A DNA stretch of 64,000 bases from an uncultured delta proteobacterium (lineage in GTDB: Bacteria > Desulfobacterota > Syntrophia > Syntrophales > Smithellaceae): the NCBI GenBank assembly GCA_963753975.1, contig CAVWEH010000005.1:192001-256000 (forward strand), read 5' to 3'. The position numbers and the translations under genes are program-made. The notes beneath the pieces are model-generated. The model saw only the letters and a program-made list of their open reading frames with translations, searched no databases and was not told the origin of the DNA. Of the stretch, positions 1 through 64,000 are shown piece after piece (the first letter of the stretch is position 1; the number at the start of each line of letters is the position of its first letter).

Positions 1-252
1 CCTTATTTAGAATTCTCTCTGACCGGCATCTCCCCCCGGACAATAAACTCCCCGCGACGGGGGTCAGCAAAGAATGGGAGAGGGTTTTATCGCCTATTTT
101 CATAAAAAGCCCTAATTATGGCACACGTTCTTCGACAATTTTGTTTATCGGAAAAAATAAACGAGTGAAGTTTATAGAAAAAGTATTTAATGGGAAACCT
201 GAACCATGGATTACCAGCCGTTTTTCCTTCAAATTGGAAAGGGGAAATTAAT

Positions 253-693
253 ATGAATTCGGAATCAAGCAATGTTTATCCCGCGACACCGCGTGTGGGA
301 GTCGGCGCTATAACTCTTAAAGACGGGAAAGTCCTGTTGGTAAAACGCGGAATAGAACCGAGCAAAGGACTTTGGGCGATTCCCGGCGGAACGCTGAAAC
401 TTGGCGAGACTCTGCAAGAGTGTGCTGCCCGCGAAATTTGGGAAGAAACCGGCATCAGAATTAAAGTCGGCGATAGCGTATACGTATTCGATTTCCTCGA
501 ACGCGACGATAAAAGAAAAATTAAATTTCATTTTGTAGTTGTTGATTTCGCGGCTGAATATTTGTCCGGCGAGCCCCAAGGCGCGGATGACGCTCTGGAG
601 GCTCACTGGCTTTCTCCCGCAGAATTAAGCGAATTGCCGGTGGCAAAAAATACTCTCAAGGCATTACGTTCGATAGGTTTTTTGCCTGAGTAG
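253..693 (+). CDS. NUDIX hydrolase (ADP-ribose pyrophosphatase/MutT-like)
   Basis: Nudix box GGTLKLGETLQECAAREIWEETG; ATG at 253 follows a GGGGAA RBS (ORF track starts at 190). Confidence 0.9.
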   Translation: MNSESSNVYPATPRVGVGAITLKDGKVLLVKRGIEPSKGLWAIPGGTLKLGETLQECAAREIWEETGIRIKVGDSVYVFDFLERDDKRKIKFHFVVVDFAAEYLSGEPQGADDALEAHWLSPAELSELPVAKNTLKALRSIGFLPE

Positions 694-718
694 CTGCGCT
701 GGAACGAAGGAGGATTAA

Positions 719-1465
719 ATGAAAGTTGTTTACCATGAAGATTACAATGAAGTTTATACATCGGATCCTGCTTCCGCCCCTGGAAGAATTCGAGCCGTGG
801 AAACAGCGCTACGAGGCAAAGTAACGTTTATTACACCGGTTCCCGCAGCAAAAGAAGATATTCTCCAGGTACACACGCCCGATCACGTAAGGTCGGTCGA
901 ACGTGAGGGTGTATACGAAATTGCCGCGCTCGCCGCCGGCGGTGCAATCCTTGCGGCTGAAATCGGTTTAACCGAACCCTGTTTCGCTGTAATTCGCCCG
1001 CCCGGACATCATGCTTCCGCCGGAAGGGCCTGGGGATTTTGCTATTTTAACAACATGGCAATTGCGCTTACAAAATTGAAGTACGAAGGCAAAATCAAGA
1101 AGGCTTTTATTCTGGATTTCGATCTGCATGATGGTGATGGTAATATTAATATCCTGAGCGGCAAGGGATATGTGACTATTCTTAATCCCACAGGGCCAAA
1201 CCGCAATGATTATCTAAAAAATGTGGAGGCCGCGCTCACGCAAACAGACGCAGATATGATCGCCGTATCCGCAGGCTTTGATAACCATGAAGCGGATTGG
1301 GGAGGCCTGCTAAAAACCGAAGATTATACATTCATGGGTAAACTGGTGAGGGAAACCGCCCGCCGTAACAACGGCGGCTGTTTCGGCATATTAGAAGGGG
1401 GTTATAATCACAGTGTTTTGGGCAAAAACGTGCTGGCCTTTGTTCACGGGTTGGAAGAAAAATAG
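719..1465 (+). CDS. Compact histone deacetylase-family (AcuC/AphA-like) amidohydrolase
   Basis: RPPGHHA, GFCYFNN, DFDLHDGDG, SAGFD and LEGGY motifs; GGAGG RBS. Confidence 0.88.
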   Translation: MKVVYHEDYNEVYTSDPASAPGRIRAVETALRGKVTFITPVPAAKEDILQVHTPDHVRSVEREGVYEIAALAAGGAILAAEIGLTEPCFAVIRPPGHHASAGRAWGFCYFNNMAIALTKLKYEGKIKKAFILDFDLHDGDGNINILSGKGYVTILNPTGPNRNDYLKNVEAALTQTDADMIAVSAGFDNHEADWGGLLKTEDYTFMGKLVRETARRNNGGCFGILEGGYNHSVLGKNVLAFVHGLEEK

Positions 1466-1498
1466 ATGGTGAGGTTCCCCCGAAAAATAACAATATAG

Positions 1499-2281
1499 CT
1501 AAAACAATCCTGCGGCCATGCCGATCCCGACAACGATCAACATCACTCCCACAATGATTTGTACCGACTGCAGAGTTACCTTCTTCATCAGACGGGTGCC
1601 GACGAAAGAGCCCACAAATGCCGCGATCACGGCAGCCAAAATAATGCCGCCCATCGATTCAACCTGGGAGATTTTCATCATGTAAAAACCAAGCCCATAG
1701 ATGAGCAATCTGGATATATCCACAATTACTGCCGTTACGGTACTGGTGCCGATAAAAGCTTCTTTTCCCAATCCCACTTTGATCAAAAAAGCGGATCTGA
1801 GCGCTCCCTGAATACCGGATAGCCCGCCAAAAAAACCGGAAAGTAACCCGCCGATGGGCAGGTACTTCCGATCAAAAGCCGTAGTACTGAAGCCCGGCAA
1901 AAGGTCCAGGCAGGCAAAGCCCACTATAAGCGCTCCGACAATTAGCTTAACCAGATAGATTTCATGTTTCTGGCCGCTGAGATGATAAGATGTCAAAGAC
2001 GGGAGTCCGGCAAATAGGTTCAACAATGTTGCTCCGATCATCGCCGCTGCTGCCGCAGGCAGCGCGAATTTAAGGACCACCCGCCAGTCCGCATTTCGTC
2101 CCACCAAAACCGTTTTAAAAATATTATTGGCGAGATGAACCACGGCCGTAGCAGCTATGGCAACAGGCAGCGGGAAAAACAACGCATAGGCGGGCATAAG
2201 CAGCGTTCCCAAGCCGAAGCCGGAAAACAGAGTCAAAGCCGATACCAGTAAAGCCACCAAACATATTACGGCGTAATCCAT
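1499..2281 (-). CDS. TauE/SafE (TSUP) family membrane transporter
   Basis: Hydrophobic 260 aa; SGFGLGTLL and GLLSGFFGGLSG internal repeat motifs. Confidence 0.85.
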   Translation of the reverse strand: MDYAVICLVALLVSALTLFSGFGLGTLLMPAYALFFPLPVAIAATAVVHLANNIFKTVLVGRNADWRVVLKFALPAAAAAMIGATLLNLFAGLPSLTSYHLSGQKHEIYLVKLIVGALIVGFACLDLLPGFSTTAFDRKYLPIGGLLSGFFGGLSGIQGALRSAFLIKVGLGKEAFIGTSTVTAVIVDISRLLIYGLGFYMMKISQVESMGGIILAAVIAAFVGSFVGTRLMKKVTLQSVQIIVGVMLIVVGIGMAAGLF

Positions 2282-2390
2282 TGCATCACCCTATCTTACG
2301 CCTGCGGTTTTTTACTTTAAGGGGAAACTGTACAAACCGGGTCAATATTGAATCCCTGCACTTTCCAATCAGAGGGACAAGCAAATATAC

Positions 2391-3461
2391 TCAATTGTTT
2401 CCCAATTGCTCTTTGAGTTTGCCGCGGTTTTTAATGCCTTGTTCGACTCTATTGAGAGCGGAAGATATATCATCATCGGACTTCCCCAGGCGCTTATCGG
2501 CTCGTTTATAAAGTGCCAATGCGACATCGAGATCGCCGCGGCTTTCGGCACAGGCACCCAGGTTATAAAGTAAGGCATAAGAATTAGGGGCGATGTTGCG
2601 CGCTTCTTCCCATAGTTCACAGGCATTATCCATTTTGGCCTTATCCGCGTATTCCAAACCGCGTTTAAGTTTATCTTTAGCTTCCGCCGATTCGATGCCT
2701 TCTTTGGAATCCATTAAACTGATTTCTTTTATGACATAATATGGAGCGATATCATGCCGGAAGTCTTTCTTCACCATTTCTTTGACTCTCTCTAAAAGTT
2801 CATTTCCACTTTGCGCCGGCCGTGTATCATCGCAGCCGGAAGAATTTGCCGAAGCGGAAAGATCGCGGGAATAAAGAATTCTTCCGGTAATAACATCGAC
2901 TAACTTGGGAGAAACTGCAAAGTTAGCGACTCTTTTTACACATTTAGCGTTGTTTAGCTGCCACGAAATACAGGGGCCACGATATAAATTACCATTCTTA
3001 TCTCTTTCTTGTTCGTACTGCACACAGGTTGAACGATTTTCATAATAGGGGCTATCATCACAGCTATTTTGGATGACAACGCCGGTATAAACACCCTGAG
3101 CGCCGACAAGTTTACCGATCCTTACCGCTGTTTTCTGGTCCACCATGCCGCTTGGAGAAAGCGGCATTTCGTTGATAATTTTATCAAGAGAGGTCCGGTC
3201 AACAAGAGTAAAATAGGGTTTATCGTCAATGCTGATAGCGGCTAAAACTCTTTCAATTTCGGCAGTGAATTCCTTGCCTTCCCTGCCGCTGAAAGGCAGT
3301 ACAGCTATGGTTTTTGTCAGCGACGCCTCGTGATACGGCGCAGGCTGAAGCATATTGACTCTGATTTTTGTCGCACAACCGGAAAGCATTAAAAAAATAA
3401 CGCAAAGAAATATCCGACTGGAACATACAATAAAATTCATCTTTTTGTGTACAGAGTGCAT
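2391..3461 (-). CDS. Lipoprotein with CsgG/HfaB-like domain and C-terminal TPR
   Basis: Lipobox LSGC; IAVLPF...LVDR...AVRIGKLVGAQ CsgG-like segment; TPR YALLYNLG; GGGGA RBS before ATG 3461. Confidence 0.65.
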   Translation of the reverse strand: MHSVHKKMNFIVCSSRIFLCVIFLMLSGCATKIRVNMLQPAPYHEASLTKTIAVLPFSGREGKEFTAEIERVLAAISIDDKPYFTLVDRTSLDKIINEMPLSPSGMVDQKTAVRIGKLVGAQGVYTGVVIQNSCDDSPYYENRSTCVQYEQERDKNGNLYRGPCISWQLNNAKCVKRVANFAVSPKLVDVITGRILYSRDLSASANSSGCDDTRPAQSGNELLERVKEMVKKDFRHDIAPYYVIKEISLMDSKEGIESAEAKDKLKRGLEYADKAKMDNACELWEEARNIAPNSYALLYNLGACAESRGDLDVALALYKRADKRLGKSDDDISSALNRVEQGIKNRGKLKEQLGNN

Positions 3462-3686
3462 TTTATCCCCTGCTTTATTCACCGAGTGGGATTGACGATT
3501 TGGGTTTCTCATGTTCCGGTTTCTTTGCCGAATACTTTTGATAGTTTTCACCTTATACGCTATTAAAAAAATAGAAACAAACCATTTTTCATTAGACTGC
3601 CTCAATTTATTTTTTTAATAATCTTAACTAGAAAAATCCTGCCGGCGTTTTGCGCCATGTTAACATAAATTACTAAGAGATTCAAT

Positions 3687-5066
3687 CTACTTGCCGATGC
3701 AGAAGCCGGCGAATATCTTATCCAGCACATCGTCATTAATTTTTTTACCGGTGATTTCGTCCAGATGATCCAGCGCTTCGCGCAATTCGAATGCGGCAAA
3801 TTCCGGCGATAGGCCTCCATTAATACTGTTTTTCGCCGCCTGAATTTTTTTTTCAATATTTTCCAGCGCCAGCTTGTGGCGCAAATTGGTTATCATTACT
3901 TCGTCGGCTTTTTCCTCTGCGTTCTCGCCGGAAACAGCGACGACGGTGTCTTTCAGTTCTTCCAATCCCCTGCCGAACTTGGCCGATATTTCAATAATCT
4001 TTGTTCCTTGCAGAATCAGTGATTCAATTTTTTTTGTTTCCCAAGAACGCGGTAGATCTATTTTATTGACCGCAACAAGAATATTGCGTTTCTTATTCTT
4101 ATCAATAATTTTTTTGTCTTCATTGGTTAAGGGCTTGCTTCCGTCCAGAATAATAATCACAATATCGGCAGCTGCCAGATTTTCCGTGACCAGGTCCATC
4201 CCCTCTTTTTCGATGGCGTTTCGCGGTTTTCTAATTCCGGCCGTATCCGTTAGATTCAAAGGAACGCCGCAAATATTAATGGTATCTGTAATTAAATCAC
4301 GTGTCGTACCGGGTATATCGGTAACAATAGCCTTTTTTTTGCCCACGAGCGCGTTGAGTAAGCTGGATTTGCCTACATTGGGTTTGCCCGTAATGACGAC
4401 ATTGAGGCCTTCTGTAAACATTTTTGCCTTTTGATACGATGACAAAAGCAACCTTACACGCTCGGCTGCCGCGTCTATTTGCGGCGGAAGCGCGGGAATC
4501 TTGTCTGCGCCTACATCGTCCGAAAAATCGATGGCGATTTCCAGTGAGGCGAGAGCTTCGATAAGAAGCTTTCCCAGGTTATCCATTTCCCGGTTTAAGT
4601 TCCCTTTTAACTGGGCAAGGCCGATGGCGTAAGCTTTCGGGGATTTCGCACAGACCATTGCGGCAAGAGCTTCCGCCTGCGACAAATCGAGACGGTTGTT
4701 GAGAAAAGCGCGCTCGGAAAATTCGCCGGGCTTCGCCAGACGGCAGCCCAATTCCACCAATTGTGTCAAAATGGTTTGCATAATGAGCGGACTGCCGTGG
4801 CAATTAATTTCAATAACGTCTTCCCCCGTAAAAGAGTGCGGTTGACGCATGTAAGAAATTAAAACTTCGTCAAGGATTGTTTTGCCGTCGGTTGAAACTA
4901 TATCGCCATGATATAGAAAATGACTTTCCCATGGACAATTTTTTGCGGTGGGTTTGAAGATACGGCGCGCTATTTCATGAGCTTCGGGTCCGCTGACCCT
5001 GATTATTCCGACTCCTGCCGTGCCCAAAGGAGTGGCCATCGCTGCTATGGTATCTTGGCAAAGCAC
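3687..5066 (-). CDS. mnmE: tRNA modification GTPase MnmE
   Basis: DTIAAMATPLG, HSFTGEDV, GKPNVGKSS, DTAG, NKID; ends FCIGK. Confidence 0.98.
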   Translation of the reverse strand: MLCQDTIAAMATPLGTAGVGIIRVSGPEAHEIARRIFKPTAKNCPWESHFLYHGDIVSTDGKTILDEVLISYMRQPHSFTGEDVIEINCHGSPLIMQTILTQLVELGCRLAKPGEFSERAFLNNRLDLSQAEALAAMVCAKSPKAYAIGLAQLKGNLNREMDNLGKLLIEALASLEIAIDFSDDVGADKIPALPPQIDAAAERVRLLLSSYQKAKMFTEGLNVVITGKPNVGKSSLLNALVGKKKAIVTDIPGTTRDLITDTINICGVPLNLTDTAGIRKPRNAIEKEGMDLVTENLAAADIVIIILDGSKPLTNEDKKIIDKNKKRNILVAVNKIDLPRSWETKKIESLILQGTKIIEISAKFGRGLEELKDTVVAVSGENAEEKADEVMITNLRHKLALENIEKKIQAAKNSINGGLSPEFAAFELREALDHLDEITGKKINDDVLDKIFAGFCIGK

Positions 5067-5114
5067 AGTAGGGAAATGCCTCTTTACACGATGTTCGGCT
5101 AATCGAACGAAAAA

Positions 5115-5897
5115 CTACCCTGGTTTCTTTTCTCCGTTATGCCCGGTATTGCTTTTTCTCGAAGGAAGAATTACTATTTTTCTGTATTCGCCTTCGCCGC
5201 GGCTTTTCGTTGTCAAGGATTCATCCTCCTGCAGGGCCAGATGGATAATGCGCCGGTCATGCGCGCTCATATGGCTAATTGATACCGGCTTGTGAGTCTT
5301 TTTTACTTTTTGTCTTATTCTTTCCGCCAGGCTCAGAAGAGATTCTTCTCTTCTTTTCCGGTATTCTTCCGAATCCACCATTATTATCTTACGTTCATTA
5401 TCGGATTTATTCAGGGCTTTATTTAATATATACTGAAGGGCATCAAGATTTTGACCGCGTCTGCCGATAAGCAAGCCGCTGTCATTACCCTCAATATTGA
5501 GTACAATTGTATCCGTTTCCTCCCTGACGGCCACCCGGCATTGCAAAGACATCCTTTGTAAAATACCGTCCAATAGATCCTTGGCCTGAGATGCCAGTGC
5601 AGAATTTGATTGGACAACTACGGGGGCAGAAGGCTTTTCTGTCTTAGCTTTCGGCTCTATTTTAATTCTTGCCTCGCTTTTATTCCCGATATTATCGCTT
5701 AAAGCGAAATCCACATCTACGGAAAGTAAGGAAGCTTTGATTTTTGCTTTTTTGGAAAGTATGCCCAAAAAGCCGCCTGTATCTTCGGAGATAATTTCGA
5801 TATTTAACTTTTCCCGCGACACGCCGAATTCACGGCAAGCTTTCTCAATGGCTTCATCAATTGATTTTTCCTCTATTTCCAATGTTTTCGCGTTCAT
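5115..5897 (-). CDS. jag: RNA-binding protein Jag/KhpB (Jag_N, KH, R3H)
   Basis: LIGRRGQNLDALQY KH motif, DRRIIH R3H motif; lies between yidC and mnmE. Confidence 0.95.
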   Translation of the reverse strand: MNAKTLEIEEKSIDEAIEKACREFGVSREKLNIEIISEDTGGFLGILSKKAKIKASLLSVDVDFALSDNIGNKSEARIKIEPKAKTEKPSAPVVVQSNSALASQAKDLLDGILQRMSLQCRVAVREETDTIVLNIEGNDSGLLIGRRGQNLDALQYILNKALNKSDNERKIIMVDSEEYRKRREESLLSLAERIRQKVKKTHKPVSISHMSAHDRRIIHLALQEDESLTTKSRGEGEYRKIVILPSRKSNTGHNGEKKPG

Positions 5898-5919
5898 TTC
5901 GAAACCTCTTATCAATATA

Positions 5920-7599
5920 TCAATTAGCCAGCCTTTTATTTATATAAAATTGCTGACCGATGCTTAAAATATTATTAAACAGCCAGTAAATGACCAGCCC
6001 CGCAGGAAAGTTTAAAAAGAAAAAAGTGAGAACTAAGGGCATTAACAACATAATCTTTGCCTGCATAGGATCGCCCATAGCGGGCGTCATCTTTTGTTGA
6101 ATAAATTGCGTTACACCCATAATTATGGGAGTAACATAGTAAGGGTCTTTGGCCGATAAATCCTGAATCCACCAGAAAAACGGGGCCTGGCGCAATTCAA
6201 TTGAATAAAGCAGAGCTTTATAGAGGCCGAAAAATACGGGAATTTGAATCAACATCGGCAAGCATCCGCTAAGAGGGTTGATTTTATGAGCGCGGTAAAG
6301 CGCCATGGTTTCCTGACCGATCTTGGCCTGATCATTTTTGTATTTTTCTTTTAACGCAGATATCTTCGGCTGAATTTTTTGCATTTCTTTCATGGATTTG
6401 TAACTTAAGTTACCCAACGGCCAGAAGATTATTTTAACCAATGTGGTTAAAATGATAATGGCAATCCCGTAGTTATGGACAAACGCGTAAAGAAAATTAA
6501 GGATTAAAAGAAATGGTATGGCCAGCCATTTCAACCAACTGCCGAAATCAATGGAATCTTCCAAACCCACATTTTGCGCTTGGAGTAAACCGTGATCCTT
6601 GGGACCAAGATAGAGGGAATAACTAATGATATCGTTCTGTCTGCCGGGAATTACTTCTTTTTGTCCCTTCATGCCCACTGTAACCATGTCATTGGTGTCA
6701 CGGTTCATGCTCACGCTGGTCAAAGAAGGATTCTCCGGAATAAAAGCGGCAATGAAATATTTACTTTCAAAACCAGCCCACAATACATTGGGACCCAACA
6801 TTATCTCTTTATCCAGTTTTTTGACTTCCTGCCGTTCAATGGTCTTGGCAACAGAAGCAACCGGGCCTTCATGACCATAGCGGTCTTCCTCATTTTGGGG
6901 ATCGACGTATTGTTGCCAGCTGAGCCTCGGTATCTGGATTAGCGGCGCATCTGTAAGGTTATATATTTTAACTTCCAGTCCGATTGTGTAATTATCGGGA
7001 TTAAAAGTGAAAATCTTTTCTACTTTGATTTTGCCGTTATAAGTGCCGGAAAAAACCAGGCTTTGCTTTTCTTTAGTATTGATCAAATCGAGTCTGGTTG
7101 TATTGGTTGCAAAAGCAGAATCGGCGTCAATCTCGACGCTTGATTCCGGAAAAGTCACCGTCAGAGGATACGGCATTCCTTCCTTCACCTGGACAAGTTC
7201 CACAAGTTCTTTATTTTTCGGCTTGGATTTTTTTTTGGCACCTGTAAAAAAATTCTTCAGGAGAGGATAAATATCATCGGCGCATTCACTACATTCTTTT
7301 TGATATCCTTTGAGCTTAAACGATTTTAAGGCAGCTCCTTTAGTGGAAAAAATCGCGGCATAATGGGAAGTTTCCACCTGAATGTCTTTGGCCGCAACTT
7401 CCTTTTCGACTATGGTCTTTTTAGCAATCGTTATTGTTGGAGGGGAAACCGGTTTTGTTATCGCTTCTTTTTGAACCTGCCCTGCTTCCTGGACAGGAGT
7501 AGCCGCTCTCTCCGGCACCGGTGGTTTGGCAAAAAACATCTGATATATTAAAAGTACGGCCAGTGATAGGACTACGGCAAGTATTGTCCTTTTGTCCAT
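5920..7599 (-). CDS. yidC: Membrane protein insertase YidC
   Basis: NYGIAII, SMKEMQKIQP, NPLSGCLP, WIQDLSAKDP, PAGLVIYW. Confidence 0.98.
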   Translation of the reverse strand: MDKRTILAVVLSLAVLLIYQMFFAKPPVPERAATPVQEAGQVQKEAITKPVSPPTITIAKKTIVEKEVAAKDIQVETSHYAAIFSTKGAALKSFKLKGYQKECSECADDIYPLLKNFFTGAKKKSKPKNKELVELVQVKEGMPYPLTVTFPESSVEIDADSAFATNTTRLDLINTKEKQSLVFSGTYNGKIKVEKIFTFNPDNYTIGLEVKIYNLTDAPLIQIPRLSWQQYVDPQNEEDRYGHEGPVASVAKTIERQEVKKLDKEIMLGPNVLWAGFESKYFIAAFIPENPSLTSVSMNRDTNDMVTVGMKGQKEVIPGRQNDIISYSLYLGPKDHGLLQAQNVGLEDSIDFGSWLKWLAIPFLLILNFLYAFVHNYGIAIIILTTLVKIIFWPLGNLSYKSMKEMQKIQPKISALKEKYKNDQAKIGQETMALYRAHKINPLSGCLPMLIQIPVFFGLYKALLYSIELRQAPFFWWIQDLSAKDPYYVTPIIMGVTQFIQQKMTPAMGDPMQAKIMLLMPLVLTFFFLNFPAGLVIYWLFNNILSIGQQFYINKRLAN

Positions 7600-7620
7600 T
7601 GAAAACCTCCCTACTATTTT

Positions 7621-7848
7621 TTACTTGACTGGATCGTAACCACCGGGATGTAGAGGATGGCAACGAAGAATCCTTTTTACGCCCGCAAATAGACCTTTCG
7701 CCGGCCCATGCAACTTAATTGCCGAAATGGCATACTCGGAGCACGAGGGATAAAAACGACAACACGGAGCAAAAAAGAAAGGTGAAACGCAAATTTGGTA
7801 TGAACGAATTATAGAAATAAAAATTTTTATTAAAATTTTTCTGAGCAT
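7621..7848 (-). CDS. yidD: Membrane protein insertion efficiency factor YidD
   Basis: [10 protein letters not shown]...[13 protein letters not shown]. Confidence 0.95.
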
Positions 7849-7851
7849 AGA

Positions 7852-8199
7852 TTATGTTTTGGCTTTCCGTGTGAAGAGTTCCATTAATTCTCTGCATACT
7901 TCCTGATAAGTGAGGGGGGGTATATTTTTTTTAGCCATTACAACAACATCGTGCTCGGCAGGAAACAAGGCCTTGTTCAGGCGAAAAAATTCTCGAATCA
8001 GGCGTTTAATTCTGTTTCTTCTTACGGCATTGCCCGCTTTTTTGGATACAGTTATACCTAACCTTTTAATACCATGGGCATTGCTGCATGTTATAGTTGT
8101 AAAATTTTGCGAGCTTCTCCAAACCCCCTCTTGGTAAACGGCTCTATACCTACTGCTATTGGTTATCCTTTCCAATTTCCGGTAAGATTGTTTTTTCAT
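7852..8199 (-). CDS. rnpA: Ribonuclease P protein component
   Basis: [21 protein letters not shown] signature; start uncertain (8199 chosen). Confidence 0.95.
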
Positions 8200-8239
8200 G
8201 CATACTGACCGACCATCCCTTGAAGCTAAAAGCACGAAT

Positions 8240-8377
8240 TTATACAGCTAAACGTTTTCTTCCTTTGGCTCTTCTGCGGCTTAAAACCTGCCGGCCGGAT
8301 TTCGAAGCCATGCGGACAAGAAAACCGTGGGTTCTTTTTCTTTTAGTATTTGTTTTATTGGTCAAAGTCTTTTTCAT
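8240..8377 (-). CDS. rpmH: 50S ribosomal protein L34 (45 aa, absent from the ORF track)
   Basis: Manual translation [45 protein letters not shown]; directly upstream of rnpA. Confidence 0.96.
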
Positions 8378-8708
8378 AAGTAAAACCCCTAAAAGTTATA
8401 GGGTCATGCGTAAATCACAGACACATTTATTTGTCAAGGCAAAATTGGCAATTGCCGCGATTCTCTTACGGCAGCCGACCTTCCCGGCGGCGCTTGGCAA
8501 TGATTTAATTCATTGCCGGCATGGCTTCCACTGCCGCCCTTTCGCCTTACATGATGGCGTCCATGTCGCCTGGTAAAATTGCTCGCACCGATGTGCCCTA
8601 TTTTCTGTTTAATTACCACAGCGGCGTTTTTAAATTGAATGACCGCTATCTTGTTATACATTATACCAATCGCCTGCCTGATCGTTTCGATTGATGTATA
8701 TTTCCACT

Positions 8709-8798
8709 TTACGGTATAATTGCTTTCGGCGTTGAAGCACAGGAAACAAGTAAAGGCAGCAGGAGACAATAACAAGTTAAATTAATAATATTTTTCAT
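8709..8798 (-). pseudogene. Short lipoprotein-like ORF, possibly the 5' remnant of a decayed gene
   Basis: MKNIINLTCYCLLLPLLVSCASTPKAIIP* with signal peptide and LVSC lipobox; coding-like sequence continues only in shifted frames. Confidence 0.3.
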
Positions 8799-8825
8799 GA
8801 AACATAAATATTTATGTTTCATGAA
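8794..8825. repeat. Perfect 32-bp palindrome
   Basis: TTCATGAAACATAAAT|ATTTATGTTTCATGAA, just past the helicase stop codon. Confidence 0.9.
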
Positions 8826-8827
8826 TT

Positions 8828-10291
8828 TTATTTCTTCCTTTCTCCTTTATTTCCCGAACGAGGTCTTCTTCTTTTGGAATTTTGCGGCAAGCTGGAAGTT
8901 TGATCTGTTCCAGCGGCCGGTTGAACCGGCGGCGCGTGTAATGATTGCTGATAATAATCATCCAGCAACATGGTAATTAATGCCAACTGGTCTTCCGCCC
9001 TGGATAAAGTTCGCGCCAAGGGCGCGAATCGCTGCATTCTCTCAATTTGCAGATTATCGCGGGCGCGGAGACATGCCTCCAAAAGAGCCGTTATTCGTTC
9101 GGCAACAATTTTCTCCATCTCTTCATCGCTCGGAAGCGAGCGCTCCTCCATGTTAATATTGTAATAACAGGCAATGCTTTGCAGCTTGAATCTTTCCATC
9201 TCCGCCACGAGCGAAATGGCAACACCGCTGGATCCCATGCGACCCGTACGTCCGGCACGGTGGATGTAAGCTTCCGGGTCTTCCGGCGGCTCGTATTGAA
9301 TTACATGAGAAAGGTCAGGAATATCAATACCGCGAGCCGCCACGTCCGTAGCCACCAGAAAGCGCAGGGCGCCACGCTTCACCCTAGCCATAACCTTCTC
9401 CCTCATGCTTTGAGCCAGATCGGAGCTCAGTTCATCGGCATCATAGCCAAAACGCTTCAGCACAATGGAAAGGTAATGCACCGTGTCTTTTGTATTGCAA
9501 AAGATAATAGCGGAGGCGGGATTTTCTGTTTCAATTATACGCACCAGTGATCTTTCTTTGCGCATACCCGGAACGACATAATAAACATGCTCTATTTCGG
9601 CGATATGTACTTGATTGCCGCTTAAGCTCAATAATTGGGGCTGCCTCAGAAATTGATCGGCTAGACGAATCACCTGCGGCGGAAAAGTCGCGGAAAACAT
9701 GCTGCTGGCTATTTCATGCGTAGGTATATATTTACGAATTCTTACCATATCGGGATAAAATCCCATGGATAACATTCGGTCGGCCTCGTCGAATATCAGT
9801 ACCTTAAGATGATCGAGAGAAAGAGTATTTTTCAGCAGGTGATCCAAAATTCGACCCGGCGTGCCGACGACAAGTTGAGCACCGTTGCGAAAAGCTTCCA
9901 GCTGCGCGTTGTAGCCTACTCCGCCGTAGACTACGGCTGTTCTTATGCCGGTATTTTCCAAAAGCATTTCGGCTTCTTTGGATACTTGCAAGGCCAGCTC
10001 ACGGGTGGGAACAAGCACTAAAGCCTGGGCGGCATTTTGCTGTAAATCAATTTTTTGCATTATCGGCAAAAGGTAGGCGCCCGTTTTACCGCTGCCGGTT
10101 CGTGACTGAACCATCATATCGTGACCGGCCAAAAGACAGGGAATAGCTTTGGCCTGCACCGGTGTGAGAATTTTCCAGCCGGCACGCTCACAAGCGGCGC
10201 GCAATTCCGGCATTAGCTCTTCCATAGAAATTTCAGCAGGAGTATCGATCGGTTCAATAGCCTTTTTTTCATCATTTTTTATTTCTTTCAT
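8828..10291 (-). CDS. DEAD-box RNA helicase
   Basis: TPVQ, SRTGSGKT, PTRELA, TPGR, DEAD, SAT, ARGIDI, HRAGRTGR. Confidence 0.96.
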   Translation of the reverse strand: MKEIKNDEKKAIEPIDTPAEISMEELMPELRAACERAGWKILTPVQAKAIPCLLAGHDMMVQSRTGSGKTGAYLLPIMQKIDLQQNAAQALVLVPTRELALQVSKEAEMLLENTGIRTAVVYGGVGYNAQLEAFRNGAQLVVGTPGRILDHLLKNTLSLDHLKVLIFDEADRMLSMGFYPDMVRIRKYIPTHEIASSMFSATFPPQVIRLADQFLRQPQLLSLSGNQVHIAEIEHVYYVVPGMRKERSLVRIIETENPASAIIFCNTKDTVHYLSIVLKRFGYDADELSSDLAQSMREKVMARVKRGALRFLVATDVAARGIDIPDLSHVIQYEPPEDPEAYIHRAGRTGRMGSSGVAISLVAEMERFKLQSIACYYNINMEERSLPSDEEMEKIVAERITALLEACLRARDNLQIERMQRFAPLARTLSRAEDQLALITMLLDDYYQQSLHAPPVQPAAGTDQTSSLPQNSKRRRPRSGNKGERKK

Positions 10292-10432
10292 AAAAACAAA
10301 AAACCTTTCCGCCGGACAAAATAATTATATAAAATTATTTAGTTTAGTGTCGTGCAGGAATCAAGAAAAAAATCAGTAGCCTGCTCAAAAATATTATATC
10401 CCCAAAGAAATGTGTTAATACAAGAAAATATC

Positions 10433-10461
10433 TTGACAGTCCATCAATATTAATATAATCT
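10433..10461 (+). promoter_or_regulatory. Sigma70-type promoter for rho
   Basis: TTGACA (10433)-17 bp-TAATCT, with an overlapping TATAAT at 10454. Confidence 0.6.
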
Positions 10462-10662
10462 TTTACACAATTCGTTGGGGGCTTTTACGAGCCCTGCCCT
10501 TTGGAGAGTTTCAAGTATTCAAATAAACAAGCCGATATTTAATCCGTAACTTTAAAAAATTCGTGATTATCCTTGTGTATTTCTTGAAAAATAACGCAGT
10601 AAAAGTGAATATATCGTATCAAAGAACATCGCTTAATTATAATTTAACGTAAGGAAATATTT

Positions 10663-11910
10663 ATGAACATTGAGGATATCAAAAGATTACCTATCAGCGA
10701 ACTCAACAATTTAGCCAAAGATTTAGACGTTCCCGGTGCCAGCGGCATGCGTCGTCAGGATTTGATTTTTGCCATTTTACAGACACAAGCGGAACAAAAC
10801 GGCGTGATTTCCGGCTCGGGTGTATTGGAAATTTTGCCGGACGGATTTGGCTTTTTACGCGCTGTGGATTACAACTACCTGCCCAGCCCGGATGATATTT
10901 ATATCTCCCCCTCGCAAATCAGAAGGTTTAATTTAAGAACAGGCGACACCATTTCCGGCGAAGTTCGTCCCCCTAAGGAAGGAGAAAAATATTTTGCCCT
11001 GCTGAAAGTTGATACAGTAAATTTTGAAAGCCCCGAACAAGCCCGCGACAAAATCCTTTTTGATAACCTGACTCCTCTTTATCCTCTGGAAAAATTGAAC
11101 CTGGAATTTGATCCCGAAAATTTTTCCACCCGAACATTAGATTTGTTTGCACCGATCGGCAAGGGACAGCGTGCTTTAATTGTTTCTCCGCCACGGGCGG
11201 GTAAAACGGTACTTTTGCAGGATATTGCCCATAGTATCGCGGCCAATCATAAAGAAGTAATTTTGATGGTGCTTTTAATTGACGAGCGGCCGGAAGAAGT
11301 AACCGACATGCAGCGCAGCGTCGCCGGGGAAGTAATTTCTTCCACATTTGACGAACCGGCTTCCCGCCATGTGCAGGTAGCGGAAATGGTCATTGAAAAG
11401 GCCAAACGCCTTGTCGAACATAAAAGAGACGTGGTTATTTTGCTGGACAGCATCACTCGTTTGGCGCGCGCTTATAACACAGTTGTCCCGCCTTCCGGAA
11501 AAGTTCTTTCCGGTGGTGTCGATTCCAACGCTTTGCATAAACCCAAGCGCTTCTTCGGCGCGGCCCGAAATATCGAAAATGGCGGAAGTTTAACAATAAT
11601 TTCCACGGCGCTGATTGATACAGGAAGCCGGATGGATGAAGTAATTTTTGAAGAATTTAAGGGAACGGGCAATATGGAATTGCATTTAGACCGCCGCATT
11701 TCCGACCGCAGAATCTTCCCTGCCTTTGACTTGATTCGCTCCGGAACCAGGAAAGAAGAATTATTGATCCCTAAAAATAATCTTAATCGTATCTGGATTT
11801 TACGCAGGCTGTTGCAAGAAATGAATCCTGTCGACGCCATGGAATTCATTATCGGCAAAATCAAGAAAACAGAAACCAACCAGGAGTTTTTGGATTCAAT
11901 GAATTCATAG
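10663..11910 (+). CDS. rho: Transcription termination factor Rho
   Basis: [24 protein letters not shown]...PPRAGKT, DERPEE, GKVLSGG. Confidence 0.99.
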
Positions 11911-12026
11911 TCGTCAAATATTCGCTTGAATTTTTATTCCATATATTGTAACCATTTACTTTATCATGAAACTATACTGAAATGTTATTAGTCACAGATC
12001 AATACTAAGGAGAAAAACAAAAAGAC

Positions 12027-12263
12027 ATGAAAGAAGGCATTCATCCGGAATATAAAAAAACAACTATCACCTGCGTTTGCGGCAATGTCATTGAAACAAG
12101 ATCGACTAAAAAAGATATTAAGATAGAAATTTGTTCCAATTGCCATCCCTTTATAACCGGTAAACAAAAGATAGTAGATACGGCAGGCCGCGTGGAAAGA
12201 TTCAAGAAAAAGTACGAAGGCAAAGAAGGAAAGCCGCAAACCGGCAAAAAAACAACTAAATAA
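12027..12263 (+). CDS. rpmE: 50S ribosomal protein L31 (Zn-binding type)
   Basis: [29 protein letters not shown]. Confidence 0.98.
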
Positions 12264-12418
12264 TTTTTCAGCATTAAGAACGGTGATATTTCATCATCTT
12301 CTGTTTTTATGACAACTATAGCTTCTGTTTCTTATCATTTATAGGTGCTCTTTCCGACGGGAAGGAGTATACAATTTAGTTTCATCTATTTACTCAAAAC
12401 CAGCGTTTAAAATATAAT

Positions 12419-13489
12419 ATGGATATCTTACTCGAGAAACTTCGCGAAATTGAAATACACTACAGAGAACTGGAGGGGCAACTAAGCGACCTTCAAGTTG
12501 TTTCCAAGCAGGGTCTTTATCAAAAATACGCCAAAGAGCATGCTGATTTGACCGAATTAGTGGAAGCTATCCGTCAATATCAGAAAATCAGAAACCGCAT
12601 AGAAGAATATCAGGGATTTTTGGTGGAAAATGACGAAGAATTAAAGGCAATGGTCAAAGAAGAACTGCCGCAGTTGCAGCAGGAGCAAATTGATTTGGAA
12701 GAAAAGTTGAAGGTTTTGCTTTTGCCTAAGGACCCTAACGACAGTAAAAATGTCTTTTTGGAAATTCGGGCCGGCACCGGCGGCGACGAAGCCGGTCTTT
12801 TTGTCAGCGATTTGTTCCGGATGTACGCGCGCTACGCAGAAGCACAGGGCTGGCGGGTGGAAGTAGTCAGCAGTTCTCCTGCCGGAGGTGTCGGCGGATT
12901 CAAGGAAATTATCGCCCAAATCGAAGGCAAGGGAGCTTACAGCCGCCTGAAATACGAAAGCGGAGTGCATCGCGTGCAACGTGTTCCGGTTACGGAAGCG
13001 CAGGGACGCATCCACACTTCGGCTGTTACCGTGGCCATCATGCCCGAAGCGGAAGAAGTGGAACTCAATATTGATCCCAATGATCTGCGTATCGATGTTT
13101 ATCGTTCCACCGGCCACGGCGGTCAGAGCGTTAATACTACGGATTCAGCCGTGCGCATTACCCATTTGCCGACAGGACTTGTCGTCACCTGCCAGGATGA
13201 AAAATCCCAGTTGAAAAATAAAAACAAGGCGATGAAAGTTTTACGGGCGCGCCTTTTAGACGCCATGGTGCAAAAACAAAACGCCGAACAGGCGCAGACG
13301 CGTAAAAACCAGGTGGGCAGCGGCGATCGCTCCGAACGCATTCGCACCTACAATTTTCCTCAAGGCCGGATAACCGATCATCGCATCAATCTGACCCGCT
13401 ACGACCTCGACAATTTCTTAAACGGCAACATCGGCGCTATGATTGCTGCGCTGGCGACTCATTATCAGGCGGAAGCTTTAAATAAATGA
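12419..13489 (+). CDS. prfA: Peptide chain release factor 1
   Basis: GGDEA, RVPVTE (PxT motif), [16 protein letters not shown]. Confidence 0.98.
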
Positions 13490-13576
13490 TAATAGACCTC
13501 AAGGCAAGACCTGAACTCAAAATAAGAACCGCTGCACGATATGGGATATTAACCATATCCCCATAGCCTTGCCTAC

Positions 13577-13851
13577 GGGATTAATTCAACTAACGCTTCA
13601 ACTTTCGCTGCGCTCGTTTTCAGCGAGTTTTATTAATTCGGCTAACAGATATTGCTGTGCTTCGCTCGCAATATCTGAGCTTCATTAATTCGGCTAACAA
13701 ATTCCCACGTGCGACCTTTAGGTTATTCGTGTCATTTTGGAAATTTGAGGCTCATTAACCACGGGTATCTATGATACCCTCCGCCTATGGCGGGATAAAT
13801 TCAGCTAACAGATATTGCTGCTCTATGCTTGCAATATCTGGACTTCATTAA
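13577..13851 (+). repeat. Array of four structured hairpin elements between prfA and prmC
   Basis: Units 13577-13636, 13632-13688, 13684-13758 and 13792-13851, each AATTC(RRCT)AAC-stem-loop-(R)RGYYTYATTAA-like; units 1-3 share ATTAAT junctions. Confidence 0.85.
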
Positions 13852-13864
13852 ACGGATTGGAGAT

Positions 13865-14725
13865 ATGACTGTTCGGGAAATTCTAAATGAGGCAACCCGC
13901 AGTTTTGAAGCCGTCGGAATTCCGTCGGCCCGGCTCGACGCGGAAGTTTTGCTTTCTTTTTGCCTCAAGCGAGACCGTCTCGACTTTTTCAAAAACCCGG
14001 AAATACAAATCAGTAAAACTCAACTGACTGATTTCAAAAAACTTGTCGCCAGAAGAATAAAGTGGGAACCGGTAGCCTATATCACCGGGCGCAAGGAATT
14101 CTGGACATTTGTGCTGGAGGTGAATAAAGACGTCCTGATTCCCCGGCCGGATACGGAAATTATTGTGGAAGATGCCCTTAACATTTGCCGCAAGATTAAT
14201 TCTTCCGAAATAAAGATTATAGATATCGGCACGGGCAGCGGCGCGATAGCCATTGCTCTGGCCAAAGAAATGCCGCAAGCTCAAGTAGTGGCCACCGACA
14301 TTTCCACTGCCGCTCTCCGAGTAGCTCGGAAAAATGTCCTTACTCTGGGACTGAAAAATCAAATCGATTTCCGCCGCAGTGATTTATTTGACTCAATTGA
14401 TGATTTTTTTGATATAATCGTTTGCAATCCTCCCTACATTTCGGCCCAGGATTATGAAAAACTACCTCTCGGAGTGAAGGCCTTTGAGCCGCGAGAAGCA
14501 CTCTTGGCGGGCGAAAATGGAACGGAGTTTTATGAAAAATTTGTTTATCAGGCGGGTGACTATTTTAAAAAAAATGGTTGGCTTTTATTGGAGATAGGAG
14601 CTACTCAGGAAAAAAGCATATGGAAGATTGTTGAGGATTCCGGAATTTACGATAATATTGGTGTCCGAAGAGATTATGCCGGCTTGCCGCGTGTAATTCG
14701 AGCAAGGAGAAAAATTAGTGGATAA
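13865..14725 (+). CDS. prmC: Release factor glutamine methyltransferase PrmC/HemK
   Basis: [33 protein letters not shown] before ATG 13865. Confidence 0.96.
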
Positions 14726-15968
14726 AATAGTTATTCAAGGGGGCAAACCTCTGCATGGTGATGTTCATATCAGCGGAGCAAAGAATGCTGCATTGCCGGT
14801 AATGACTGCGGCGCTTCTGACCTGCGGAACCAATACTTTCCATAATATTCCCGATTTAATGGATATCAAAACAATAAAAAAACTTTTGAAGAGCCTCGGC
14901 GCCGAAATCGAAGGCAATGAAACTGTCCAGATTAGTGTCGATAAAATAATCGGCCATACGGCTCCTTATGATTTGGTCAAGACAATGCGTGCTTCCATTT
15001 TAGTTTTAGGGCCGCTCGTCGCTCGTATGGGTGTCGCGCGTGTTTCTTTACCCGGAGGCTGCGCCATCGGCGCCCGGCCGGTAAATCTGCACATCAAAGC
15101 TCTGCAGGAACTGGGAGCTCATGTGGAATTGAATGACGGCTATATCGAAGCCAAAGCCAAGAAATTGAAAGGCGCGGATATATATTTTGACATACCCACG
15201 GTAACCGGCACCGAAAATATAATGATGGCGGCAACGCTGGCCGAAGGCACAACTTCCCTGAACAATGCAGCCTGTGAGCCGGAAATTGTCAACCTGGCGG
15301 ATGTTTTAAAGGACATGGGAGCAAAAATCAGCGGAGCGGGAACGGATGTAATAACGATTGAAGGCGTCAGCTCGCTAAAACCCTGCGAAGCCACAATTAT
15401 TCCCGACCGGATTGAGGCGGGAACTTTTATGATTGCCGCCGGTATGACGCGCGGTGAATTAAACATAATCGGCTGCAACCCCCATCATCTGGAAGCCTTA
15501 ATCAACAAACTGCGGGATACAGGCATGAAGATTTCGCCTATCGAAAACGGCCTCAAGGTATCGGCGGGGAAAAAAATCAACAGCGTCGATGTGAAGACCC
15601 TTCCTCATCCGGGATTCCCCACCGACCTGCAGGCGCAGATGATGGCTTATATGTCCATAGGCAGCGGTTTGAGCGTTATTTCCGAAACCGTTTTTGAAAA
15701 CCGTTTCATGCATGTCAGCGAACTCACGCGGATGGGAGCCGATATCGTTATTCAGGGAGGCAGCGCGATTGTCCGGGGAGTGCCTCACTTGCGCGGAGCA
15801 CAAACAATGGCCACGGATTTGCGCGCTTCCGCTTCTCTGATTCTGGCGGCTCTTGTGGCGCAAGGCACGACGGAAATTTCCCGCGTTTACCATATTGACC
15901 GCGGTTATCAGGAAATAGAGAAGAAGTTTTCCGCATTGGGCGCCAATATTAAAAGGATGGCACAATAA
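14718..15968 (+). CDS. murA: UDP-N-acetylglucosamine 1-carboxyvinyltransferase
   Basis: [33 protein letters not shown]. Confidence 0.98.
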
Positions 15969-15969
15969 T

Positions 15970-17283
15970 ATGAGAATAATCAAAACCGATGCTGTTGATT
16001 TTGTCGAATTTTTTCGTAAATTGCGCCAACGGGGCGGCGCTTTTACTCCCGAACTTTTATCATCTGTAGCGGAAATAGTGAGCAATGTTGCGGCCAAAGG
16101 AGATGAGGCTCTATTTCATTATACGGCGAAATTTGACGGCCATGAATTAAATGAAAAAACAATAGAAGTGACTGCGGCTCAAAGAAAAGCAGCGCTGGCT
16201 GAGCTAAAGCCGGAAGATGGGAAAGTTATGAAACTCGCCGCCGGACGTATTGAAAAATATCATCGCCAGCAAATTATTCGAGGATGGTCGGTTAAAGATG
16301 AGAAAGGCATAGAACTTGGCCAGCGGGTTTTTCCTTTGCAGCGTGTGGGAATTTATGCTCCCGGAGGCAAAGCTTCTTATCCCTCGACGTTGCTGATGGC
16401 GGCAATTCCGGCACGCTTGGCCGGGGTGAAAGAAATTATTTTGGTAAGTCCCGTGAAAGACGGCAGATTAAATCCATTAATTGCCGCGGCGGCCGAAATA
16501 AGCGGCGTGCACCGGATATTCAAGATTGGCGGGGCACAGGCTATAGCGGCGCTCGCTTACGGCACAAAATCTGTTCCGCAGGTCGATAAAATTGTCGGGC
16601 CCGGTAATGCATATGTCGCGGCGGCAAAAAAACTGGTTTTTGGACAAGTGGATATAGATATGATCGCCGGCCCCAGCGAAATAGTTATCGTTGCCGATAA
16701 AACGGCAAAAGCTTCTTTTATTGCTGCTGATATGCTGGCGCAAGCCGAACACGATGAAATGGCGGCAGCTGTTCTTTTGACGCCTGCGAAAAATTTTGCC
16801 CGCGAAGTAGCGCAGGAAATCGACAAACAATTAAAACCCCTGACCAGAAATAAAATAATAGAAAGCGCCCTTACAAAATGCGGCGCGATTATCATCACCA
16901 AAGATATAAGGGAAGCAGTAGAGATAGTGGATCTTTTCGCACCGGAACATCTGGAATTGATGGTGGAGAATCCGACAAAAATTTTAAAACAAGTGCGCAA
17001 CGTGGGCTCTGTTTTCCTCGGGTCATTTACACCGGAGGCATTGGGCGATTACATTGCCGGCGCCAACCACATTTTGCCTACGGGAGGAACGGCGCGTTTT
17101 TCCTCACCATTGGGAGTATATGATTTTGTCAAACGTATGAACGTTCTTTCTTTTTCATCGCAGGCTTTGGAAAAACTAGGCAAACAAACGGCTTACTTTG
17201 CCCAAATGGAAGGACTCGATGCTCATGCCCATTCGGTAATCGTGAGGAATAATAATATCAAAAAAGGAAGCCAAGATGGCTGA
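15970..17283 (+). CDS. hisD: Histidinol dehydrogenase
   Basis: PGGKASYPS, GPGNAYV, DMIAGPSE, QAEHD, PEHLE, NHILPT. Confidence 0.98.
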   Translation: MRIIKTDAVDFVEFFRKLRQRGGAFTPELLSSVAEIVSNVAAKGDEALFHYTAKFDGHELNEKTIEVTAAQRKAALAELKPEDGKVMKLAAGRIEKYHRQQIIRGWSVKDEKGIELGQRVFPLQRVGIYAPGGKASYPSTLLMAAIPARLAGVKEIILVSPVKDGRLNPLIAAAAEISGVHRIFKIGGAQAIAALAYGTKSVPQVDKIVGPGNAYVAAAKKLVFGQVDIDMIAGPSEIVIVADKTAKASFIAADMLAQAEHDEMAAAVLLTPAKNFAREVAQEIDKQLKPLTRNKIIESALTKCGAIIITKDIREAVEIVDLFAPEHLELMVENPTKILKQVRNVGSVFLGSFTPEALGDYIAGANHILPTGGTARFSSPLGVYDFVKRMNVLSFSSQALEKLGKQTAYFAQMEGLDAHAHSVIVRNNNIKKGSQDG

Positions 17284-17620
17284 AGATGTTATTTATTCCG
17301 ATTCGCTAGTCGCGGTTACGAATAAAAGCATTCTTTTCCGGCGTTATGGCTTTTTTGAACGCGACAGGTTGGTGTTATTTTCCGAAATTGAAAAAATCGT
17401 CGTTAAGAAATCTTCCCTTTGGAATGGAAAATTCCGCTTCCATGGCACCGGAGATTTCAAAACGTGGTTTCCCAAGGATTTTCAGAGATACAAACGGGAT
17501 AAGATATTTTTCGCCTTCATCCGTTACAAATGGTGGCGTATAGGTTTCACAGTCGAAAACTCTGCTGCGGTTCTCAAAATATTCCGTGATAAAGGGCTGA
17601 TTAAAGACATTGATCAATAA
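17276..17620 (+). CDS. Hypothetical protein (114 aa, possibly PH-like beta fold)
   Basis: Overlaps the hisD stop with an AGGA RBS; no recognised motif. Confidence 0.6.
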   Translation: MAEDVIYSDSLVAVTNKSILFRRYGFFERDRLVLFSEIEKIVVKKSSLWNGKFRFHGTGDFKTWFPKDFQRYKRDKIFFAFIRYKWWRIGFTVENSAAVLKIFRDKGLIKDIDQ

Positions 17621-17644
17621 GTTGCACCTGCGGCAAAGTCGGGC

Positions 17645-17724
17645 ATCCCGACACGCTAAGCTATCGGGATAATTCGACCTGCAAGTTTCAGCGCGCTACG
17701 CTTCTGAAACTTGGGTCTCATTAA
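17645..17724 (+). repeat. Hairpin element copy left of tRNA-Gly
   Basis: ATCCCGA..TCGGGAT hairpin, then AAT-TC-GACC-TG-CAAGTTTCAG-loop-CTGAAACTTG-GGTC-TC-ATT. Confidence 0.85.
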
Positions 17725-17730
17725 AACACC

Positions 17731-17758
17731 TTGACAAATAAGTCCGGTTGAATAACAT
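17731..17758 (+). promoter_or_regulatory. Probable tRNA-Gly promoter
   Basis: TTGACA-16 bp-TAACAT. Confidence 0.5.
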
Positions 17759-17897
17759 TCCACACAAAATTGCGTTCATTCGGCCTACCTTTGTTGGCTT
17801 CGGCGTCGGCTTCCTCAACGCATGTTAATATGCGCCTGCGGAGCTTCCTCCTTGCTGCCGCGGTATCCCGGTGACCACAAATTAGTCATTAATATGA

Positions 17898-17972
17898 GCG
17901 GGCGTAATTCAGTGGTAGAATGTCAGCTTCCCAAGCTGGACGTCGTGGGTTCGAGCCCCATCGCCCGCTCCA
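17898..17972 (+). tRNA. tRNA-Gly (anticodon CCC)
   Basis: GCGGGCG acceptor pairs with CGCCCGC, discriminator T plus encoded CCA; anticodon loop TTCCCAA; T-loop GTTCGAG. Confidence 0.97.
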
Positions 17973-18204
17973 TTAATGAGACCCAAGTTTCAGAAGCGTA
18001 GCGCGCTGAAACTTGATGGACGAATTATCCCAGGAGCAAAGCGACGTGGGATTTGAAACTCGCTGACTATAGAAAGCGTTAGTTGTAGTGAGACCCAAAT
18101 TTCATAAGCGCAGCGTATAACCTGAAGGTCACGCGAGGTCACACACTGAAGCTTGCCGGTTGAATTATCCCGTCTAGCGGAGGTGTAATTCTACCCGTGA
18201 TTAA
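17973..18204 (-). repeat. Three hairpin element copies in reverse orientation, starting right after the tRNA CCA
   Basis: 17973-18052 (first 43 nt are the exact reverse complement of 17682-17724), short copy 18054-18086, and 18085-18204 with the loop module. Confidence 0.85.
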
Positions 18205-18299
18205 CTACTTAGCAGCTTTCAGAACGCAGAAATAATTCTTGCATTGCCTTTTATACTGTGCTACCTGATTTAGTAAGCCATCGATTATAGTGTATTGAT

Positions 18300-18324
18300 G
18301 AGTGGGCACCTGCCCACTTTTTTA
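18300..18324 (+). terminator. Hairpin plus U-tract in the rimP leader (terminator/attenuator-like)
   Basis: AGTGGGCA-CC-TGCCCACT followed by a T-run, ~15 nt before the rimP ATG. Confidence 0.65.
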
Positions 18325-18338
18325 TTTTCTGGGATATT

Positions 18339-18833
18339 ATGAATGATGCTTTAAAGGAAAAAATCAGACAATTGGCCGAGCCGGTTGCCGCATCGGAAGG
18401 AATGGATTTAATCCATGTTGAATGCGTCAAGATGCAAACTCGCTGGATTGTCCGGCTCTACCTGGATAAAGAAAATGGGGTTACTCTTGACGATTGCACG
18501 GCCGTGAGCAATCAGTTAGGCGATGTCTTTGACATTAATGATCTGCTTAAAGGCGCTTACACACTGGAGGTCTCCTCTCCCGGCTTTGATAGGCCGATAT
18601 CGCGCGATCAGGATTTCGAAAAATATAAAAGATCAAGGGTAAACATCAAGACGGGAGCAAAAATCGAGGGCATGCGAAATTTTCGTGGTACGCTTGTTGA
18701 TTACATCGAAGAACAAGGCCGGAAAATAGTTTTGATGGATATCGCGGGAAAAGCGTACCGGATCCCGCGAGGTGAGATTATCAAAGCCAATCTTGCCGCT
18801 GACGATGAAATTAGGAGTAAAAGCGGGAAATAA
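18339..18833 (+). CDS. rimP: Ribosome maturation factor RimP
   Basis: VRLYLDK..GVTLDDC, YTLEVSSPG.DRP; precedes nusA. Confidence 0.97.
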   Translation: MNDALKEKIRQLAEPVAASEGMDLIHVECVKMQTRWIVRLYLDKENGVTLDDCTAVSNQLGDVFDINDLLKGAYTLEVSSPGFDRPISRDQDFEKYKRSRVNIKTGAKIEGMRNFRGTLVDYIEEQGRKIVLMDIAGKAYRIPRGEIIKANLAADDEIRSKSGK

Positions 18834-18895
18834 TGCCGGCGGGCTGAAATTTTTACGATATCTCAGCGAAGTGAAGAAAAGGGAGGAATTTGTAA

Positions 18896-20161
18896 ATGTT
18901 GCCAGAACTTAAACGTCTGATCGAGCAGATGGGCAAGGACAGAGGTATAGAGAAAGAGATCATTACCGAAGCCCTGGAAGCGGCAATGCTTACGGCAGCG
19001 CGCAAAAAATTAGGGCAAAACGTCGATATTGAAGCCCACTATAATGACGAAGCTGGTGAAATTGAAGTTTTTCAATTCAAAACCGTCGTAGATAAAGTGC
19101 TTGATCCGGAAACCCAAATTTCCAAAGAAGAAGCGAGAAAAACTCTGGATGAAGGCGCCGAACCAGGCGATAGTTTAGGGATGAAAATCGAAACAAGTTC
19201 CTTTGGCCGAATCGCCGTACAAATGGCGAAGCAAATAATTATTCAACGAGTTAAAGACGCGGAACGTGATAACATTTATGAAGAATATAAAGACCGCAAA
19301 GGCGAATTGCTCAATGGATTTGTTCAACGATTTGAAGGCGGTAGCATTATCGTCAATCTGGGACGCGCGGAAGGCGTCGTGCCTCCGGCGGAACAAATCC
19401 ATCGCGAAACTTATAAACGAGGCGAAAGAATACGCTCTTATATTGTCGATGTAAAAAAGAATACCAAAGGGTCACAAATAATCCTGTCCCGCACGCATCC
19501 TGCCTTTTTAAGAGCACTTTTTGAAGTGGAAGTCCCGGAAATTTCCGAAGGGCTTATTGATATTGTCAGTGTTGCCCGGGAGCCGGGAAAGCGCGGAAAA
19601 ATTGCGGTCAGCGCAAAGGACAAGGATATTGACCCGGTAGGCGCCTGTGTCGGCATGAGGGGTTCACGGGTGCAAAGCGTGGTGCAGGAATTGCATGGGG
19701 AGAAAATTGATATTATTCCTTACACCAATGATGCGGCAAAATATGTCAGCAGCGCCCTATCTCCGGCTAAAGTTAATCGTGTCTTCGTTGATGACGAAAA
19801 CCGGACGATGACGGTAATCGTTCCCGATGATCAACTATCTTTAGCCATTGGTAAAAACGGCCAGAATGTGAGGCTTGCGGTAAAGCTGACCGGATGGAAG
19901 ATTGATGTAAAAAGCGAAACAATGGCCGCGGAAAAAGTCGAGGAAGGACCAACGGATTTAACAAAACTTACCGGGGTGGGACCGGCTATGGCGGAAAAAC
20001 TCTACAGCTCCGGCATCAAGAGCATTGCCATGATTGCAGCAGCTGAACCCGAGTTACTATCTTCAATTCCCGGCGTAGGTGAAAAAACAGCCCGACAATG
20101 GATTGAGGCAGCGGGTAAAATTTTAGACGAAGAAGCTCTGAGCAATAAAAAAGTTTCATAG
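18896..20161 (+). CDS. nusA: Transcription factor NusA with C-terminal HhH domain
   Basis: FGRIA, AREPG, DPVGACVG.RGSR, SLAIGKNGQNVRLA. Confidence 0.98.
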   Translation: MLPELKRLIEQMGKDRGIEKEIITEALEAAMLTAARKKLGQNVDIEAHYNDEAGEIEVFQFKTVVDKVLDPETQISKEEARKTLDEGAEPGDSLGMKIETSSFGRIAVQMAKQIIIQRVKDAERDNIYEEYKDRKGELLNGFVQRFEGGSIIVNLGRAEGVVPPAEQIHRETYKRGERIRSYIVDVKKNTKGSQIILSRTHPAFLRALFEVEVPEISEGLIDIVSVAREPGKRGKIAVSAKDKDIDPVGACVGMRGSRVQSVVQELHGEKIDIIPYTNDAAKYVSSALSPAKVNRVFVDDENRTMTVIVPDDQLSLAIGKNGQNVRLAVKLTGWKIDVKSETMAAEKVEEGPTDLTKLTGVGPAMAEKLYSSGIKSIAMIAAAEPELLSSIPGVGEKTARQWIEAAGKILDEEALSNKKVS

Positions 20162-20198
20162 TTTCAGAACTGATAATTTAATTTAGGGAGTCTTGCGC

Positions 20199-22745
20199 AT
20201 GCCGAAAAAGCGAGTTTATGAATTGGCCAAAGAACTGAACCTGGAAAATAAAGAACTAATCGCGCATTTGGAAAAAATTGGTATTACGGTTAAGTCCCAT
20301 TCCAGTTCTTTGGAAGATGACGAGGTAGAAAAAATAAAAGACGTATTGCTCGCCGGTGAATCTCGTCAAATTGTAGAGGAACGAATAAAATCAACAGTGA
20401 TTCGGCGCCGTGCCGTTCGCGCTCCCAAAGATACACCAGCGCCGGAAGAAACCGACCACCCGGAAGCAGAGTTGGCGGAAAAGTCGGAAGATGAATCTTT
20501 AATCACGCCGTCAGAAAAAACCGGTAAAGATAGAAAGGAAGAGGTACCTAAACCTCAAAGCGAAGCAGAAGCAGCAACGCCGGCAATAAAAGGTAGTCAG
20601 GACGCGCAAACAATTGAGAGGGAGAAATTCAAGAAGCCCTCGGTAGTTCCTTCCGGGCCGTCTATTATTTCTAAGCACAAAATCACCCATCCGGAAACAA
20701 AAAAAGGAGGTCCGCCGAAAGCGTCGCTAAAGCCAGGAGAGAAAATAATTATTGCTCCGCCAGAAAAACAACTTCAGAAGGAATTTGAAAAACCAAAAAG
20801 AAAAGGCAAAGGCCCTGTAGAAGTATTTATCGAAGAGGAAAAAGAAGTTCCGCGCCGCAAGGTTTTAGAGAAAAAAATAGAAAAGAAGTTAAGAAAACAG
20901 GATGAAGAGAGAGAAGTAATTTTTACCAAGTGGCGGGACGAAAAAAAAGTTGCCCCCGCCAAGATGAAAAAAACAGAGATTACGGTGCCTAAGGCCATTA
21001 AAAGGCGCGTCAGGATTGGAGAGACAATCTCTGTCGGTGATTTAGCCAAGAGAATGGGAGTTAAAGCCGGCGATGTAATTAACAAATTAATGTCCATGGG
21101 TGTTATGGCCAGCATTAATCAATCCATCGATTATGATATTGCCGCAATAGTTGCCAACGAGTTCAGTTTCCAGGTGGAAAAAGCGGAGTTGGAATTTGAC
21201 GAATCTATTTTAAAAACTGCTGCCTCTCCGGAAAAGCTCAAGCCACGGGCACCTGTTGTTACTATTATGGGACATGTAGACCACGGTAAAACCTCTCTTC
21301 TAGACGCCATCAGGCAGTCCAATGTAATTGCCGGAGAAGCCGGGGGAATTACTCAGGCCATCGGTGCCTATCATGTCCACATAAATGGACGGGATATAGT
21401 TTTTCTGGACACTCCCGGACATGAAGCGTTTACGGCCATGCGGGCGCGCGGGGCGCAGGTAACTGATATAGTGGTTCTTGTTGTCGCCGCTGACGACGGC
21501 GTAATGGAACAAACCATCGAGGCGATAAATCACTCCAAGGCTGCCGGAGTACCGATCATCGTCGCCATCAATAAAATAGATAAACCGGGTGCTGATCCCG
21601 AAAAAATTAAACAGTCGCTCACCGAGCACGGTCTTTTATCCGAGCAATGGGGCGGCGAAACCATTTTTTGCGAAGTTTCCGCGAAAAAGAAAACGGGTAT
21701 CGAGGAACTTCTGGAAATGATTCTGCTACAGGCTGATGTTCTGGAGTTAAAAGCTGATCCCGACCGCCCGGCCCGCGGTATTATTATCGAGGCTAAACTG
21801 GACCGCGGTCGCGGCCCGGTAGCAACGGTTTTAATTCAGGAAGGCACCCTTAAAGAAGGAGATGCGTTTGTTTCCAAGAGCGAGTTTGGCCGCGTTCGGG
21901 CAATGATTAATGATCAGGGAAGGCGCGTCAATGAAGCTGAACCGTCCATGCCGGTGGAAGTTATCGGTTTTTCCAATGTCCCGCAAATAGGAGCGGAATT
22001 TTTTTGCGTCGAAGATGACAAGAAAGCGCGCAGTATCGCTGAATATTGGATACGGAAAACAAGAGAAAAAGAGCTTTCCGCTTCTTCCAAAATTACTCTA
22101 GAACAGCTTTATCAAAAAATAAAGGAAGGTGTAAAAGACCTTAATGTCATTATCAAGGCAGACGTGCGAGGATCGATCGAAGCAATTTCCGACGCTTTGA
22201 ATAAACTTTCGACGAACGACATAAAACTTAAAATTATCCATAGCTCGACTGGCGCCATTAGTGAAACGGATGTCCTGCTCGCTTCCGCCGCCAATGCTAT
22301 CATCATAGGATTTAATGTCCGCCCCGACGCTCGCGTGGTTGAAATCGCCGAGCAAGAAGGCGTGGAAATCAAGCTTTATGACATTATTTACAATGTCATT
22401 GCCGATGTGCGGGCGGCCATGGAAGGACTTTTGGAGCCGGAATATAAAGAAGTGGTTCAAGGCCGGGCGGAAGTACGCGAACTATTCAAAGTGCCTAAAA
22501 TTGGTACTATTGCCGGATGCTATGTGACCGACGGAAAAATTGTGCGCAATGCCAATCTGAAACTTGTCCGTGACAGCGTAGTCGTTTTCGACGGAAAAAT
22601 CCTCTCCTTGAAGCGCTTTAAAGACGATGCCCGGGAAGTGCTTGCCGGTTTTGAATGCGGCATCAGCATCGACGGATTTAACGATATTCATGTTGGTGAC
22701 GTAATTGAGTCTTATATAAATGAACGGTTAGAAAGAAAACTCTAA
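20199..22745 (+). CDS. infB: Translation initiation factor IF-2
   Basis: [35 protein letters not shown]. Confidence 0.99.
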
Positions 22746-22789
22746 TAATCGGAATTTCTTTTTAATCTGAATGGTCACGGAAAAGCTTT

Positions 22790-23128
22790 ATGGTTATTGG
22801 CTACGGAACCATAAATTTACGAATTCCCCAAAGCGGTTCTTTGAAAGAAAAGAGGAGCGTTTTAAATAAAATTTTGAAGCGAACTCAAAATGAGTTTAAT
22901 GTATCCATCGCGGAGGTAGGTTATCTGGATAGCTACAAATTTGCCCAAATTGGATTTGCCGTTGTGGGAAATGATTCTCACTATATCAATGGAAAAGTTG
23001 ATCATCTACTCAGGTTCGTCGATAATTTACGCGCTGCCGAAACATTAGGGAGCAAAATAGAGATCATGGTTGTTTCCAGTTTTCTGGAAGCCGGCCATTG
23101 GGAAAAAGGAAAGTACGATGAGCTTTAA
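22790..23128 (+). CDS. DUF503/YlxP family protein
   Basis: SLKEKRSV...FNVSIAEV; between infB and rbfA. Confidence 0.9.
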   Translation: MVIGYGTINLRIPQSGSLKEKRSVLNKILKRTQNEFNVSIAEVGYLDSYKFAQIGFAVVGNDSHYINGKVDHLLRFVDNLRAAETLGSKIEIMVVSSFLEAGHWEKGKYDEL

Positions 23129-23477
23129 AAGAGCGGATAGAGTGGCCGAATTAATACTGGCCGAAATCTCGGACATTATTTTCAAGGAAGTGAAGGACCC
23201 GCGAGTACAGGCATTAACTATCACCTCCGTGAAAGTAAGCGATGATTTGCGTAATGCCAAGATTTTTTTTGTTGAAATGGGCAAAGATGAATGCTCTTCC
23301 GAAATCAGAACCGGCTTAACCAGGGCAACCAATTTTGTGCGGCGGGAATTAGGTAAAAGACTGAAATTGCGTTTTGTGCCGGAAATTACCTTTATCCATG
23401 ACCGATCTTTTAGTTACGGCAGCCGTATTGATAAAATACTGGCGGATATCGCGCGGCAGGATGCAAAAAATGATTAA
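23118..23477 (+). CDS. rbfA: Ribosome-binding factor A
   Basis: RADRVAE, KDPR, SDDLRNAK, LRFVPEITF.D. Confidence 0.97.
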   Translation: MSFKRADRVAELILAEISDIIFKEVKDPRVQALTITSVKVSDDLRNAKIFFVEMGKDECSSEIRTGLTRATNFVRRELGKRLKLRFVPEITFIHDRSFSYGSRIDKILADIARQDAKND

Positions 23478-24420
23478 CAAAATTATCGAGGCTATAAATG
23501 AAGGGCAGAGCTTTTTAATTACATCCCACGTTAGATTGGATGGAGATGCTCTAGGTTCCGAACTGGCGCTTTTTCTTATATTAAGTGATTTAGGGAAAAA
23601 AGCAGTTATTTATAATCAGGATGATACGCCAAAGAACTATTATTTTTTGCCGGCAGCACAAAAAATAGTTCATCAGTTCGACAATGCCCAACAGTATGAT
23701 GCCGCTTTCGTGCTTGATTGCAGTGAGTTAGAACGCGTGGGAGATAAAGCAGCTGAAATCGGCAAGATAGGTAAAATAATTAACATTGATCATCATGTAT
23801 CCAACGGAGTTTTTTCTGCATTAAGAATATTGGATACTCAGGCAAGTTCCACCGGAGAATTACTTTATAGTTTGTTCAAGCAAATGAGCTACAATATGAC
23901 TCCAGATGTTTGCACTAATTTGTACGCAGCAATACTGACGGACACCGGAGGTTTCCGTTACTCCAGCACGCGCAAAGAAACTCTTTGGGCGGCGGGGAAT
24001 TTAGTGGAAAACGGCGCAGATCCGCAGTGGATCTCGGAAAACATTTACGAAAGCGATTCACCGGCAAAACTAAAATTGCTGGCCAAAGTACTGGAAACAT
24101 TATCCTTGGATTTAAAAAACAAGGTGGGTTCCCTGGTGGTCACACAAAACGCGCTAAGGGATACTGGCGCTTCTTTGGAGCATACTGAGGGATTGGTCGA
24201 TATACCCCGCACAGTTAAAGAAATCTCTATATCGATTCTTTACACTCAACTGGCAGACGACTATTTCAAACTAAGTTTACGCTCTAAAGGCAGTGTGAAT
24301 GTGGAAAAAATAGCAAAAAAGTTTGGCGGCGGCGGCCATGTTAATGCGGCAGGCTGCACGATTAAGGGAAAGATTGACACAATTAAACTCCAGATTCTCC
24401 AGGCAATTAAAGAAATATAG
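23470..24420 (+). CDS. nrnA: DHH-family oligoribonuclease/pAp phosphatase
   Basis: H..LDGDALGS, IDHH, DTGGF, SLRS, FGGGGH. Confidence 0.92.
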   Translation: MINKIIEAINEGQSFLITSHVRLDGDALGSELALFLILSDLGKKAVIYNQDDTPKNYYFLPAAQKIVHQFDNAQQYDAAFVLDCSELERVGDKAAEIGKIGKIINIDHHVSNGVFSALRILDTQASSTGELLYSLFKQMSYNMTPDVCTNLYAAILTDTGGFRYSSTRKETLWAAGNLVENGADPQWISENIYESDSPAKLKLLAKVLETLSLDLKNKVGSLVVTQNALRDTGASLEHTEGLVDIPRTVKEISISILYTQLADDYFKLSLRSKGSVNVEKIAKKFGGGGHVNAAGCTIKGKIDTIKLQILQAIKEI

Positions 24421-24426
24421 TACTTT

Positions 24427-25368
24427 ATGAATGGCATAGTTATTATTGATAAACCGGCCGGAAAAACTTCACATGACATAGTGAGTGAAGTAAAAAAAAT
24501 ATTAGGCGCGAAAAAGGCCGGCCACACCGGTACACTCGATCCGATGGCTACCGGAGTGCTTCCGGTCTGCCTGAATGAGGCGACAAAACTGGCACAATTT
24601 TTATCCGGCGAAAGCAAAGAATACACAGCGACAATGTTGCTGGGCGTTAAAACGGATACATTGGACGGAGAAGGTAAAATTACCGCTAAATCAGACAAAG
24701 CAATCAGCAATGAGGAAATAAAAGCGGCACTCGCTAAAATGGTGGGGAAAATCAGCCAAGTACCTCCCGCCTTTTCGGCGGTCAAATATGGCGGAGAGCC
24801 TTTATACAAATATGCACGAAAAGGCGTGTTCCTGAAAGCACCGGCGCGGGAGGTGGAAATTTCCAATATTACGATCCAGGAGATTTCATTTCCCCGCGTG
24901 ACTTTTATGATTGCTTGTTCTAAAGGAACATATATACGGCAACTATGTTCCGATGTTGGAGAGATGCTCGGTTGCGGCGCTTGCTTAATCGGCCTGCGCC
25001 GATTGCGCAGTGGATTTTTTTCCGAAGATATGGCCGTATCTCTGGATAATTATGCCCACGCAGAGAAAAAAATCGAACTAGAAAAAAAAATGCTGCCTAT
25101 GGAAAAATCGCTGCCTTTGCTTACCGCAATTGAAGTGGCGGAAGACCTGGTAAATAAGCTGCGCGCCGGATTTCAACCCTCCGTAGAAATGATGAGAGCC
25201 CATGTTCCCCCTTTTCTTGAAGCTGGAGATATGCTAAAGTTTATGGATTCCGGCGGAAATCTGGTGGCCCTGGCGGAAATGGTGATACCGGTCAATAAGT
25301 TCGCCGAAGTAGACGGAAAGTTTCAGGCGGCTCGGATTATCCGGGTATTTAACAATATCGACAATTAA
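24427..25368 (+). CDS. truB: tRNA pseudouridine(55) synthase
   Basis: DKPAG.TSHD, GHTGTLDP, CSKGTYIR. Confidence 0.97.
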   Translation: MNGIVIIDKPAGKTSHDIVSEVKKILGAKKAGHTGTLDPMATGVLPVCLNEATKLAQFLSGESKEYTATMLLGVKTDTLDGEGKITAKSDKAISNEEIKAALAKMVGKISQVPPAFSAVKYGGEPLYKYARKGVFLKAPAREVEISNITIQEISFPRVTFMIACSKGTYIRQLCSDVGEMLGCGACLIGLRRLRSGFFSEDMAVSLDNYAHAEKKIELEKKMLPMEKSLPLLTAIEVAEDLVNKLRAGFQPSVEMMRAHVPPFLEAGDMLKFMDSGGNLVALAEMVIPVNKFAEVDGKFQAARIIRVFNNIDN

Positions 25369-25417
25369 AAATAAATTTAGCAAAAAAGGGATTTAATTAC
25401 TGAGGGAGGAAAAAGGA

Positions 25418-25684
25418 GTGTTAACTTTGGAGAAAAGGAAAACATTAATCGCAGATTATCGGCTTCACGAAAAGGATACAGGCTCTCCTGAAGTCCAGAT
25501 CGCACTTTTAAGCGCCAGAATAGAGTACCTGACGGAGCACTTTAAAGCGCACAAAAAGGACCATCATTCGCGCCGCGGTCTATTGAAATTAGTCGGTCAA
25601 AGAAGAAGGCTTCTTAATTACATCAAAGATAATGACGTCGAGCGATACAGGAATATAGTTAAACGCCTGGGACTCAGGAAATAA
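25418..25684 (+). CDS. rpsO: 30S ribosomal protein S15 (GTG start)
   Basis: [20 protein letters not shown]. Confidence 0.98.
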
Positions 25685-25816
25685 AAGCGCAAGAGCGAAT
25701 GGTGACAGCCTGTTCGATTTCCCGTGTGAATTCGTAGACAAGCGTGAATCGGTTATTGCTATCGTTCTTGAGCTTCCTGTTTTAGGTTTTTTAGGAATAA
25801 AGTGGAGGAAAAATGA

Positions 25817-27937
25817 ATGAGTAATGTATTTAGTGCTGATTTTGCCGGCCGTAATGTTTCTCTGAAAACTAATTACGTTGCCGGTCAGGCTGATGGTTCA
25901 ATATTGGCTTATTACGGCGATACAGTTGTTTTGGTAACGGCGGTTTCTTTAAAGACGGCAAGAGAAGGAGTCGATTTTCTGCCCTTGACTGTGGACTATC
26001 AGGAAATGACTTTTGCCGCCGGAAAAATTCCGGGGGGGTTTTTTAAAAGAGAAGGACGTCCCAATGAAAAAGAAATTTTAACATCTCGCATAATTGACAG
26101 ATCAATTCGTCCTTTATTTCCCAAAGGATATTTTTTTGAAACGCAATTAGTAGCGACTGTGCTTTCCGTGGACAAAGAAAACGACTCTGATGTTACGGCC
26201 ATGATCGGGGCTTCAGCCGCTTTGGAAATATCGAATATACCCTTTAAAGGACCGATAGCTGGTGTGCGCGTGGGAAGAATAAACGGAGAGTTCACCTGCA
26301 ATGCTTCACTGGAAAAAATGCAGGAAAGTGAATTGAATATTTTTCTGGTCGGCAGAAAAGTATCACCCGGAAAATCGGACAAGTCTTACGATGTGGAACT
26401 GGTCATGATGGAGGGTGATGCTAAAGAGGTTGAAGAAAATGTAATAATCGATGCTATAAAATTCGGTTTGGAAGCAATTCGCCCGGCAATCGATCTGCAA
26501 GATAAAATGCGTCAAGCAGTTGGCAAAGAAAAAAGGCCTATCGAAGCGGTGAAATCAGATGAAAAATTAATCTCCAGTGTAAGCGCCGAGGCCATGGAAG
26601 GCCTCAAGGAAGCCTACAATATGCCCCGGAAACTGGAGCGTTACGGCAAACTTGATGAAGTAAGAGAAAGGGCAAAGAAAAACATAGGCGGCGATGATGA
26701 AATTTTGTGCGCTAAAGTTTCCGCAATCATTGAAGAATTAGAAAGACGCATATTGCGTGAAATGATCATAAAAGGGAAAAAGAGAATCGACGGTAGGTCT
26801 TCTACCGCCATTCGCCCAATCAGCGCTGAAGTCGGGGTTCTGCCCCGCGCCCACGGCTCGGCGTTATTCAACCGCGGCGAGACGCAAGCATTGGTAGCAC
26901 TCACTTTAGGAACATCTTCCGACGAACAGCGCATGGATTATGTAAGTGGCGAAGAGTTGAGATCCTTTATACTACATTATAATTTTCCACCCTATTCTGT
27001 CGGCGAAGCCAAACCCCTACGCAGCCCCGGTAGAAGAGAAATCGGCCACGGGGCGCTGGCACGAAAATCTCTTGTGCCTGTTTTACCCACACCGGAAGAA
27101 TTTCCCTACACTATCAGGATCGTTTCTGAAATTCTTTCTTCCAACGGCTCGTCTTCAATGGCGACAGTTTGCGGTGGCATTCTCTCCTTAATGGATGCTG
27201 GTGTACCGGTAAAAAATATTGTTGCCGGCATTGCCATGGGCCTTTTGAAAGAAGGAGATAAAGTTGTTGTTTTATCGGATATTCTTGGCGACGAAGACCA
27301 TGCCGGCGATATGGATTTTAAAATCTGCGGAACCGAAAAAGGCGTGACCGCCATGCAAATGGATATCAAAATCGACGGTTTGACCGAAAATATTTTACGA
27401 GAAGCTCTGGAACAGGCAAAAGAAGGAAGAATCTTTATAATCAATAAATTGCGTGAGACGATAGCGGCCCCGCGTCCGGATATTTCCCTTTATGCGCCGC
27501 GTATTACCACTGTCAAAGTTAAGGAAGACCAAGTACGTACGGTTATTGGGTCGGGAGGCAAGAATATCCGGCAGATTATAAGTGAAACAGGAGTTACTAT
27601 TGATGTTGAAGATGACGGTACGGTAACTATTGCCTCCAGCGATGCCGAAGCGGCAGCGCGTGCTGTGGCCATGGTCAAATGGCTAACGGAGGAAGCTGAA
27701 GTCGGAAAAATCTATAACGGTACAGTAAAGAAAATAGTCGATTTTGGCGCTTTTGTCGAAATTTTGCCGGGAACTGAAGGCCTGCTCCATATATCTCAAA
27801 TTGCCAAAGAAAGAATAAATAAAGTTACCGATGTTTTGAAAGAAGGCGATGAAGTAATGGTGAAAGTCCTGGAAATAGACAAACAGGGCAAAATACGCCT
27901 TAGCCGGAAAGATGCATTGGGGGCGCAAGTAAAATAA
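25817..27937 (+). CDS. pnp: Polyribonucleotide nucleotidyltransferase
   Basis: FLPLTVDY, RREIGHG, SNGSSSMA, GDMDFK, KH and S1 domains. Confidence 0.99.
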   Translation: MSNVFSADFAGRNVSLKTNYVAGQADGSILAYYGDTVVLVTAVSLKTAREGVDFLPLTVDYQEMTFAAGKIPGGFFKREGRPNEKEILTSRIIDRSIRPLFPKGYFFETQLVATVLSVDKENDSDVTAMIGASAALEISNIPFKGPIAGVRVGRINGEFTCNASLEKMQESELNIFLVGRKVSPGKSDKSYDVELVMMEGDAKEVEENVIIDAIKFGLEAIRPAIDLQDKMRQAVGKEKRPIEAVKSDEKLISSVSAEAMEGLKEAYNMPRKLERYGKLDEVRERAKKNIGGDDEILCAKVSAIIEELERRILREMIIKGKKRIDGRSSTAIRPISAEVGVLPRAHGSALFNRGETQALVALTLGTSSDEQRMDYVSGEELRSFILHYNFPPYSVGEAKPLRSPGRREIGHGALARKSLVPVLPTPEEFPYTIRIVSEILSSNGSSSMATVCGGILSLMDAGVPVKNIVAGIAMGLLKEGDKVVVLSDILGDEDHAGDMDFKICGTEKGVTAMQMDIKIDGLTENILREALEQAKEGRIFIINKLRETIAAPRPDISLYAPRITTVKVKEDQVRTVIGSGGKNIRQIISETGVTIDVEDDGTVTIASSDAEAAARAVAMVKWLTEEAEVGKIYNGTVKKIVDFGAFVEILPGTEGLLHISQIAKERINKVTDVLKEGDEVMVKVLEIDKQGKIRLSRKDALGAQVK

Positions 27938-28092
27938 GTTAACTCCTTGATCAAAGCGACCTCTCCAGAATAGCTGTTTTGTATAATCATAATTAATTTG
28001 CTATAAAACGGCTCTTACCGTAAAAACAAACGTCTATATGCGGTTAACTTTATTTTCCAGTAAGCTGATAAATATTTTTAATTGGAAACACA

Positions 28093-28536
28093 ATGGAAAA
28101 AATTGAGGTATGTATACAAAGAACTACCGGTAATGACGATATCCCTTTGCCTCGATACATGACTAACCAGGCTGCCGGAATGGATATATTTGCAGCTGTG
28201 ATCGAAGAAGAGATTATTCTGCCCGGGCAGCGGAAAAAAATACCGACGGGCATTAAGATAGCCTTGCCCGAAGGTTATGAAGCGCAAATAAGACCGCGTA
28301 GCGGACTGGCTATAAATCAAGGAATAACATTACTCAATTCACCGGGCACAATTGATCCCGATTATCGCGGAGAAATTGCCTTGATTGTCATCAATCTTGG
28401 AGAAGAACCTTTTATCGTTAAAAGGGGTACGCGTTTAGCGCAAATGATCATACAAAAAATTTGCCGTCTAGATTGGGTCGAAACCGCCGAACTAACCAAT
28501 ACGTCCAGAGGAAGCGGCGGATTTGGTCATACCTGA
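28093..28536 (+). CDS. dut: dUTP diphosphatase
   Basis: [30 protein letters not shown]. Confidence 0.97.
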
Positions 28537-28642
28537 AATTAAGCTTAGCCGTACGCATAAAACTGCCTTTGATTTTGCAATTGGCTTTAAATAATGATAA
28601 GAAAATGATGTGACGATATCCGGGATAAGAAAAAGTTCGAGC

Positions 28643-29818
28643 ATGAAAAAATTCAAAGTCAAAAAAACATTTCAGGAAATTAATGAAAAAATCAAAGATG
28701 GGCATGCTGTCGTCGTAACAGCAGAAGAAATGATTGATATCGTGGAAAGACACGGCGAAGTTGAAGCAGCTCGTAAAATTGATGTTGTCACTACCGGAAC
28801 TTTCAGTCCGATGTGTTCTTCGGGAGCTTTTCTTAATTTCGGTCATACTTCTCCCCGTATTCGAGCATCCAAGGTTTGGTTAAACGACGTGCCCGCTTAC
28901 GGCGGAATTGCCGCCGTGGATTGTTACATCGGTGCAACCGAAGTTGTGGAAGGTGATCCTCTCAACAGTGTTTATCCCGGTGAATTCAATTACGGCGGCG
29001 GCCACGTAATCGAAGATTTTGTAACCGGAAATGTTGTGAAGCTCCGCGCCGAAGGTTATGGAACTGATTGTTATCCGGCAAGGAAATACGAAAGAAATAT
29101 CACGATAAATGATTTGCAGGATGCAATTTTGTTTAATCCGCGCAATGCTTATCAGAATTACAACTGCGCCGTTAATTTATCCGACACAACCATTTATACG
29201 TACATGGGTATGCTTCGTCCTCGAATGGCCAATGCCGCTTATGCTACATCCGGGCAATTGAGTCCTTTATTCAATGATCCTTATTATCGGACAATCGGCG
29301 TTGGTACACGGATTTTCTTAGGCGGAGCGCAGGGATTTGTCGCTTGGCCCGGGACCCAGCATAATCCAAACGTACCCAGGACGGACAAAGGCGTTCCCAA
29401 ACAGGGAGCAGGTACAATCGCCGTTGTCGGCAACCTGAAAGAAATGATTCCGGAGTGGCTGGCCGGAGCCAGTATATTAGGTTATGGAGTTTCCTTATTT
29501 GTGGGTATAGGAATTCCTATACCCATTTTGGATGAAGAAATGGCGCGTTTTACGGCAGTCAAGGATGAAGATATTTATACGCAAATTTATGATTACAGTA
29601 TGGATTACCCTAAAGGTGTGGCCAAACCTTTAACGGAAGTCAGTTACAAAGATTTGCGCAGCGGAACCATAGTCATTAACGATAAAAAAGTTATTACTGC
29701 ACCTTTATCCAGTTATTACAAGGCAGTGAAAATAGCTAATATATTGAAAGAATGGATCGAAGGCGGCAAATTCATATTGGGTGAACCTCAACAAATTTTG
29801 CCTTCTGTAAAAATTTAA
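28643..29818 (+). CDS. DUF39 homocysteine biosynthesis protein (aspartate-semialdehyde sulfurtransferase-like)
   Basis: DVVTTGTFSPMCSSG, YGGGHVIED, RNAYQNY, PLFNDP, GIGIPIP. Confidence 0.85.
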   Translation: MKKFKVKKTFQEINEKIKDGHAVVVTAEEMIDIVERHGEVEAARKIDVVTTGTFSPMCSSGAFLNFGHTSPRIRASKVWLNDVPAYGGIAAVDCYIGATEVVEGDPLNSVYPGEFNYGGGHVIEDFVTGNVVKLRAEGYGTDCYPARKYERNITINDLQDAILFNPRNAYQNYNCAVNLSDTTIYTYMGMLRPRMANAAYATSGQLSPLFNDPYYRTIGVGTRIFLGGAQGFVAWPGTQHNPNVPRTDKGVPKQGAGTIAVVGNLKEMIPEWLAGASILGYGVSLFVGIGIPIPILDEEMARFTAVKDEDIYTQIYDYSMDYPKGVAKPLTEVSYKDLRSGTIVINDKKVITAPLSSYYKAVKIANILKEWIEGGKFILGEPQQILPSVKI

Positions 29819-29954
29819 TTTATCGAGATTTTGACCTTGTTTGACTCATAAAAATTTCCAAAATTACCCCTAATTGCACTTTCTTTTGCTCTAGAAGCAG
29901 ATGATACTAGAAAGAGATGCTAATTTATTTCTAATTATTGATAATTATTTATTT

Positions 29955-29996
29955 TATTGATTAAAATTAATTAATATTAATTGATTTTAATCAATA
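29955..29996. promoter_or_regulatory. 42-bp near-perfect AT-rich palindrome upstream of the XRE-ftsB-pil cluster
   Basis: TATTGATTAAAATTAATTAAT|ATTAATTGATTTTAATCAATA, one mismatched pair; TTGACT follows at 30010. Confidence 0.5.
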
Positions 29997-30067
29997 TTAA
30001 ATATTTTTCTTGACTTTTCTTTAAAGTTAGTGTTTTTTAGCAATCAGATGAGGTGACGCTTTAATCT

Positions 30068-30265
30068 ATGATAGATAATATTAAGAAAAATCGAGTAAAA
30101 AAGTTGCGAGAGACAGTTCCATTAAGCATAGCTGAATTGGCAAGGAAGGCCGAATTGGCTCCTCAGACGATTGCCAAAATGGAAAAAGGATTGTCGACAA
30201 GGAAGAATTCGGAATTAAAAGTGGCCAAAGCGTTGCAGAAACCTTACGAAGAAGTGTTTCCTTGA
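30068..30265 (+). CDS. XRE-family helix-turn-helix protein
   Basis: VKKLRE...SIAELARKAEL...TIAKMEKG...KVAKAL. Confidence 0.85.
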   Translation: MIDNIKKNRVKKLRETVPLSIAELARKAELAPQTIAKMEKGLSTRKNSELKVAKALQKPYEEVFP

Positions 30266-30326
30266 AAGGGCAATGGATACATAAGATTAATTTCTGCCGT
30301 TTTGAATGCTGGAGGCTTATTTCTTA

Positions 30327-30593
30327 ATGAAGATAGGCAGGTATCTAGTTGTCTTTTTGCTGCTGATGGCTCTTTTGATTACTTTCGGCAATAGAGGGCT
30401 TGTTGATAATTACTTAGTGAGCAAGCGGTTAGCTGAGTTAAAGTTGCAAAGCAATGAAATAACTACCGAAAACAATGACTTAAAAAGGAAAATACTTTTA
30501 TTGCGCGACGATTTAACCTATATTGAAGCATTGGCTCGCAGCGAACTGGGTATGGTTAAAGAGGGAGACATTGTTTATCGGTTGGTAAAATAA
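30327..30593 (+). CDS. ftsB: Septum formation initiator FtsB/DivIC
   Basis: TM helix plus coiled coil, IEALARSELGMVKEGD. Confidence 0.88.
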   Translation: MKIGRYLVVFLLLMALLITFGNRGLVDNYLVSKRLAELKLQSNEITTENNDLKRKILLLRDDLTYIEALARSELGMVKEGDIVYRLVK

Positions 30594-30623
30594 TTTAGTT
30601 AAAAACAATGCGGTGGCTTTTCA

Positions 30624-31703
30624 ATGTCAGAACAAAAAGGAATTTTTTCGAGATCTAAGAAACTGGTCGGCCTAGACATCGGTTCCAGTTCTCTAAAATT
30701 GGCCGAAGTCCTCAGCACGTCTAATGGTTATGTACTAAATCGCTTCTTAGAGCTTCCGTTGCCTAAAGGGATAATTATTGAAGGTGTTTTAAGCGATCCG
30801 AGAGCACTGTCCTTGAAGATCAAGGAACTCTTTTGGAATTCAGGCTGCAGAGGGAAAGGAATAGTTACTTCTCTTTCCGGGAATTCCGTAATTGTAAAGA
30901 AGGTAACATTTGCCCAAATGGATGAAGCAGAATTGCGTGATTTAATCCGTGATGAAGCAGGCAAATACCTGCCCTTCGATAATATGGACGATGTTAATTA
31001 CGATTTCCAAATTTTGGGTGATAACGAATATAATCCCAATCAAATGGATGTTATTATCGTGGCCGCTAAAAAAGATATGGTTAACAATTATCTGGATGCA
31101 GTTACGGCCGCCGGTCTCAACGTTGCAATTATGGATGTAGATTCTTTTGCTCTGGAAACTATGTACGAGGCCAATTATGAATTCGAAGATAATGAAATTG
31201 TTGTTATTGTTCGTATCGGCGCAAGTCTCACCAATATTAATGTTATCAAAGGCGGCATGTCGATATTCACAAGAGATTTCACTCTGGGCGGTAACTCCAT
31301 CACCGAAGGCTTACAGGAAAAATACGGTGTAACTTTTGAGGAAGCGGAAAAAATAAAAGTCGAAGGACTTCCCGGCAATGAACAGGAGGTTTTGGATTTA
31401 AGAAACAGTATCCTAGATTTTGCCGAGCCCATTTGTTCCGAAATTGAAAGATCTATTGATTACTTTCGTTCGACTTTTGGCGGCGAATACATTAAACGTG
31501 TTTTTCTTTCCGGCGGATCGGCCAGAATTCTCGGATTGGCGGCACATTTATCGCAAAAGTTGAATGTCGACACGGACTTGATCAATCCGTTTTTAAAAAT
31601 TGGCTATAACAAAAGAAATATTGATTCCAAAACACTGGAAAACATCAAACCAATCGCGGCAGTTGCAATAGGATTGGGCCTGAGGACAATAGGCGACAAA
31701 TGA
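30624..31703 (+). CDS. pilM: Type IV pilus assembly protein PilM
   Basis: GLDIGSSSLK, actin-like fold, LSGGSA, AIGLGLR. Confidence 0.95.
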   Translation: MSEQKGIFSRSKKLVGLDIGSSSLKLAEVLSTSNGYVLNRFLELPLPKGIIIEGVLSDPRALSLKIKELFWNSGCRGKGIVTSLSGNSVIVKKVTFAQMDEAELRDLIRDEAGKYLPFDNMDDVNYDFQILGDNEYNPNQMDVIIVAAKKDMVNNYLDAVTAAGLNVAIMDVDSFALETMYEANYEFEDNEIVVIVRIGASLTNINVIKGGMSIFTRDFTLGGNSITEGLQEKYGVTFEEAEKIKVEGLPGNEQEVLDLRNSILDFAEPICSEIERSIDYFRSTFGGEYIKRVFLSGGSARILGLAAHLSQKLNVDTDLINPFLKIGYNKRNIDSKTLENIKPIAAVAIGLGLRTIGDK

Positions 31704-32248
31704 TTAAAATCAATCTGTTACCCTATCACGAAAAGGAAAAGAAGGAAAATCTTGTTCGGCAAGTGTTCATTATTATAGGCTCGTTTGTTTTATTTATTCT
31801 TTGTCTGGCTTGGCTGCAACTTTGGCTGAACTCTTTAGTTAATGACTTGCAGGCCCAGGAAAAAGACTCGAAAGGCACTCTTGTCGATTTAAATAAAAAA
31901 ATAGGCGACTTGGAAAAATTCAAAAACGATAAAAGTGATTTGGAACAGAAACTAAATGTAATTAAAACATTAGAGGAAAATCGTTTAGCTCCCATAAAGA
32001 CCCTGGATGACCTGGCCGCGCTGGTTCCGTTAAATAATATTTGGCTGGTCAAAATAACCCAAAAAAACAACAATCTAACAATCGAAGGAACTGGAAAGGA
32101 CAATATAGCCGTAGCCGATTTTATGAAAACTATTGAAAAATTTGATCCGATAAAATCGGTGGATTTGATATCTTCAAAAAAGACGGAGATTTCCGGTATG
32201 ACCTTTCAGCAGTTTATTTTTTCATGTGTCATGAAAAAGGGATTTTAG
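31700..32248 (+). CDS. pilN: Type IV pilus assembly protein PilN
   Basis: MIKINLLP motif plus TM helix. Confidence 0.93.
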   Translation: MIKINLLPYHEKEKKENLVRQVFIIIGSFVLFILCLAWLQLWLNSLVNDLQAQEKDSKGTLVDLNKKIGDLEKFKNDKSDLEQKLNVIKTLEENRLAPIKTLDDLAALVPLNNIWLVKITQKNNNLTIEGTGKDNIAVADFMKTIEKFDPIKSVDLISSKKTEISGMTFQQFIFSCVMKKGF

Positions 32249-32251
32249 CAC

Positions 32252-32992
32252 ATGGCCATTACATTTAATGACATAAAAAAGATGTCTCCTCAGGCTAAGG
32301 CATTGGCCATAATTTTGATTTTTTTTATTATTGGTTATTTATACTACTTTCTTTTTTTTGGTGACACATTGTCTAAGAAAACTTCTCTCGATAAGAAATT
32401 AGAAGAAATGCAACTGCAAATTAAAGAAAAAGAAAAAATTGCTTTACAGCTTAATAAGTATATCGCTGATGTTGCAGCATTAAAAGAAGACTATAAGGTT
32501 GCTTTACAAAAACTTCCCGACCAGCGGGAAATCCCCGGCCTTTTTCATTCTGTTGCGCTGTCAGGTAAAGAAGCAGGCATTGAGTTTTTATTATTTGAAC
32601 CGAAAGCTGCTGTACCGAAGCCGATTGATAAAACGCCCCCCGAAGAGTCAAAAGCTGCGTCATTATTTAAGCCCTCCGATCAAAAGCAAGCTGAACAGAA
32701 ACCGGCAGCTGGCGCCACTAAACCTGCAAGCAGTAAGAAAGCTCCCGCACCTGAACCTGAACCTTTTTATGAAGAAATCCCTGTGGGAGTAACGGTAATA
32801 GGTACCTTTCAGAATATTGTTTACTTTTTTGAAAAAGTAGCCAAATTGCCGCGCATTATCAACATTTCCAACATTACCATGGGCGATAGAAAGAATGTAA
32901 AAGGACGGGGATATCTTATCACAGCATCTTGTACGATCAAAACGTACATGTTTGTCGATAAAAAAGAAAAAAGTAGCGAAAAAACAAAATGA
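32252..32992 (+). CDS. pilO: Type IV pilus assembly protein PilO with a Pro/Ala/Lys-rich insert
   Basis: LPDQREIPGL, FYEEIPV, KLPRIINI. Confidence 0.92.
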   Translation: MAITFNDIKKMSPQAKALAIILIFFIIGYLYYFLFFGDTLSKKTSLDKKLEEMQLQIKEKEKIALQLNKYIADVAALKEDYKVALQKLPDQREIPGLFHSVALSGKEAGIEFLLFEPKAAVPKPIDKTPPEESKAASLFKPSDQKQAEQKPAAGATKPASSKKAPAPEPEPFYEEIPVGVTVIGTFQNIVYFFEKVAKLPRIINISNITMGDRKNVKGRGYLITASCTIKTYMFVDKKEKSSEKTK

Positions 32993-33513
32993 AAAAAAGA
33001 CTCATAATTTCCAATATTGTCATATGTATTTTCATTGTAGCCGCGCATGCTTTTGCTGCTGAGGACAAAAATATATTAAATGCGATCTCTCCCGCATCAA
33101 CAGTATCCGTTGCGCCACAACCGCAAATTCAGCAGCCACCGCCAGTTGCGCAAGCTCCGGACAATACTTACAGTTATAATCCATTAGGCAAGCCAGATCC
33201 CTTCCGGCCTTTTGTTGAAGTTGAAGTAGAGGTCGCTGTAAAAAAGAAAGGTGAGAAAACGGAAGTGGCTTCTATTTTCCCCTTACAAAGGATTAGCGCC
33301 GAACAATTCAGAGTAGTGGGAATTGCCGGTGATAACATACGCCGCGTGGCTGTTGTGGAGGATGCAACAAAAAAGTTCTACCCTTTATTTGCCGGAACAC
33401 ACATTGGTTTACATAATGGTAAAGTAATCGAAATCATGGCCGATCGTGTCATCGTGGAAGAATATGCATCAAAAAATGCAAAAAGAATTATTTTAAAACT
33501 GCGCAAGAAATAA
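32989..33513 (+). CDS. pilP: Type IV pilus assembly protein PilP
   Basis: Y.P.GKPDPFRP, G..IG...GKV; position in the pil cluster. Confidence 0.88.
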   Translation: MKKRLIISNIVICIFIVAAHAFAAEDKNILNAISPASTVSVAPQPQIQQPPPVAQAPDNTYSYNPLGKPDPFRPFVEVEVEVAVKKKGEKTEVASIFPLQRISAEQFRVVGIAGDNIRRVAVVEDATKKFYPLFAGTHIGLHNGKVIEIMADRVIVEEYASKNAKRIILKLRKK

Positions 33514-33526
33514 AAGAGGTAAAATC

Positions 33527-35326
33527 ATGAAAAAGTATTTATCTAAAATTTTTCTCCTTCTCATAATTATTCTTTGGGTTTTCACATATATTTCCGACGC
33601 TTCTTTAGCTGCGGAAACAGCAGATAAAAATCAAACAACTGACGATAAAGCGGCGGCTACAACTGCCAAAGTCGGGTATTTGGAAAATGTTTTATTGGAA
33701 AAGTTGTCTGGTAAAGAAAGGATTAATCTTATTGTATCCCAACAACCAGTTATTAATATAGAAACTGAGGCCAATGGCGGTTTACTGATTAAGCTGGAAA
33801 ATATGGTTGCGCCCGAAAATATGCGCCATCAGTTCGGAGAAGGAGAACTGAATAATATTTTAGGCGTTACGCCCTCGCAACAATTAGTAGACGACAAACA
33901 ATGGATATATTTGTTTGTTAATATAAAAGAGATTGTTCCTTATTCCATAAAACAAGAAGGGCAAAACGTATTGATTGATTTTAACGTCTCCACTTTGCCG
34001 GAGAAAAAAATACCGGTCGCGCCGATAGTAATGGAAAAGAAAAAAATTGTGGCACAAGCTGCTCCGACTGTTGCGGAAACTACAAAAAAAACTAATGATG
34101 TTGCAGAAAGTGAGGAAGCCAAAGTAAAGCCGGTTAAAAGGGAAGCGGTAAAAAGATATACGGATCGAATGATATCTATTGACTTTCAAGACGCGGACAT
34201 AAAGAGTGTTTTTCGTCTGATGGCTGAATATGGCAATATCAGTATAGTTTCCAGCGACGATGTAAAAGGTAATGTAACCTTATCCATGAAGAATGTTCCC
34301 TGGGAGCAAGCTCTGGATACAATACTGGACGTAAACGGACTGGCCAAAAAACAAATGGGTGATGTCATCAGCGTGATAACGTTGGAAAGAAAGAAAAAAG
34401 ATGAAGCCGATAAAGTAAAAGCAGAAGAAGATCAACGTAAAGCCGAAGATGTGCGTAACGCAAGAGAGACAAAGCTTTTAGCAGACAAGGGGCTGTTACG
34501 GCAAATACTCATTGAAGCCAAAATCGTTGAAGCAACTCAAGAATTTATCAGAAATATCGGTGTGACATGGGGATTTTCAGGGGCGCAATCAATTGGTTCT
34601 TACGGTTCGCGGATTGCTGGCGGCACAAGTTCACTACAAACTAATGCCTTGCGTTCACCATATCCATCGGAAGTTACGGCGACGGACACTTCCGGCAATC
34701 CTTTATTTATGTCCGCGGTCAATATGCCCGCGGCGGCGGCATCACCTACTCTTGGTGTGGTCTTTGGTGCGGGGTCGGCTTTTCTCGAAGCTCAGATTGC
34801 TGCCTTAGAAAGCACCAACACGGGGAAGCTTATTTCTGCTCCGAAAGTGGTGACTATGGATAACGTTAAGGCCATTATCAAGCAAGGAGCTGAAGTCCCT
34901 TATGTAACTCCTGCATCGGGTACATCACCGGCAACTGTTACTTTTAAAGAAGCTGTGTTAAAGTTAGAGGTGAAGCCAAAAATAACTGAAGAAGGAAAAA
35001 TTTCAATGGAAATCCTGGCTTCCAATGATGTGCCTGATTATACCAAAGCAACCATTCTTCAAGGCAATCCACCCATAAACAAAAATGATGTAGAAGCAAC
35101 CGTTGTTGTTCAAGATGGAGACACTGTTGTTATTGGTGGTGTTTCAACATCGAATGAACAGAAACTTGTAACAGGTGTCCCCTGGTTTCAGAAAATTCCA
35201 ATTCTTGGTTGGTTATTCAAAACTGAAAATATTGACGATAAAAGCGATCAGCTTTTAATTTTCGTAACGCCAAAAATATTAAAAGGATCAGGCCTTATAG
35301 ACAGTGCCGGCAAAGTCACCAATTAA
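33527..35326 (+). CDS. pilQ: Type IV pilus secretin PilQ
   Basis: ISIDFQDADI, VPWEQALD, QILIEAKIVE, VPWFQKIPILGWLF, LLIFVTPKI. Confidence 0.93.
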   Translation: MKKYLSKIFLLLIIILWVFTYISDASLAAETADKNQTTDDKAAATTAKVGYLENVLLEKLSGKERINLIVSQQPVINIETEANGGLLIKLENMVAPENMRHQFGEGELNNILGVTPSQQLVDDKQWIYLFVNIKEIVPYSIKQEGQNVLIDFNVSTLPEKKIPVAPIVMEKKKIVAQAAPTVAETTKKTNDVAESEEAKVKPVKREAVKRYTDRMISIDFQDADIKSVFRLMAEYGNISIVSSDDVKGNVTLSMKNVPWEQALDTILDVNGLAKKQMGDVISVITLERKKKDEADKVKAEEDQRKAEDVRNARETKLLADKGLLRQILIEAKIVEATQEFIRNIGVTWGFSGAQSIGSYGSRIAGGTSSLQTNALRSPYPSEVTATDTSGNPLFMSAVNMPAAAASPTLGVVFGAGSAFLEAQIAALESTNTGKLISAPKVVTMDNVKAIIKQGAEVPYVTPASGTSPATVTFKEAVLKLEVKPKITEEGKISMEILASNDVPDYTKATILQGNPPINKNDVEATVVVQDGDTVVIGGVSTSNEQKLVTGVPWFQKIPILGWLFKTENIDDKSDQLLIFVTPKILKGSGLIDSAGKVTN

Positions 35327-35423
35327 GATTATCTGTTGTTTAAAAAGCATTTAATGATAGGACTTTAATTTTTTGCATATTTAATATTTGTTTTTGATCA
35401 AAATTTTTGTACGGGTGGTATTG

Positions 35424-36191
35424 ATGAAATCTTATATAAACAGAATACAATTGATCGTTTTTTTATGCATATTATTATTAATTGTGGCTTGCACAAACAC
35501 TCCCTGGCATAAGCAACAGGCGGAACTATTTCTAAATAAAGGCATATATTTGATTGAGTTAAAGCAATATAACAACGCCTTAAAAGAATTGCTGGAAGCG
35601 GAAAAATACAATTCCAGTGATCACAGAATTCATTATTATATGGGCATGTGTTACCACATGAAGGATATGAAAGAAAAGGCCAAAGAAGAATTTCAAAAGG
35701 CAATTTCTCTAAAGGATAACTATTCGGAAGCGCATAATTACCTGGGTACGCTTTATTCAGACGAAGGGCTTTGGGATAAAGCAATCGAGGAATTCGATAA
35801 AGCTCTTGTCAACCCCTTGTACGACACACCGGCAGTGCCCCTTTATAATGCCGGTTGGGCATATTATTCAAAAAGAGATTATGCCAAAGCCCTGTCTTCT
35901 TATCGCCAAGCCCTTCAGAGAGAACCCCTGACGATGTTACGGCCGCAAATCGAAAAAAATATCGGCCTTATTTATTTTGATCAGTCCAACATTCCCGATG
36001 CTATGCAATATTTCAAAAAATCAATTGAATTAAATCCCAATCTTTATGATACGCAATTTTTGCTGGGCGAGTGTTACCTAAAAACTAAAGACAAAGTAAA
36101 TGCCAAAAAGGCTTTTCAGGCGGTTATTAAATTGGCGCCCCAATCTGCTTTTGGGCAAAAAGCTAAAACTTATTTACAGTCCCTGAAATAA
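35424..36191 (+). CDS. TPR lipoprotein, PilF/PilW/Tgl pilotin-like
   Basis: Lipobox IVAC, TPRs, A.VNPLYDTP; directly after pilQ. Confidence 0.75.
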   Translation: MKSYINRIQLIVFLCILLLIVACTNTPWHKQQAELFLNKGIYLIELKQYNNALKELLEAEKYNSSDHRIHYYMGMCYHMKDMKEKAKEEFQKAISLKDNYSEAHNYLGTLYSDEGLWDKAIEEFDKALVNPLYDTPAVPLYNAGWAYYSKRDYAKALSSYRQALQREPLTMLRPQIEKNIGLIYFDQSNIPDAMQYFKKSIELNPNLYDTQFLLGECYLKTKDKVNAKKAFQAVIKLAPQSAFGQKAKTYLQSLK

Positions 36192-36296
36192 TCCGGCAGA
36201 ATACCATCAATCACTTTACAACCTTGACACGCGCTAGCTGCTTATGTTAGGTAGCACATAATTAGCCCTTTGTATTTAGTTATTTAGTTCATAAAT

Positions 36297-36989
36297 ATGG
36301 AAAATAATGAATCTGAAAAAGATCGCGTAAATTTTCTTTCCGCAGCAGAAATTCTTCTGCAACAAAATAAATTGTCCGAAGCTCTCACCCTTGCCGAAGA
36401 GCGGCTTGCGCGCCTTCCTTTAGACGTTGATGCCCGTGTTATTACCGGCAATGTTTTCATCGGCATGGGAAGACTTGATGAAGCCAGAGATGTTTTGCGG
36501 GAAGTTGAGGAAATTATTTCCGGTTTATCTCTAATTTATGTCCGGATGGGCGATATCTATGCGGAAAAAGGTTTTTATAGAGACGCGGTTATTTACTATC
36601 AAAAGTATATTTCTTCAAATCCAACTTCCGATAAGGTAAAAGAAGTAGCTGGGAAGATAGCCCTTCTGGAACAAGAAGAGCCCCTGATTACGGATATGGA
36701 CTCGGCGGATGACGAAAATACCTCCAAGCCGGAATTCTACACAGTTACTTTAGCGGACCTCTATATAAAGCAGGGTCATTTTAAAATGGCCGCGGAAGTT
36801 CTCGAAAAAATTCTGGAAAAGGAACCGGAAAATGTTCTAGCCAGGGTAAAACTGGATACCGTAACAACGGCGATAGCCTTAAAATCTTCGGTAAACGTGG
36901 ATATTATTAAGTCCGATAATCTAGCTAAAACGCTGTCCTGCTGGCTGGAAAACATCAACAGGTTAAAGAAGCATGCAGCAGAAAAATAA
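36297..36989 (+). CDS. TPR protein
   Basis: TPR-like helices, TVTLADLYIKQGH. Confidence 0.75.
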   Translation: MENNESEKDRVNFLSAAEILLQQNKLSEALTLAEERLARLPLDVDARVITGNVFIGMGRLDEARDVLREVEEIISGLSLIYVRMGDIYAEKGFYRDAVIYYQKYISSNPTSDKVKEVAGKIALLEQEEPLITDMDSADDENTSKPEFYTVTLADLYIKQGHFKMAAEVLEKILEKEPENVLARVKLDTVTTAIALKSSVNVDIIKSDNLAKTLSCWLENINRLKKHAAEK

Positions 36990-38058
36990 AATTTTCCCAA
37001 CCCGGGTTTCCCTCCTTCGCCGTAAGTTTCCCGATTACAAAGCCGACAGTATAATTTTTTTTGATATGAATAATATCCGTTATTTTTCCAATTTTACGGG
37101 CAGTGACGGTGTTCTTATAATTAACTCCGGCGCGGCAATCTTACTCGTTGACGGCCGCTATACCGCTCAAGCCGCCTTGGAAGTAGTGGATATGCAAATA
37201 ATCGAATATAAGGATAAAATTGAAGGAATTACTCAAACAATAAAAGATTACAATTTAAAAAAAATCGGCTTCGAGGCGGACTTTATAACTTTTGCAATGT
37301 ATAACAAGTTAGCCCAATGCCTGCCCAACGAGGTGTTTGTCCCTTTAGCTGACGAGTTGAGATTAATCAGAGCGCGCAAAGATGAAACAGAAATAGCACT
37401 AATGAAAAAAGCCGCGAAAATTTCTTCATCTGCTATTCTTTCCCTTATTGCCCAAATCAAACCCGGCTGCACAGAAAAAGAATTAGCTCTGCAATTGGAG
37501 CTTAATGCGCTAAAATCCGGGGCCGATCAACTTGCTTTTGAAGCGATTGTAGCTACGGGAGCAAACTCTGCTCTTCCCCATGCCCGGCCGACTAACAAAA
37601 AAATTAAAAAGGGAAGTTTGATCGTCATTGATTTTGGCGTAAAGTACAAAGGATATTGTTCCGACGAAACCTGTACTGTTGCTTTTGGGGAATTGACAGA
37701 TAAGCAAAAGAATGCTTATCAAGCAGTCCGGAATGCTCACGATCAAGTCATATCCATTATTAAAGCAAACATTTCCGCAAATGATGTTGATAGTTGTGCG
37801 CGAGACGCTTTGGGAGAAAAATACCGCCGGTACTTTGTACATGGAACAGGGCACGGCATAGGTTTGGAAGTTCATGAAGCGCCGCGTCTGGCATCAAATT
37901 CCAGGGATATTTTGGAGGCGCAAATGACAGTTACAGTAGAGCCGGGGCTATATTTTCCCGGGTTCTGGGGCATCAGAATCGAGGATACGGTTCTGGTGAA
38001 AGAAAATGGTTGCGAAAAGCTTACAAAAATGGATAAAGAGCTCGTCATCATAGAATAA
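36973..38058 (+). CDS. Xaa-Pro peptidase (M24 family)
   Basis: DFG..Y.SD.T, HGTGHGIGLEVHE, VEPG, GIRIED. Confidence 0.93.
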   Translation: MQQKNKIFPTRVSLLRRKFPDYKADSIIFFDMNNIRYFSNFTGSDGVLIINSGAAILLVDGRYTAQAALEVVDMQIIEYKDKIEGITQTIKDYNLKKIGFEADFITFAMYNKLAQCLPNEVFVPLADELRLIRARKDETEIALMKKAAKISSSAILSLIAQIKPGCTEKELALQLELNALKSGADQLAFEAIVATGANSALPHARPTNKKIKKGSLIVIDFGVKYKGYCSDETCTVAFGELTDKQKNAYQAVRNAHDQVISIIKANISANDVDSCARDALGEKYRRYFVHGTGHGIGLEVHEAPRLASNSRDILEAQMTVTVEPGLYFPGFWGIRIEDTVLVKENGCEKLTKMDKELVIIE

Positions 38059-38077
38059 ATGCAGGGGTTATGTAGTT

Positions 38078-38476
38078 ATGAAAGTTTTTCCGGAAGATCT
38101 GCTATATAGTCGCGAGCACATATGGGTGCGGGTTGACGGGAATATGGCCACTATCGGGGTTACTGATTATGCTCAAGAAAGTCTAGGGGAAATTCTATCG
38201 GTTGAATTTACAGAAATTGATACTTATGTAGAACGTGACGAAACATTTGGTTCCATCGAATCCACTAAAACGGTGGTGGATTTAATCTCTCCCGTTAGCG
38301 GGACTGTGGTAAATATTAATGAAGATATTAACGACGATATAGGCATAATAAACAGTGACCCTCATGATATGGGGTGGTTGGTTGTTATGGAAATGGACGA
38401 CCCGGAACAATTAGAAGACCTCCTCGTTGCCACTGCTTATCATGATTTTATAATGCAGGAAGAGGAAAGCGATTAA
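38078..38476 (+). CDS. gcvH: Glycine cleavage H protein (lipoyl carrier)
   Basis: YSREHIWV, IGVTDYAQ, ESTK with lipoyl Lys, INSDP..GW. Confidence 0.93.
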   Translation: MKVFPEDLLYSREHIWVRVDGNMATIGVTDYAQESLGEILSVEFTEIDTYVERDETFGSIESTKTVVDLISPVSGTVVNINEDINDDIGIINSDPHDMGWLVVMEMDDPEQLEDLLVATAYHDFIMQEEESD

Positions 38477-38558
38477 TGAAACTCAAATTTCAAAAGCCAA
38501 GCGCTGCGGGATATCTTGCGTCAGATACGCCACTCTTTGCAGCAGGAAGGATCACTTT

Positions 38559-39395
38559 ATGGTCTGGAGGTTGTTGAATTTCCAAATTCACGACATCTTC
38601 GAAAACATGGCCATAGATGAGTCCCTTTTTCAGGAAACTATAAAAAATAAAAAACCACCGACGATTAGATTTTATAGTTCTTATCCGGCGGCAATTTCTA
38701 TTGGTTATTTTCAGGACATAAAAAAAGAAGTTAATGTCGAAAAATGTCGAAAAGCCGGAGTTGATGTTGTCCGAAGGATAACGGGGGGCAAAGCTGTTTT
38801 TCACTCTCACGAAATTACTTACTGTGTCGTAGCCGGAGATACGGAAAGAACATTCCCTCCTGATATTGCCGGAGCATATAAGATAATCAGCCGATGTATT
38901 GCCCGAGGCCTTTCTTATTTGGGGATAGGTGCGGATCTCGCTCACGGCAGCCGAAAAGCTACGGGAGAGGAACTTAAGTCCTGCTGTTTTTCCGTTCCTG
39001 CTGAAAGCGAATTATTGGTTCACGGGCGTAAGATTTGCGGCAGCGCTCAAGTGAGGAAAAAAGGCGGATTCCTACAGCATGGTTCATTGCTGTTGGCTTT
39101 TGATCCGCAAAAAACAGCCTCTTTACTGCTGCCTGCGCGGACCCCGGAACAATTAGAAAAGCTAAAAAAAGCGGTGACGGCAATCAACGAAGAGCTTATT
39201 TCGCCGGTCGATGTTCAGGATGTTTGTTTACAATTGAAAAAGGGCTTTACCGATGAACTGGGTATAGAATTGGCCGCAGAGACGGCGACGGCGACGGAAA
39301 ATAAATTGACACGGGAATTGAAAAAAAAATATAACGATGCGCGTTGGAATATGAAAGAAAGAATGCCTTATAAAGAAGGCTGTTTATCACTATGA
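38559..39395 (+). CDS. Lipoate-protein ligase/octanoyltransferase (LplA/LipM-like)
   Basis: NMAIDE, VRRITGGKAVFH, CF, GRKICGSAQ, LQHGS. Confidence 0.9.
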   Translation: MVWRLLNFQIHDIFENMAIDESLFQETIKNKKPPTIRFYSSYPAAISIGYFQDIKKEVNVEKCRKAGVDVVRRITGGKAVFHSHEITYCVVAGDTERTFPPDIAGAYKIISRCIARGLSYLGIGADLAHGSRKATGEELKSCCFSVPAESELLVHGRKICGSAQVRKKGGFLQHGSLLLAFDPQKTASLLLPARTPEQLEKLKKAVTAINEELISPVDVQDVCLQLKKGFTDELGIELAAETATATENKLTRELKKKYNDARWNMKERMPYKEGCLSL

Positions 39396-40462
39396 TTTTT
39401 CGCGACATTATCAACAAAAAAATATTCAAGCAAAGCGCCTATACAGCGCCGGAACAGACGGACGCCATAAAAATGGACGCCAACGAAAATCCTTTTGTGA
39501 TCCAGGAACCTTTGAAGAAAAAGCTTTGGGAAGAGATGAGCAAAGTAAATCTGAATCGCTATCCGGAAGCCGGAGCCCCTAAATTGCGGGATAGATTTGC
39601 TGCCTATTACGGCGTGAAAAAGGATATGATTATGCTGGGCAACGGCTCGGACGAACTGATTCAAACGCTTTGTATGACGCTTAAAGGGAAAGTAAACGGC
39701 GTGCTTATTCCCACTCCTACTTTTGCCATGTACAAAATAATCGCGGTCAATACCGGCAATAAAATACAGGAAGTTCGCCTGAATGAGGACTTCGATCTCG
39801 ATATCGATACAATGCTCGGTAAAATTAAAACGACTTTCCCTTCCCTGATATTTTTAAGTTACCCCAATAGTCCTACCGGCAATCTTTTTAGCCGGGCTAA
39901 AATAGAAACCCTTATTAAAAAAACTCCCGGAGTTGTCGTCATCGACGAAGCTTATGCCGTTTTTTCCGGGCAGACCTTGCTGCCGCTTTTGAAAAAATAC
40001 GATAATTTGATTTTTTTGAAGACGCTTTCCAAGTTGGGATTGGCCTCGATGCGCCTCGGCTTCTTAATCGCCAACAAGGATATTATCGCTCAATTGGATA
40101 AAGTAAGATTGCCTTATAATGTTAATTGTTTATCGCAAATAGCGGCTAATTTTTTTCTGGACAATCAGGATGAATTCGCGAGGCAAGTTCCTCGAATAAT
40201 CAAAAGTCGCGAAGAACTTTATTCCCGCTTGAAAGAAATCGCCGGGATTAGGCCCTACCCATCGTCGGCGAATTTTATTTTTTTTAGTTGCGCTTTTGAT
40301 GCGGATCGCCTATATAATAAATTGGTAATGGATGGTATTATCATTAAGAATTTAAATACCAAACTGACACGAAACTGCATGAGGGTTACAGTAGGAAATC
40401 CTGAAGAAAATAAGGCTTTTTTAAAGTCTTTAAAAAGCGCTGTTTTTGAGTTAGGAGCGTGA
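39392..40462 (+). CDS. hisC: Histidinol-phosphate aminotransferase
   Basis: DANENP, GNGSDE, PNSPTG, DEAY, TLSK.GLA..RLG. Confidence 0.95.
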   Translation: MIFRDIINKKIFKQSAYTAPEQTDAIKMDANENPFVIQEPLKKKLWEEMSKVNLNRYPEAGAPKLRDRFAAYYGVKKDMIMLGNGSDELIQTLCMTLKGKVNGVLIPTPTFAMYKIIAVNTGNKIQEVRLNEDFDLDIDTMLGKIKTTFPSLIFLSYPNSPTGNLFSRAKIETLIKKTPGVVVIDEAYAVFSGQTLLPLLKKYDNLIFLKTLSKLGLASMRLGFLIANKDIIAQLDKVRLPYNVNCLSQIAANFFLDNQDEFARQVPRIIKSREELYSRLKEIAGIRPYPSSANFIFFSCAFDADRLYNKLVMDGIIIKNLNTKLTRNCMRVTVGNPEENKAFLKSLKSAVFELGA

Positions 40463-40484
40463 TTTAAAATTAATTGCAAATTGT

Positions 40485-40538
40485 GAGGGTAGTTTACGGC
40501 ACGATAATTATTGGACTTTGCCGTACTGCCCTTTTTTT
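40485..40538 (+). terminator. Probable intrinsic terminator after hisC
   Basis: GGGTAG..TACGGCA / TGCCGTA.CTGCCC stem followed by T7. Confidence 0.5.
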
Positions 40539-40539
40539 G

Positions 40540-40621
40540 TTAATGAGACTCCAATATGACAAGTGAAGCGCAGTCAGATTGGTTAGCCGAATTAATCCCA
40601 CGCGCGAAGCTTAGCGGGGGT
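40540..40621 (-). repeat. Hairpin element copy between hisC and rpsU
   Basis: TTAAT-GA-GACT-CCAATATGAC-loop-GTCAGATTGG-TT-AGCC-GA-ATTAA, then an ATCCC..GCGAAGC..GGGGT hairpin. Confidence 0.85.
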
Positions 40622-40681
40622 GATAATATCCATGATTTCCGAAAACAAAAAATAAACAATTAAGATTAAGGAGGAATTAAC

Positions 40682-40873
40682 TTGGAAGTAAAGGTAATTG
40701 ACAATGATGTGGAAAAAGCTTTAAAAATATTGAAAAATAAGCTCTCGAAAAGCGGCCTGTTTAAAGAATTGAAAGTCCGCCGCGCTTATGAAAAGCCTTC
40801 CGTAAAGAAAAAGAGGAAAACAATTGAGGCGCGCCGGAGACTCGCGAAGGTTCAAAGACGCCGCAGTAATTAG
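40682..40873 (+). CDS. rpsU: 30S ribosomal protein S21 (TTG start)
   Basis: VEKALK..K, YEKPSVKKKRK; GGAGG RBS. Confidence 0.93.
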   Translation: MEVKVIDNDVEKALKILKNKLSKSGLFKELKVRRAYEKPSVKKKRKTIEARRRLAKVQRRRSN

Positions 40874-40950
40874 AAGCCGGCACGCCAGTGCCGAAGGAAA
40901 GTTTTTTATTGCCTAATCTACATATTGCAGCGGGGGAATAATATTGTCAC

Positions 40951-41604
40951 ATGGAAGAAAAACAATACGTAGTTGATTCACTGTCCTTTGAAGAATCCTG
41001 GCGGGTGTTTCGTATTATGGCGGAATTTGTTGACTCCATCGAAACTCTTTCCGACGTGCATAACGCCGTCACTATTTTTGGTTCAGCCCGAGTGAAGCCC
41101 GACGATCCCTACTATAAAAAAGCGGAACTTCTGGCCCGGCTTTTAGTGCAAAATGGTTTTAGCGTAATTACCGGCGGCGGCCCCGGCATTATGGAAGCGG
41201 CCAATAAAGGCGCCAGTGAAGCCGGCGGAAAATCGGTCGGCATGAATATCCGTTTGCCGTTTGAACAAAAGCCTAATCCCTATGCCAATATTCATCTTGA
41301 TTACAAATACTTCTTTATTCGTAAAGTAATGTTTGTCAAATATGCCGTGGCTTACGTGATTTTACCAGGCGGCTTCGGCACCATGGATGAGCTTTTTGAA
41401 GCGCTGACTTTAATTCAGACAAAGAGAATCAAAGGCTTTCCTTTGTTCTTAATGGGCAGCGAATACTGGCAGGGCCTGTCGGATTGGGTAAAGAAAAGAA
41501 TGCTGACGGAAAACAAAATTCTTCCCGCTGACCTCGACTTGCTTCAGGTAGTAGACGAACCGCAAGAAGTTGTGAAGCTCATTAAAAAATACATTATAGT
41601 CTGA
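40951..41604 (+). CDS. LOG-family (TIGR00730) nucleotide phosphoribohydrolase
   Basis: FGSAR, TGGGPGIMEA, PGGFGTMDE. Confidence 0.92.
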   Translation: MEEKQYVVDSLSFEESWRVFRIMAEFVDSIETLSDVHNAVTIFGSARVKPDDPYYKKAELLARLLVQNGFSVITGGGPGIMEAANKGASEAGGKSVGMNIRLPFEQKPNPYANIHLDYKYFFIRKVMFVKYAVAYVILPGGFGTMDELFEALTLIQTKRIKGFPLFLMGSEYWQGLSDWVKKRMLTENKILPADLDLLQVVDEPQEVVKLIKKYIIV

Positions 41605-41628
41605 TCCCTGATCTAGTCTTTTACGGCC

Positions 41629-42978
41629 ATGGAAGAAATCTTTGCTGATTTAAAAAAAGGTGCTGTTGCACGTTGTTATCTTCTTTATGGAGAAGAGGAA
41701 TATCAAATCAGCGCAGCCCTCGATAAAATTTTGGATATAATCTTACCTGCGGCCGACCGGGATTTCGGTCTTTTTTATCTGTCAGGCGAAAATACCGACA
41801 CGGATAGTCTGGTTAATTACCTTTTAACACCTTCCCTATTGGGCGGCAGGAAAGTAGTTGTAGCAAAAAATACCGCTATCTTTCAATCCCGCGAAAATTT
41901 AGCCGATCTGATTGACAAAATACGCAGCAACATTGATGAAAATCCGGATAAAGCGGCAAAATCTTTCCTGACTTTTTTAAAGCTCGCGGGTTTTTCTTTA
42001 GAAGATTTACAAGACGACGGCTGGAAGAAGATTACCGACGAAGAATGGCAAAAAGTTGTAGAGGACGATGCGGGAGAAGAACGCGCCAAATGGCTGCCTC
42101 GTGTTTTAGCTCTTTTATCCGGCCGGGGATTGAGCCCGGATTCCGACGCCGATGATACGGAGAAATTGGGAGAAATTCTGCAAAAAGGTTGGGCCGCCGG
42201 AAACTGCTTAATTCTTACGGCCTCCGCCGTTGATAAAAGAAAAAAGATTTTCAAAATTATCGACCAAATAGGCGAAGTGCTTTACTTCGGTAAAGCTCGC
42301 GGGGAGGCCGGGCAAAGGGAAAATTTAATAAAAGCAGCGCAGAAATTACTGAATAAGTACGGCAAAAAACTGACAGAGGCGGCATGGATTCTCCTGGGCC
42401 AAAAGACGGGCTGGGAATTAAGGCGCTCCATGACGGAATTGGAAAAGCTTATCTTTTTTGTGGGGGAGCGCCCCGTAATCGAGGAAAATGATGTAGAAGA
42501 AGTTGTGGGCAGGACCAGGGAAGAATCTATATTTGCTTTAACTGCCGCTCTGGCCGAAAAAAATCAACTGGCCGCGCTCAGTGCTCTCCAAGCTCTATTG
42601 GATCAGGGCTTACACCATTTGATGATCCTGACTATGCTCGTCCGAGAAATTAGATTTTTGTTACAGGCCAGAATTTTAGCGGATGCGGGAAAAATACCGG
42701 CCGGGAAAAAAAATGCGGAATACGGCTGGTTCCAAAAGAATGTCATCCCCAAGCTCAATGCCATCGGGGAATCCTTGGCCCAGCTTGACGGCCTCCTTTT
42801 CCGCCAGCATCCGTTTGTTATTTATAATGTCTGGAGAAACTGCGGAAATTTTTCTTCTCCCCTTCTGATCAACTTTCTCGAGGAACTACTGGAGATTGAC
42901 CGCGCCTTTAAATCAACGGCCGCGGAGCCGCGTTTTTTACTGGAAAATTTCTTAATTAAAGCGTGTGCCAAAGATTGA
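41629..42978 (+). CDS. holA: DNA polymerase III delta subunit (long form)
   Basis: YLLYGEE, VDKRK, ELEKL, IF.L..A, D...KS. Confidence 0.8.
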   Translation: MEEIFADLKKGAVARCYLLYGEEEYQISAALDKILDIILPAADRDFGLFYLSGENTDTDSLVNYLLTPSLLGGRKVVVAKNTAIFQSRENLADLIDKIRSNIDENPDKAAKSFLTFLKLAGFSLEDLQDDGWKKITDEEWQKVVEDDAGEERAKWLPRVLALLSGRGLSPDSDADDTEKLGEILQKGWAAGNCLILTASAVDKRKKIFKIIDQIGEVLYFGKARGEAGQRENLIKAAQKLLNKYGKKLTEAAWILLGQKTGWELRRSMTELEKLIFFVGERPVIEENDVEEVVGRTREESIFALTAALAEKNQLAALSALQALLDQGLHHLMILTMLVREIRFLLQARILADAGKIPAGKKNAEYGWFQKNVIPKLNAIGESLAQLDGLLFRQHPFVIYNVWRNCGNFSSPLLINFLEELLEIDRAFKSTAAEPRFLLENFLIKACAKD

Positions 42979-43036
42979 TGGCTTTTAAAATGAAATTTCC
43001 CCTGTCGCAGGAAGCATGAGGTAACTGACCCGATAT

Positions 43037-43130
43037 ATCCCGAATCGCTTCGCTTACGGAATTGATCCCGCCTGCAGCGGGATCAATTCCACTAATCCAA
43101 TAGCCGGAGGCTATGGGAAGTTTCATTGAT
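43037..43130 (+). repeat. Hairpin element copy between convergent holA and the NYN gene
   Basis: Perfect 14-bp stem 43058-43090 overlapping ATCAAT-TC-CACT-AA-TCCAATAGCC-GGA-GGCTATGGGA-AGTT-TC-ATTGAT. Confidence 0.8.
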
Positions 43131-43651
43131 TACAGCTTTTTGATTTTTTTTTGTGCCTGCCTTTTGGTTCGCGGCAGTCTTCTGGCCGGACCCTTCTTTT
43201 TGCGCTGGTGAACTCCTCTTTCTTCTTCGCCTCCCTGTTCAAATACTGCGCTCAATGACGAAGATATAGCTCTATTTATAATTCTTTCAAACGCAGGAGA
43301 TGACAGAGCAGTTTTGCCCTGCCGCGTTACATAGGAAGCTATCTCCCGATCGGAAGAAACGACTACTATTTCTTCGGCGGTTTGATCGGTAATTCTTTTG
43401 ATGACATCGTCCGCTTTTTCTCCGTGCCGCGAATAAATAATTTCGATATTTTCGTGTCTGTCCCTTTCTTCCTGGGCGGAACCGCCTTTCCAGCCGTCGA
43501 AAACTACCGTAATTCTATGTCCCCTTTTTCTTTTATAATCGGCGAGCTTCGACATTAAGGCCAGGCGTCCCGCCTCGAGGCTCAGCCGCTCATAACGCCG
43601 TAAAAGATCGGATTGCCGGATTAAATTATAGCCATCAACTAAAATATACAT
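43130..43651 (-). CDS. NYN-domain ribonuclease (YacP/Rae1-like)
   Basis: LVDGYNLI, VVFDG, ADDVI, VVSSDREI. Confidence 0.9.
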   Translation of the reverse strand: MYILVDGYNLIRQSDLLRRYERLSLEAGRLALMSKLADYKRKRGHRITVVFDGWKGGSAQEERDRHENIEIIYSRHGEKADDVIKRITDQTAEEIVVVSSDREIASYVTRQGKTALSSPAFERIINRAISSSLSAVFEQGGEEERGVHQRKKKGPARRLPRTKRQAQKKIKKL

Positions 43652-43868
43652 AACTCAATATTGGCACAGATAGCAGAGCTCTTCAATGAAATTATATGCG
43701 GGGGTTTTTTTCTTGACTTTGGCGCGTTTTGTCTGCTACGTTTCCATAGGAATAAAAACCCCGATCAATTATTTTATGCAATAAATACAAATATTTATTA
43801 TGGAGAATGCAGTTACTGCTTATAATTCGCGCTGACAAATTAATTCCCATTAAGGAGAATTTTTATTT

Positions 43869-44906
43869 ATGAAAACTCGGATTACAGAACTCTTCGGTAT
43901 CAGGTATCCTATTATTTTATCCGGTATGAGTTGGATCAGCGTGCCGAAAATGGTTGCCGCCGTTTCCAATGCCGGCGGATTAGGTATTTTAGCTACCGGT
44001 CCATTGAATGCCGAACAAACGCGAAAAGCAATAAAAGAAATCCGCAGGCTTACCGACAAGCCTTTTGGGGCCAACGCCACTCTGCTTTTTCCTGGGGCGA
44101 GTGAAAACGCCAAAGTTCTATTAGAAGAAAAAGTACCGGTGATTAATTTTTCGCTGGGCAAAGGCGATTGGCTGGTAGCGGCGGCTCACGCCTATGGCGG
44201 AAAAGTAATTGCTACGGTTGTTAACGCGCGTCACGCCAAACGCGCGCAGGATTACGGCGCTGATGGCGTTGTGGCGACGGGCCATGAAGCGGCAGCGCAC
44301 GGCGAACACATCACATCCCTTGTTCTTATCCCTTCTCTGGTCGATACCATTAATATTCCCGTCATTGCCGCCGGCGGTTTTGCCGATGGGCGGGGATTGG
44401 CCGCTGCGCTTGCTCTGGGTGCCGAAGGAATAGCGATGGGCACTCGCTTTATGACCACCAGGGAAAGTCCTCTGCATGAAATTTATAAAAATTTATCCAT
44501 CGAAAAAGACGTCAACGATACGCTTTTTTCCGATCGTTTTGACGGGATTTTATGCCGCGTCCTGAAAACACCTGCCGCTAAAAAAGCCATTGAGCGCGGC
44601 CTGAATTTACCTGCGGCTTTCTTTAATTCGCAGGAGATTGCTAAGCAATTGGGTTTGCCCTTTAGCAAGCTATTTGCCGGAGTATTGTTATCCGGCTGGA
44701 AAAACGCCCGGCAACTGGCCTTTATGGCCAATGGATTCAAGGCAATAAAACTCGCTACGGAAAAAGGTGATATGAAAAAGGGCGTACTTCCCGTGGGGCA
44801 GGCTACCGGCCTGATTCATGATGAACCGACAGTGCCTGAACTGATGGAAAGAATTGTGGCGCAGGCGAAATTACAGCAGCAAAAACTTAATAATCAATTT
44901 TCTTAA
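43869..44906 (+). CDS. Nitronate monooxygenase/FabK-like flavoprotein
   Basis: YPII..GM, AVSNAGGLG, GHEAAAH, IAAGGFADGRG, MGTRF. Confidence 0.9.
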   Translation: MKTRITELFGIRYPIILSGMSWISVPKMVAAVSNAGGLGILATGPLNAEQTRKAIKEIRRLTDKPFGANATLLFPGASENAKVLLEEKVPVINFSLGKGDWLVAAAHAYGGKVIATVVNARHAKRAQDYGADGVVATGHEAAAHGEHITSLVLIPSLVDTINIPVIAAGGFADGRGLAAALALGAEGIAMGTRFMTTRESPLHEIYKNLSIEKDVNDTLFSDRFDGILCRVLKTPAAKKAIERGLNLPAAFFNSQEIAKQLGLPFSKLFAGVLLSGWKNARQLAFMANGFKAIKLATEKGDMKKGVLPVGQATGLIHDEPTVPELMERIVAQAKLQQQKLNNQFS

Positions 44907-44925
44907 ATAGTGGATTTAGAATAGT

Positions 44926-45678
44926 ATGTTTCAGAATAAAAAAGTAGTTGTAGTCATGCCGGCCTATAACGCCGAGAAGACTCTCCTTAAAACATACGAG
45001 GAGGTTATGGCTCAGCGCATTGTTGATTTAGTTATTTTTGTCGATGATGCCAGTTCCGATAATACCGTAAAAATCGCTTCCGGCCTCCCCCAGACTAGAC
45101 TTTACGCTCACAAAAATAATCGCGGTTACGGCGGCAACCAAAAAACCTGTTATCGTCTCGCGCTGGAAGAAGGCGCGGATATTGTGATTATGGTGCATCC
45201 CGATTATCAGTACACGCCGAAGCTGATTTCGGCCATGGCCTCATTAATCGCGAGCGGTCTTTATCATTGCGTCCTCGGTTCCCGCATCCTGGGCGGCTAT
45301 GCCTTAAAAGGCGGTATGCCGTTTTGGAAATATATTGCTAACCGCTTTTTGACCCTTGTAGAAAATTTTCTGTTTGGAGCGAAACTCTCCGAATATCATA
45401 CCGGATACCGCGCCTTTTCCCGGGAGCTATTATTGAGATTGCCGCTGCAAAATAATTCCGATGATTTCGTTTTTGACAATCAAATGCTTGCTCAGATAAT
45501 CTGGTTTAACTATACTGTGGCCGAAGTGAGCTGTCCGACAAGTTATTTCGCGGAAGCATCCTCCATTAATTTTATCCGCAGCATAAAATACGGGCTGGAC
45601 TGTTTGAAAACGGCTTGCGGATTTCGCCTGGCTAAAATAAACTTCATCCATTCGCCCCTATTCCCCGCTCATGAATAG
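44926..45678 (+). CDS. GT2 glycosyltransferase (polyprenol-phosphate sugar synthase-like)
   Basis: VMPAYN, VDDASSD, NRGYG, HPDYQY, GSR, GYRAF. Confidence 0.9.
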   Translation: MFQNKKVVVVMPAYNAEKTLLKTYEEVMAQRIVDLVIFVDDASSDNTVKIASGLPQTRLYAHKNNRGYGGNQKTCYRLALEEGADIVIMVHPDYQYTPKLISAMASLIASGLYHCVLGSRILGGYALKGGMPFWKYIANRFLTLVENFLFGAKLSEYHTGYRAFSRELLLRLPLQNNSDDFVFDNQMLAQIIWFNYTVAEVSCPTSYFAEASSINFIRSIKYGLDCLKTACGFRLAKINFIHSPLFPAHE

Positions 45679-47788
45679 AAAATACAAATATCTGATCATC
45701 ATTTTTTTGACAGTTGCGTCCTTTGCTGCCTTTGGTCGAATAGTGGCTAATGATTTTGTTAATTTCGATGATAACGTATATATCACCGAAAATAATCATA
45801 TTCAGGCAGGCCTTAATTCCGAAACTATTAAATGGGCATTCAGCACTGTTGTCTCCAGTAACTGGCACCCCCTGACGCTACTCTCTCATGCTCTGGACTG
45901 GAGCTTATTCGGAGCCAACGCCTCCGGCCATCATCTGGTAAATTTATTATTGCACATCGGCGGTGTTCTCTTTTTATTCTTTTTTTTAGAAAAAACGACC
46001 AAGTCCCTCTGGCCTTCCGCCTTTGTAGCGGCTCTTTTCGCCCTGCATCCCCTGCGGGTGGAATCGGTGGCCTGGGCTGCAGAACGCAAAGATGTTTTGA
46101 GCATGTTTTTCGGCATGGCGACCATCTACGTCTATGCCGGCTACGTGAAAGAGCAAAAACTCTCCCGATATTTTCTTTGTATAGTATTATTTGCTCTGGC
46201 GCTAATGGCCAAACCCATGCTGGTTACCCTGCCTTTTGTGCTTATTCTTCTTGATTACTGGCCGCTCGAAAGATGGCCAAAGGCTTTAGCTTACGTAAAC
46301 CTGCCGGCAGCGGCCACTGCCAGATCGGAAAAGAAGAAAACTAAACAGCGCAGGGCCGATTCTTCTAAAGAGAAGAAGATATCCCCGCCGCTGACGAGCA
46401 GTTCTTCCATCGTCCGTTCTCTTTTATGGGAAAAGGCGCCATTCTTTTTATTAGCAATCGTCTCGAGTATTGTTACTCTCTGGGCGCAAAATAAAGGAGG
46501 CGCCGTTGCTTCCTTGCAGAAAATACCGGTTGCTGAACGTTTCTCCAACGCGATTGTCTCTTACGTTTCTTATCTTGGTAAAACTTTCTGGCCGGTTGAT
46601 CTGGCTGTTTTTTATCCCTACCTGCATTCATTCCCCTACTGGCAGATTTTTGCTGCCGCCTTGTTTCTGCTGGGAATCAGCATAGCTGCTGTCCTTTCCA
46701 GGAAAAAGACGCCTTTTCTATTTGTGGGCTGGTTTTGGTATCTGGGAACTCTGATTCCCGTAATCGGTTTGGTGCAGGTCGGCAGTCAGGCTATGGCCGA
46801 CCGCTATACTTATCTGCCTTCCATCGGCATCGGCATTATGCTCGTCTGGGGTATCTTTTATTTATTGCCCCGGGAAAAACTGCGTAAAATAATTTTAATT
46901 CCGGCCGCAGTCATTGTTCTTTCCGTTTTGACATTTTTGACCTGGCAGCAATGCGGCTACTGGAAAAACAGCATTGAACTTTTTAATCATGCTTTGCAGG
47001 TTACTAAAGCTAACTATTTGGCCTATAACAATCTTGGCGTAGCCTTAGCCGAGGAAGGAAAAAATGAAGAAGCAATAGCCCATTATCTTGCGGCAATTAA
47101 GATTAATCCCTATTATGCCGATTCCCATTCTAATCTGGGCGCAGCTTTAGCCGCAGAAGGGAAAAATGAAGAAGCCATAGCCCACTACCTTGCGGCAATT
47201 GATATTGATCCCCATCATGCCGATTTCCATTCTAATCTGGGCGTAGCTTTAGCCGCCGAAGGAAAAAATGAAGAAGCCATCGAACATTATCTTGCAGCAA
47301 TTAAAATTAATCAGGATTATGATGATGCCTATTATAATTTAGCCAATTTACTTATCAAACAGGGAAAGATTGAAGAAGCTATAGGCCGTTATCGCGAAAC
47401 AATTAAAATCAATCCCGATAACGCCCGCGCCCATTATAATTTAGCCGATATCCTTGCCAAACAAGGAAAAATCGAAGAGGCCATCGATCATTTCCGCGAG
47501 GTGCTGCGCATTAATCCTTCTTCTTTTGCCGCCCTTAATAATCTGGGGGTTAATTTAGAAAAACAACTCAAACACGACGAGGCAATTTACTATTACCAAA
47601 GGGCTTTGCAGATAGAGCCCAAAAACCCGGGTGTCCATTTTAATTTAGGCGTAGCTCTGGGCAATAAAGGTGACCTGAAAGAAGCTATTGAACATTTTCG
47701 AGAGGCTATTTATCTGAAGCCTGACTACGAACAGGCCCGCAAGGCATTGAAGATGGCCCTGGATATGGCGCGAGAACAAAAGCGCTGA
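45671..47788 (+). CDS. TMTC-like membrane glycosyltransferase with C-terminal TPR array
   Basis: NFDD..Y, WHPLT, HPLRVESVAW..ERKD, MADRYTYLP, about 8 TPRs. Confidence 0.85.
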   Translation: MNRKYKYLIIIFLTVASFAAFGRIVANDFVNFDDNVYITENNHIQAGLNSETIKWAFSTVVSSNWHPLTLLSHALDWSLFGANASGHHLVNLLLHIGGVLFLFFFLEKTTKSLWPSAFVAALFALHPLRVESVAWAAERKDVLSMFFGMATIYVYAGYVKEQKLSRYFLCIVLFALALMAKPMLVTLPFVLILLDYWPLERWPKALAYVNLPAAATARSEKKKTKQRRADSSKEKKISPPLTSSSSIVRSLLWEKAPFFLLAIVSSIVTLWAQNKGGAVASLQKIPVAERFSNAIVSYVSYLGKTFWPVDLAVFYPYLHSFPYWQIFAAALFLLGISIAAVLSRKKTPFLFVGWFWYLGTLIPVIGLVQVGSQAMADRYTYLPSIGIGIMLVWGIFYLLPREKLRKIILIPAAVIVLSVLTFLTWQQCGYWKNSIELFNHALQVTKANYLAYNNLGVALAEEGKNEEAIAHYLAAIKINPYYADSHSNLGAALAAEGKNEEAIAHYLAAIDIDPHHADFHSNLGVALAAEGKNEEAIEHYLAAIKINQDYDDAYYNLANLLIKQGKIEEAIGRYRETIKINPDNARAHYNLADILAKQGKIEEAIDHFREVLRINPSSFAALNNLGVNLEKQLKHDEAIYYYQRALQIEPKNPGVHFNLGVALGNKGDLKEAIEHFREAIYLKPDYEQARKALKMALDMAREQKR
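47030..47335 (+). repeat. Three 102-bp intragenic TPR repeats
   Basis: Units start at 47030, 47132 and 47234 (NLG.ALA.EGKNEEAI.HYLAAI). Confidence 0.9.
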
Positions 47789-48445
47789 TTAACCGTTGGC
47801 CGCGGCTTTCAGTCCGGCAATCGTTTTTTGATAATCACCGCTGCCGAAGATAGAGGCGCCGGCAACTATTACCTGTGCGCCGGCCGCAATAATACTTTTA
47901 ACGTTTTGTAAATTAACTCCGCCGTCGACTTCCAGCAAAGGTTTGTTCGGCAGGCCTTGCAACATTTGGTCGGCCTTGCTAATTTTAGGCAAAGTGTCTC
48001 CAATAAATTTCTGTCCGCCAAAGCCCGGATTAACGGCCATAACCAGCAAAAGCTCAATGTCCGGAAGAATATTTTCGATCCGTGTGAGCGGCGTATTCGG
48101 ATTCAGCGATACTCCGGATTTTTTGCCGTATTTTTTTATCAGGTCAATTATCCGGCGGAGATTATCGGTTGCTTCCACGTGAACAGTAATAATATCGGCG
48201 CCGGCTTTTGCAAAAGATTCAATATAGTTTTCGGGATTTTCAATCATTAAGTGCACATCGAAAGGCAGTTTTGTTGTTTTTCTCAGTGCTGATATTATCC
48301 CCGGACCCATGGTGATATTGGGAACAAAGTGCCCATCCATCACGTCAACATGAATCCAATCGGCGCCGGCTTTTTCCACGGCGGCAATTTCCTCGTTCAG
48401 CCTTCCGCCGTCAGCGGACAGGATTGAAGGAGCAATGAGTACCAT
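47789..48445 (-). CDS. rpe: Ribulose-phosphate 3-epimerase
   Basis: IAPSILSAD, HVDVMDGHFVPN, VNPGFGGQ, VDGG. Confidence 0.98.
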   Translation of the reverse strand: MVLIAPSILSADGGRLNEEIAAVEKAGADWIHVDVMDGHFVPNITMGPGIISALRKTTKLPFDVHLMIENPENYIESFAKAGADIITVHVEATDNLRRIIDLIKKYGKKSGVSLNPNTPLTRIENILPDIELLLVMAVNPGFGGQKFIGDTLPKISKADQMLQGLPNKPLLEVDGGVNLQNVKSIIAAGAQVIVAGASIFGSGDYQKTIAGLKAAANG

Positions 48446-48511
48446 TGATTACTTTCTCCCGGTTCATTTGTTGAGTTAATTATACTAAAGTTTTCTCTCT
48501 GTCAATCTAAA

Positions 48512-48685
48512 GAAGGCAGAAGGTTAAAGGCTGAAGGAAAAAGCATTGTATCACTCCGGCAATTAAATATCTAAACAGTGCCATGAAGACGAAAAGGCCA
48601 TGTCGAAGAGGAAAAAATAATTTCATCCCCTCCTTTTTCTTATGTCCTGAAGGGGTATTAGCCTGACAGCCTTCAGTCTGCAGCC
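48512..48685. repeat. Inverted heptamer arrays (AAGGCTG)n ... (CAGCCTN)n around a ~120-bp core
   Basis: Left AAGGCAG AAGGTTA AAGGCTG AAGG (48513-48537); right TAGCCTG A CAGCCTT CAGTCTG CAGCC (48659-48685). Confidence 0.6.
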
Positions 48686-48745
48686 CAAAGGACTTATCCT
48701 AAGGAAAAGCTTGACACAAATGCGGAAAAATCTAAAGATACGCGT

Positions 48746-50035
48746 ATGTACATTTTATATAATGTTTTATTGCTGGTTGCCGCGATAATTATCGTACCCT
48801 ATTATTTGCTCAAAATTATTTTCACCGGCAAATATCGTAAAAGTTTAATCCCGAAACTGGGCGGAAGACAGACAAAAATACTGGCCAATTTGAAAAATGG
48901 GCCGCGTGTATGGATACACGCCGTTTCAGTCGGCGAAGTAACCGCCGCCGCACCGATTACCGCTTCTTTAAAAATAAAAAGACCGGATGTAGAAATTATT
49001 TTTTCCACTTCTACCGAAACAGGCCAGGAAATGGCACGCCGTCTTATCCAGGGCGCTGCCGCATTTATTTATTTCCCCCTGGATATCCCCCCTGTTGTGC
49101 ACAAAAGCATAAACCTGGTCAATCCTAATGTTTTTGTTATGGTGGAAACGGAACTCTGGCCTAATTTTCTCAAAGCCTGTAAATCAAAAAAGATAAAAAC
49201 CCTGATGGTTAATGGGCGGTTTTCTTTGCGCTCTTACGGTAAATATCGCCGGACCAGGTTTTTTTGGAAAAAAATTCTTCATGATTTATCTGCCGCCGGT
49301 ATGATTACCAAGATCGATGCGGCGCGTTTTACAAATATCGGCATGCCGGAAGATAAGATTCAAGTTCTCGGAAACGCCAAGTATGACGCGTTGGCAGCCA
49401 TGGCCTCACCCGCCCTGCAGAAAGAAATTGCCGGCCGATTTAATGTACGGGCGGAGGAGAGATTTTTCGTGGCGGGCTCTACCCATCCGGGCGAAGAAGA
49501 AATTATCATCGATGTATATAAGAAGCTTTTAAATCACTATCCCGAATTTAAACTAGTTATTGTTCCGCGGCATATTGAAAGAACCCACGCGATCTTGGAA
49601 CTTCTGCGGGAATCAGGGTTACCGGACGCCGTTACTCTGACCGATATGAATAAAGGCAAAATACGCAAGAACGAACGTATTGTTGTTGTTGATGTTATCG
49701 GTGAGCTTTTCAAGATTTATTCGCTGGCGACTATTGTTTATTGCGGCGGAAGCCTTGTCCCCAAAGGCGGGCAGAATATCTTAGAGGCTGCCGCCTGGGG
49801 AAAAGTAATTTTTTACGGCCCTTCGATGGACGATTTCAGCGAAGAAAAATCCCTGCTGGAAGAAGCTGGTTCAAGCGTGACGATACGAAGTGCGCAAGAT
49901 TTGCTTCAAAATATTCTTCACACACTGAAATATCCCGAAGAACTGGAAAAGAGAGGAGCCAGAGGCAAAGCTGTTGTGGCCGCCAATATGGGCGCCGCCG
50001 CCAGATATGCAAATTTAATCAGCAAACATATCTAA
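48746..50035 (+). CDS. waaA: Kdo transferase
   Basis: WIHAVSVGE, ETELWPN, GSTHPGEE, VPRH.ER, GGQNILE. Confidence 0.95.
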   Translation: MYILYNVLLLVAAIIIVPYYLLKIIFTGKYRKSLIPKLGGRQTKILANLKNGPRVWIHAVSVGEVTAAAPITASLKIKRPDVEIIFSTSTETGQEMARRLIQGAAAFIYFPLDIPPVVHKSINLVNPNVFVMVETELWPNFLKACKSKKIKTLMVNGRFSLRSYGKYRRTRFFWKKILHDLSAAGMITKIDAARFTNIGMPEDKIQVLGNAKYDALAAMASPALQKEIAGRFNVRAEERFFVAGSTHPGEEEIIIDVYKKLLNHYPEFKLVIVPRHIERTHAILELLRESGLPDAVTLTDMNKGKIRKNERIVVVDVIGELFKIYSLATIVYCGGSLVPKGGQNILEAAAWGKVIFYGPSMDDFSEEKSLLEEAGSSVTIRSAQDLLQNILHTLKYPEELEKRGARGKAVVAANMGAAARYANLISKHI

Positions 50036-50097
50036 TAAGGGCTTTATTCGAAACCGGACAGATATAATGCCGGCTGCAATTTATCGAGGAGGATCTT

Positions 50098-51081
50098 ATG
50101 CTGAAAAAATACGAGGCTCTGAGCAAAGGGGTCAACCTGACCGCGGCTTTCACGGCCAGATCGGTTATTTACAGGTACCTGAACAGGACCAACCTGATTC
50201 GCTACTCGGAACTTTCCCGACTTATCGGCGGCGAGGCATTCGTCAAGCATGAAAATCACAATCCGACGGGATCATTCAAGATCAGAGGGGCGCTTAATTT
50301 CTTTCATCACATGTCCAAGGAAGAGCTGGAGGCCGGCATCCTGGTTGCCACCAGAGGCAACCACGGCCTGGCTATGGCCTGGGCGGGACAATGGTTCCAC
50401 GTGCCCTGCACGGTTGTCGTACCGGAGGGCAACAATCCGGAAATCAACAGAACGATTGAAAGTTACGGCGCGGAACTTATTGTCCACGGGGAAGACTTTT
50501 ATGACGCGCAATCATACTGCGAAGAGCTCGTGGACAGCGCCGGCTATTACTATGTCCAGCAGGGTAACGAACCGGAAATCCTAAACGGCCTGGCCACCAT
50601 GGGACTGGAGATCATGGAGGACCTGCCCCAAGTAGATACAATCATTTGTCCTATCGGCGGCGGCGCGGGTTGCGCTTCACTTGTCAAAACCATGCGGGCA
50701 TTAAAACCCGATATCGAGATAATTGGCGTCGAGGCGCAGAATGCCCCCTCCTTCTACAATTCCTGGAAAAAGGGAGAAATTATAATTCTTGATGATGCGC
50801 ATACGGTTGCCGACGGCCTGGCCGCAAGAAGTGTGTTCCATCTTCCTTATGTCATTCTAAAGGACACCATCAGTGATGTCGTTTTGCTTGCCGAAAACGA
50901 GATACTGGAAGGAATCAGGATGGCACTTACCACCACACATAATCTCGCCTGCGCCGCAGGCGCCGCTTCCCTGATGGCCGCATACAAAATAAAAGACCGT
51001 CTTTCCGGCAAGAAAGTGGTTATGATCATGTCCGGCGGGAACCTGAATATGGATACCCTGAAAACTGCACTTGGACGCTGA
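50098..51081 (+). CDS. PLP-dependent threonine/serine dehydratase-family enzyme (no ACT domain)
   Basis: KHENHNPTGSFKIRG, TRGNHG, PIGGG, SGGN. Confidence 0.88.
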   Translation: MLKKYEALSKGVNLTAAFTARSVIYRYLNRTNLIRYSELSRLIGGEAFVKHENHNPTGSFKIRGALNFFHHMSKEELEAGILVATRGNHGLAMAWAGQWFHVPCTVVVPEGNNPEINRTIESYGAELIVHGEDFYDAQSYCEELVDSAGYYYVQQGNEPEILNGLATMGLEIMEDLPQVDTIICPIGGGAGCASLVKTMRALKPDIEIIGVEAQNAPSFYNSWKKGEIIILDDAHTVADGLAARSVFHLPYVILKDTISDVVLLAENEILEGIRMALTTTHNLACAAGAASLMAAYKIKDRLSGKKVVMIMSGGNLNMDTLKTALGR

Positions 51082-51327
51082 TGCACGTTAGTATATTTTA
51101 ATAAAATTTGGGGATATTAGAGTACAGCAGGTTTAGGAGTGACTAAATTAAATCGAGAGAAAGAGGTTCTATATTGACGTACATAGCGCGCCTCGATAAT
51201 TCGACAAGAAACGTCGTGTCTATGCAAAGTTATCAAGTCCTGAATACTCTCTCCGGATAGTCTCCGCCACTGGTGGCAAAAATGACTATTTTATCCGTCT
51301 TGTTTTGTTCCGTCATATTCTTCTTTT

Positions 51328-52323
51328 CTACATTTTTATTTTTTTTGTCGAAATATGATCGTCGGGACAATAGGCTTCAGCCAGATAGTCTGAAATATCA
51401 TGGATGGATATTTCAGCAGAGGCGGCCCTCTTTAAATTAGCCATGCAGATCGGACAGAGCGTGACGACCTCTTGCGCACAACCGGAAAGTTGATCGACCC
51501 GCCTTTGGGCAATCTCGGCCGCCTTACCGGGAAAGAGAGACTCCAGAGGACCACCGCAGCAATGTGTGAGCTTGCCGGAAAGCTCCGCCTCTATTATTTT
51601 CATACCGCTCTGCTTTAGCAACAGCCGCGGCTGATCTACCATGTTTTCATGCCGGGCATAAATACAGGAGTCATGGATGGTAACCTCCTGCTTAATTCCT
51701 TAACCAAATCCAGCTTTCGTTCCGCCAGTACCTCCAGATAACTTTTTACCTGGATATTGAATCCCTTAATCACTTTCGGGTATACGCTGCGGAGAATGTT
51801 GGTAGTATGCGGGTCCACTGTGATTAATTGCTTCACATGATTGGCTTTTAATATTCCGTATACCAGTCGGGCATGACGAACGAAGGCATCATCCAGACCT
51901 TCATCGTAAACCAGGGCTCCGGAGTAAAGGTCCTTTTGATATAGATAGCCGAATTTTATTCCCGCCGCTTTCAATAAGCGGGCGATATTTCTGAGGGGCT
52001 CATTATAGGCTTCTTGTTCTTCGGGGTTACTGCGCGCCATAAATCCGGAAAGGTTGATTATCTTGTTCGCTATCCGGCCAAGACCAAAGATAATTGGTAA
52101 TCCAGGAGTTCTCGAATTTAGCCAGTTGACGGCTCATGGAATTAATCGAGGGCACCAACTGGTACATCTGGCCGGTATAGAGAACGGTTTCTCCGCCGGA
52201 AGGTAAATTTCCAGCCCTTTAGCCCATTCGGTAACCCGGGCGCCGGCCAGAGGCAAAACGCTTTTTCTTTTCAGAGCTATTATCCGCAAATATTCCTAAA
52301 GTACTTCCTATCGGTACCGGCAT
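51328..52323 (-). pseudogene. CCG-domain Fe-S protein (HdrD/GlpC-like); 4 frameshifts
   Basis: Reconstructed MPVPIG...LYTGQMYQ...TVDPHT...HDSCIYAR...HCCGGP...TLCPIC; shifts near 52280, 52205, 52090 and 51690; may be sequencing error. Confidence 0.75.
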
Positions 52324-52326
52324 GAA

Positions 52327-52639
52327 CTAACTCCTTGATAATCCATAAACTTCCTTGTTGATATAAGTACGCAGCGACCGGACATTTTCGGCGATGTGCA
52401 CTCCGGCCGGGCAGTTCTCTTCGCACATTTTGCATAGCAAGCAGGAATAGATGCTGTCGGTATTCTCCAGGACCTTCTCTTTGGCTCCCATCAAGACGTA
52501 GCGAAATAAACGCCGGGGCAGTAATTCGATTCCCAGGGGACAAAGGGCGGTGCATGAGCCGCAATTAATGCAAGCCGAAGCATTAAAATCGTTAGCTAGA
52601 TTTCAGGCTGTCCAGAAATTCAGTATCCACTTTTAACAT
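52327..52639 (-). pseudogene. HdrC-like 2x[4Fe-4S] protein; 1 frameshift
   Basis: MLKVDTEF...CINCGSCTALCP...CLLCKMCEENCP after removing one base near 52597. Confidence 0.75.
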
Positions 52640-52885
52640 TATTTTTCCTCAACCAGTTTGTACTGATAGTAATCATCGGCCCGGTTTTTCGGTATTTCGA
52701 TGATTTTTCCATATCGTCGCATAGCCATGACCCATCTTAGTCACTTCCGGAGACGGACAATTTAGCTTCTGAGCAATTTCGGGAATGGTCCTTGGCCCAC
52801 CCTTCAATGTCTCGGTCACTCTGTCCTGCATATACATTTCATCTCTCAAAACTTCAGCCAAGTTTCGCTGTGTCTTTCTTCTCAT
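52639..52885 (-). pseudogene. Small winged-helix protein; 1 frameshift
   Basis: GPRTIPEIAQKL...EVTK/WVMAMRRYGKIIE...YQYKL; shift near 52735. Confidence 0.65.
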
Positions 52886-54612
52886 CCAATACCTCTTTCG
52901 CCAGAGCATCAATCATCGAGTTCAACCTGTTTGTTGGTGTATCCTTCCACGGAAATAGCCTGATACGGACAGACCGGAATACAGGCCCCTTCGCCTTTGC
53001 ATAGAACCGGGCTTACTCTGGCCACTTGTCTTTTCTCCCATTTCGACAATTTCGATGGCCTCATAAGGGCAGACCTTCTGACATTCACCGCACCAGGTAC
53101 AAAGGTCTGTCTCCACCCTGGCGACCAGGGGTTCCAGATCGACATAGCCTTTCAGGAGGAGAGCCGCTGTCTTGGAAACGGCAGCCATGGAGCTGGCCAC
53201 GCTCTCGGCCAGGTTTTTCGGCCCCTGCGAGGCTCCGGCGATAAACACCCCATCCAATACCGTCTCCACCGGCCTGAGTTTGGGATGAATTTCGTTAAAG
53301 AAACCATCCTTCCCCACCGGAAGTTTCAGAACATCTATCAATTCCGCATTTTCCCGCGGCACCATGCCGGTAACCAGAACTAACAGGTCGGAGTCTATCT
53401 CGACTTCCTCACCTCCCGTTAACCGGTCTTTCACTTTTACTATCAGTCTTCCATCAGCCGAATTTACCTGGGGCGGCGCATCCTCCCCAAAGCACAGAAA
53501 TACAGATCCTTGGGCAAGAGCCTGCTCATACAACAGTTCATATTTGCCATAGGTCCGGATATCGCGAAACAGATGGAATTGGTGGATACTTTTATCAATC
53601 TCCTGGGCGCAAGTAGCTGCATAATTGGCAGCGCTGCAGCAATAACGGGAGCAGTAAAGATGGGGGTTCATCGGTTTTGGTATTCTCCCGGGAACCCACA
53701 CAATAGATATAGGTGATAGTTTTAATCTCTCTGCCCTGATACCTGATAGTCCCGTTGCTTCCGGCTAATAATTCTTCGATATTCCGGCAATGTCACAACT
53801 CCATTCAACCCATACCCGAACTCTCCGGCCTGGGGATTATATGTCTCAAATCCGGTAGCGACAATAATACTGCCCACCTTCAGAGATAAAGTATCTTTTT
53901 CACCGATCCGCATCTTGATGGAAAAGTCGCCTATATGGCCGTTCTTTTCGATCAATTCGGCATTGGTAAAGAGAGTAATATTTTCCCGTTGGCGAACCTT
54001 TTCCAAAAGCGAATCGATGATCTCGCGGCCATTTTTATTATTGGGGAACAATTTACCCCAGCGGCCCACCATACCCCCGGCCTGCGGCGACTTTTCTATC
54101 AAATGCACCCCGATGCCGATATCGGATAAAGCTAAAGCCGCCCGCAGTCCGGCTACGCCGGCCCCGATAACCAGAGCATGGGACAGAGTTTCCACGCGCA
54201 ATTTTTCCAAAGGCACTGCCAGCGATGTTCGCGCCATTCCGGCCCGGATAAGCCGAAGGGCTTTTTCGGTGGCCGCTTTTTTATCGTGAGTATGCGCCCA
54301 GGAACACTGCTCCCGCAGATTAACCTGGGTATATTCATATTGATTGAGACCTGCTCTCTGGGCCATCGCCCGAAAAGTATTTAAGTGGAGTTTGGGCGAA
54401 CAAGAAGCGATAACAATGCCTTCCAGCTTCTTTTCCTGGATTTCTTTAATGATATTTTGCTGGGCGGCATCCGAACAGGTAAACATATTGACCTGCGCCG
54501 TTGCTACAGAAGGTTCTTTCTCCACCAACTCCCGCAATTTATCCGTATCCACATAATCCGAAATATTACCGCCGCAGTGGCAAATGAACACTCCCAGTCT
54601 TTTCTCTGTCAT
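52854..54612 (-). pseudogene. hdrA: HdrA-family flavoprotein (~580 aa); 4 frameshifts
   Basis: GVFICHCGGNIS, SCSPKLH, NLREQCSW, GAGVAG, CVGSR, CSRYCC, HPKLRPVET, C-terminal ferredoxin motifs. Confidence 0.8.
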
Positions 54613-57327
54613 GACCGGCCTCCCGCTTTTTTGAGATAGGCCGCTATCTGAGCGGCTGCGGCGCCGGAATGCAGAATCGTGTCCGGAATATCCCGCGCGG
54701 CCGAAGCTGAGCCGATCACGAAGACTCCGTCAATGCTGGTCTTGCCCGGTTCCAGGTCTTCATCGACTTCTTTAATAAAGGAAAACGCATCTGTTTCCAG
54801 CCGACTGTCCTTAAACAGGCCCACTGCGCCCTGCGCCGGAAGCATGCCCACCGAAAGGACAACCAGATCGTGCTTGGCCTGCTTTAGACCGCCCCTCGCC
54901 TTCGATATCCTCATAATTGACCACCAGGTCCTGATCGTCCGTCTCCTCGATCCGGGCGACTTTGCCTTTTACAAAATAAACTCCCATCCCTTTAGCCTGC
55001 TGGTAAAACTCTTCATAGCCTTTACCGAAAGGAGCGAATATCAATGTAATAAATGGTAATATCGGCCAGCGGCAGCGCTCCCATCAGAAGCTGGGCTTGC
55101 TTCAGGGAATACATGCAGCAGACCCTGGAACATAGCCGGTTATTGACCTGTTCATCCCGGGAACCGACGCAGAGTACAAAAGCAACATTGCTGGGCGCTT
55201 TTCCGTCCGACGGCCGAACGACGGCGTTATAAGGCCTGGTCGGAGATAAAATGCGGTCCATCTGAACGGCGTTAATGACATTAGGAAATCGACCAAAGCC
55301 CAGAGCCGGCTTTATGATGGGCATCGAAGGCCTCAAAACCCGTCGCTATTGCCACGGAACCCACTGAGACCGTCTGCCGCTCGGTCTTCATATCCAAAGA
55401 AATTGCTCCGGCGGGACAGGTGGATACGCACTGCCGGCACTGTGAACATCCGCCGCAATCCAGGCAGCGGTTGGCGCTGTAACGGGCTTCCTCTTCAGTC
55501 ATTGTTTTTTCATAATTCGATAAATGAATTCAATCGCTCCCCGATCGGTTTTTTCTCCAGCTTGACCGGATTACGAGGCGTTATACTGTTCCTTGATTGC
55601 TCGACTATTGTATCGCGGTCCACCATCTCCGGCCTTTCATCGAAGCGGACTGAATCGAGGCCGAGCCCCTGAAGATACCGGTCAATGTAAAAGGCTGCCC
55701 TTTTACCTTGACCGATGGATTTAACAATCATCGATGGGCCGGTAACGGCGTCTCCTCCGGCAAAGACATTGGGAATAGAGGTTTGCAGTGTTTCGGCATT
55801 GGCCTTGATGGTCCCATTCCGGTTGAGCTCGATTTCCTTGGAGAATGCAGATGTGTTGGGAGTGAGCCCGATGGCCATTATCACCTTATCGGCCGGCATG
55901 GAAGTCCGTCTGGTTTCATCAAAAGCCGGATTGAATTTTCCATCCTTATCAAAAACCGAGGAACAGCAAACAAACTCCAGTCCGGTTACCTTTTGGCCGT
56001 CATCCAGTATCCGTTTGACGCCCCAGGAGCAGCTCAAGGTTGACGCCTTCCTCCACCGCCTCCTGGACTTCCCATTTATGGGCCGGCATCTCTCCTTCGG
56101 ATTCCAGGCAGACCAATTGGACCTTTTGAGCTCCGAGCCGCACTGCGCTGCGGGCACAATCTATAGCCACGTTGCCGCCGCCGATGACCACTACTGTTTT
56201 GCCCTTCACATCCGCCGGAAAATCCGCAGATCAGGCTGATGCAGGAAATCCATGCAATCATAAACATCCGGGAGTTCCTCACCCGGGATCGACATCTTAC
56301 GACCGCCTTTACTGCCTATAGCCAGGAATATCGCATCGAAACCCTGTTTTTGAAGTTCTGACAAAGAATAAACTTTAGAATTGATTTTAATCTCTACGCC
56401 CAGAGCAGTAATATTCTTGATATCGCGCGCCAGTATGGCTTTAGGTAAGCGGTAAGCCGGTATGCCCCAGCGCATGACTCCGCCCGCCTCGGCTTCCGAT
56501 TCAAAAATAGTCACCGAATATCCTGCGCGGGCCAGAAAATAAGCGGCGGAAAGACCGGTCGGACCCGAACCGACGATAGCCACTTTCTTTCCGTTCAGTT
56601 TTTGCGGCGGTCCATATTCCGGTTCAGGGTGGTTTTCATAGTAGCGGTCGACCATGAACCTTTTAATTCCTCTGATGGAAACATTGCCGTCCAGCAAGCC
56701 CCGGGAGCATTCATCCTCACAGGGTGCATAGCAGGCCCGGCTCAAACAGCCCGGAAGAGGCGCATCTTCAAGGTGCTGGCGAAAGGCCTCATCATATTTT
56801 CCCGAACGCACCAGGGAGACATATCCATGAGGCTTGACTCCGGCGGGACAGGTATAGGAGCATGGCGATGTTCCCAACCTGTCGATTACCGCTTTTTTAG
56901 GGACGGCCTGAGGGAAAGCGATGTGGGCCGCCCGGCGGGCGATTAAATCGGAGTTGAATTCATCAGCTTGAGCAACAGTACAGGTTTCTTCACACTGAGC
57001 GCAGCCGGTACATTTTGCCAAGTCCACAAAAGTAGGTTTCCTGTGCAGATCAACCAAAAAACCGCCTTCTTTTCCGGCGATAATTTTGTCAACTTCAGAG
57101 TAAATGAGCGTTTTTACATTAGGATGATTGGCGGTAGCGGCCATCTTGGGTGTAGAGATGCAACTGGCGCAATCGAGAGTGGGGAATACTTTGCTGAGCA
57201 AAATCATTTTCCCGCCGATGCTGGCCTCTTTCTCCACCAGGAGTACTTTGAAACCCATATCACCCAGGGTTAAGGCCGACTCCATTCCGCCGATTCCGGC
57301 GCCAACTACCAAAACATCATAATCCAT
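54609..57327 (-). pseudogene. hdrA: Large HdrA-family protein with inserted GltD/NfnB-like NAD(P)H module (~900 aa); 6 frameshifts
   Basis: GAGIGG, KVFPTLDC, CSRACYAPCE, GSGPTG, GGGNVAID, RCLDCGGC, CVGSR, CSRVCC spread over seven ORF pieces. Confidence 0.8.
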
Positions 57328-57768
57328 CTATTGCTTCTCCGCTTTTTTCTGAGATGCAGAGGTTATTTCGCCCAGAGTTTTACAAAAACTATTAATATGA
57401 CTCACGAAAGCCTGGGAACAGACCGAACAAATAGCCGCCATTTTCAATCTGCGGGAGTCGTATCCATTCTCTCCCAATAGCTCTTGCGCTTGTTCTACCA
57501 CTTTCCCGGTGCGTTCAGTGCAATCCGGAATGTAGGCACAATCGGTGCCGTCAGCGGCAATAAAAACACCATCGAAACCGGCCTTCAGGGCATGCAGCAC
57601 CCATCGCGGGTTGATTCCGCTGGAGCAAGGGACGGCAATTACCTGCACCGACGTCGGATAGTCCATATGCGAACTGCCGGCCAGGTCAATACCGACATCG
57701 GAGATATTATTGGTCGAGAAAACCAGTATTTTGGGTTGGATTTTGCTTAACTGCCTGATGCCGGTCAC
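57328..57768 (-). CDS. MvhD-like hydrogenase Fe-S subunit
   Basis: PKILVFS, VPCSSG, GFDGVF, DC, RRL...ICSVC; abuts hdrA. Confidence 0.8.
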   Translation of the reverse strand: MTGIRQLSKIQPKILVFSTNNISDVGIDLAGSSHMDYPTSVQVIAVPCSSGINPRWVLHALKAGFDGVFIAADGTDCAYIPDCTERTGKVVEQAQELLGENGYDSRRLKMAAICSVCSQAFVSHINSFCKTLGEITSASQKKAEKQ

Positions 57769-58025
57769 TATTTTCCTCTTTTAACAAATATATGCCAGAC
57801 ACCGGCTTCCTGAATCAGGCCGAGGTATTCATGTCCTACTTTCTTAGCCCAGAGCGGAATGTCCTCAGTAGTGCCCTCATCGGATGAAAGCACTTCCATT
57901 ATCCCCGCCATGGGCACGGCAGTCATTTCTCTTTTAGCCTCCAGCAGGGGGCCGGGACAGGCAGTGCCTCTGGCATCTACCGTCTTGTCAATCTTGAGTT
58001 TCTTAAGCTCTTCCGTATTCATCAT
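57768..58025 (-). CDS. tusA: TusA-family sulfur carrier
   Basis: DARGTACPGP, D.G...DIP.W. Confidence 0.9.
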   Translation of the reverse strand: MMNTEELKKLKIDKTVDARGTACPGPLLEAKREMTAVPMAGIMEVLSSDEGTTEDIPLWAKKVGHEYLGLIQEAGVWHIFVKRGK

Positions 58026-58075
58026 ATCCTCTCTATTTTTAATCGAAATTTAAAATCTTCTTAGACTTGAAAGTA

Positions 58076-58417
58076 TTACATTCGCGCTTTGGATAAGTCC
58101 TGGCCGGTTTTATTTACTTCTTCGACCATGGCCTTACGGACAGTCTCGCAGCATTCTTTAAAAACAGGAGTCGTCAAGCGGTAGGTTACCGTTTGTCCAT
58201 CTCTTTGTGCCCTCACAATCGACTGCTCCTTCATCAGGCGCAGATGCTGGGAAGTATTTTGTAGAGTCATTTCCAGCGCCGAAGCAATCTCCGTTACCGT
58301 CTTGGGACCTTCCCCCAGCAAGTCCATAATCATCAGGCGTTTGGGATTGGCCAGCACACTTAGCATATTGGCCTGCAACTCGTAGGCTCTCGATTTTTCC
58401 GGATCAAGTTTCGTCAT
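58076..58417 (-). CDS. ArsR/SmtB-family transcriptional repressor
   Basis: LANPKRL.I, SQHLR, R.GQ...Y; CC pair in the C-terminal helix. Confidence 0.9.
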   Translation of the reverse strand: MTKLDPEKSRAYELQANMLSVLANPKRLMIMDLLGEGPKTVTEIASALEMTLQNTSQHLRLMKEQSIVRAQRDGQTVTYRLTTPVFKECCETVRKAMVEEVNKTGQDLSKARM

Positions 58418-58433
58418 AATTTCTCATCTATCC

Positions 58434-58971
58434 TTATATAAATAAGGTCATCCGACTGCGGTCGGCCGAATCGATGAAGGTAGCTACACCGCCGTAACCG
58501 ATATCAGCAATAAGCTCTTCCTTCCGGATGCCCATTACATCCATGGACATAGTGCAGGCGATAAACCGGACTCCCTGTTCCTGAGCCGATTTAATGAGAC
58601 TTGGGAAGGTCATATACATTTTTCTTAGTCATTTCTTTCTTCATCAGCAGCGTGCCCAGACCACCCATGTTCATTCTGGAGAGGGTCAATTTGGAGGGAC
58701 CTTTAGGCATCATCCAGCCGAACATTTTTTCCATGAAACTTTTTGCCCCGGTCAAATTTACCGGGCCTTCTCTCCTGAGCACATTCAATCCCCAGAAGGT
58801 AAAGAACATGCTCACCGGTAAATCCATAGCTGCAGCTCCGTTGGCAATAATGAAAGCCGCCAGTATTTTGTCCAGATCACCGGAAAATACAACCATGGAA
58901 AGTCCGCTTATCTCCTGCGATTCCTCTTTAATTGGTAATTTAGCTGTAAGGCCTCCCCGTTTTTCTGTCAT
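58434..58971 (-). pseudogene. DsrE/DrsH-like (DsrE2) sulfurtransferase; 1 frameshift
   Basis: FSGDLDK...ANGAAA...FFTFWG...LSRMNMGG then IACTMSMDVMGI; extra base in CTTCCCAAGT near 58603. Confidence 0.8.
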
Positions 58972-59081
58972 CTCACACTCCTTTATGGTTTGGCGATAGC
59001 CTTAGCTATAGCCATCCGGCTGAGAAATAGTTTCGTAATACCCCTGAATACCGTATTCTGTCGGTACGAGGTGCTACTGTT

Positions 59082-59151
59082 CAATAATTAATTAATTGCA
59101 TAATAATGCAACTTATTAAGTATTGATATATCTGCTTGCGCATACTGTCAA
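59082..59151 (-). promoter_or_regulatory. Promoter/operator region of the dsrE-arsR-tusA-hdr operon
   Basis: TTGACA on the minus strand at 59146-59151; downstream palindromes ACTTA-T-TAAGT and TTGCAT-AATA-ATGCAA. Confidence 0.45.
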
Positions 59152-59453
59152 GTTTTTTTTAATTCTTCCCCCAGGAAAAGATAGTATCCGAGTCAAATAG
59201 GCAATAATGAAGAAGAAAAAGTAAAATAACGGGAAGAGCACGGAGTTAACGATAGTATTCCATTCTTCAGAATCAACTAAAAGCCTTGTTGGCAACCTTC
59301 TGCTTTAATGTGGTATTATGTAAATCAGTTAAATACTGGGGAGGAAGTTAATAACTGCTCCGGCATCGCCTGTTATGCTTAAACCATTATTCAGAAGAGC
59401 CATACATTGCCGGAATTTTTTGCCGGCTGGAAAAAATTCCTTTGGAAGCGGCG

Positions 59454-60356
59454 TTACTCGTCTTTCTTATAATAGTTCGCCCATTTCGTATCGATCTGCC
59501 TCTGGATGTCCGCGATCTGGGCGTCAGTGAGAATCCTGAAGCGTGACTGCGCGCGGAAGTATTCCCGCACCGGCACGAGCTTGCGTTTTTCCACAAGCTT
59601 TTCGGAAGCTGCCGTCAGTTTGAATTCGCCGTTGACGATCTCGTAGAGGTCATAGTATCCGGTTTCCACGGCGAGTCGTCCGATCTTTATCCCGTATCGC
59701 GGATCATATCCCCAGCCCGGCGGGCAGGGAATATGAATATGGAAGTATTTGGTGCCCGGTAGATCAACGCACTTTCGAATCTTGTCGAATAGGTCCAACG
59801 GGTAGGCAGCAGAACAGGTGGCAACATAACTTAAATTGTGCGCCGCCATGATGGCCGGAACATCCTTTTTTTGCTGCAACTTTCCTTTGAACGGTGTGTT
59901 GGCGGTTATAGCACCGATAGGGGTTGTGCTCGAGCGTTGAGCACCGGTGTTCATATACCCTTCATTATCGTAGCACAGGTAGATGAAGTTATCGCCACGT
60001 TCCGCCGCGCCCGATAAAGCCTGCAAGCCGATGTCGCTTGTCCCGCCGTCGCCGGCCCAGGCGGCCACTTTGATACTGGTTTTTCCCTGCGATTTCAGAG
60101 CAGCTAGAATTCCTGTAGCTGCTGCCGCCGTGGAGGCAAATGTTACATTTAAACAGGGGAGTTTGGTTGAGGCAATCGGGAAAAGCCCCTGCAATACCGT
60201 AAGACAGCTCGGCGGCACGATCAGGATGGTATCTTCCCCCAGCGCCTTGAGACCAACCCGGTAGGCGATGGCTAGGCCGCAGCCGGTACATGCCCTTGTT
60301 CCCGGATGGACAAATTCTTCTGTCGGTAAATTTAAAATGGTGGTCTTTCCCTGCAC
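59454..60356 (-). CDS. porB: 2-oxoacid:ferredoxin oxidoreductase beta subunit
   Basis: ACTGCG, GDGGTSDIG, DNEGYMNTG.QRS, PCPPGW. Confidence 0.9.
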   Translation of the reverse strand: MQGKTTILNLPTEEFVHPGTRACTGCGLAIAYRVGLKALGEDTILIVPPSCLTVLQGLFPIASTKLPCLNVTFASTAAAATGILAALKSQGKTSIKVAAWAGDGGTSDIGLQALSGAAERGDNFIYLCYDNEGYMNTGAQRSSTTPIGAITANTPFKGKLQQKKDVPAIMAAHNLSYVATCSAAYPLDLFDKIRKCVDLPGTKYFHIHIPCPPGWGYDPRYGIKIGRLAVETGYYDLYEIVNGEFKLTAASEKLVEKRKLVPVREYFRAQSRFRILTDAQIADIQRQIDTKWANYYKKDE

Positions 60357-60365
60357 TTGATTCTC

Positions 60366-61565
60366 CTATAATTTTAATCCAATCCACACGGGCTCTTTGG
60401 CGATGCGGCTTTTGGTCGCATCGCGGAGGATTTGTGTCAAATTTTCTGTCCGGATTTCGCGGCCGCCGATTCCCGCGATAAAGTTCTGAACCGGAGGCAG
60501 ACTGCCGGTGCCGGCAAGATGTTCGTAAAGCGCGGACTTTAAATCCGACACCAGCGCTCCTTCATAACCGTAGCTAAGTGCCTTTTCAAAAACAAATACG
60601 CCTTTTCTTCCTTTGAGCGCTTTGGCCAGCGCCTTGTCCGGGAAAGGCCGGTAAAAGCGAACACCTATGACGCCTACTTTGATTCCTTCTTTTCTTAAGG
60701 CATCCGCAGAAACGCGTAGCTGGTAGGTGAGCGACCCGAGTCCCACGGCAACATACTGGGCATCATCGCAACGATAAGGCTCGATATATGGGTCACCGCT
60801 CCGGCCAAATATCTCCGCAAATCTTTTTTCCGCTTTGAGAACGACGGCGAGCGCTGTTCTCATTTCTTCATGCAGCAGATACCGGATCTCCATATATCCG
60901 TGGGCAAGCTCGCCTCGGATATCCATGCGGACATCAGGTAAAGTCACGGTATTGAGATTGGCGGGTTTCTCCGGGTTCAGGGCATAGTCCGGCCGGAAAG
61001 GCGGCAGAAATTCATCGACTTGTTTCTGATCCGGCACATCAAACGGCATGTAAGTGTGAGAAAGGATATAACCGTCGTAGCAGACCATAATCGGGATACC
61101 GACCTTCTCCGCCAGCCAGTAGGCCTTGATGACGGAATCAATGATCTGCTGATGGTCAGCGCAATAAATCTGGATCCAGCCGGTATCGCGCTGCGAAATC
61201 GAGTCCTGCTGATCATTCCAGATATTCCAGGGAGCGCCTACCGCCCGGTTGACGACACACATCACAATGGGGAGCCTGGCGCCTGCCGCCCACTGGACCT
61301 GCTCATGCATGAACAGAAGTCCGTTGGCGCTCGTCGCGGTAAAAGTCCGGGCGCCGGCCGAGGAGGCCGCAATGCACACGGCCAGCGCAGAATGTTCGCT
61401 TTCGACCGGGATGTACTCGGCTTTCATTTCACCTGCTTCCACATACTCGGAAAGTCTTTCGGTAAGAGGGGTCTGCGGTGTAATCGGATAGGCCGCGATG
61501 ACATCAGCATGACAAAGTTTGACGCCCAGTGCTGCGGCCACGTTTCCATTTTCGATAATCTGCAC
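60366..61565 (-). CDS. porA: 2-oxoacid:ferredoxin oxidoreductase alpha subunit
   Basis: AYPITPQT, ESEHSA, TATS, NRA, FYRPFP. Confidence 0.9.
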   Translation of the reverse strand: MQIIENGNVAAALGVKLCHADVIAAYPITPQTPLTERLSEYVEAGEMKAEYIPVESEHSALAVCIAASSAGARTFTATSANGLLFMHEQVQWAAGARLPIVMCVVNRAVGAPWNIWNDQQDSISQRDTGWIQIYCADHQQIIDSVIKAYWLAEKVGIPIMVCYDGYILSHTYMPFDVPDQKQVDEFLPPFRPDYALNPEKPANLNTVTLPDVRMDIRGELAHGYMEIRYLLHEEMRTALAVVLKAEKRFAEIFGRSGDPYIEPYRCDDAQYVAVGLGSLTYQLRVSADALRKEGIKVGVIGVRFYRPFPDKALAKALKGRKGVFVFEKALSYGYEGALVSDLKSALYEHLAGTGSLPPVQNFIAGIGGREIRTENLTQILRDATKSRIAKEPVWIGLKL

Positions 61566-61570
61566 CGTGT

Positions 61571-61879
61571 CTACTCCTTATCTTCTTCCGAAAACCGAGC
61601 CTCGTCGACCATGGTGATGGCTTTGGTCGGACATTCTTCAGCGCAGATGCCGCACCCCTTGCAGTATTCGAGGTCGACTTTCGGTGGTATCGTCCTGGAG
61701 ATGACAACTTCCGGACAGAAGAGCCAGCACATAAAACAGGCCTCGGCATTTCTTTTGCACGGTATGCAGAGGCTTGTATTCAATACCGGCCGCTCCACCC
61801 TCCATGATCCGGTCCTTCCTCCATCGCCCGGCCCTGCTTCGCTGTGGGAAGTTTTTCTCCTGTAATTTCTGGTGCCCAT
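61571..61879 (-). CDS. porD: 2-oxoacid:ferredoxin oxidoreductase delta (ferredoxin) subunit
   Basis: TGSWR..RP, CWLFCP, CKGCGICAEECP. Confidence 0.88.
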   Translation of the reverse strand: MGTRNYRRKTSHSEAGPGDGGRTGSWRVERPVLNTSLCIPCKRNAEACFMCWLFCPEVVISRTIPPKVDLEYCKGCGICAEECPTKAITMVDEARFSEEDKE

Positions 61880-61881
61880 TT

Positions 61882-62442
61882 TTATCCTCCGGTCACAGTT
61901 CGTTCAAAGGCAATCTTTGCCGCCAATGAGTTCTTTTCGGGCCCTCGTGTCTCGAATTCCTCTTCAATGCCTTTGATCAGAATATCTATTCCCAGGAAGT
62001 TCGCCGCTTTTGCCAGCGATCCGATTATCCCTGTATTCACCATACCGTGAGGAAGGCCCGCCTCAACCGATATAGCCGTAATGTCTGCAGTTGCCAGCCT
62101 GTAATCCTTAAAGTCGTAGTATTCAAAAGACTTTGGCGTGTTCAGAACGATGACCCCGCCGGGCCTGAGGCCGCGCGTTACATCCACCTCGGCCAAAAGC
62201 AGATGATCAAGGACGACAATGATATCCGGGGTCTCGATGGGCGATAAATCATATATTTTCTGTCTGGAAATCTTCAGCGATGTCATGACGGGTGCACCCC
62301 GGCGCTCCGTGCCGAATGTCGGAGCCATGACAACTCCGGAATAGCCGGAGACGAAGGCAGCTCCCGCAACTATTTTTGCCGCCGTTATTGCGCCCTGTCC
62401 GCCTCGTCCATGCCAACGGATTTCGATAAATTCCTTGTTCAC
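61882..62442 (-). CDS. porG: 2-oxoacid:ferredoxin oxidoreductase gamma subunit
   Basis: EIRWHGRGGQGA, FGTERRGAPV, VNT. Confidence 0.9.
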   Translation of the reverse strand: MNKEFIEIRWHGRGGQGAITAAKIVAGAAFVSGYSGVVMAPTFGTERRGAPVMTSLKISRQKIYDLSPIETPDIIVVLDHLLLAEVDVTRGLRPGGVIVLNTPKSFEYYDFKDYRLATADITAISVEAGLPHGMVNTGIIGSLAKAANFLGIDILIKGIEEEFETRGPEKNSLAAKIAFERTVTGG

Positions 62443-62547
62443 GACTACATCCTGGTCTTAATTCTCACCTAATGTTTATGCCGAAATTCCAGCGATTTCT
62501 TGCCGGCGATTCCGAATCACAAGCATGAACCCCGAAAGTTTGCGACT

Positions 62548-62636
62548 CATTACAACTTACCAATTCCGACGTGTGACTTCTTGTGACCTTCAGGTTATTA
62601 GGTTATACGTTCCGGTTGCGGGATTGGAGTTTCACG
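62548..62636 (+). repeat. Hairpin element copy carrying the loop module
   Basis: AACT-TA-CCAATTCCG...GTGACCTTCAGGTTA...CGGGATTGG-AGTT-TC. Confidence 0.7.
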
Positions 62637-62733
62637 AATAAAAAGGCCATGGCTTTTTCATCCACGGCCTGGAAAACATTTCTGACATCCGGAATAACAA
62701 ACAAGTGAATCTTTGAAATTATCTCGTTGCCCT

Positions 62734-62822
62734 ATCCCGACATGCGCCATAGGCTAAGTAATTCAACTAGTCGCTATTAACGCACCGTGTTAATATTCCA
62801 GCTCATTAAATGAGCTAGAATA
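62734..62822 (+). repeat. Degenerate hairpin element copy, or terminator-like hairpin after the 5'-nucleotidase
   Basis: ATCCC...AATTCAACTAG...TATTAAC-loop-GTTAATA...AGCTCATTAA, overlapping AGCTCATT-A-AATGAGCT. Confidence 0.45.
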
Positions 62823-62836
62823 AACCAACAATGTTG

Positions 62837-64000
62837 TCAATATTTAATTTTCCACCTGTCTTCCCTTCTTCTTTTTATTTTCTTAGAGATGATTCTGACG
62901 ATGAAAAATATTATACAGAAAGACAGCAATCCCATAGTCAGAAGCGCTAAAACCGTGGGTACTGTTGCCCGGGATGTCAGAGCATCCGGATTCCAGCTTG
63001 CCTGTATTGCGATGCGCCCGAGCCCAGCTTTGTATTTTTCCGGCAGATCGGGAAGTCCGTCGCCGTTTACGTCCGGGAATGACCGGACATATTCGATCAC
63101 TCCCCGCCATTCTTTCAACTCCTGTATGCCGCGCTGGGATTTATCCGCATCCACCCGCATATCCGCTAGATTTTTCACGGATCTACCTTTTTTATCTTTC
63201 GGAATGATAGTGAGGAAATGATAGGTATAATCCCCGATTACTTTTAAAAAGGCGGCATTATAAATATTAGCCGCCACCCGGTAAAGCCGTTTGTTGGATT
63301 GACTGTAGTCAAAATTTTTGTATCCTTCTTCGTCGCTGCCTATTTCAATATTTGTTACCCTGTCAAAAATTACGCGGTGCGGATTATAGGTAAAGCGCAG
63401 GCCGGAAATTTGCAGAAAATAGTCATATCCCCTGCGCGGGTAAACGCTGGTTAAAATTTCCAGAACCCTTTTTATTTCATAACCGTAAAGGTAAAAACTA
63501 ATCAGCGGATAACCCATCGTAGAATCTGCATCCATCCCGACACCCAGCGGTATAGTACGAAATAAATCTTCGACGGTTATTCTGCCCGTATTGCCGGCGA
63601 TCAAATTATCACGAATAACTCCGTTGAACTCCACGGCAACGTCAACATGGCTTGCCGGATCATTTGCTTCCGAGTCAGACTTGTTTACATACCAGCGAAT
63701 GGAGTCGGCAATCATGTTACCCAGCGGCGATTCATCCGCGCCGATTTCCAGATCCCAGTTAGTATGGGCGATTACCTGGTCATAGCTCAAACCGAAGCCT
63801 CGGAGAAATTGTGTGTTTATTTTTTGTTTGAAGCCTTCAATCGTCTTTTGAATCGCCGCATCGCCGACGATAGAGCTGTTGATGACAACTGTCCTATATT
63901 TTTTCAGCACGATCTTTTTTTTGTCGCAAGCGATATCCAGAACGCCAACCTGCTTTCCGTAAGCCCCGGCGTGAAGAATGATCGTATTACCTATTTTAAG
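62837..64000 (-). CDS. Bifunctional metallophosphatase/5'-nucleotidase, C-terminal part (starts beyond the window)
   Basis: Frame open to 64000 (HAGAYGKQVG); ESPLGNMIADS, NGVIR, LQISGL; C-terminal TM anchor. Confidence 0.85.
   Translation of the reverse strand, partial: LKIGNTIILHAGAYGKQVGVLDIACDKKKIVLKKYRTVVINSSIVGDAAIQKTIEGFKQKINTQFLRGFGLSYDQVIAHTNWDLEIGADESPLGNMIADSIRWYVNKSDSEANDPASHVDVAVEFNGVIRDNLIAGNTGRITVEDLFRTIPLGVGMDADSTMGYPLISFYLYGYEIKRVLEILTSVYPRRGYDYFLQISGLRFTYNPHRVIFDRVTNIEIGSDEEGYKNFDYSQSNKRLYRVAANIYNAAFLKVIGDYTYHFLTIIPKDKKGRSVKNLADMRVDADKSQRGIQELKEWRGVIEYVRSFPDVNGDGLPDLPEKYKAGLGRIAIQASWNPDALTSRATVPTVLALLTMGLLSFCIIFFIVRIISKKIKRRREDRWKIKY

What the first reader, a model, noticed from the sequence alone, without database searches (positions are those of the whole stretch)
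13577..62808. Dispersed family of structure-conserved bulged hairpins (~11-12 copies at 5 loci) with compensatory covariation
Seen: loci are 13577-13851, 17645-18204, 40540-40621, 43037-43130 and 62548-62808. They share the architecture AAT-TC-N4-[2-nt bulge]-~10-bp stem-loop-stem'-N4'-TC-ATT, often preceded by an ATCCC...GGGAT hairpin. Stem sequences differ completely yet still pair: CAGATATTGC/GCAATATCTG, CAAGTTTCAG/CTGAAACTTG, CCAATCTGAC/GTCATATTGG, TCCAATAGCC/GGCTATGGGA. The N4 helix also covaries (GGCT/AGCT, GACC/GGTC, AACT/AGTT), as does the outer helix (ATTAAT versus ATCAAT/ATTGAT). On one strand the TC/TC mismatch reads GA/GA and several loops contain GCGAAGC, GCGCAGC or GCGTAGC. Established: tandem sheared G.A pairs and d(GCGNAGC) mini-hairpins are unusually stable in single-stranded DNA, and HUH transposases (IS200/IS605 TnpA, RAYT) and integron integrases read bulged ssDNA hairpins. 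Inference: a non-autonomous element selected for ssDNA (or RNA) structure and spread by an enzyme encoded elsewhere. It lacks the GTAG foot of classical REPs and the terminal GTTRRRY of attC, so it may be an undescribed class.
Basis: partly seen in the sequence, partly recalled or inferred. Interest (0 to 1): 0.8.

Follow-up and report, generated by a model that had tools for sequence, protein, structure and literature searches.

The report
Nested hairpin cassettes on IS200 remnants
These hairpins are copies of a tiny gene-less DNA element that comes and goes between the genes of Smithella-type bacteria, and it is likely a stripped-down IS200 insertion sequence whose extra two-hairpin module likely jumps by itself into earlier copies, although no enzyme that would move it was found in this genome.

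Summary
The window has about 12 copies of a 54-nt bulged hairpin (A); the genome has about 230 at 132 intergenic loci. Covariation is strong (17 of 20 pairs change on both sides). The family occurs in 67 of 97 Smithellaceae genomes, 4 Bacteroidota genomes and 8 viral contigs, and many sites are empty in close relatives.

One form ('founder') is A joined to IS200 left-end and right-end remnants. It sits 3' of TTAT (29 of 35 copies), the site its AATA guide predicts under a pairing rule that held on autonomous IS200 ends. The form that dominates the window is a 78-nt module of A plus a second hairpin (B). It has no target motif and lies cleanly inside earlier copies (17 cases).

No Y1 transposase exists in this assembly, IS200 TnpA does not track copy number, and none of 82 autonomous IS200 loci carries A. 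The mover is therefore inferred, not found.

Verdict: a new variant of PATE-type gene-less IS200 derivatives, with an unexplained mobile dumbbell module. The scan noted this family before in other windows of this genome, and one note also read it as IS200-like.

The parts
13797..13850 (-). A hairpin (54 nt), unit 1 of locus 1, AT-type
13758..13796 (-). B hairpin plus short right-end module after unit 1 (IS200 left-end-like GGGTAT stem; ends TGGT)
13688..13757 (-). A hairpin, unit 2, carrying an 18-nt E mini-insert at 13708-13725
13634..13687 (-). A hairpin, unit 3 (52-nt tandem period)
13582..13635 (-). A hairpin, unit 4, subtype with a second GA/GA tandem in its stem; the only unit at this site in G224
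13557..13581 (-). B hairpin closing locus 1 (prfA-prmC spacer)
17646..17723 (-). 78-nt A+B module upstream of tRNA-Gly; G209 has a second 78-nt A+B inserted in its foot
17974..18051 (+). 78-nt A+B module starting 1 nt after the tRNA-Gly CCA
18052..18085 (+). short-stem A variant interrupted at the G of its 3' GA by the next unit
18086..18201 (+). A hairpin with E inserts (18118-18142), then B and a right-end module ending TGAT
38474..38498 (+).
40541..40619 (+). A+B module between hisC and the next (rpsU-like, by eye) gene; G224 has further units 5' of it
43037..43128 (-). shortened A unit followed by two B-type hairpins, downstream of holA
62516..62637 (-). decayed founder element: GT-type A with E inserts, truncated nested unit, right end; target TTAT at 62638-62641
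62734..62808 (-). diverged A+B module

Best explanation
The hairpins are modules of a gene-less mobile DNA family that likely folds and moves as single-stranded DNA and likely descends from IS200 insertion-sequence ends, moved by a Y1 transposase (TnpA) that would have to act in trans. Shown: the founder form (about 90-140 nt) is A hairpin + B hairpin + IS200 left-end and right-end remnants; it lies 3' of TTAT, and empty sites keep the TTAT. Inferred: TnpA peels the GA strand out as a circle and pastes it 3' of TTAT, chosen by the AATA guide. A sits exactly at the cut site and can stay there only because its two feet pair and keep the cut site next to the guide, which would select for the covariation. 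Shown: a 78-nt A+B module lies cleanly inside earlier copies. Inferred, and weaker: A+B folds as a nicked dumbbell, is excised as a closed dumbbell and reinserted into exposed feet of resident hairpins, which builds the nested arrays; the enzyme is TnpA at relaxed sites or something unknown.
For: IS200 left-end profile: 9 of 17 genome hits lie within 200 nt of arrays (2.8% of the genome), all 9 on the GA strand, best E 5e-6; 2 hits in shuffled DNA; it also hits 8 of 17 Bacteroidota loci. The guide rule held for 53 of 55 right ends and 46 of 61 left ends of autonomous IS200 copies. Founders: TTAT in 29 of 35 copies against a 1.1% intergenic background. One copy with guide AATT lies 3' of TTAA and has a canonical right end (G000 C5:305841). 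Empty orthologous sites keep TTATT, as does an empty paralogue in G242 (L327 against L260). 40 of 76 and 21 of 52 orthologous comparisons are empty. GNA/ANA triloops in 103 of 114 A loops and 19 of 28 24-nt B hairpins; such mini-hairpins are far more stable as DNA than as RNA (PMC13037366, passages). No orientation bias to genes, 49/40/22/21. B has a modal length of 24 nt (77 of 146). Removing A+B restores the resident module in 17 of 144 cases.
Against: No Y1 gene in G000 (95% complete), G111 or G177. IS200-type TnpA is present in 4 of 27 high-copy and 22 of 70 low-copy genomes. None of 82 autonomous IS200 loci carries A. The founder right end is TGAT/TGGT, 8 nt beyond the canonical TCAT, with no clear guide. 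Two filled/empty pairs fit a cut one base 5' of TTAT^T better. Lagging-strand bias is not significant: founders 15:6, p=0.08; AT-type 15:15. AT-type units, which dominate the window, have no tetranucleotide target and often lack the IS200 hairpin. A.C mismatches outnumber G.T on the GA strand, 57 to 33. Guide-target covariation across A rests on one non-AATA copy.
Confidence: 0.6

Rival explanations
1. The A hairpin is the recognition site of a different, still unidentified strand-transfer enzyme (host or mobile). A and A+B are the true mobile units, and the IS200 ends are just one of several hairpin hosts they invaded.
For: A+B inserts into A feet at two fixed registers 3 nt apart. It also sits inside an unrelated repeat (CAGT type after GCGG in 8 of 11). 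Fixed 54+24 geometry with a 2-nt bulge. Lineage-specific insertions in genomes without Y1.
Against: A is nearly always followed by TCC, the IS200-like left-end start (326 of 372). No enzyme gene was recurrently flanked by A among the Y1, GIY-YIG, Y2 and integrase loci examined. Founder targets follow the IS200 rule.
Confidence: 0.2
2. A short GIY-YIG single-strand nuclease of the Ssn type binds and nicks the hairpins, and copies spread by repair or transformation, as for the Neisseria NTS repeats.
For: B resembles the CCC..GCGAAGC..GGG hairpin of NTS. One YazA-like GIY-YIG gene in G000 ends next to a copy.
Against: That gene is in 81 of 97 family genomes, including those with no copies, and only 2 of its 30 fetched loci have an A copy directly beside it. 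True SsnA-like genes in relatives carry their own NTS-type repeats and no A; none of that type was seen in G000. No CGTC foot.
Confidence: 0.07
3. No dedicated enzyme now acts: old IS200 remnants amplify by slippage, template switching and recombination between ssDNA hairpins, and quasi-palindrome correction, not selection, makes the covariation.
For: Tandem 52-, 78- and 93-nt repeats; deletions between ATCCC repeats; no enzyme found.
Against: Clean insertions at new TTAT sites; near-identical recent copies in another phylum; mismatches and the bulge persist rather than being corrected; one subtype replaces two Watson-Crick pairs with a second GA/GA tandem.
Confidence: 0.08
4. A structured RNA element (terminator, mRNA stabiliser or small RNA) kept for a host function.
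For: Intergenic; often follows T-rich terminators, stop codons or tRNAs.
Against: No orientation bias to transcription; DNA-type triloops; patchy copy number of 0-161 within one family; no Rfam match.
Confidence: 0.05

Closest known systems
PATEs / ends-only non-autonomous IS200/IS605 derivatives (PMC7290912, PMC10055086, passages)
   Same: Gene-less; IS200 left- and right-end hairpins on one strand; insertion 3' of an AT-rich tetranucleotide predicted by the guide; target kept in empty sites.
   Different: Extra 54-nt bulged hairpin at the cut site; right end extended 8 nt; hundreds of copies in nested arrays; a separately mobile 78-nt module; no cognate TnpA in several high-copy genomes.
REP / BIME / REPIN with RAYT (PMC8266576, PMC3733652, passages; PMC3116915, listing only)
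   Same: High-copy intergenic bulged ssDNA hairpins in mosaic arrays, presumed HUH-driven.
   Different: No GTAG/CGTC foot; arrays are co-oriented and nested rather than inverted pairs; RAYT-like genes in these genomes carry their own inverted repeats, not A.
Ssn nuclease / NTS (SRM) repeats (PMC11893778, abstract and first quarter of Results)
   Same: Strand-specific hairpin repeats with GCGAAGC-like loops.
   Different: No CGTC foot; no flanked GIY-YIG gene; that system exists separately in relatives.
Integron attC sites (recalled)
   Same: Strand-selected ssDNA hairpin with extrahelical bases and variable stem sequence.
   Different: No RYYYAAC/GTTRRRY boxes (the bulge is TT in only 26 of 70 copies); no cassette genes; no intact integron integrase in G000.
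Small dispersed repeats (SDR) of Nostoc
   Same: Tiny mobile repeats that nest in hairpins, enzyme unknown.
   Different: By recall about 20-30 nt; closer to the E mini-insert than to A.

Membership tests
IS200/IS605 non-autonomous derivative (PATE) | Subterminal hairpins homologous to the ends of an autonomous IS200/IS605 element, on one strand | tested here: met
   (founder form; left-end hits 9 of 9 on the GA strand)
IS200/IS605 non-autonomous derivative (PATE) | Insertion 3' of a specific tetranucleotide that stays in the empty site | tested here: met
   founders TTAT in 29 of 35; empty sites
IS200/IS605 non-autonomous derivative (PATE) | Left target predicted by the guide 5' of the hairpin | tested here: met
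   AATA predicts TTNT, matched in 17 of 19 with three registers allowed; rule checked on autonomous ends
IS200/IS605 non-autonomous derivative (PATE) | Right cleavage site predicted by a right guide | tested here: inconclusive
   the end is TGAT/TGGT, beyond the canonical TCAT; several candidate guides
IS200/IS605 non-autonomous derivative (PATE) | The same target rule applies to the A+B (AT-type) module | tested here: not met
   TTNT in 25 of 131 AT-type units at new sites; no dependence on the right-end module
IS200/IS605 non-autonomous derivative (PATE) | Cognate TnpA in the same genome | tested here: not met
   none in G000; 4 of 27 high-copy genomes
IS200/IS605 non-autonomous derivative (PATE) | Preference for the lagging-strand template | tested here: inconclusive
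   founders 15:6, p=0.08; AT-type 15:15
IS200/IS605 non-autonomous derivative (PATE) | TnpA-dependent excision as an ssDNA circle | not testable with these tools
   needs biochemistry or raw reads; only contigs of relatives were available
REP/RAYT | GTAG (or CGTC/GTGG) foot 5' of the hairpin | tested here: not met
   column counts and flank logos
REP/RAYT | RAYT gene flanked by the repeat | tested here: not met
   A lies near only 2 RAYT-like genes (L059, L110), and both have their own inverted repeats
Ssn/SRM | Short GIY-YIG gene flanked by the repeat | tested here: not met
Integron attC | R-box pair RYYYAAC/GTTRRRY and a cognate IntI | tested here: not met
Rfam structured RNA | Match to a curated covariance model | tested here: not met
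   only tRNAs at the gathering score in the window and at E<=1 in three loci

The most novel reading that the evidence does not exclude
The 78-nt A+B module is a parasite of its own: a covalently closed single-stranded DNA dumbbell, capped at both ends by GNA mini-hairpins, with no gene and no sequence target. An undescribed or host strand-transfer enzyme inserts it into the feet of other folded hairpins, and it crosses phyla and reaches phages by riding IS200 remnants.
Probability: 0.2. Interest if true: 0.85.

Novelty: new variant of a known kind. Interest (0 to 1): 0.55.

Why it matters
How REP-like repeat families arise and spread is still open. Here the founder form keeps readable IS200 ends with a testable guide-target rule, so it links ends-only IS200 elements to high-copy mosaic repeat arrays. 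It predicts that TnpA tolerates a large closed hairpin at its cut site. The 78-nt module gives a small, fully defined ssDNA substrate for finding whichever enzyme builds nested arrays in genomes that lack a Y1 transposase.

Tried and rejected
Enzyme hunts without a positive result: Y1_Tnp in G000, in 10 chosen genomes and in 97 family genomes; GIY-YIG; IS91 Y2, in 1 of 5 genomes; tyrosine recombinases. The copies beside xerC occupy one shared site at the upstream gene's stop codon, so they are no sign of Xer involvement. Recurrent neighbours of 138 loci and genes between close copies were housekeeping or unrelated.

No match in the plasmid or GenBank phage collections and no right-end motif in viral contigs. 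The covariance model over 151 phylum genomes found only the own family and one sister family.

Reading the opposite (TC) strand as an IS200 right end, because it ends in TCAT/TCAC, was rejected: the guide fits only one of five subtypes. The idea that the outer helix is a target-guide pairing was not upheld, since empty sites were mixed. A K-turn reading was rejected because the bulge is 4 bp away from the GA tandem.

Sequencing runs: no RNA holder listed and no close DNA holder; contigs of relatives gave no usable junctions. The G124 replichore test on 3-kb flanks was uninformative, 14 of 30, so a test on long stretches of that genome remains open. The Nostoc SDR paper is not held. No supplementary files were read; lists of PATEs or REP families in them could bear on novelty.
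Full report
Observation. Read on the 'GA strand', unit A is 54 nt: a 4-bp outer helix, a GA/GA tandem, a 4-bp helix, a 2-nt 3' bulge, a 10-bp stem and a 12-nt cap. The cap holds a 2-bp mini-stem closed by a GNA or ANA triloop in 103 of 114 copies. A model from 72 copies finds 11 hits in the window at E<=1. On 69 distinct copies, 95% of cells pair and 17 of 20 pairs change on both sides; the score is 0.56 against 0.22 shuffled and at most 0.10 with partners slid. The shuffle ignores relatedness, and the GA tandem and length were fixed by my patterns. Rfam gives only tRNAs.

Distribution. G000 (95% complete, 6 contigs) has 236 profile hits at E<=0.1 in 132 loci. Arrays are almost all co-oriented and show no bias to gene direction (49/40/22/21). 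A strict pattern finds 0-161 copies per genome in 67 of 97 family genomes, and 1-2 hits in 5 of 181 other genomes of the order. Of 80 titled records from the genome scan, 75 are Smithella, Smithellaceae, Syntrophaceae or deltaproteobacteria. Four of the five Bacteroidota hits are real copies and one is chance. Those four genomes hold 1-6 copies; in the three with 4-6 copies the flanking genes look native by eye. A random sample of that phylum gave 1 further, chance-like hit in 400. Nine stretches on 8 viral contigs carry it. A sister family has a 56-nt variant.

Mobility. At prfA-prmC, G000 has four units, G240 two, G224 one and G209 none. Against 1.93 Mb of four close relatives, 40 of 76 comparisons from G000 and 21 of 52 in reverse are empty (these are pairs, not unique loci). 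G209 has an extra 78-nt unit inside the window's copy at 17646-17723.

Founder form. The longer form starts with a GT-type A and continues with hairpin B, a GGGTAT stem, one or two CCCC-GC-TT-GC hairpins and a fixed end CCCGTGAT. An IS200 subfamily found in these genomes and in 82 metagenome and viral loci has nearly the same left end and right end, on the same strand. Its left-end profile hits 17 places in G000 against 2 in shuffled DNA; 9 lie beside arrays, all on the GA strand. IS200/IS605 elements insert 3' of a tetranucleotide chosen by a guide 5' of the hairpin (PMC5027513 and PMC8266576, passages). I recalled the IS608 cross-pairing indices and tested them: they hold for 53 of 55 right ends and 46 of 61 left ends, many misses being mis-parsed rows that were kept in the count. 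The founder guide AATA predicts TTNT; 22 of 35 founders have TTAT in register, 29 with a one-base-shorter start, against 1.1% background. Empty sites keep TTATT, including a paralogous pair in G242. One G000 copy with guide AATT follows TTAA and ends in a canonical TTCAT. A lies exactly between the target and TCCC, the counterpart of the IS200 start TCTC.

Window form. Most window copies are AT-type. Of 249 AT-type units in my loci, 118 lie at defined places inside earlier copies; the 131 at new sites have only a weak T preference. B has a modal length of 24 nt and a GNA loop in 19 of 28 G000 cases. A+B is thus 78 nt, and its would-be circle junction is complementary to the A-B joint, which makes a dumbbell (seen directly in the sequence; that it circularises is inference). 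Removing A+B restores the resident module in 17 of 144 cases, at two registers 3 nt apart in the foot of A. GCGNAGC mini-hairpins are much more stable as DNA than as RNA (PMC13037366, passages). Against the GA strand as the folded one, A.C mismatches outnumber G.T 57 to 33, partly from one subtype.

Enzyme. Not found. G000 has no Y1, no Y2 and only a fragment of an integron integrase. IS200-type TnpA occurs in 4 of 27 genomes with 20 or more copies and in 22 of 70 with fewer; 6 of the 27 have no Y1 hit at all. None of 82 autonomous IS200 loci carries A. RAYT-like and SsnA-like genes in relatives have their own repeats. The GIY-YIG gene beside one copy is near-universal in the family. Lagging-strand bias is inconclusive.

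Mechanism. Most likely (0.6), an ends-only IS200 derivative acquired a closed hairpin at its left cut site and was spread in trans by a transient TnpA. Closure of A would keep the target and guide together, which would explain the strict pairing. A+B then became separately mobile and built the nested arrays. IS200 ancestry and TTAT targeting are shown for the founder; the catalytic steps, the role of A and the circular A+B intermediate are inferred. The main rival (0.2) is an unknown enzyme that reads A itself.

Known versus new. Ends-only IS200/IS605 elements (PATEs) are known (PMC7290912 and PMC10055086, passages). The founder meets three of the PATE tests, two are inconclusive, and the cognate-enzyme test fails; the A+B module fails the target test. 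REP/RAYT, Ssn and attC membership fail. Searches, and passages of PMC3733652, showed no description of this family; supplements were not read and most subscription papers are not in the library. Five earlier notes of this scan describe the same family in this genome, one as IS200-like; I read them after reaching the IS200 reading, and they are not independent support. Verdict: real, mobile, a new variant of a known kind, interest 0.55.

Noticed in passing
window 13708-13725, 18118-18142 and about 62583-62604; genome-wide: An 18-21-nt mini-element (E) inserts into the loops of A and of unrelated hairpin families and into itself; 87 motif hits in G000, 26 of them far from A copies.
   Followed up: partly
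window 17779-17870: A different ~100-nt imperfect hairpin repeat just upstream of tRNA-Gly, absent at the orthologous site of G209; relatives of it host CAGT-type A+B insertions elsewhere.
   Followed up: partly
G000 C1:152430, C2:343470, C2:467625, C5:520000, C5:596363, C6:4369: A 60-61-nt insert (F) at a fixed place in the stem of one A subtype; present or absent between G000 and G240.
   Followed up: partly
L003 1405-1850 (G000 C5:719.3k): Short GIY-YIG gene between a duplicated 5' part of a tRNA-Ser gene and the intact tRNA; the same layout occurs in Bacteroidota loci L343, L346, L358.
   Followed up: no
L002 1480-1835; L047: Short GIY-YIG gene flanked and truncated by its own CCCCGTTAG inverted repeats.
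   Followed up: no
L039, L041, L043, L348, L356: SsnA-like genes flanked by NTS-type repeats at one orthologous site in several Smithellaceae.
   Followed up: partly
G000 C2:524378 and orthologues in G124, G177, G035: The stop codon of the gene upstream of xerC is the first three bases of an A unit, with different subtypes at the same site in different genomes; 4 of 78 G000 units overlap a stop codon.
   Followed up: partly
G000 C4:307570-307908: About five tandem copies of a 93-nt A+B+right-end unit, absent in G240.
   Followed up: no
G000 C1:303993-304078, C5:497610-497678, C4:368017-368043: Another IS200-like ends-only family without A, ending in AGAGCTTCAA.
   Followed up: no
G658: About nine near-identical IS200 tnpA copies, most with the same internal TAG stop.
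   Followed up: no
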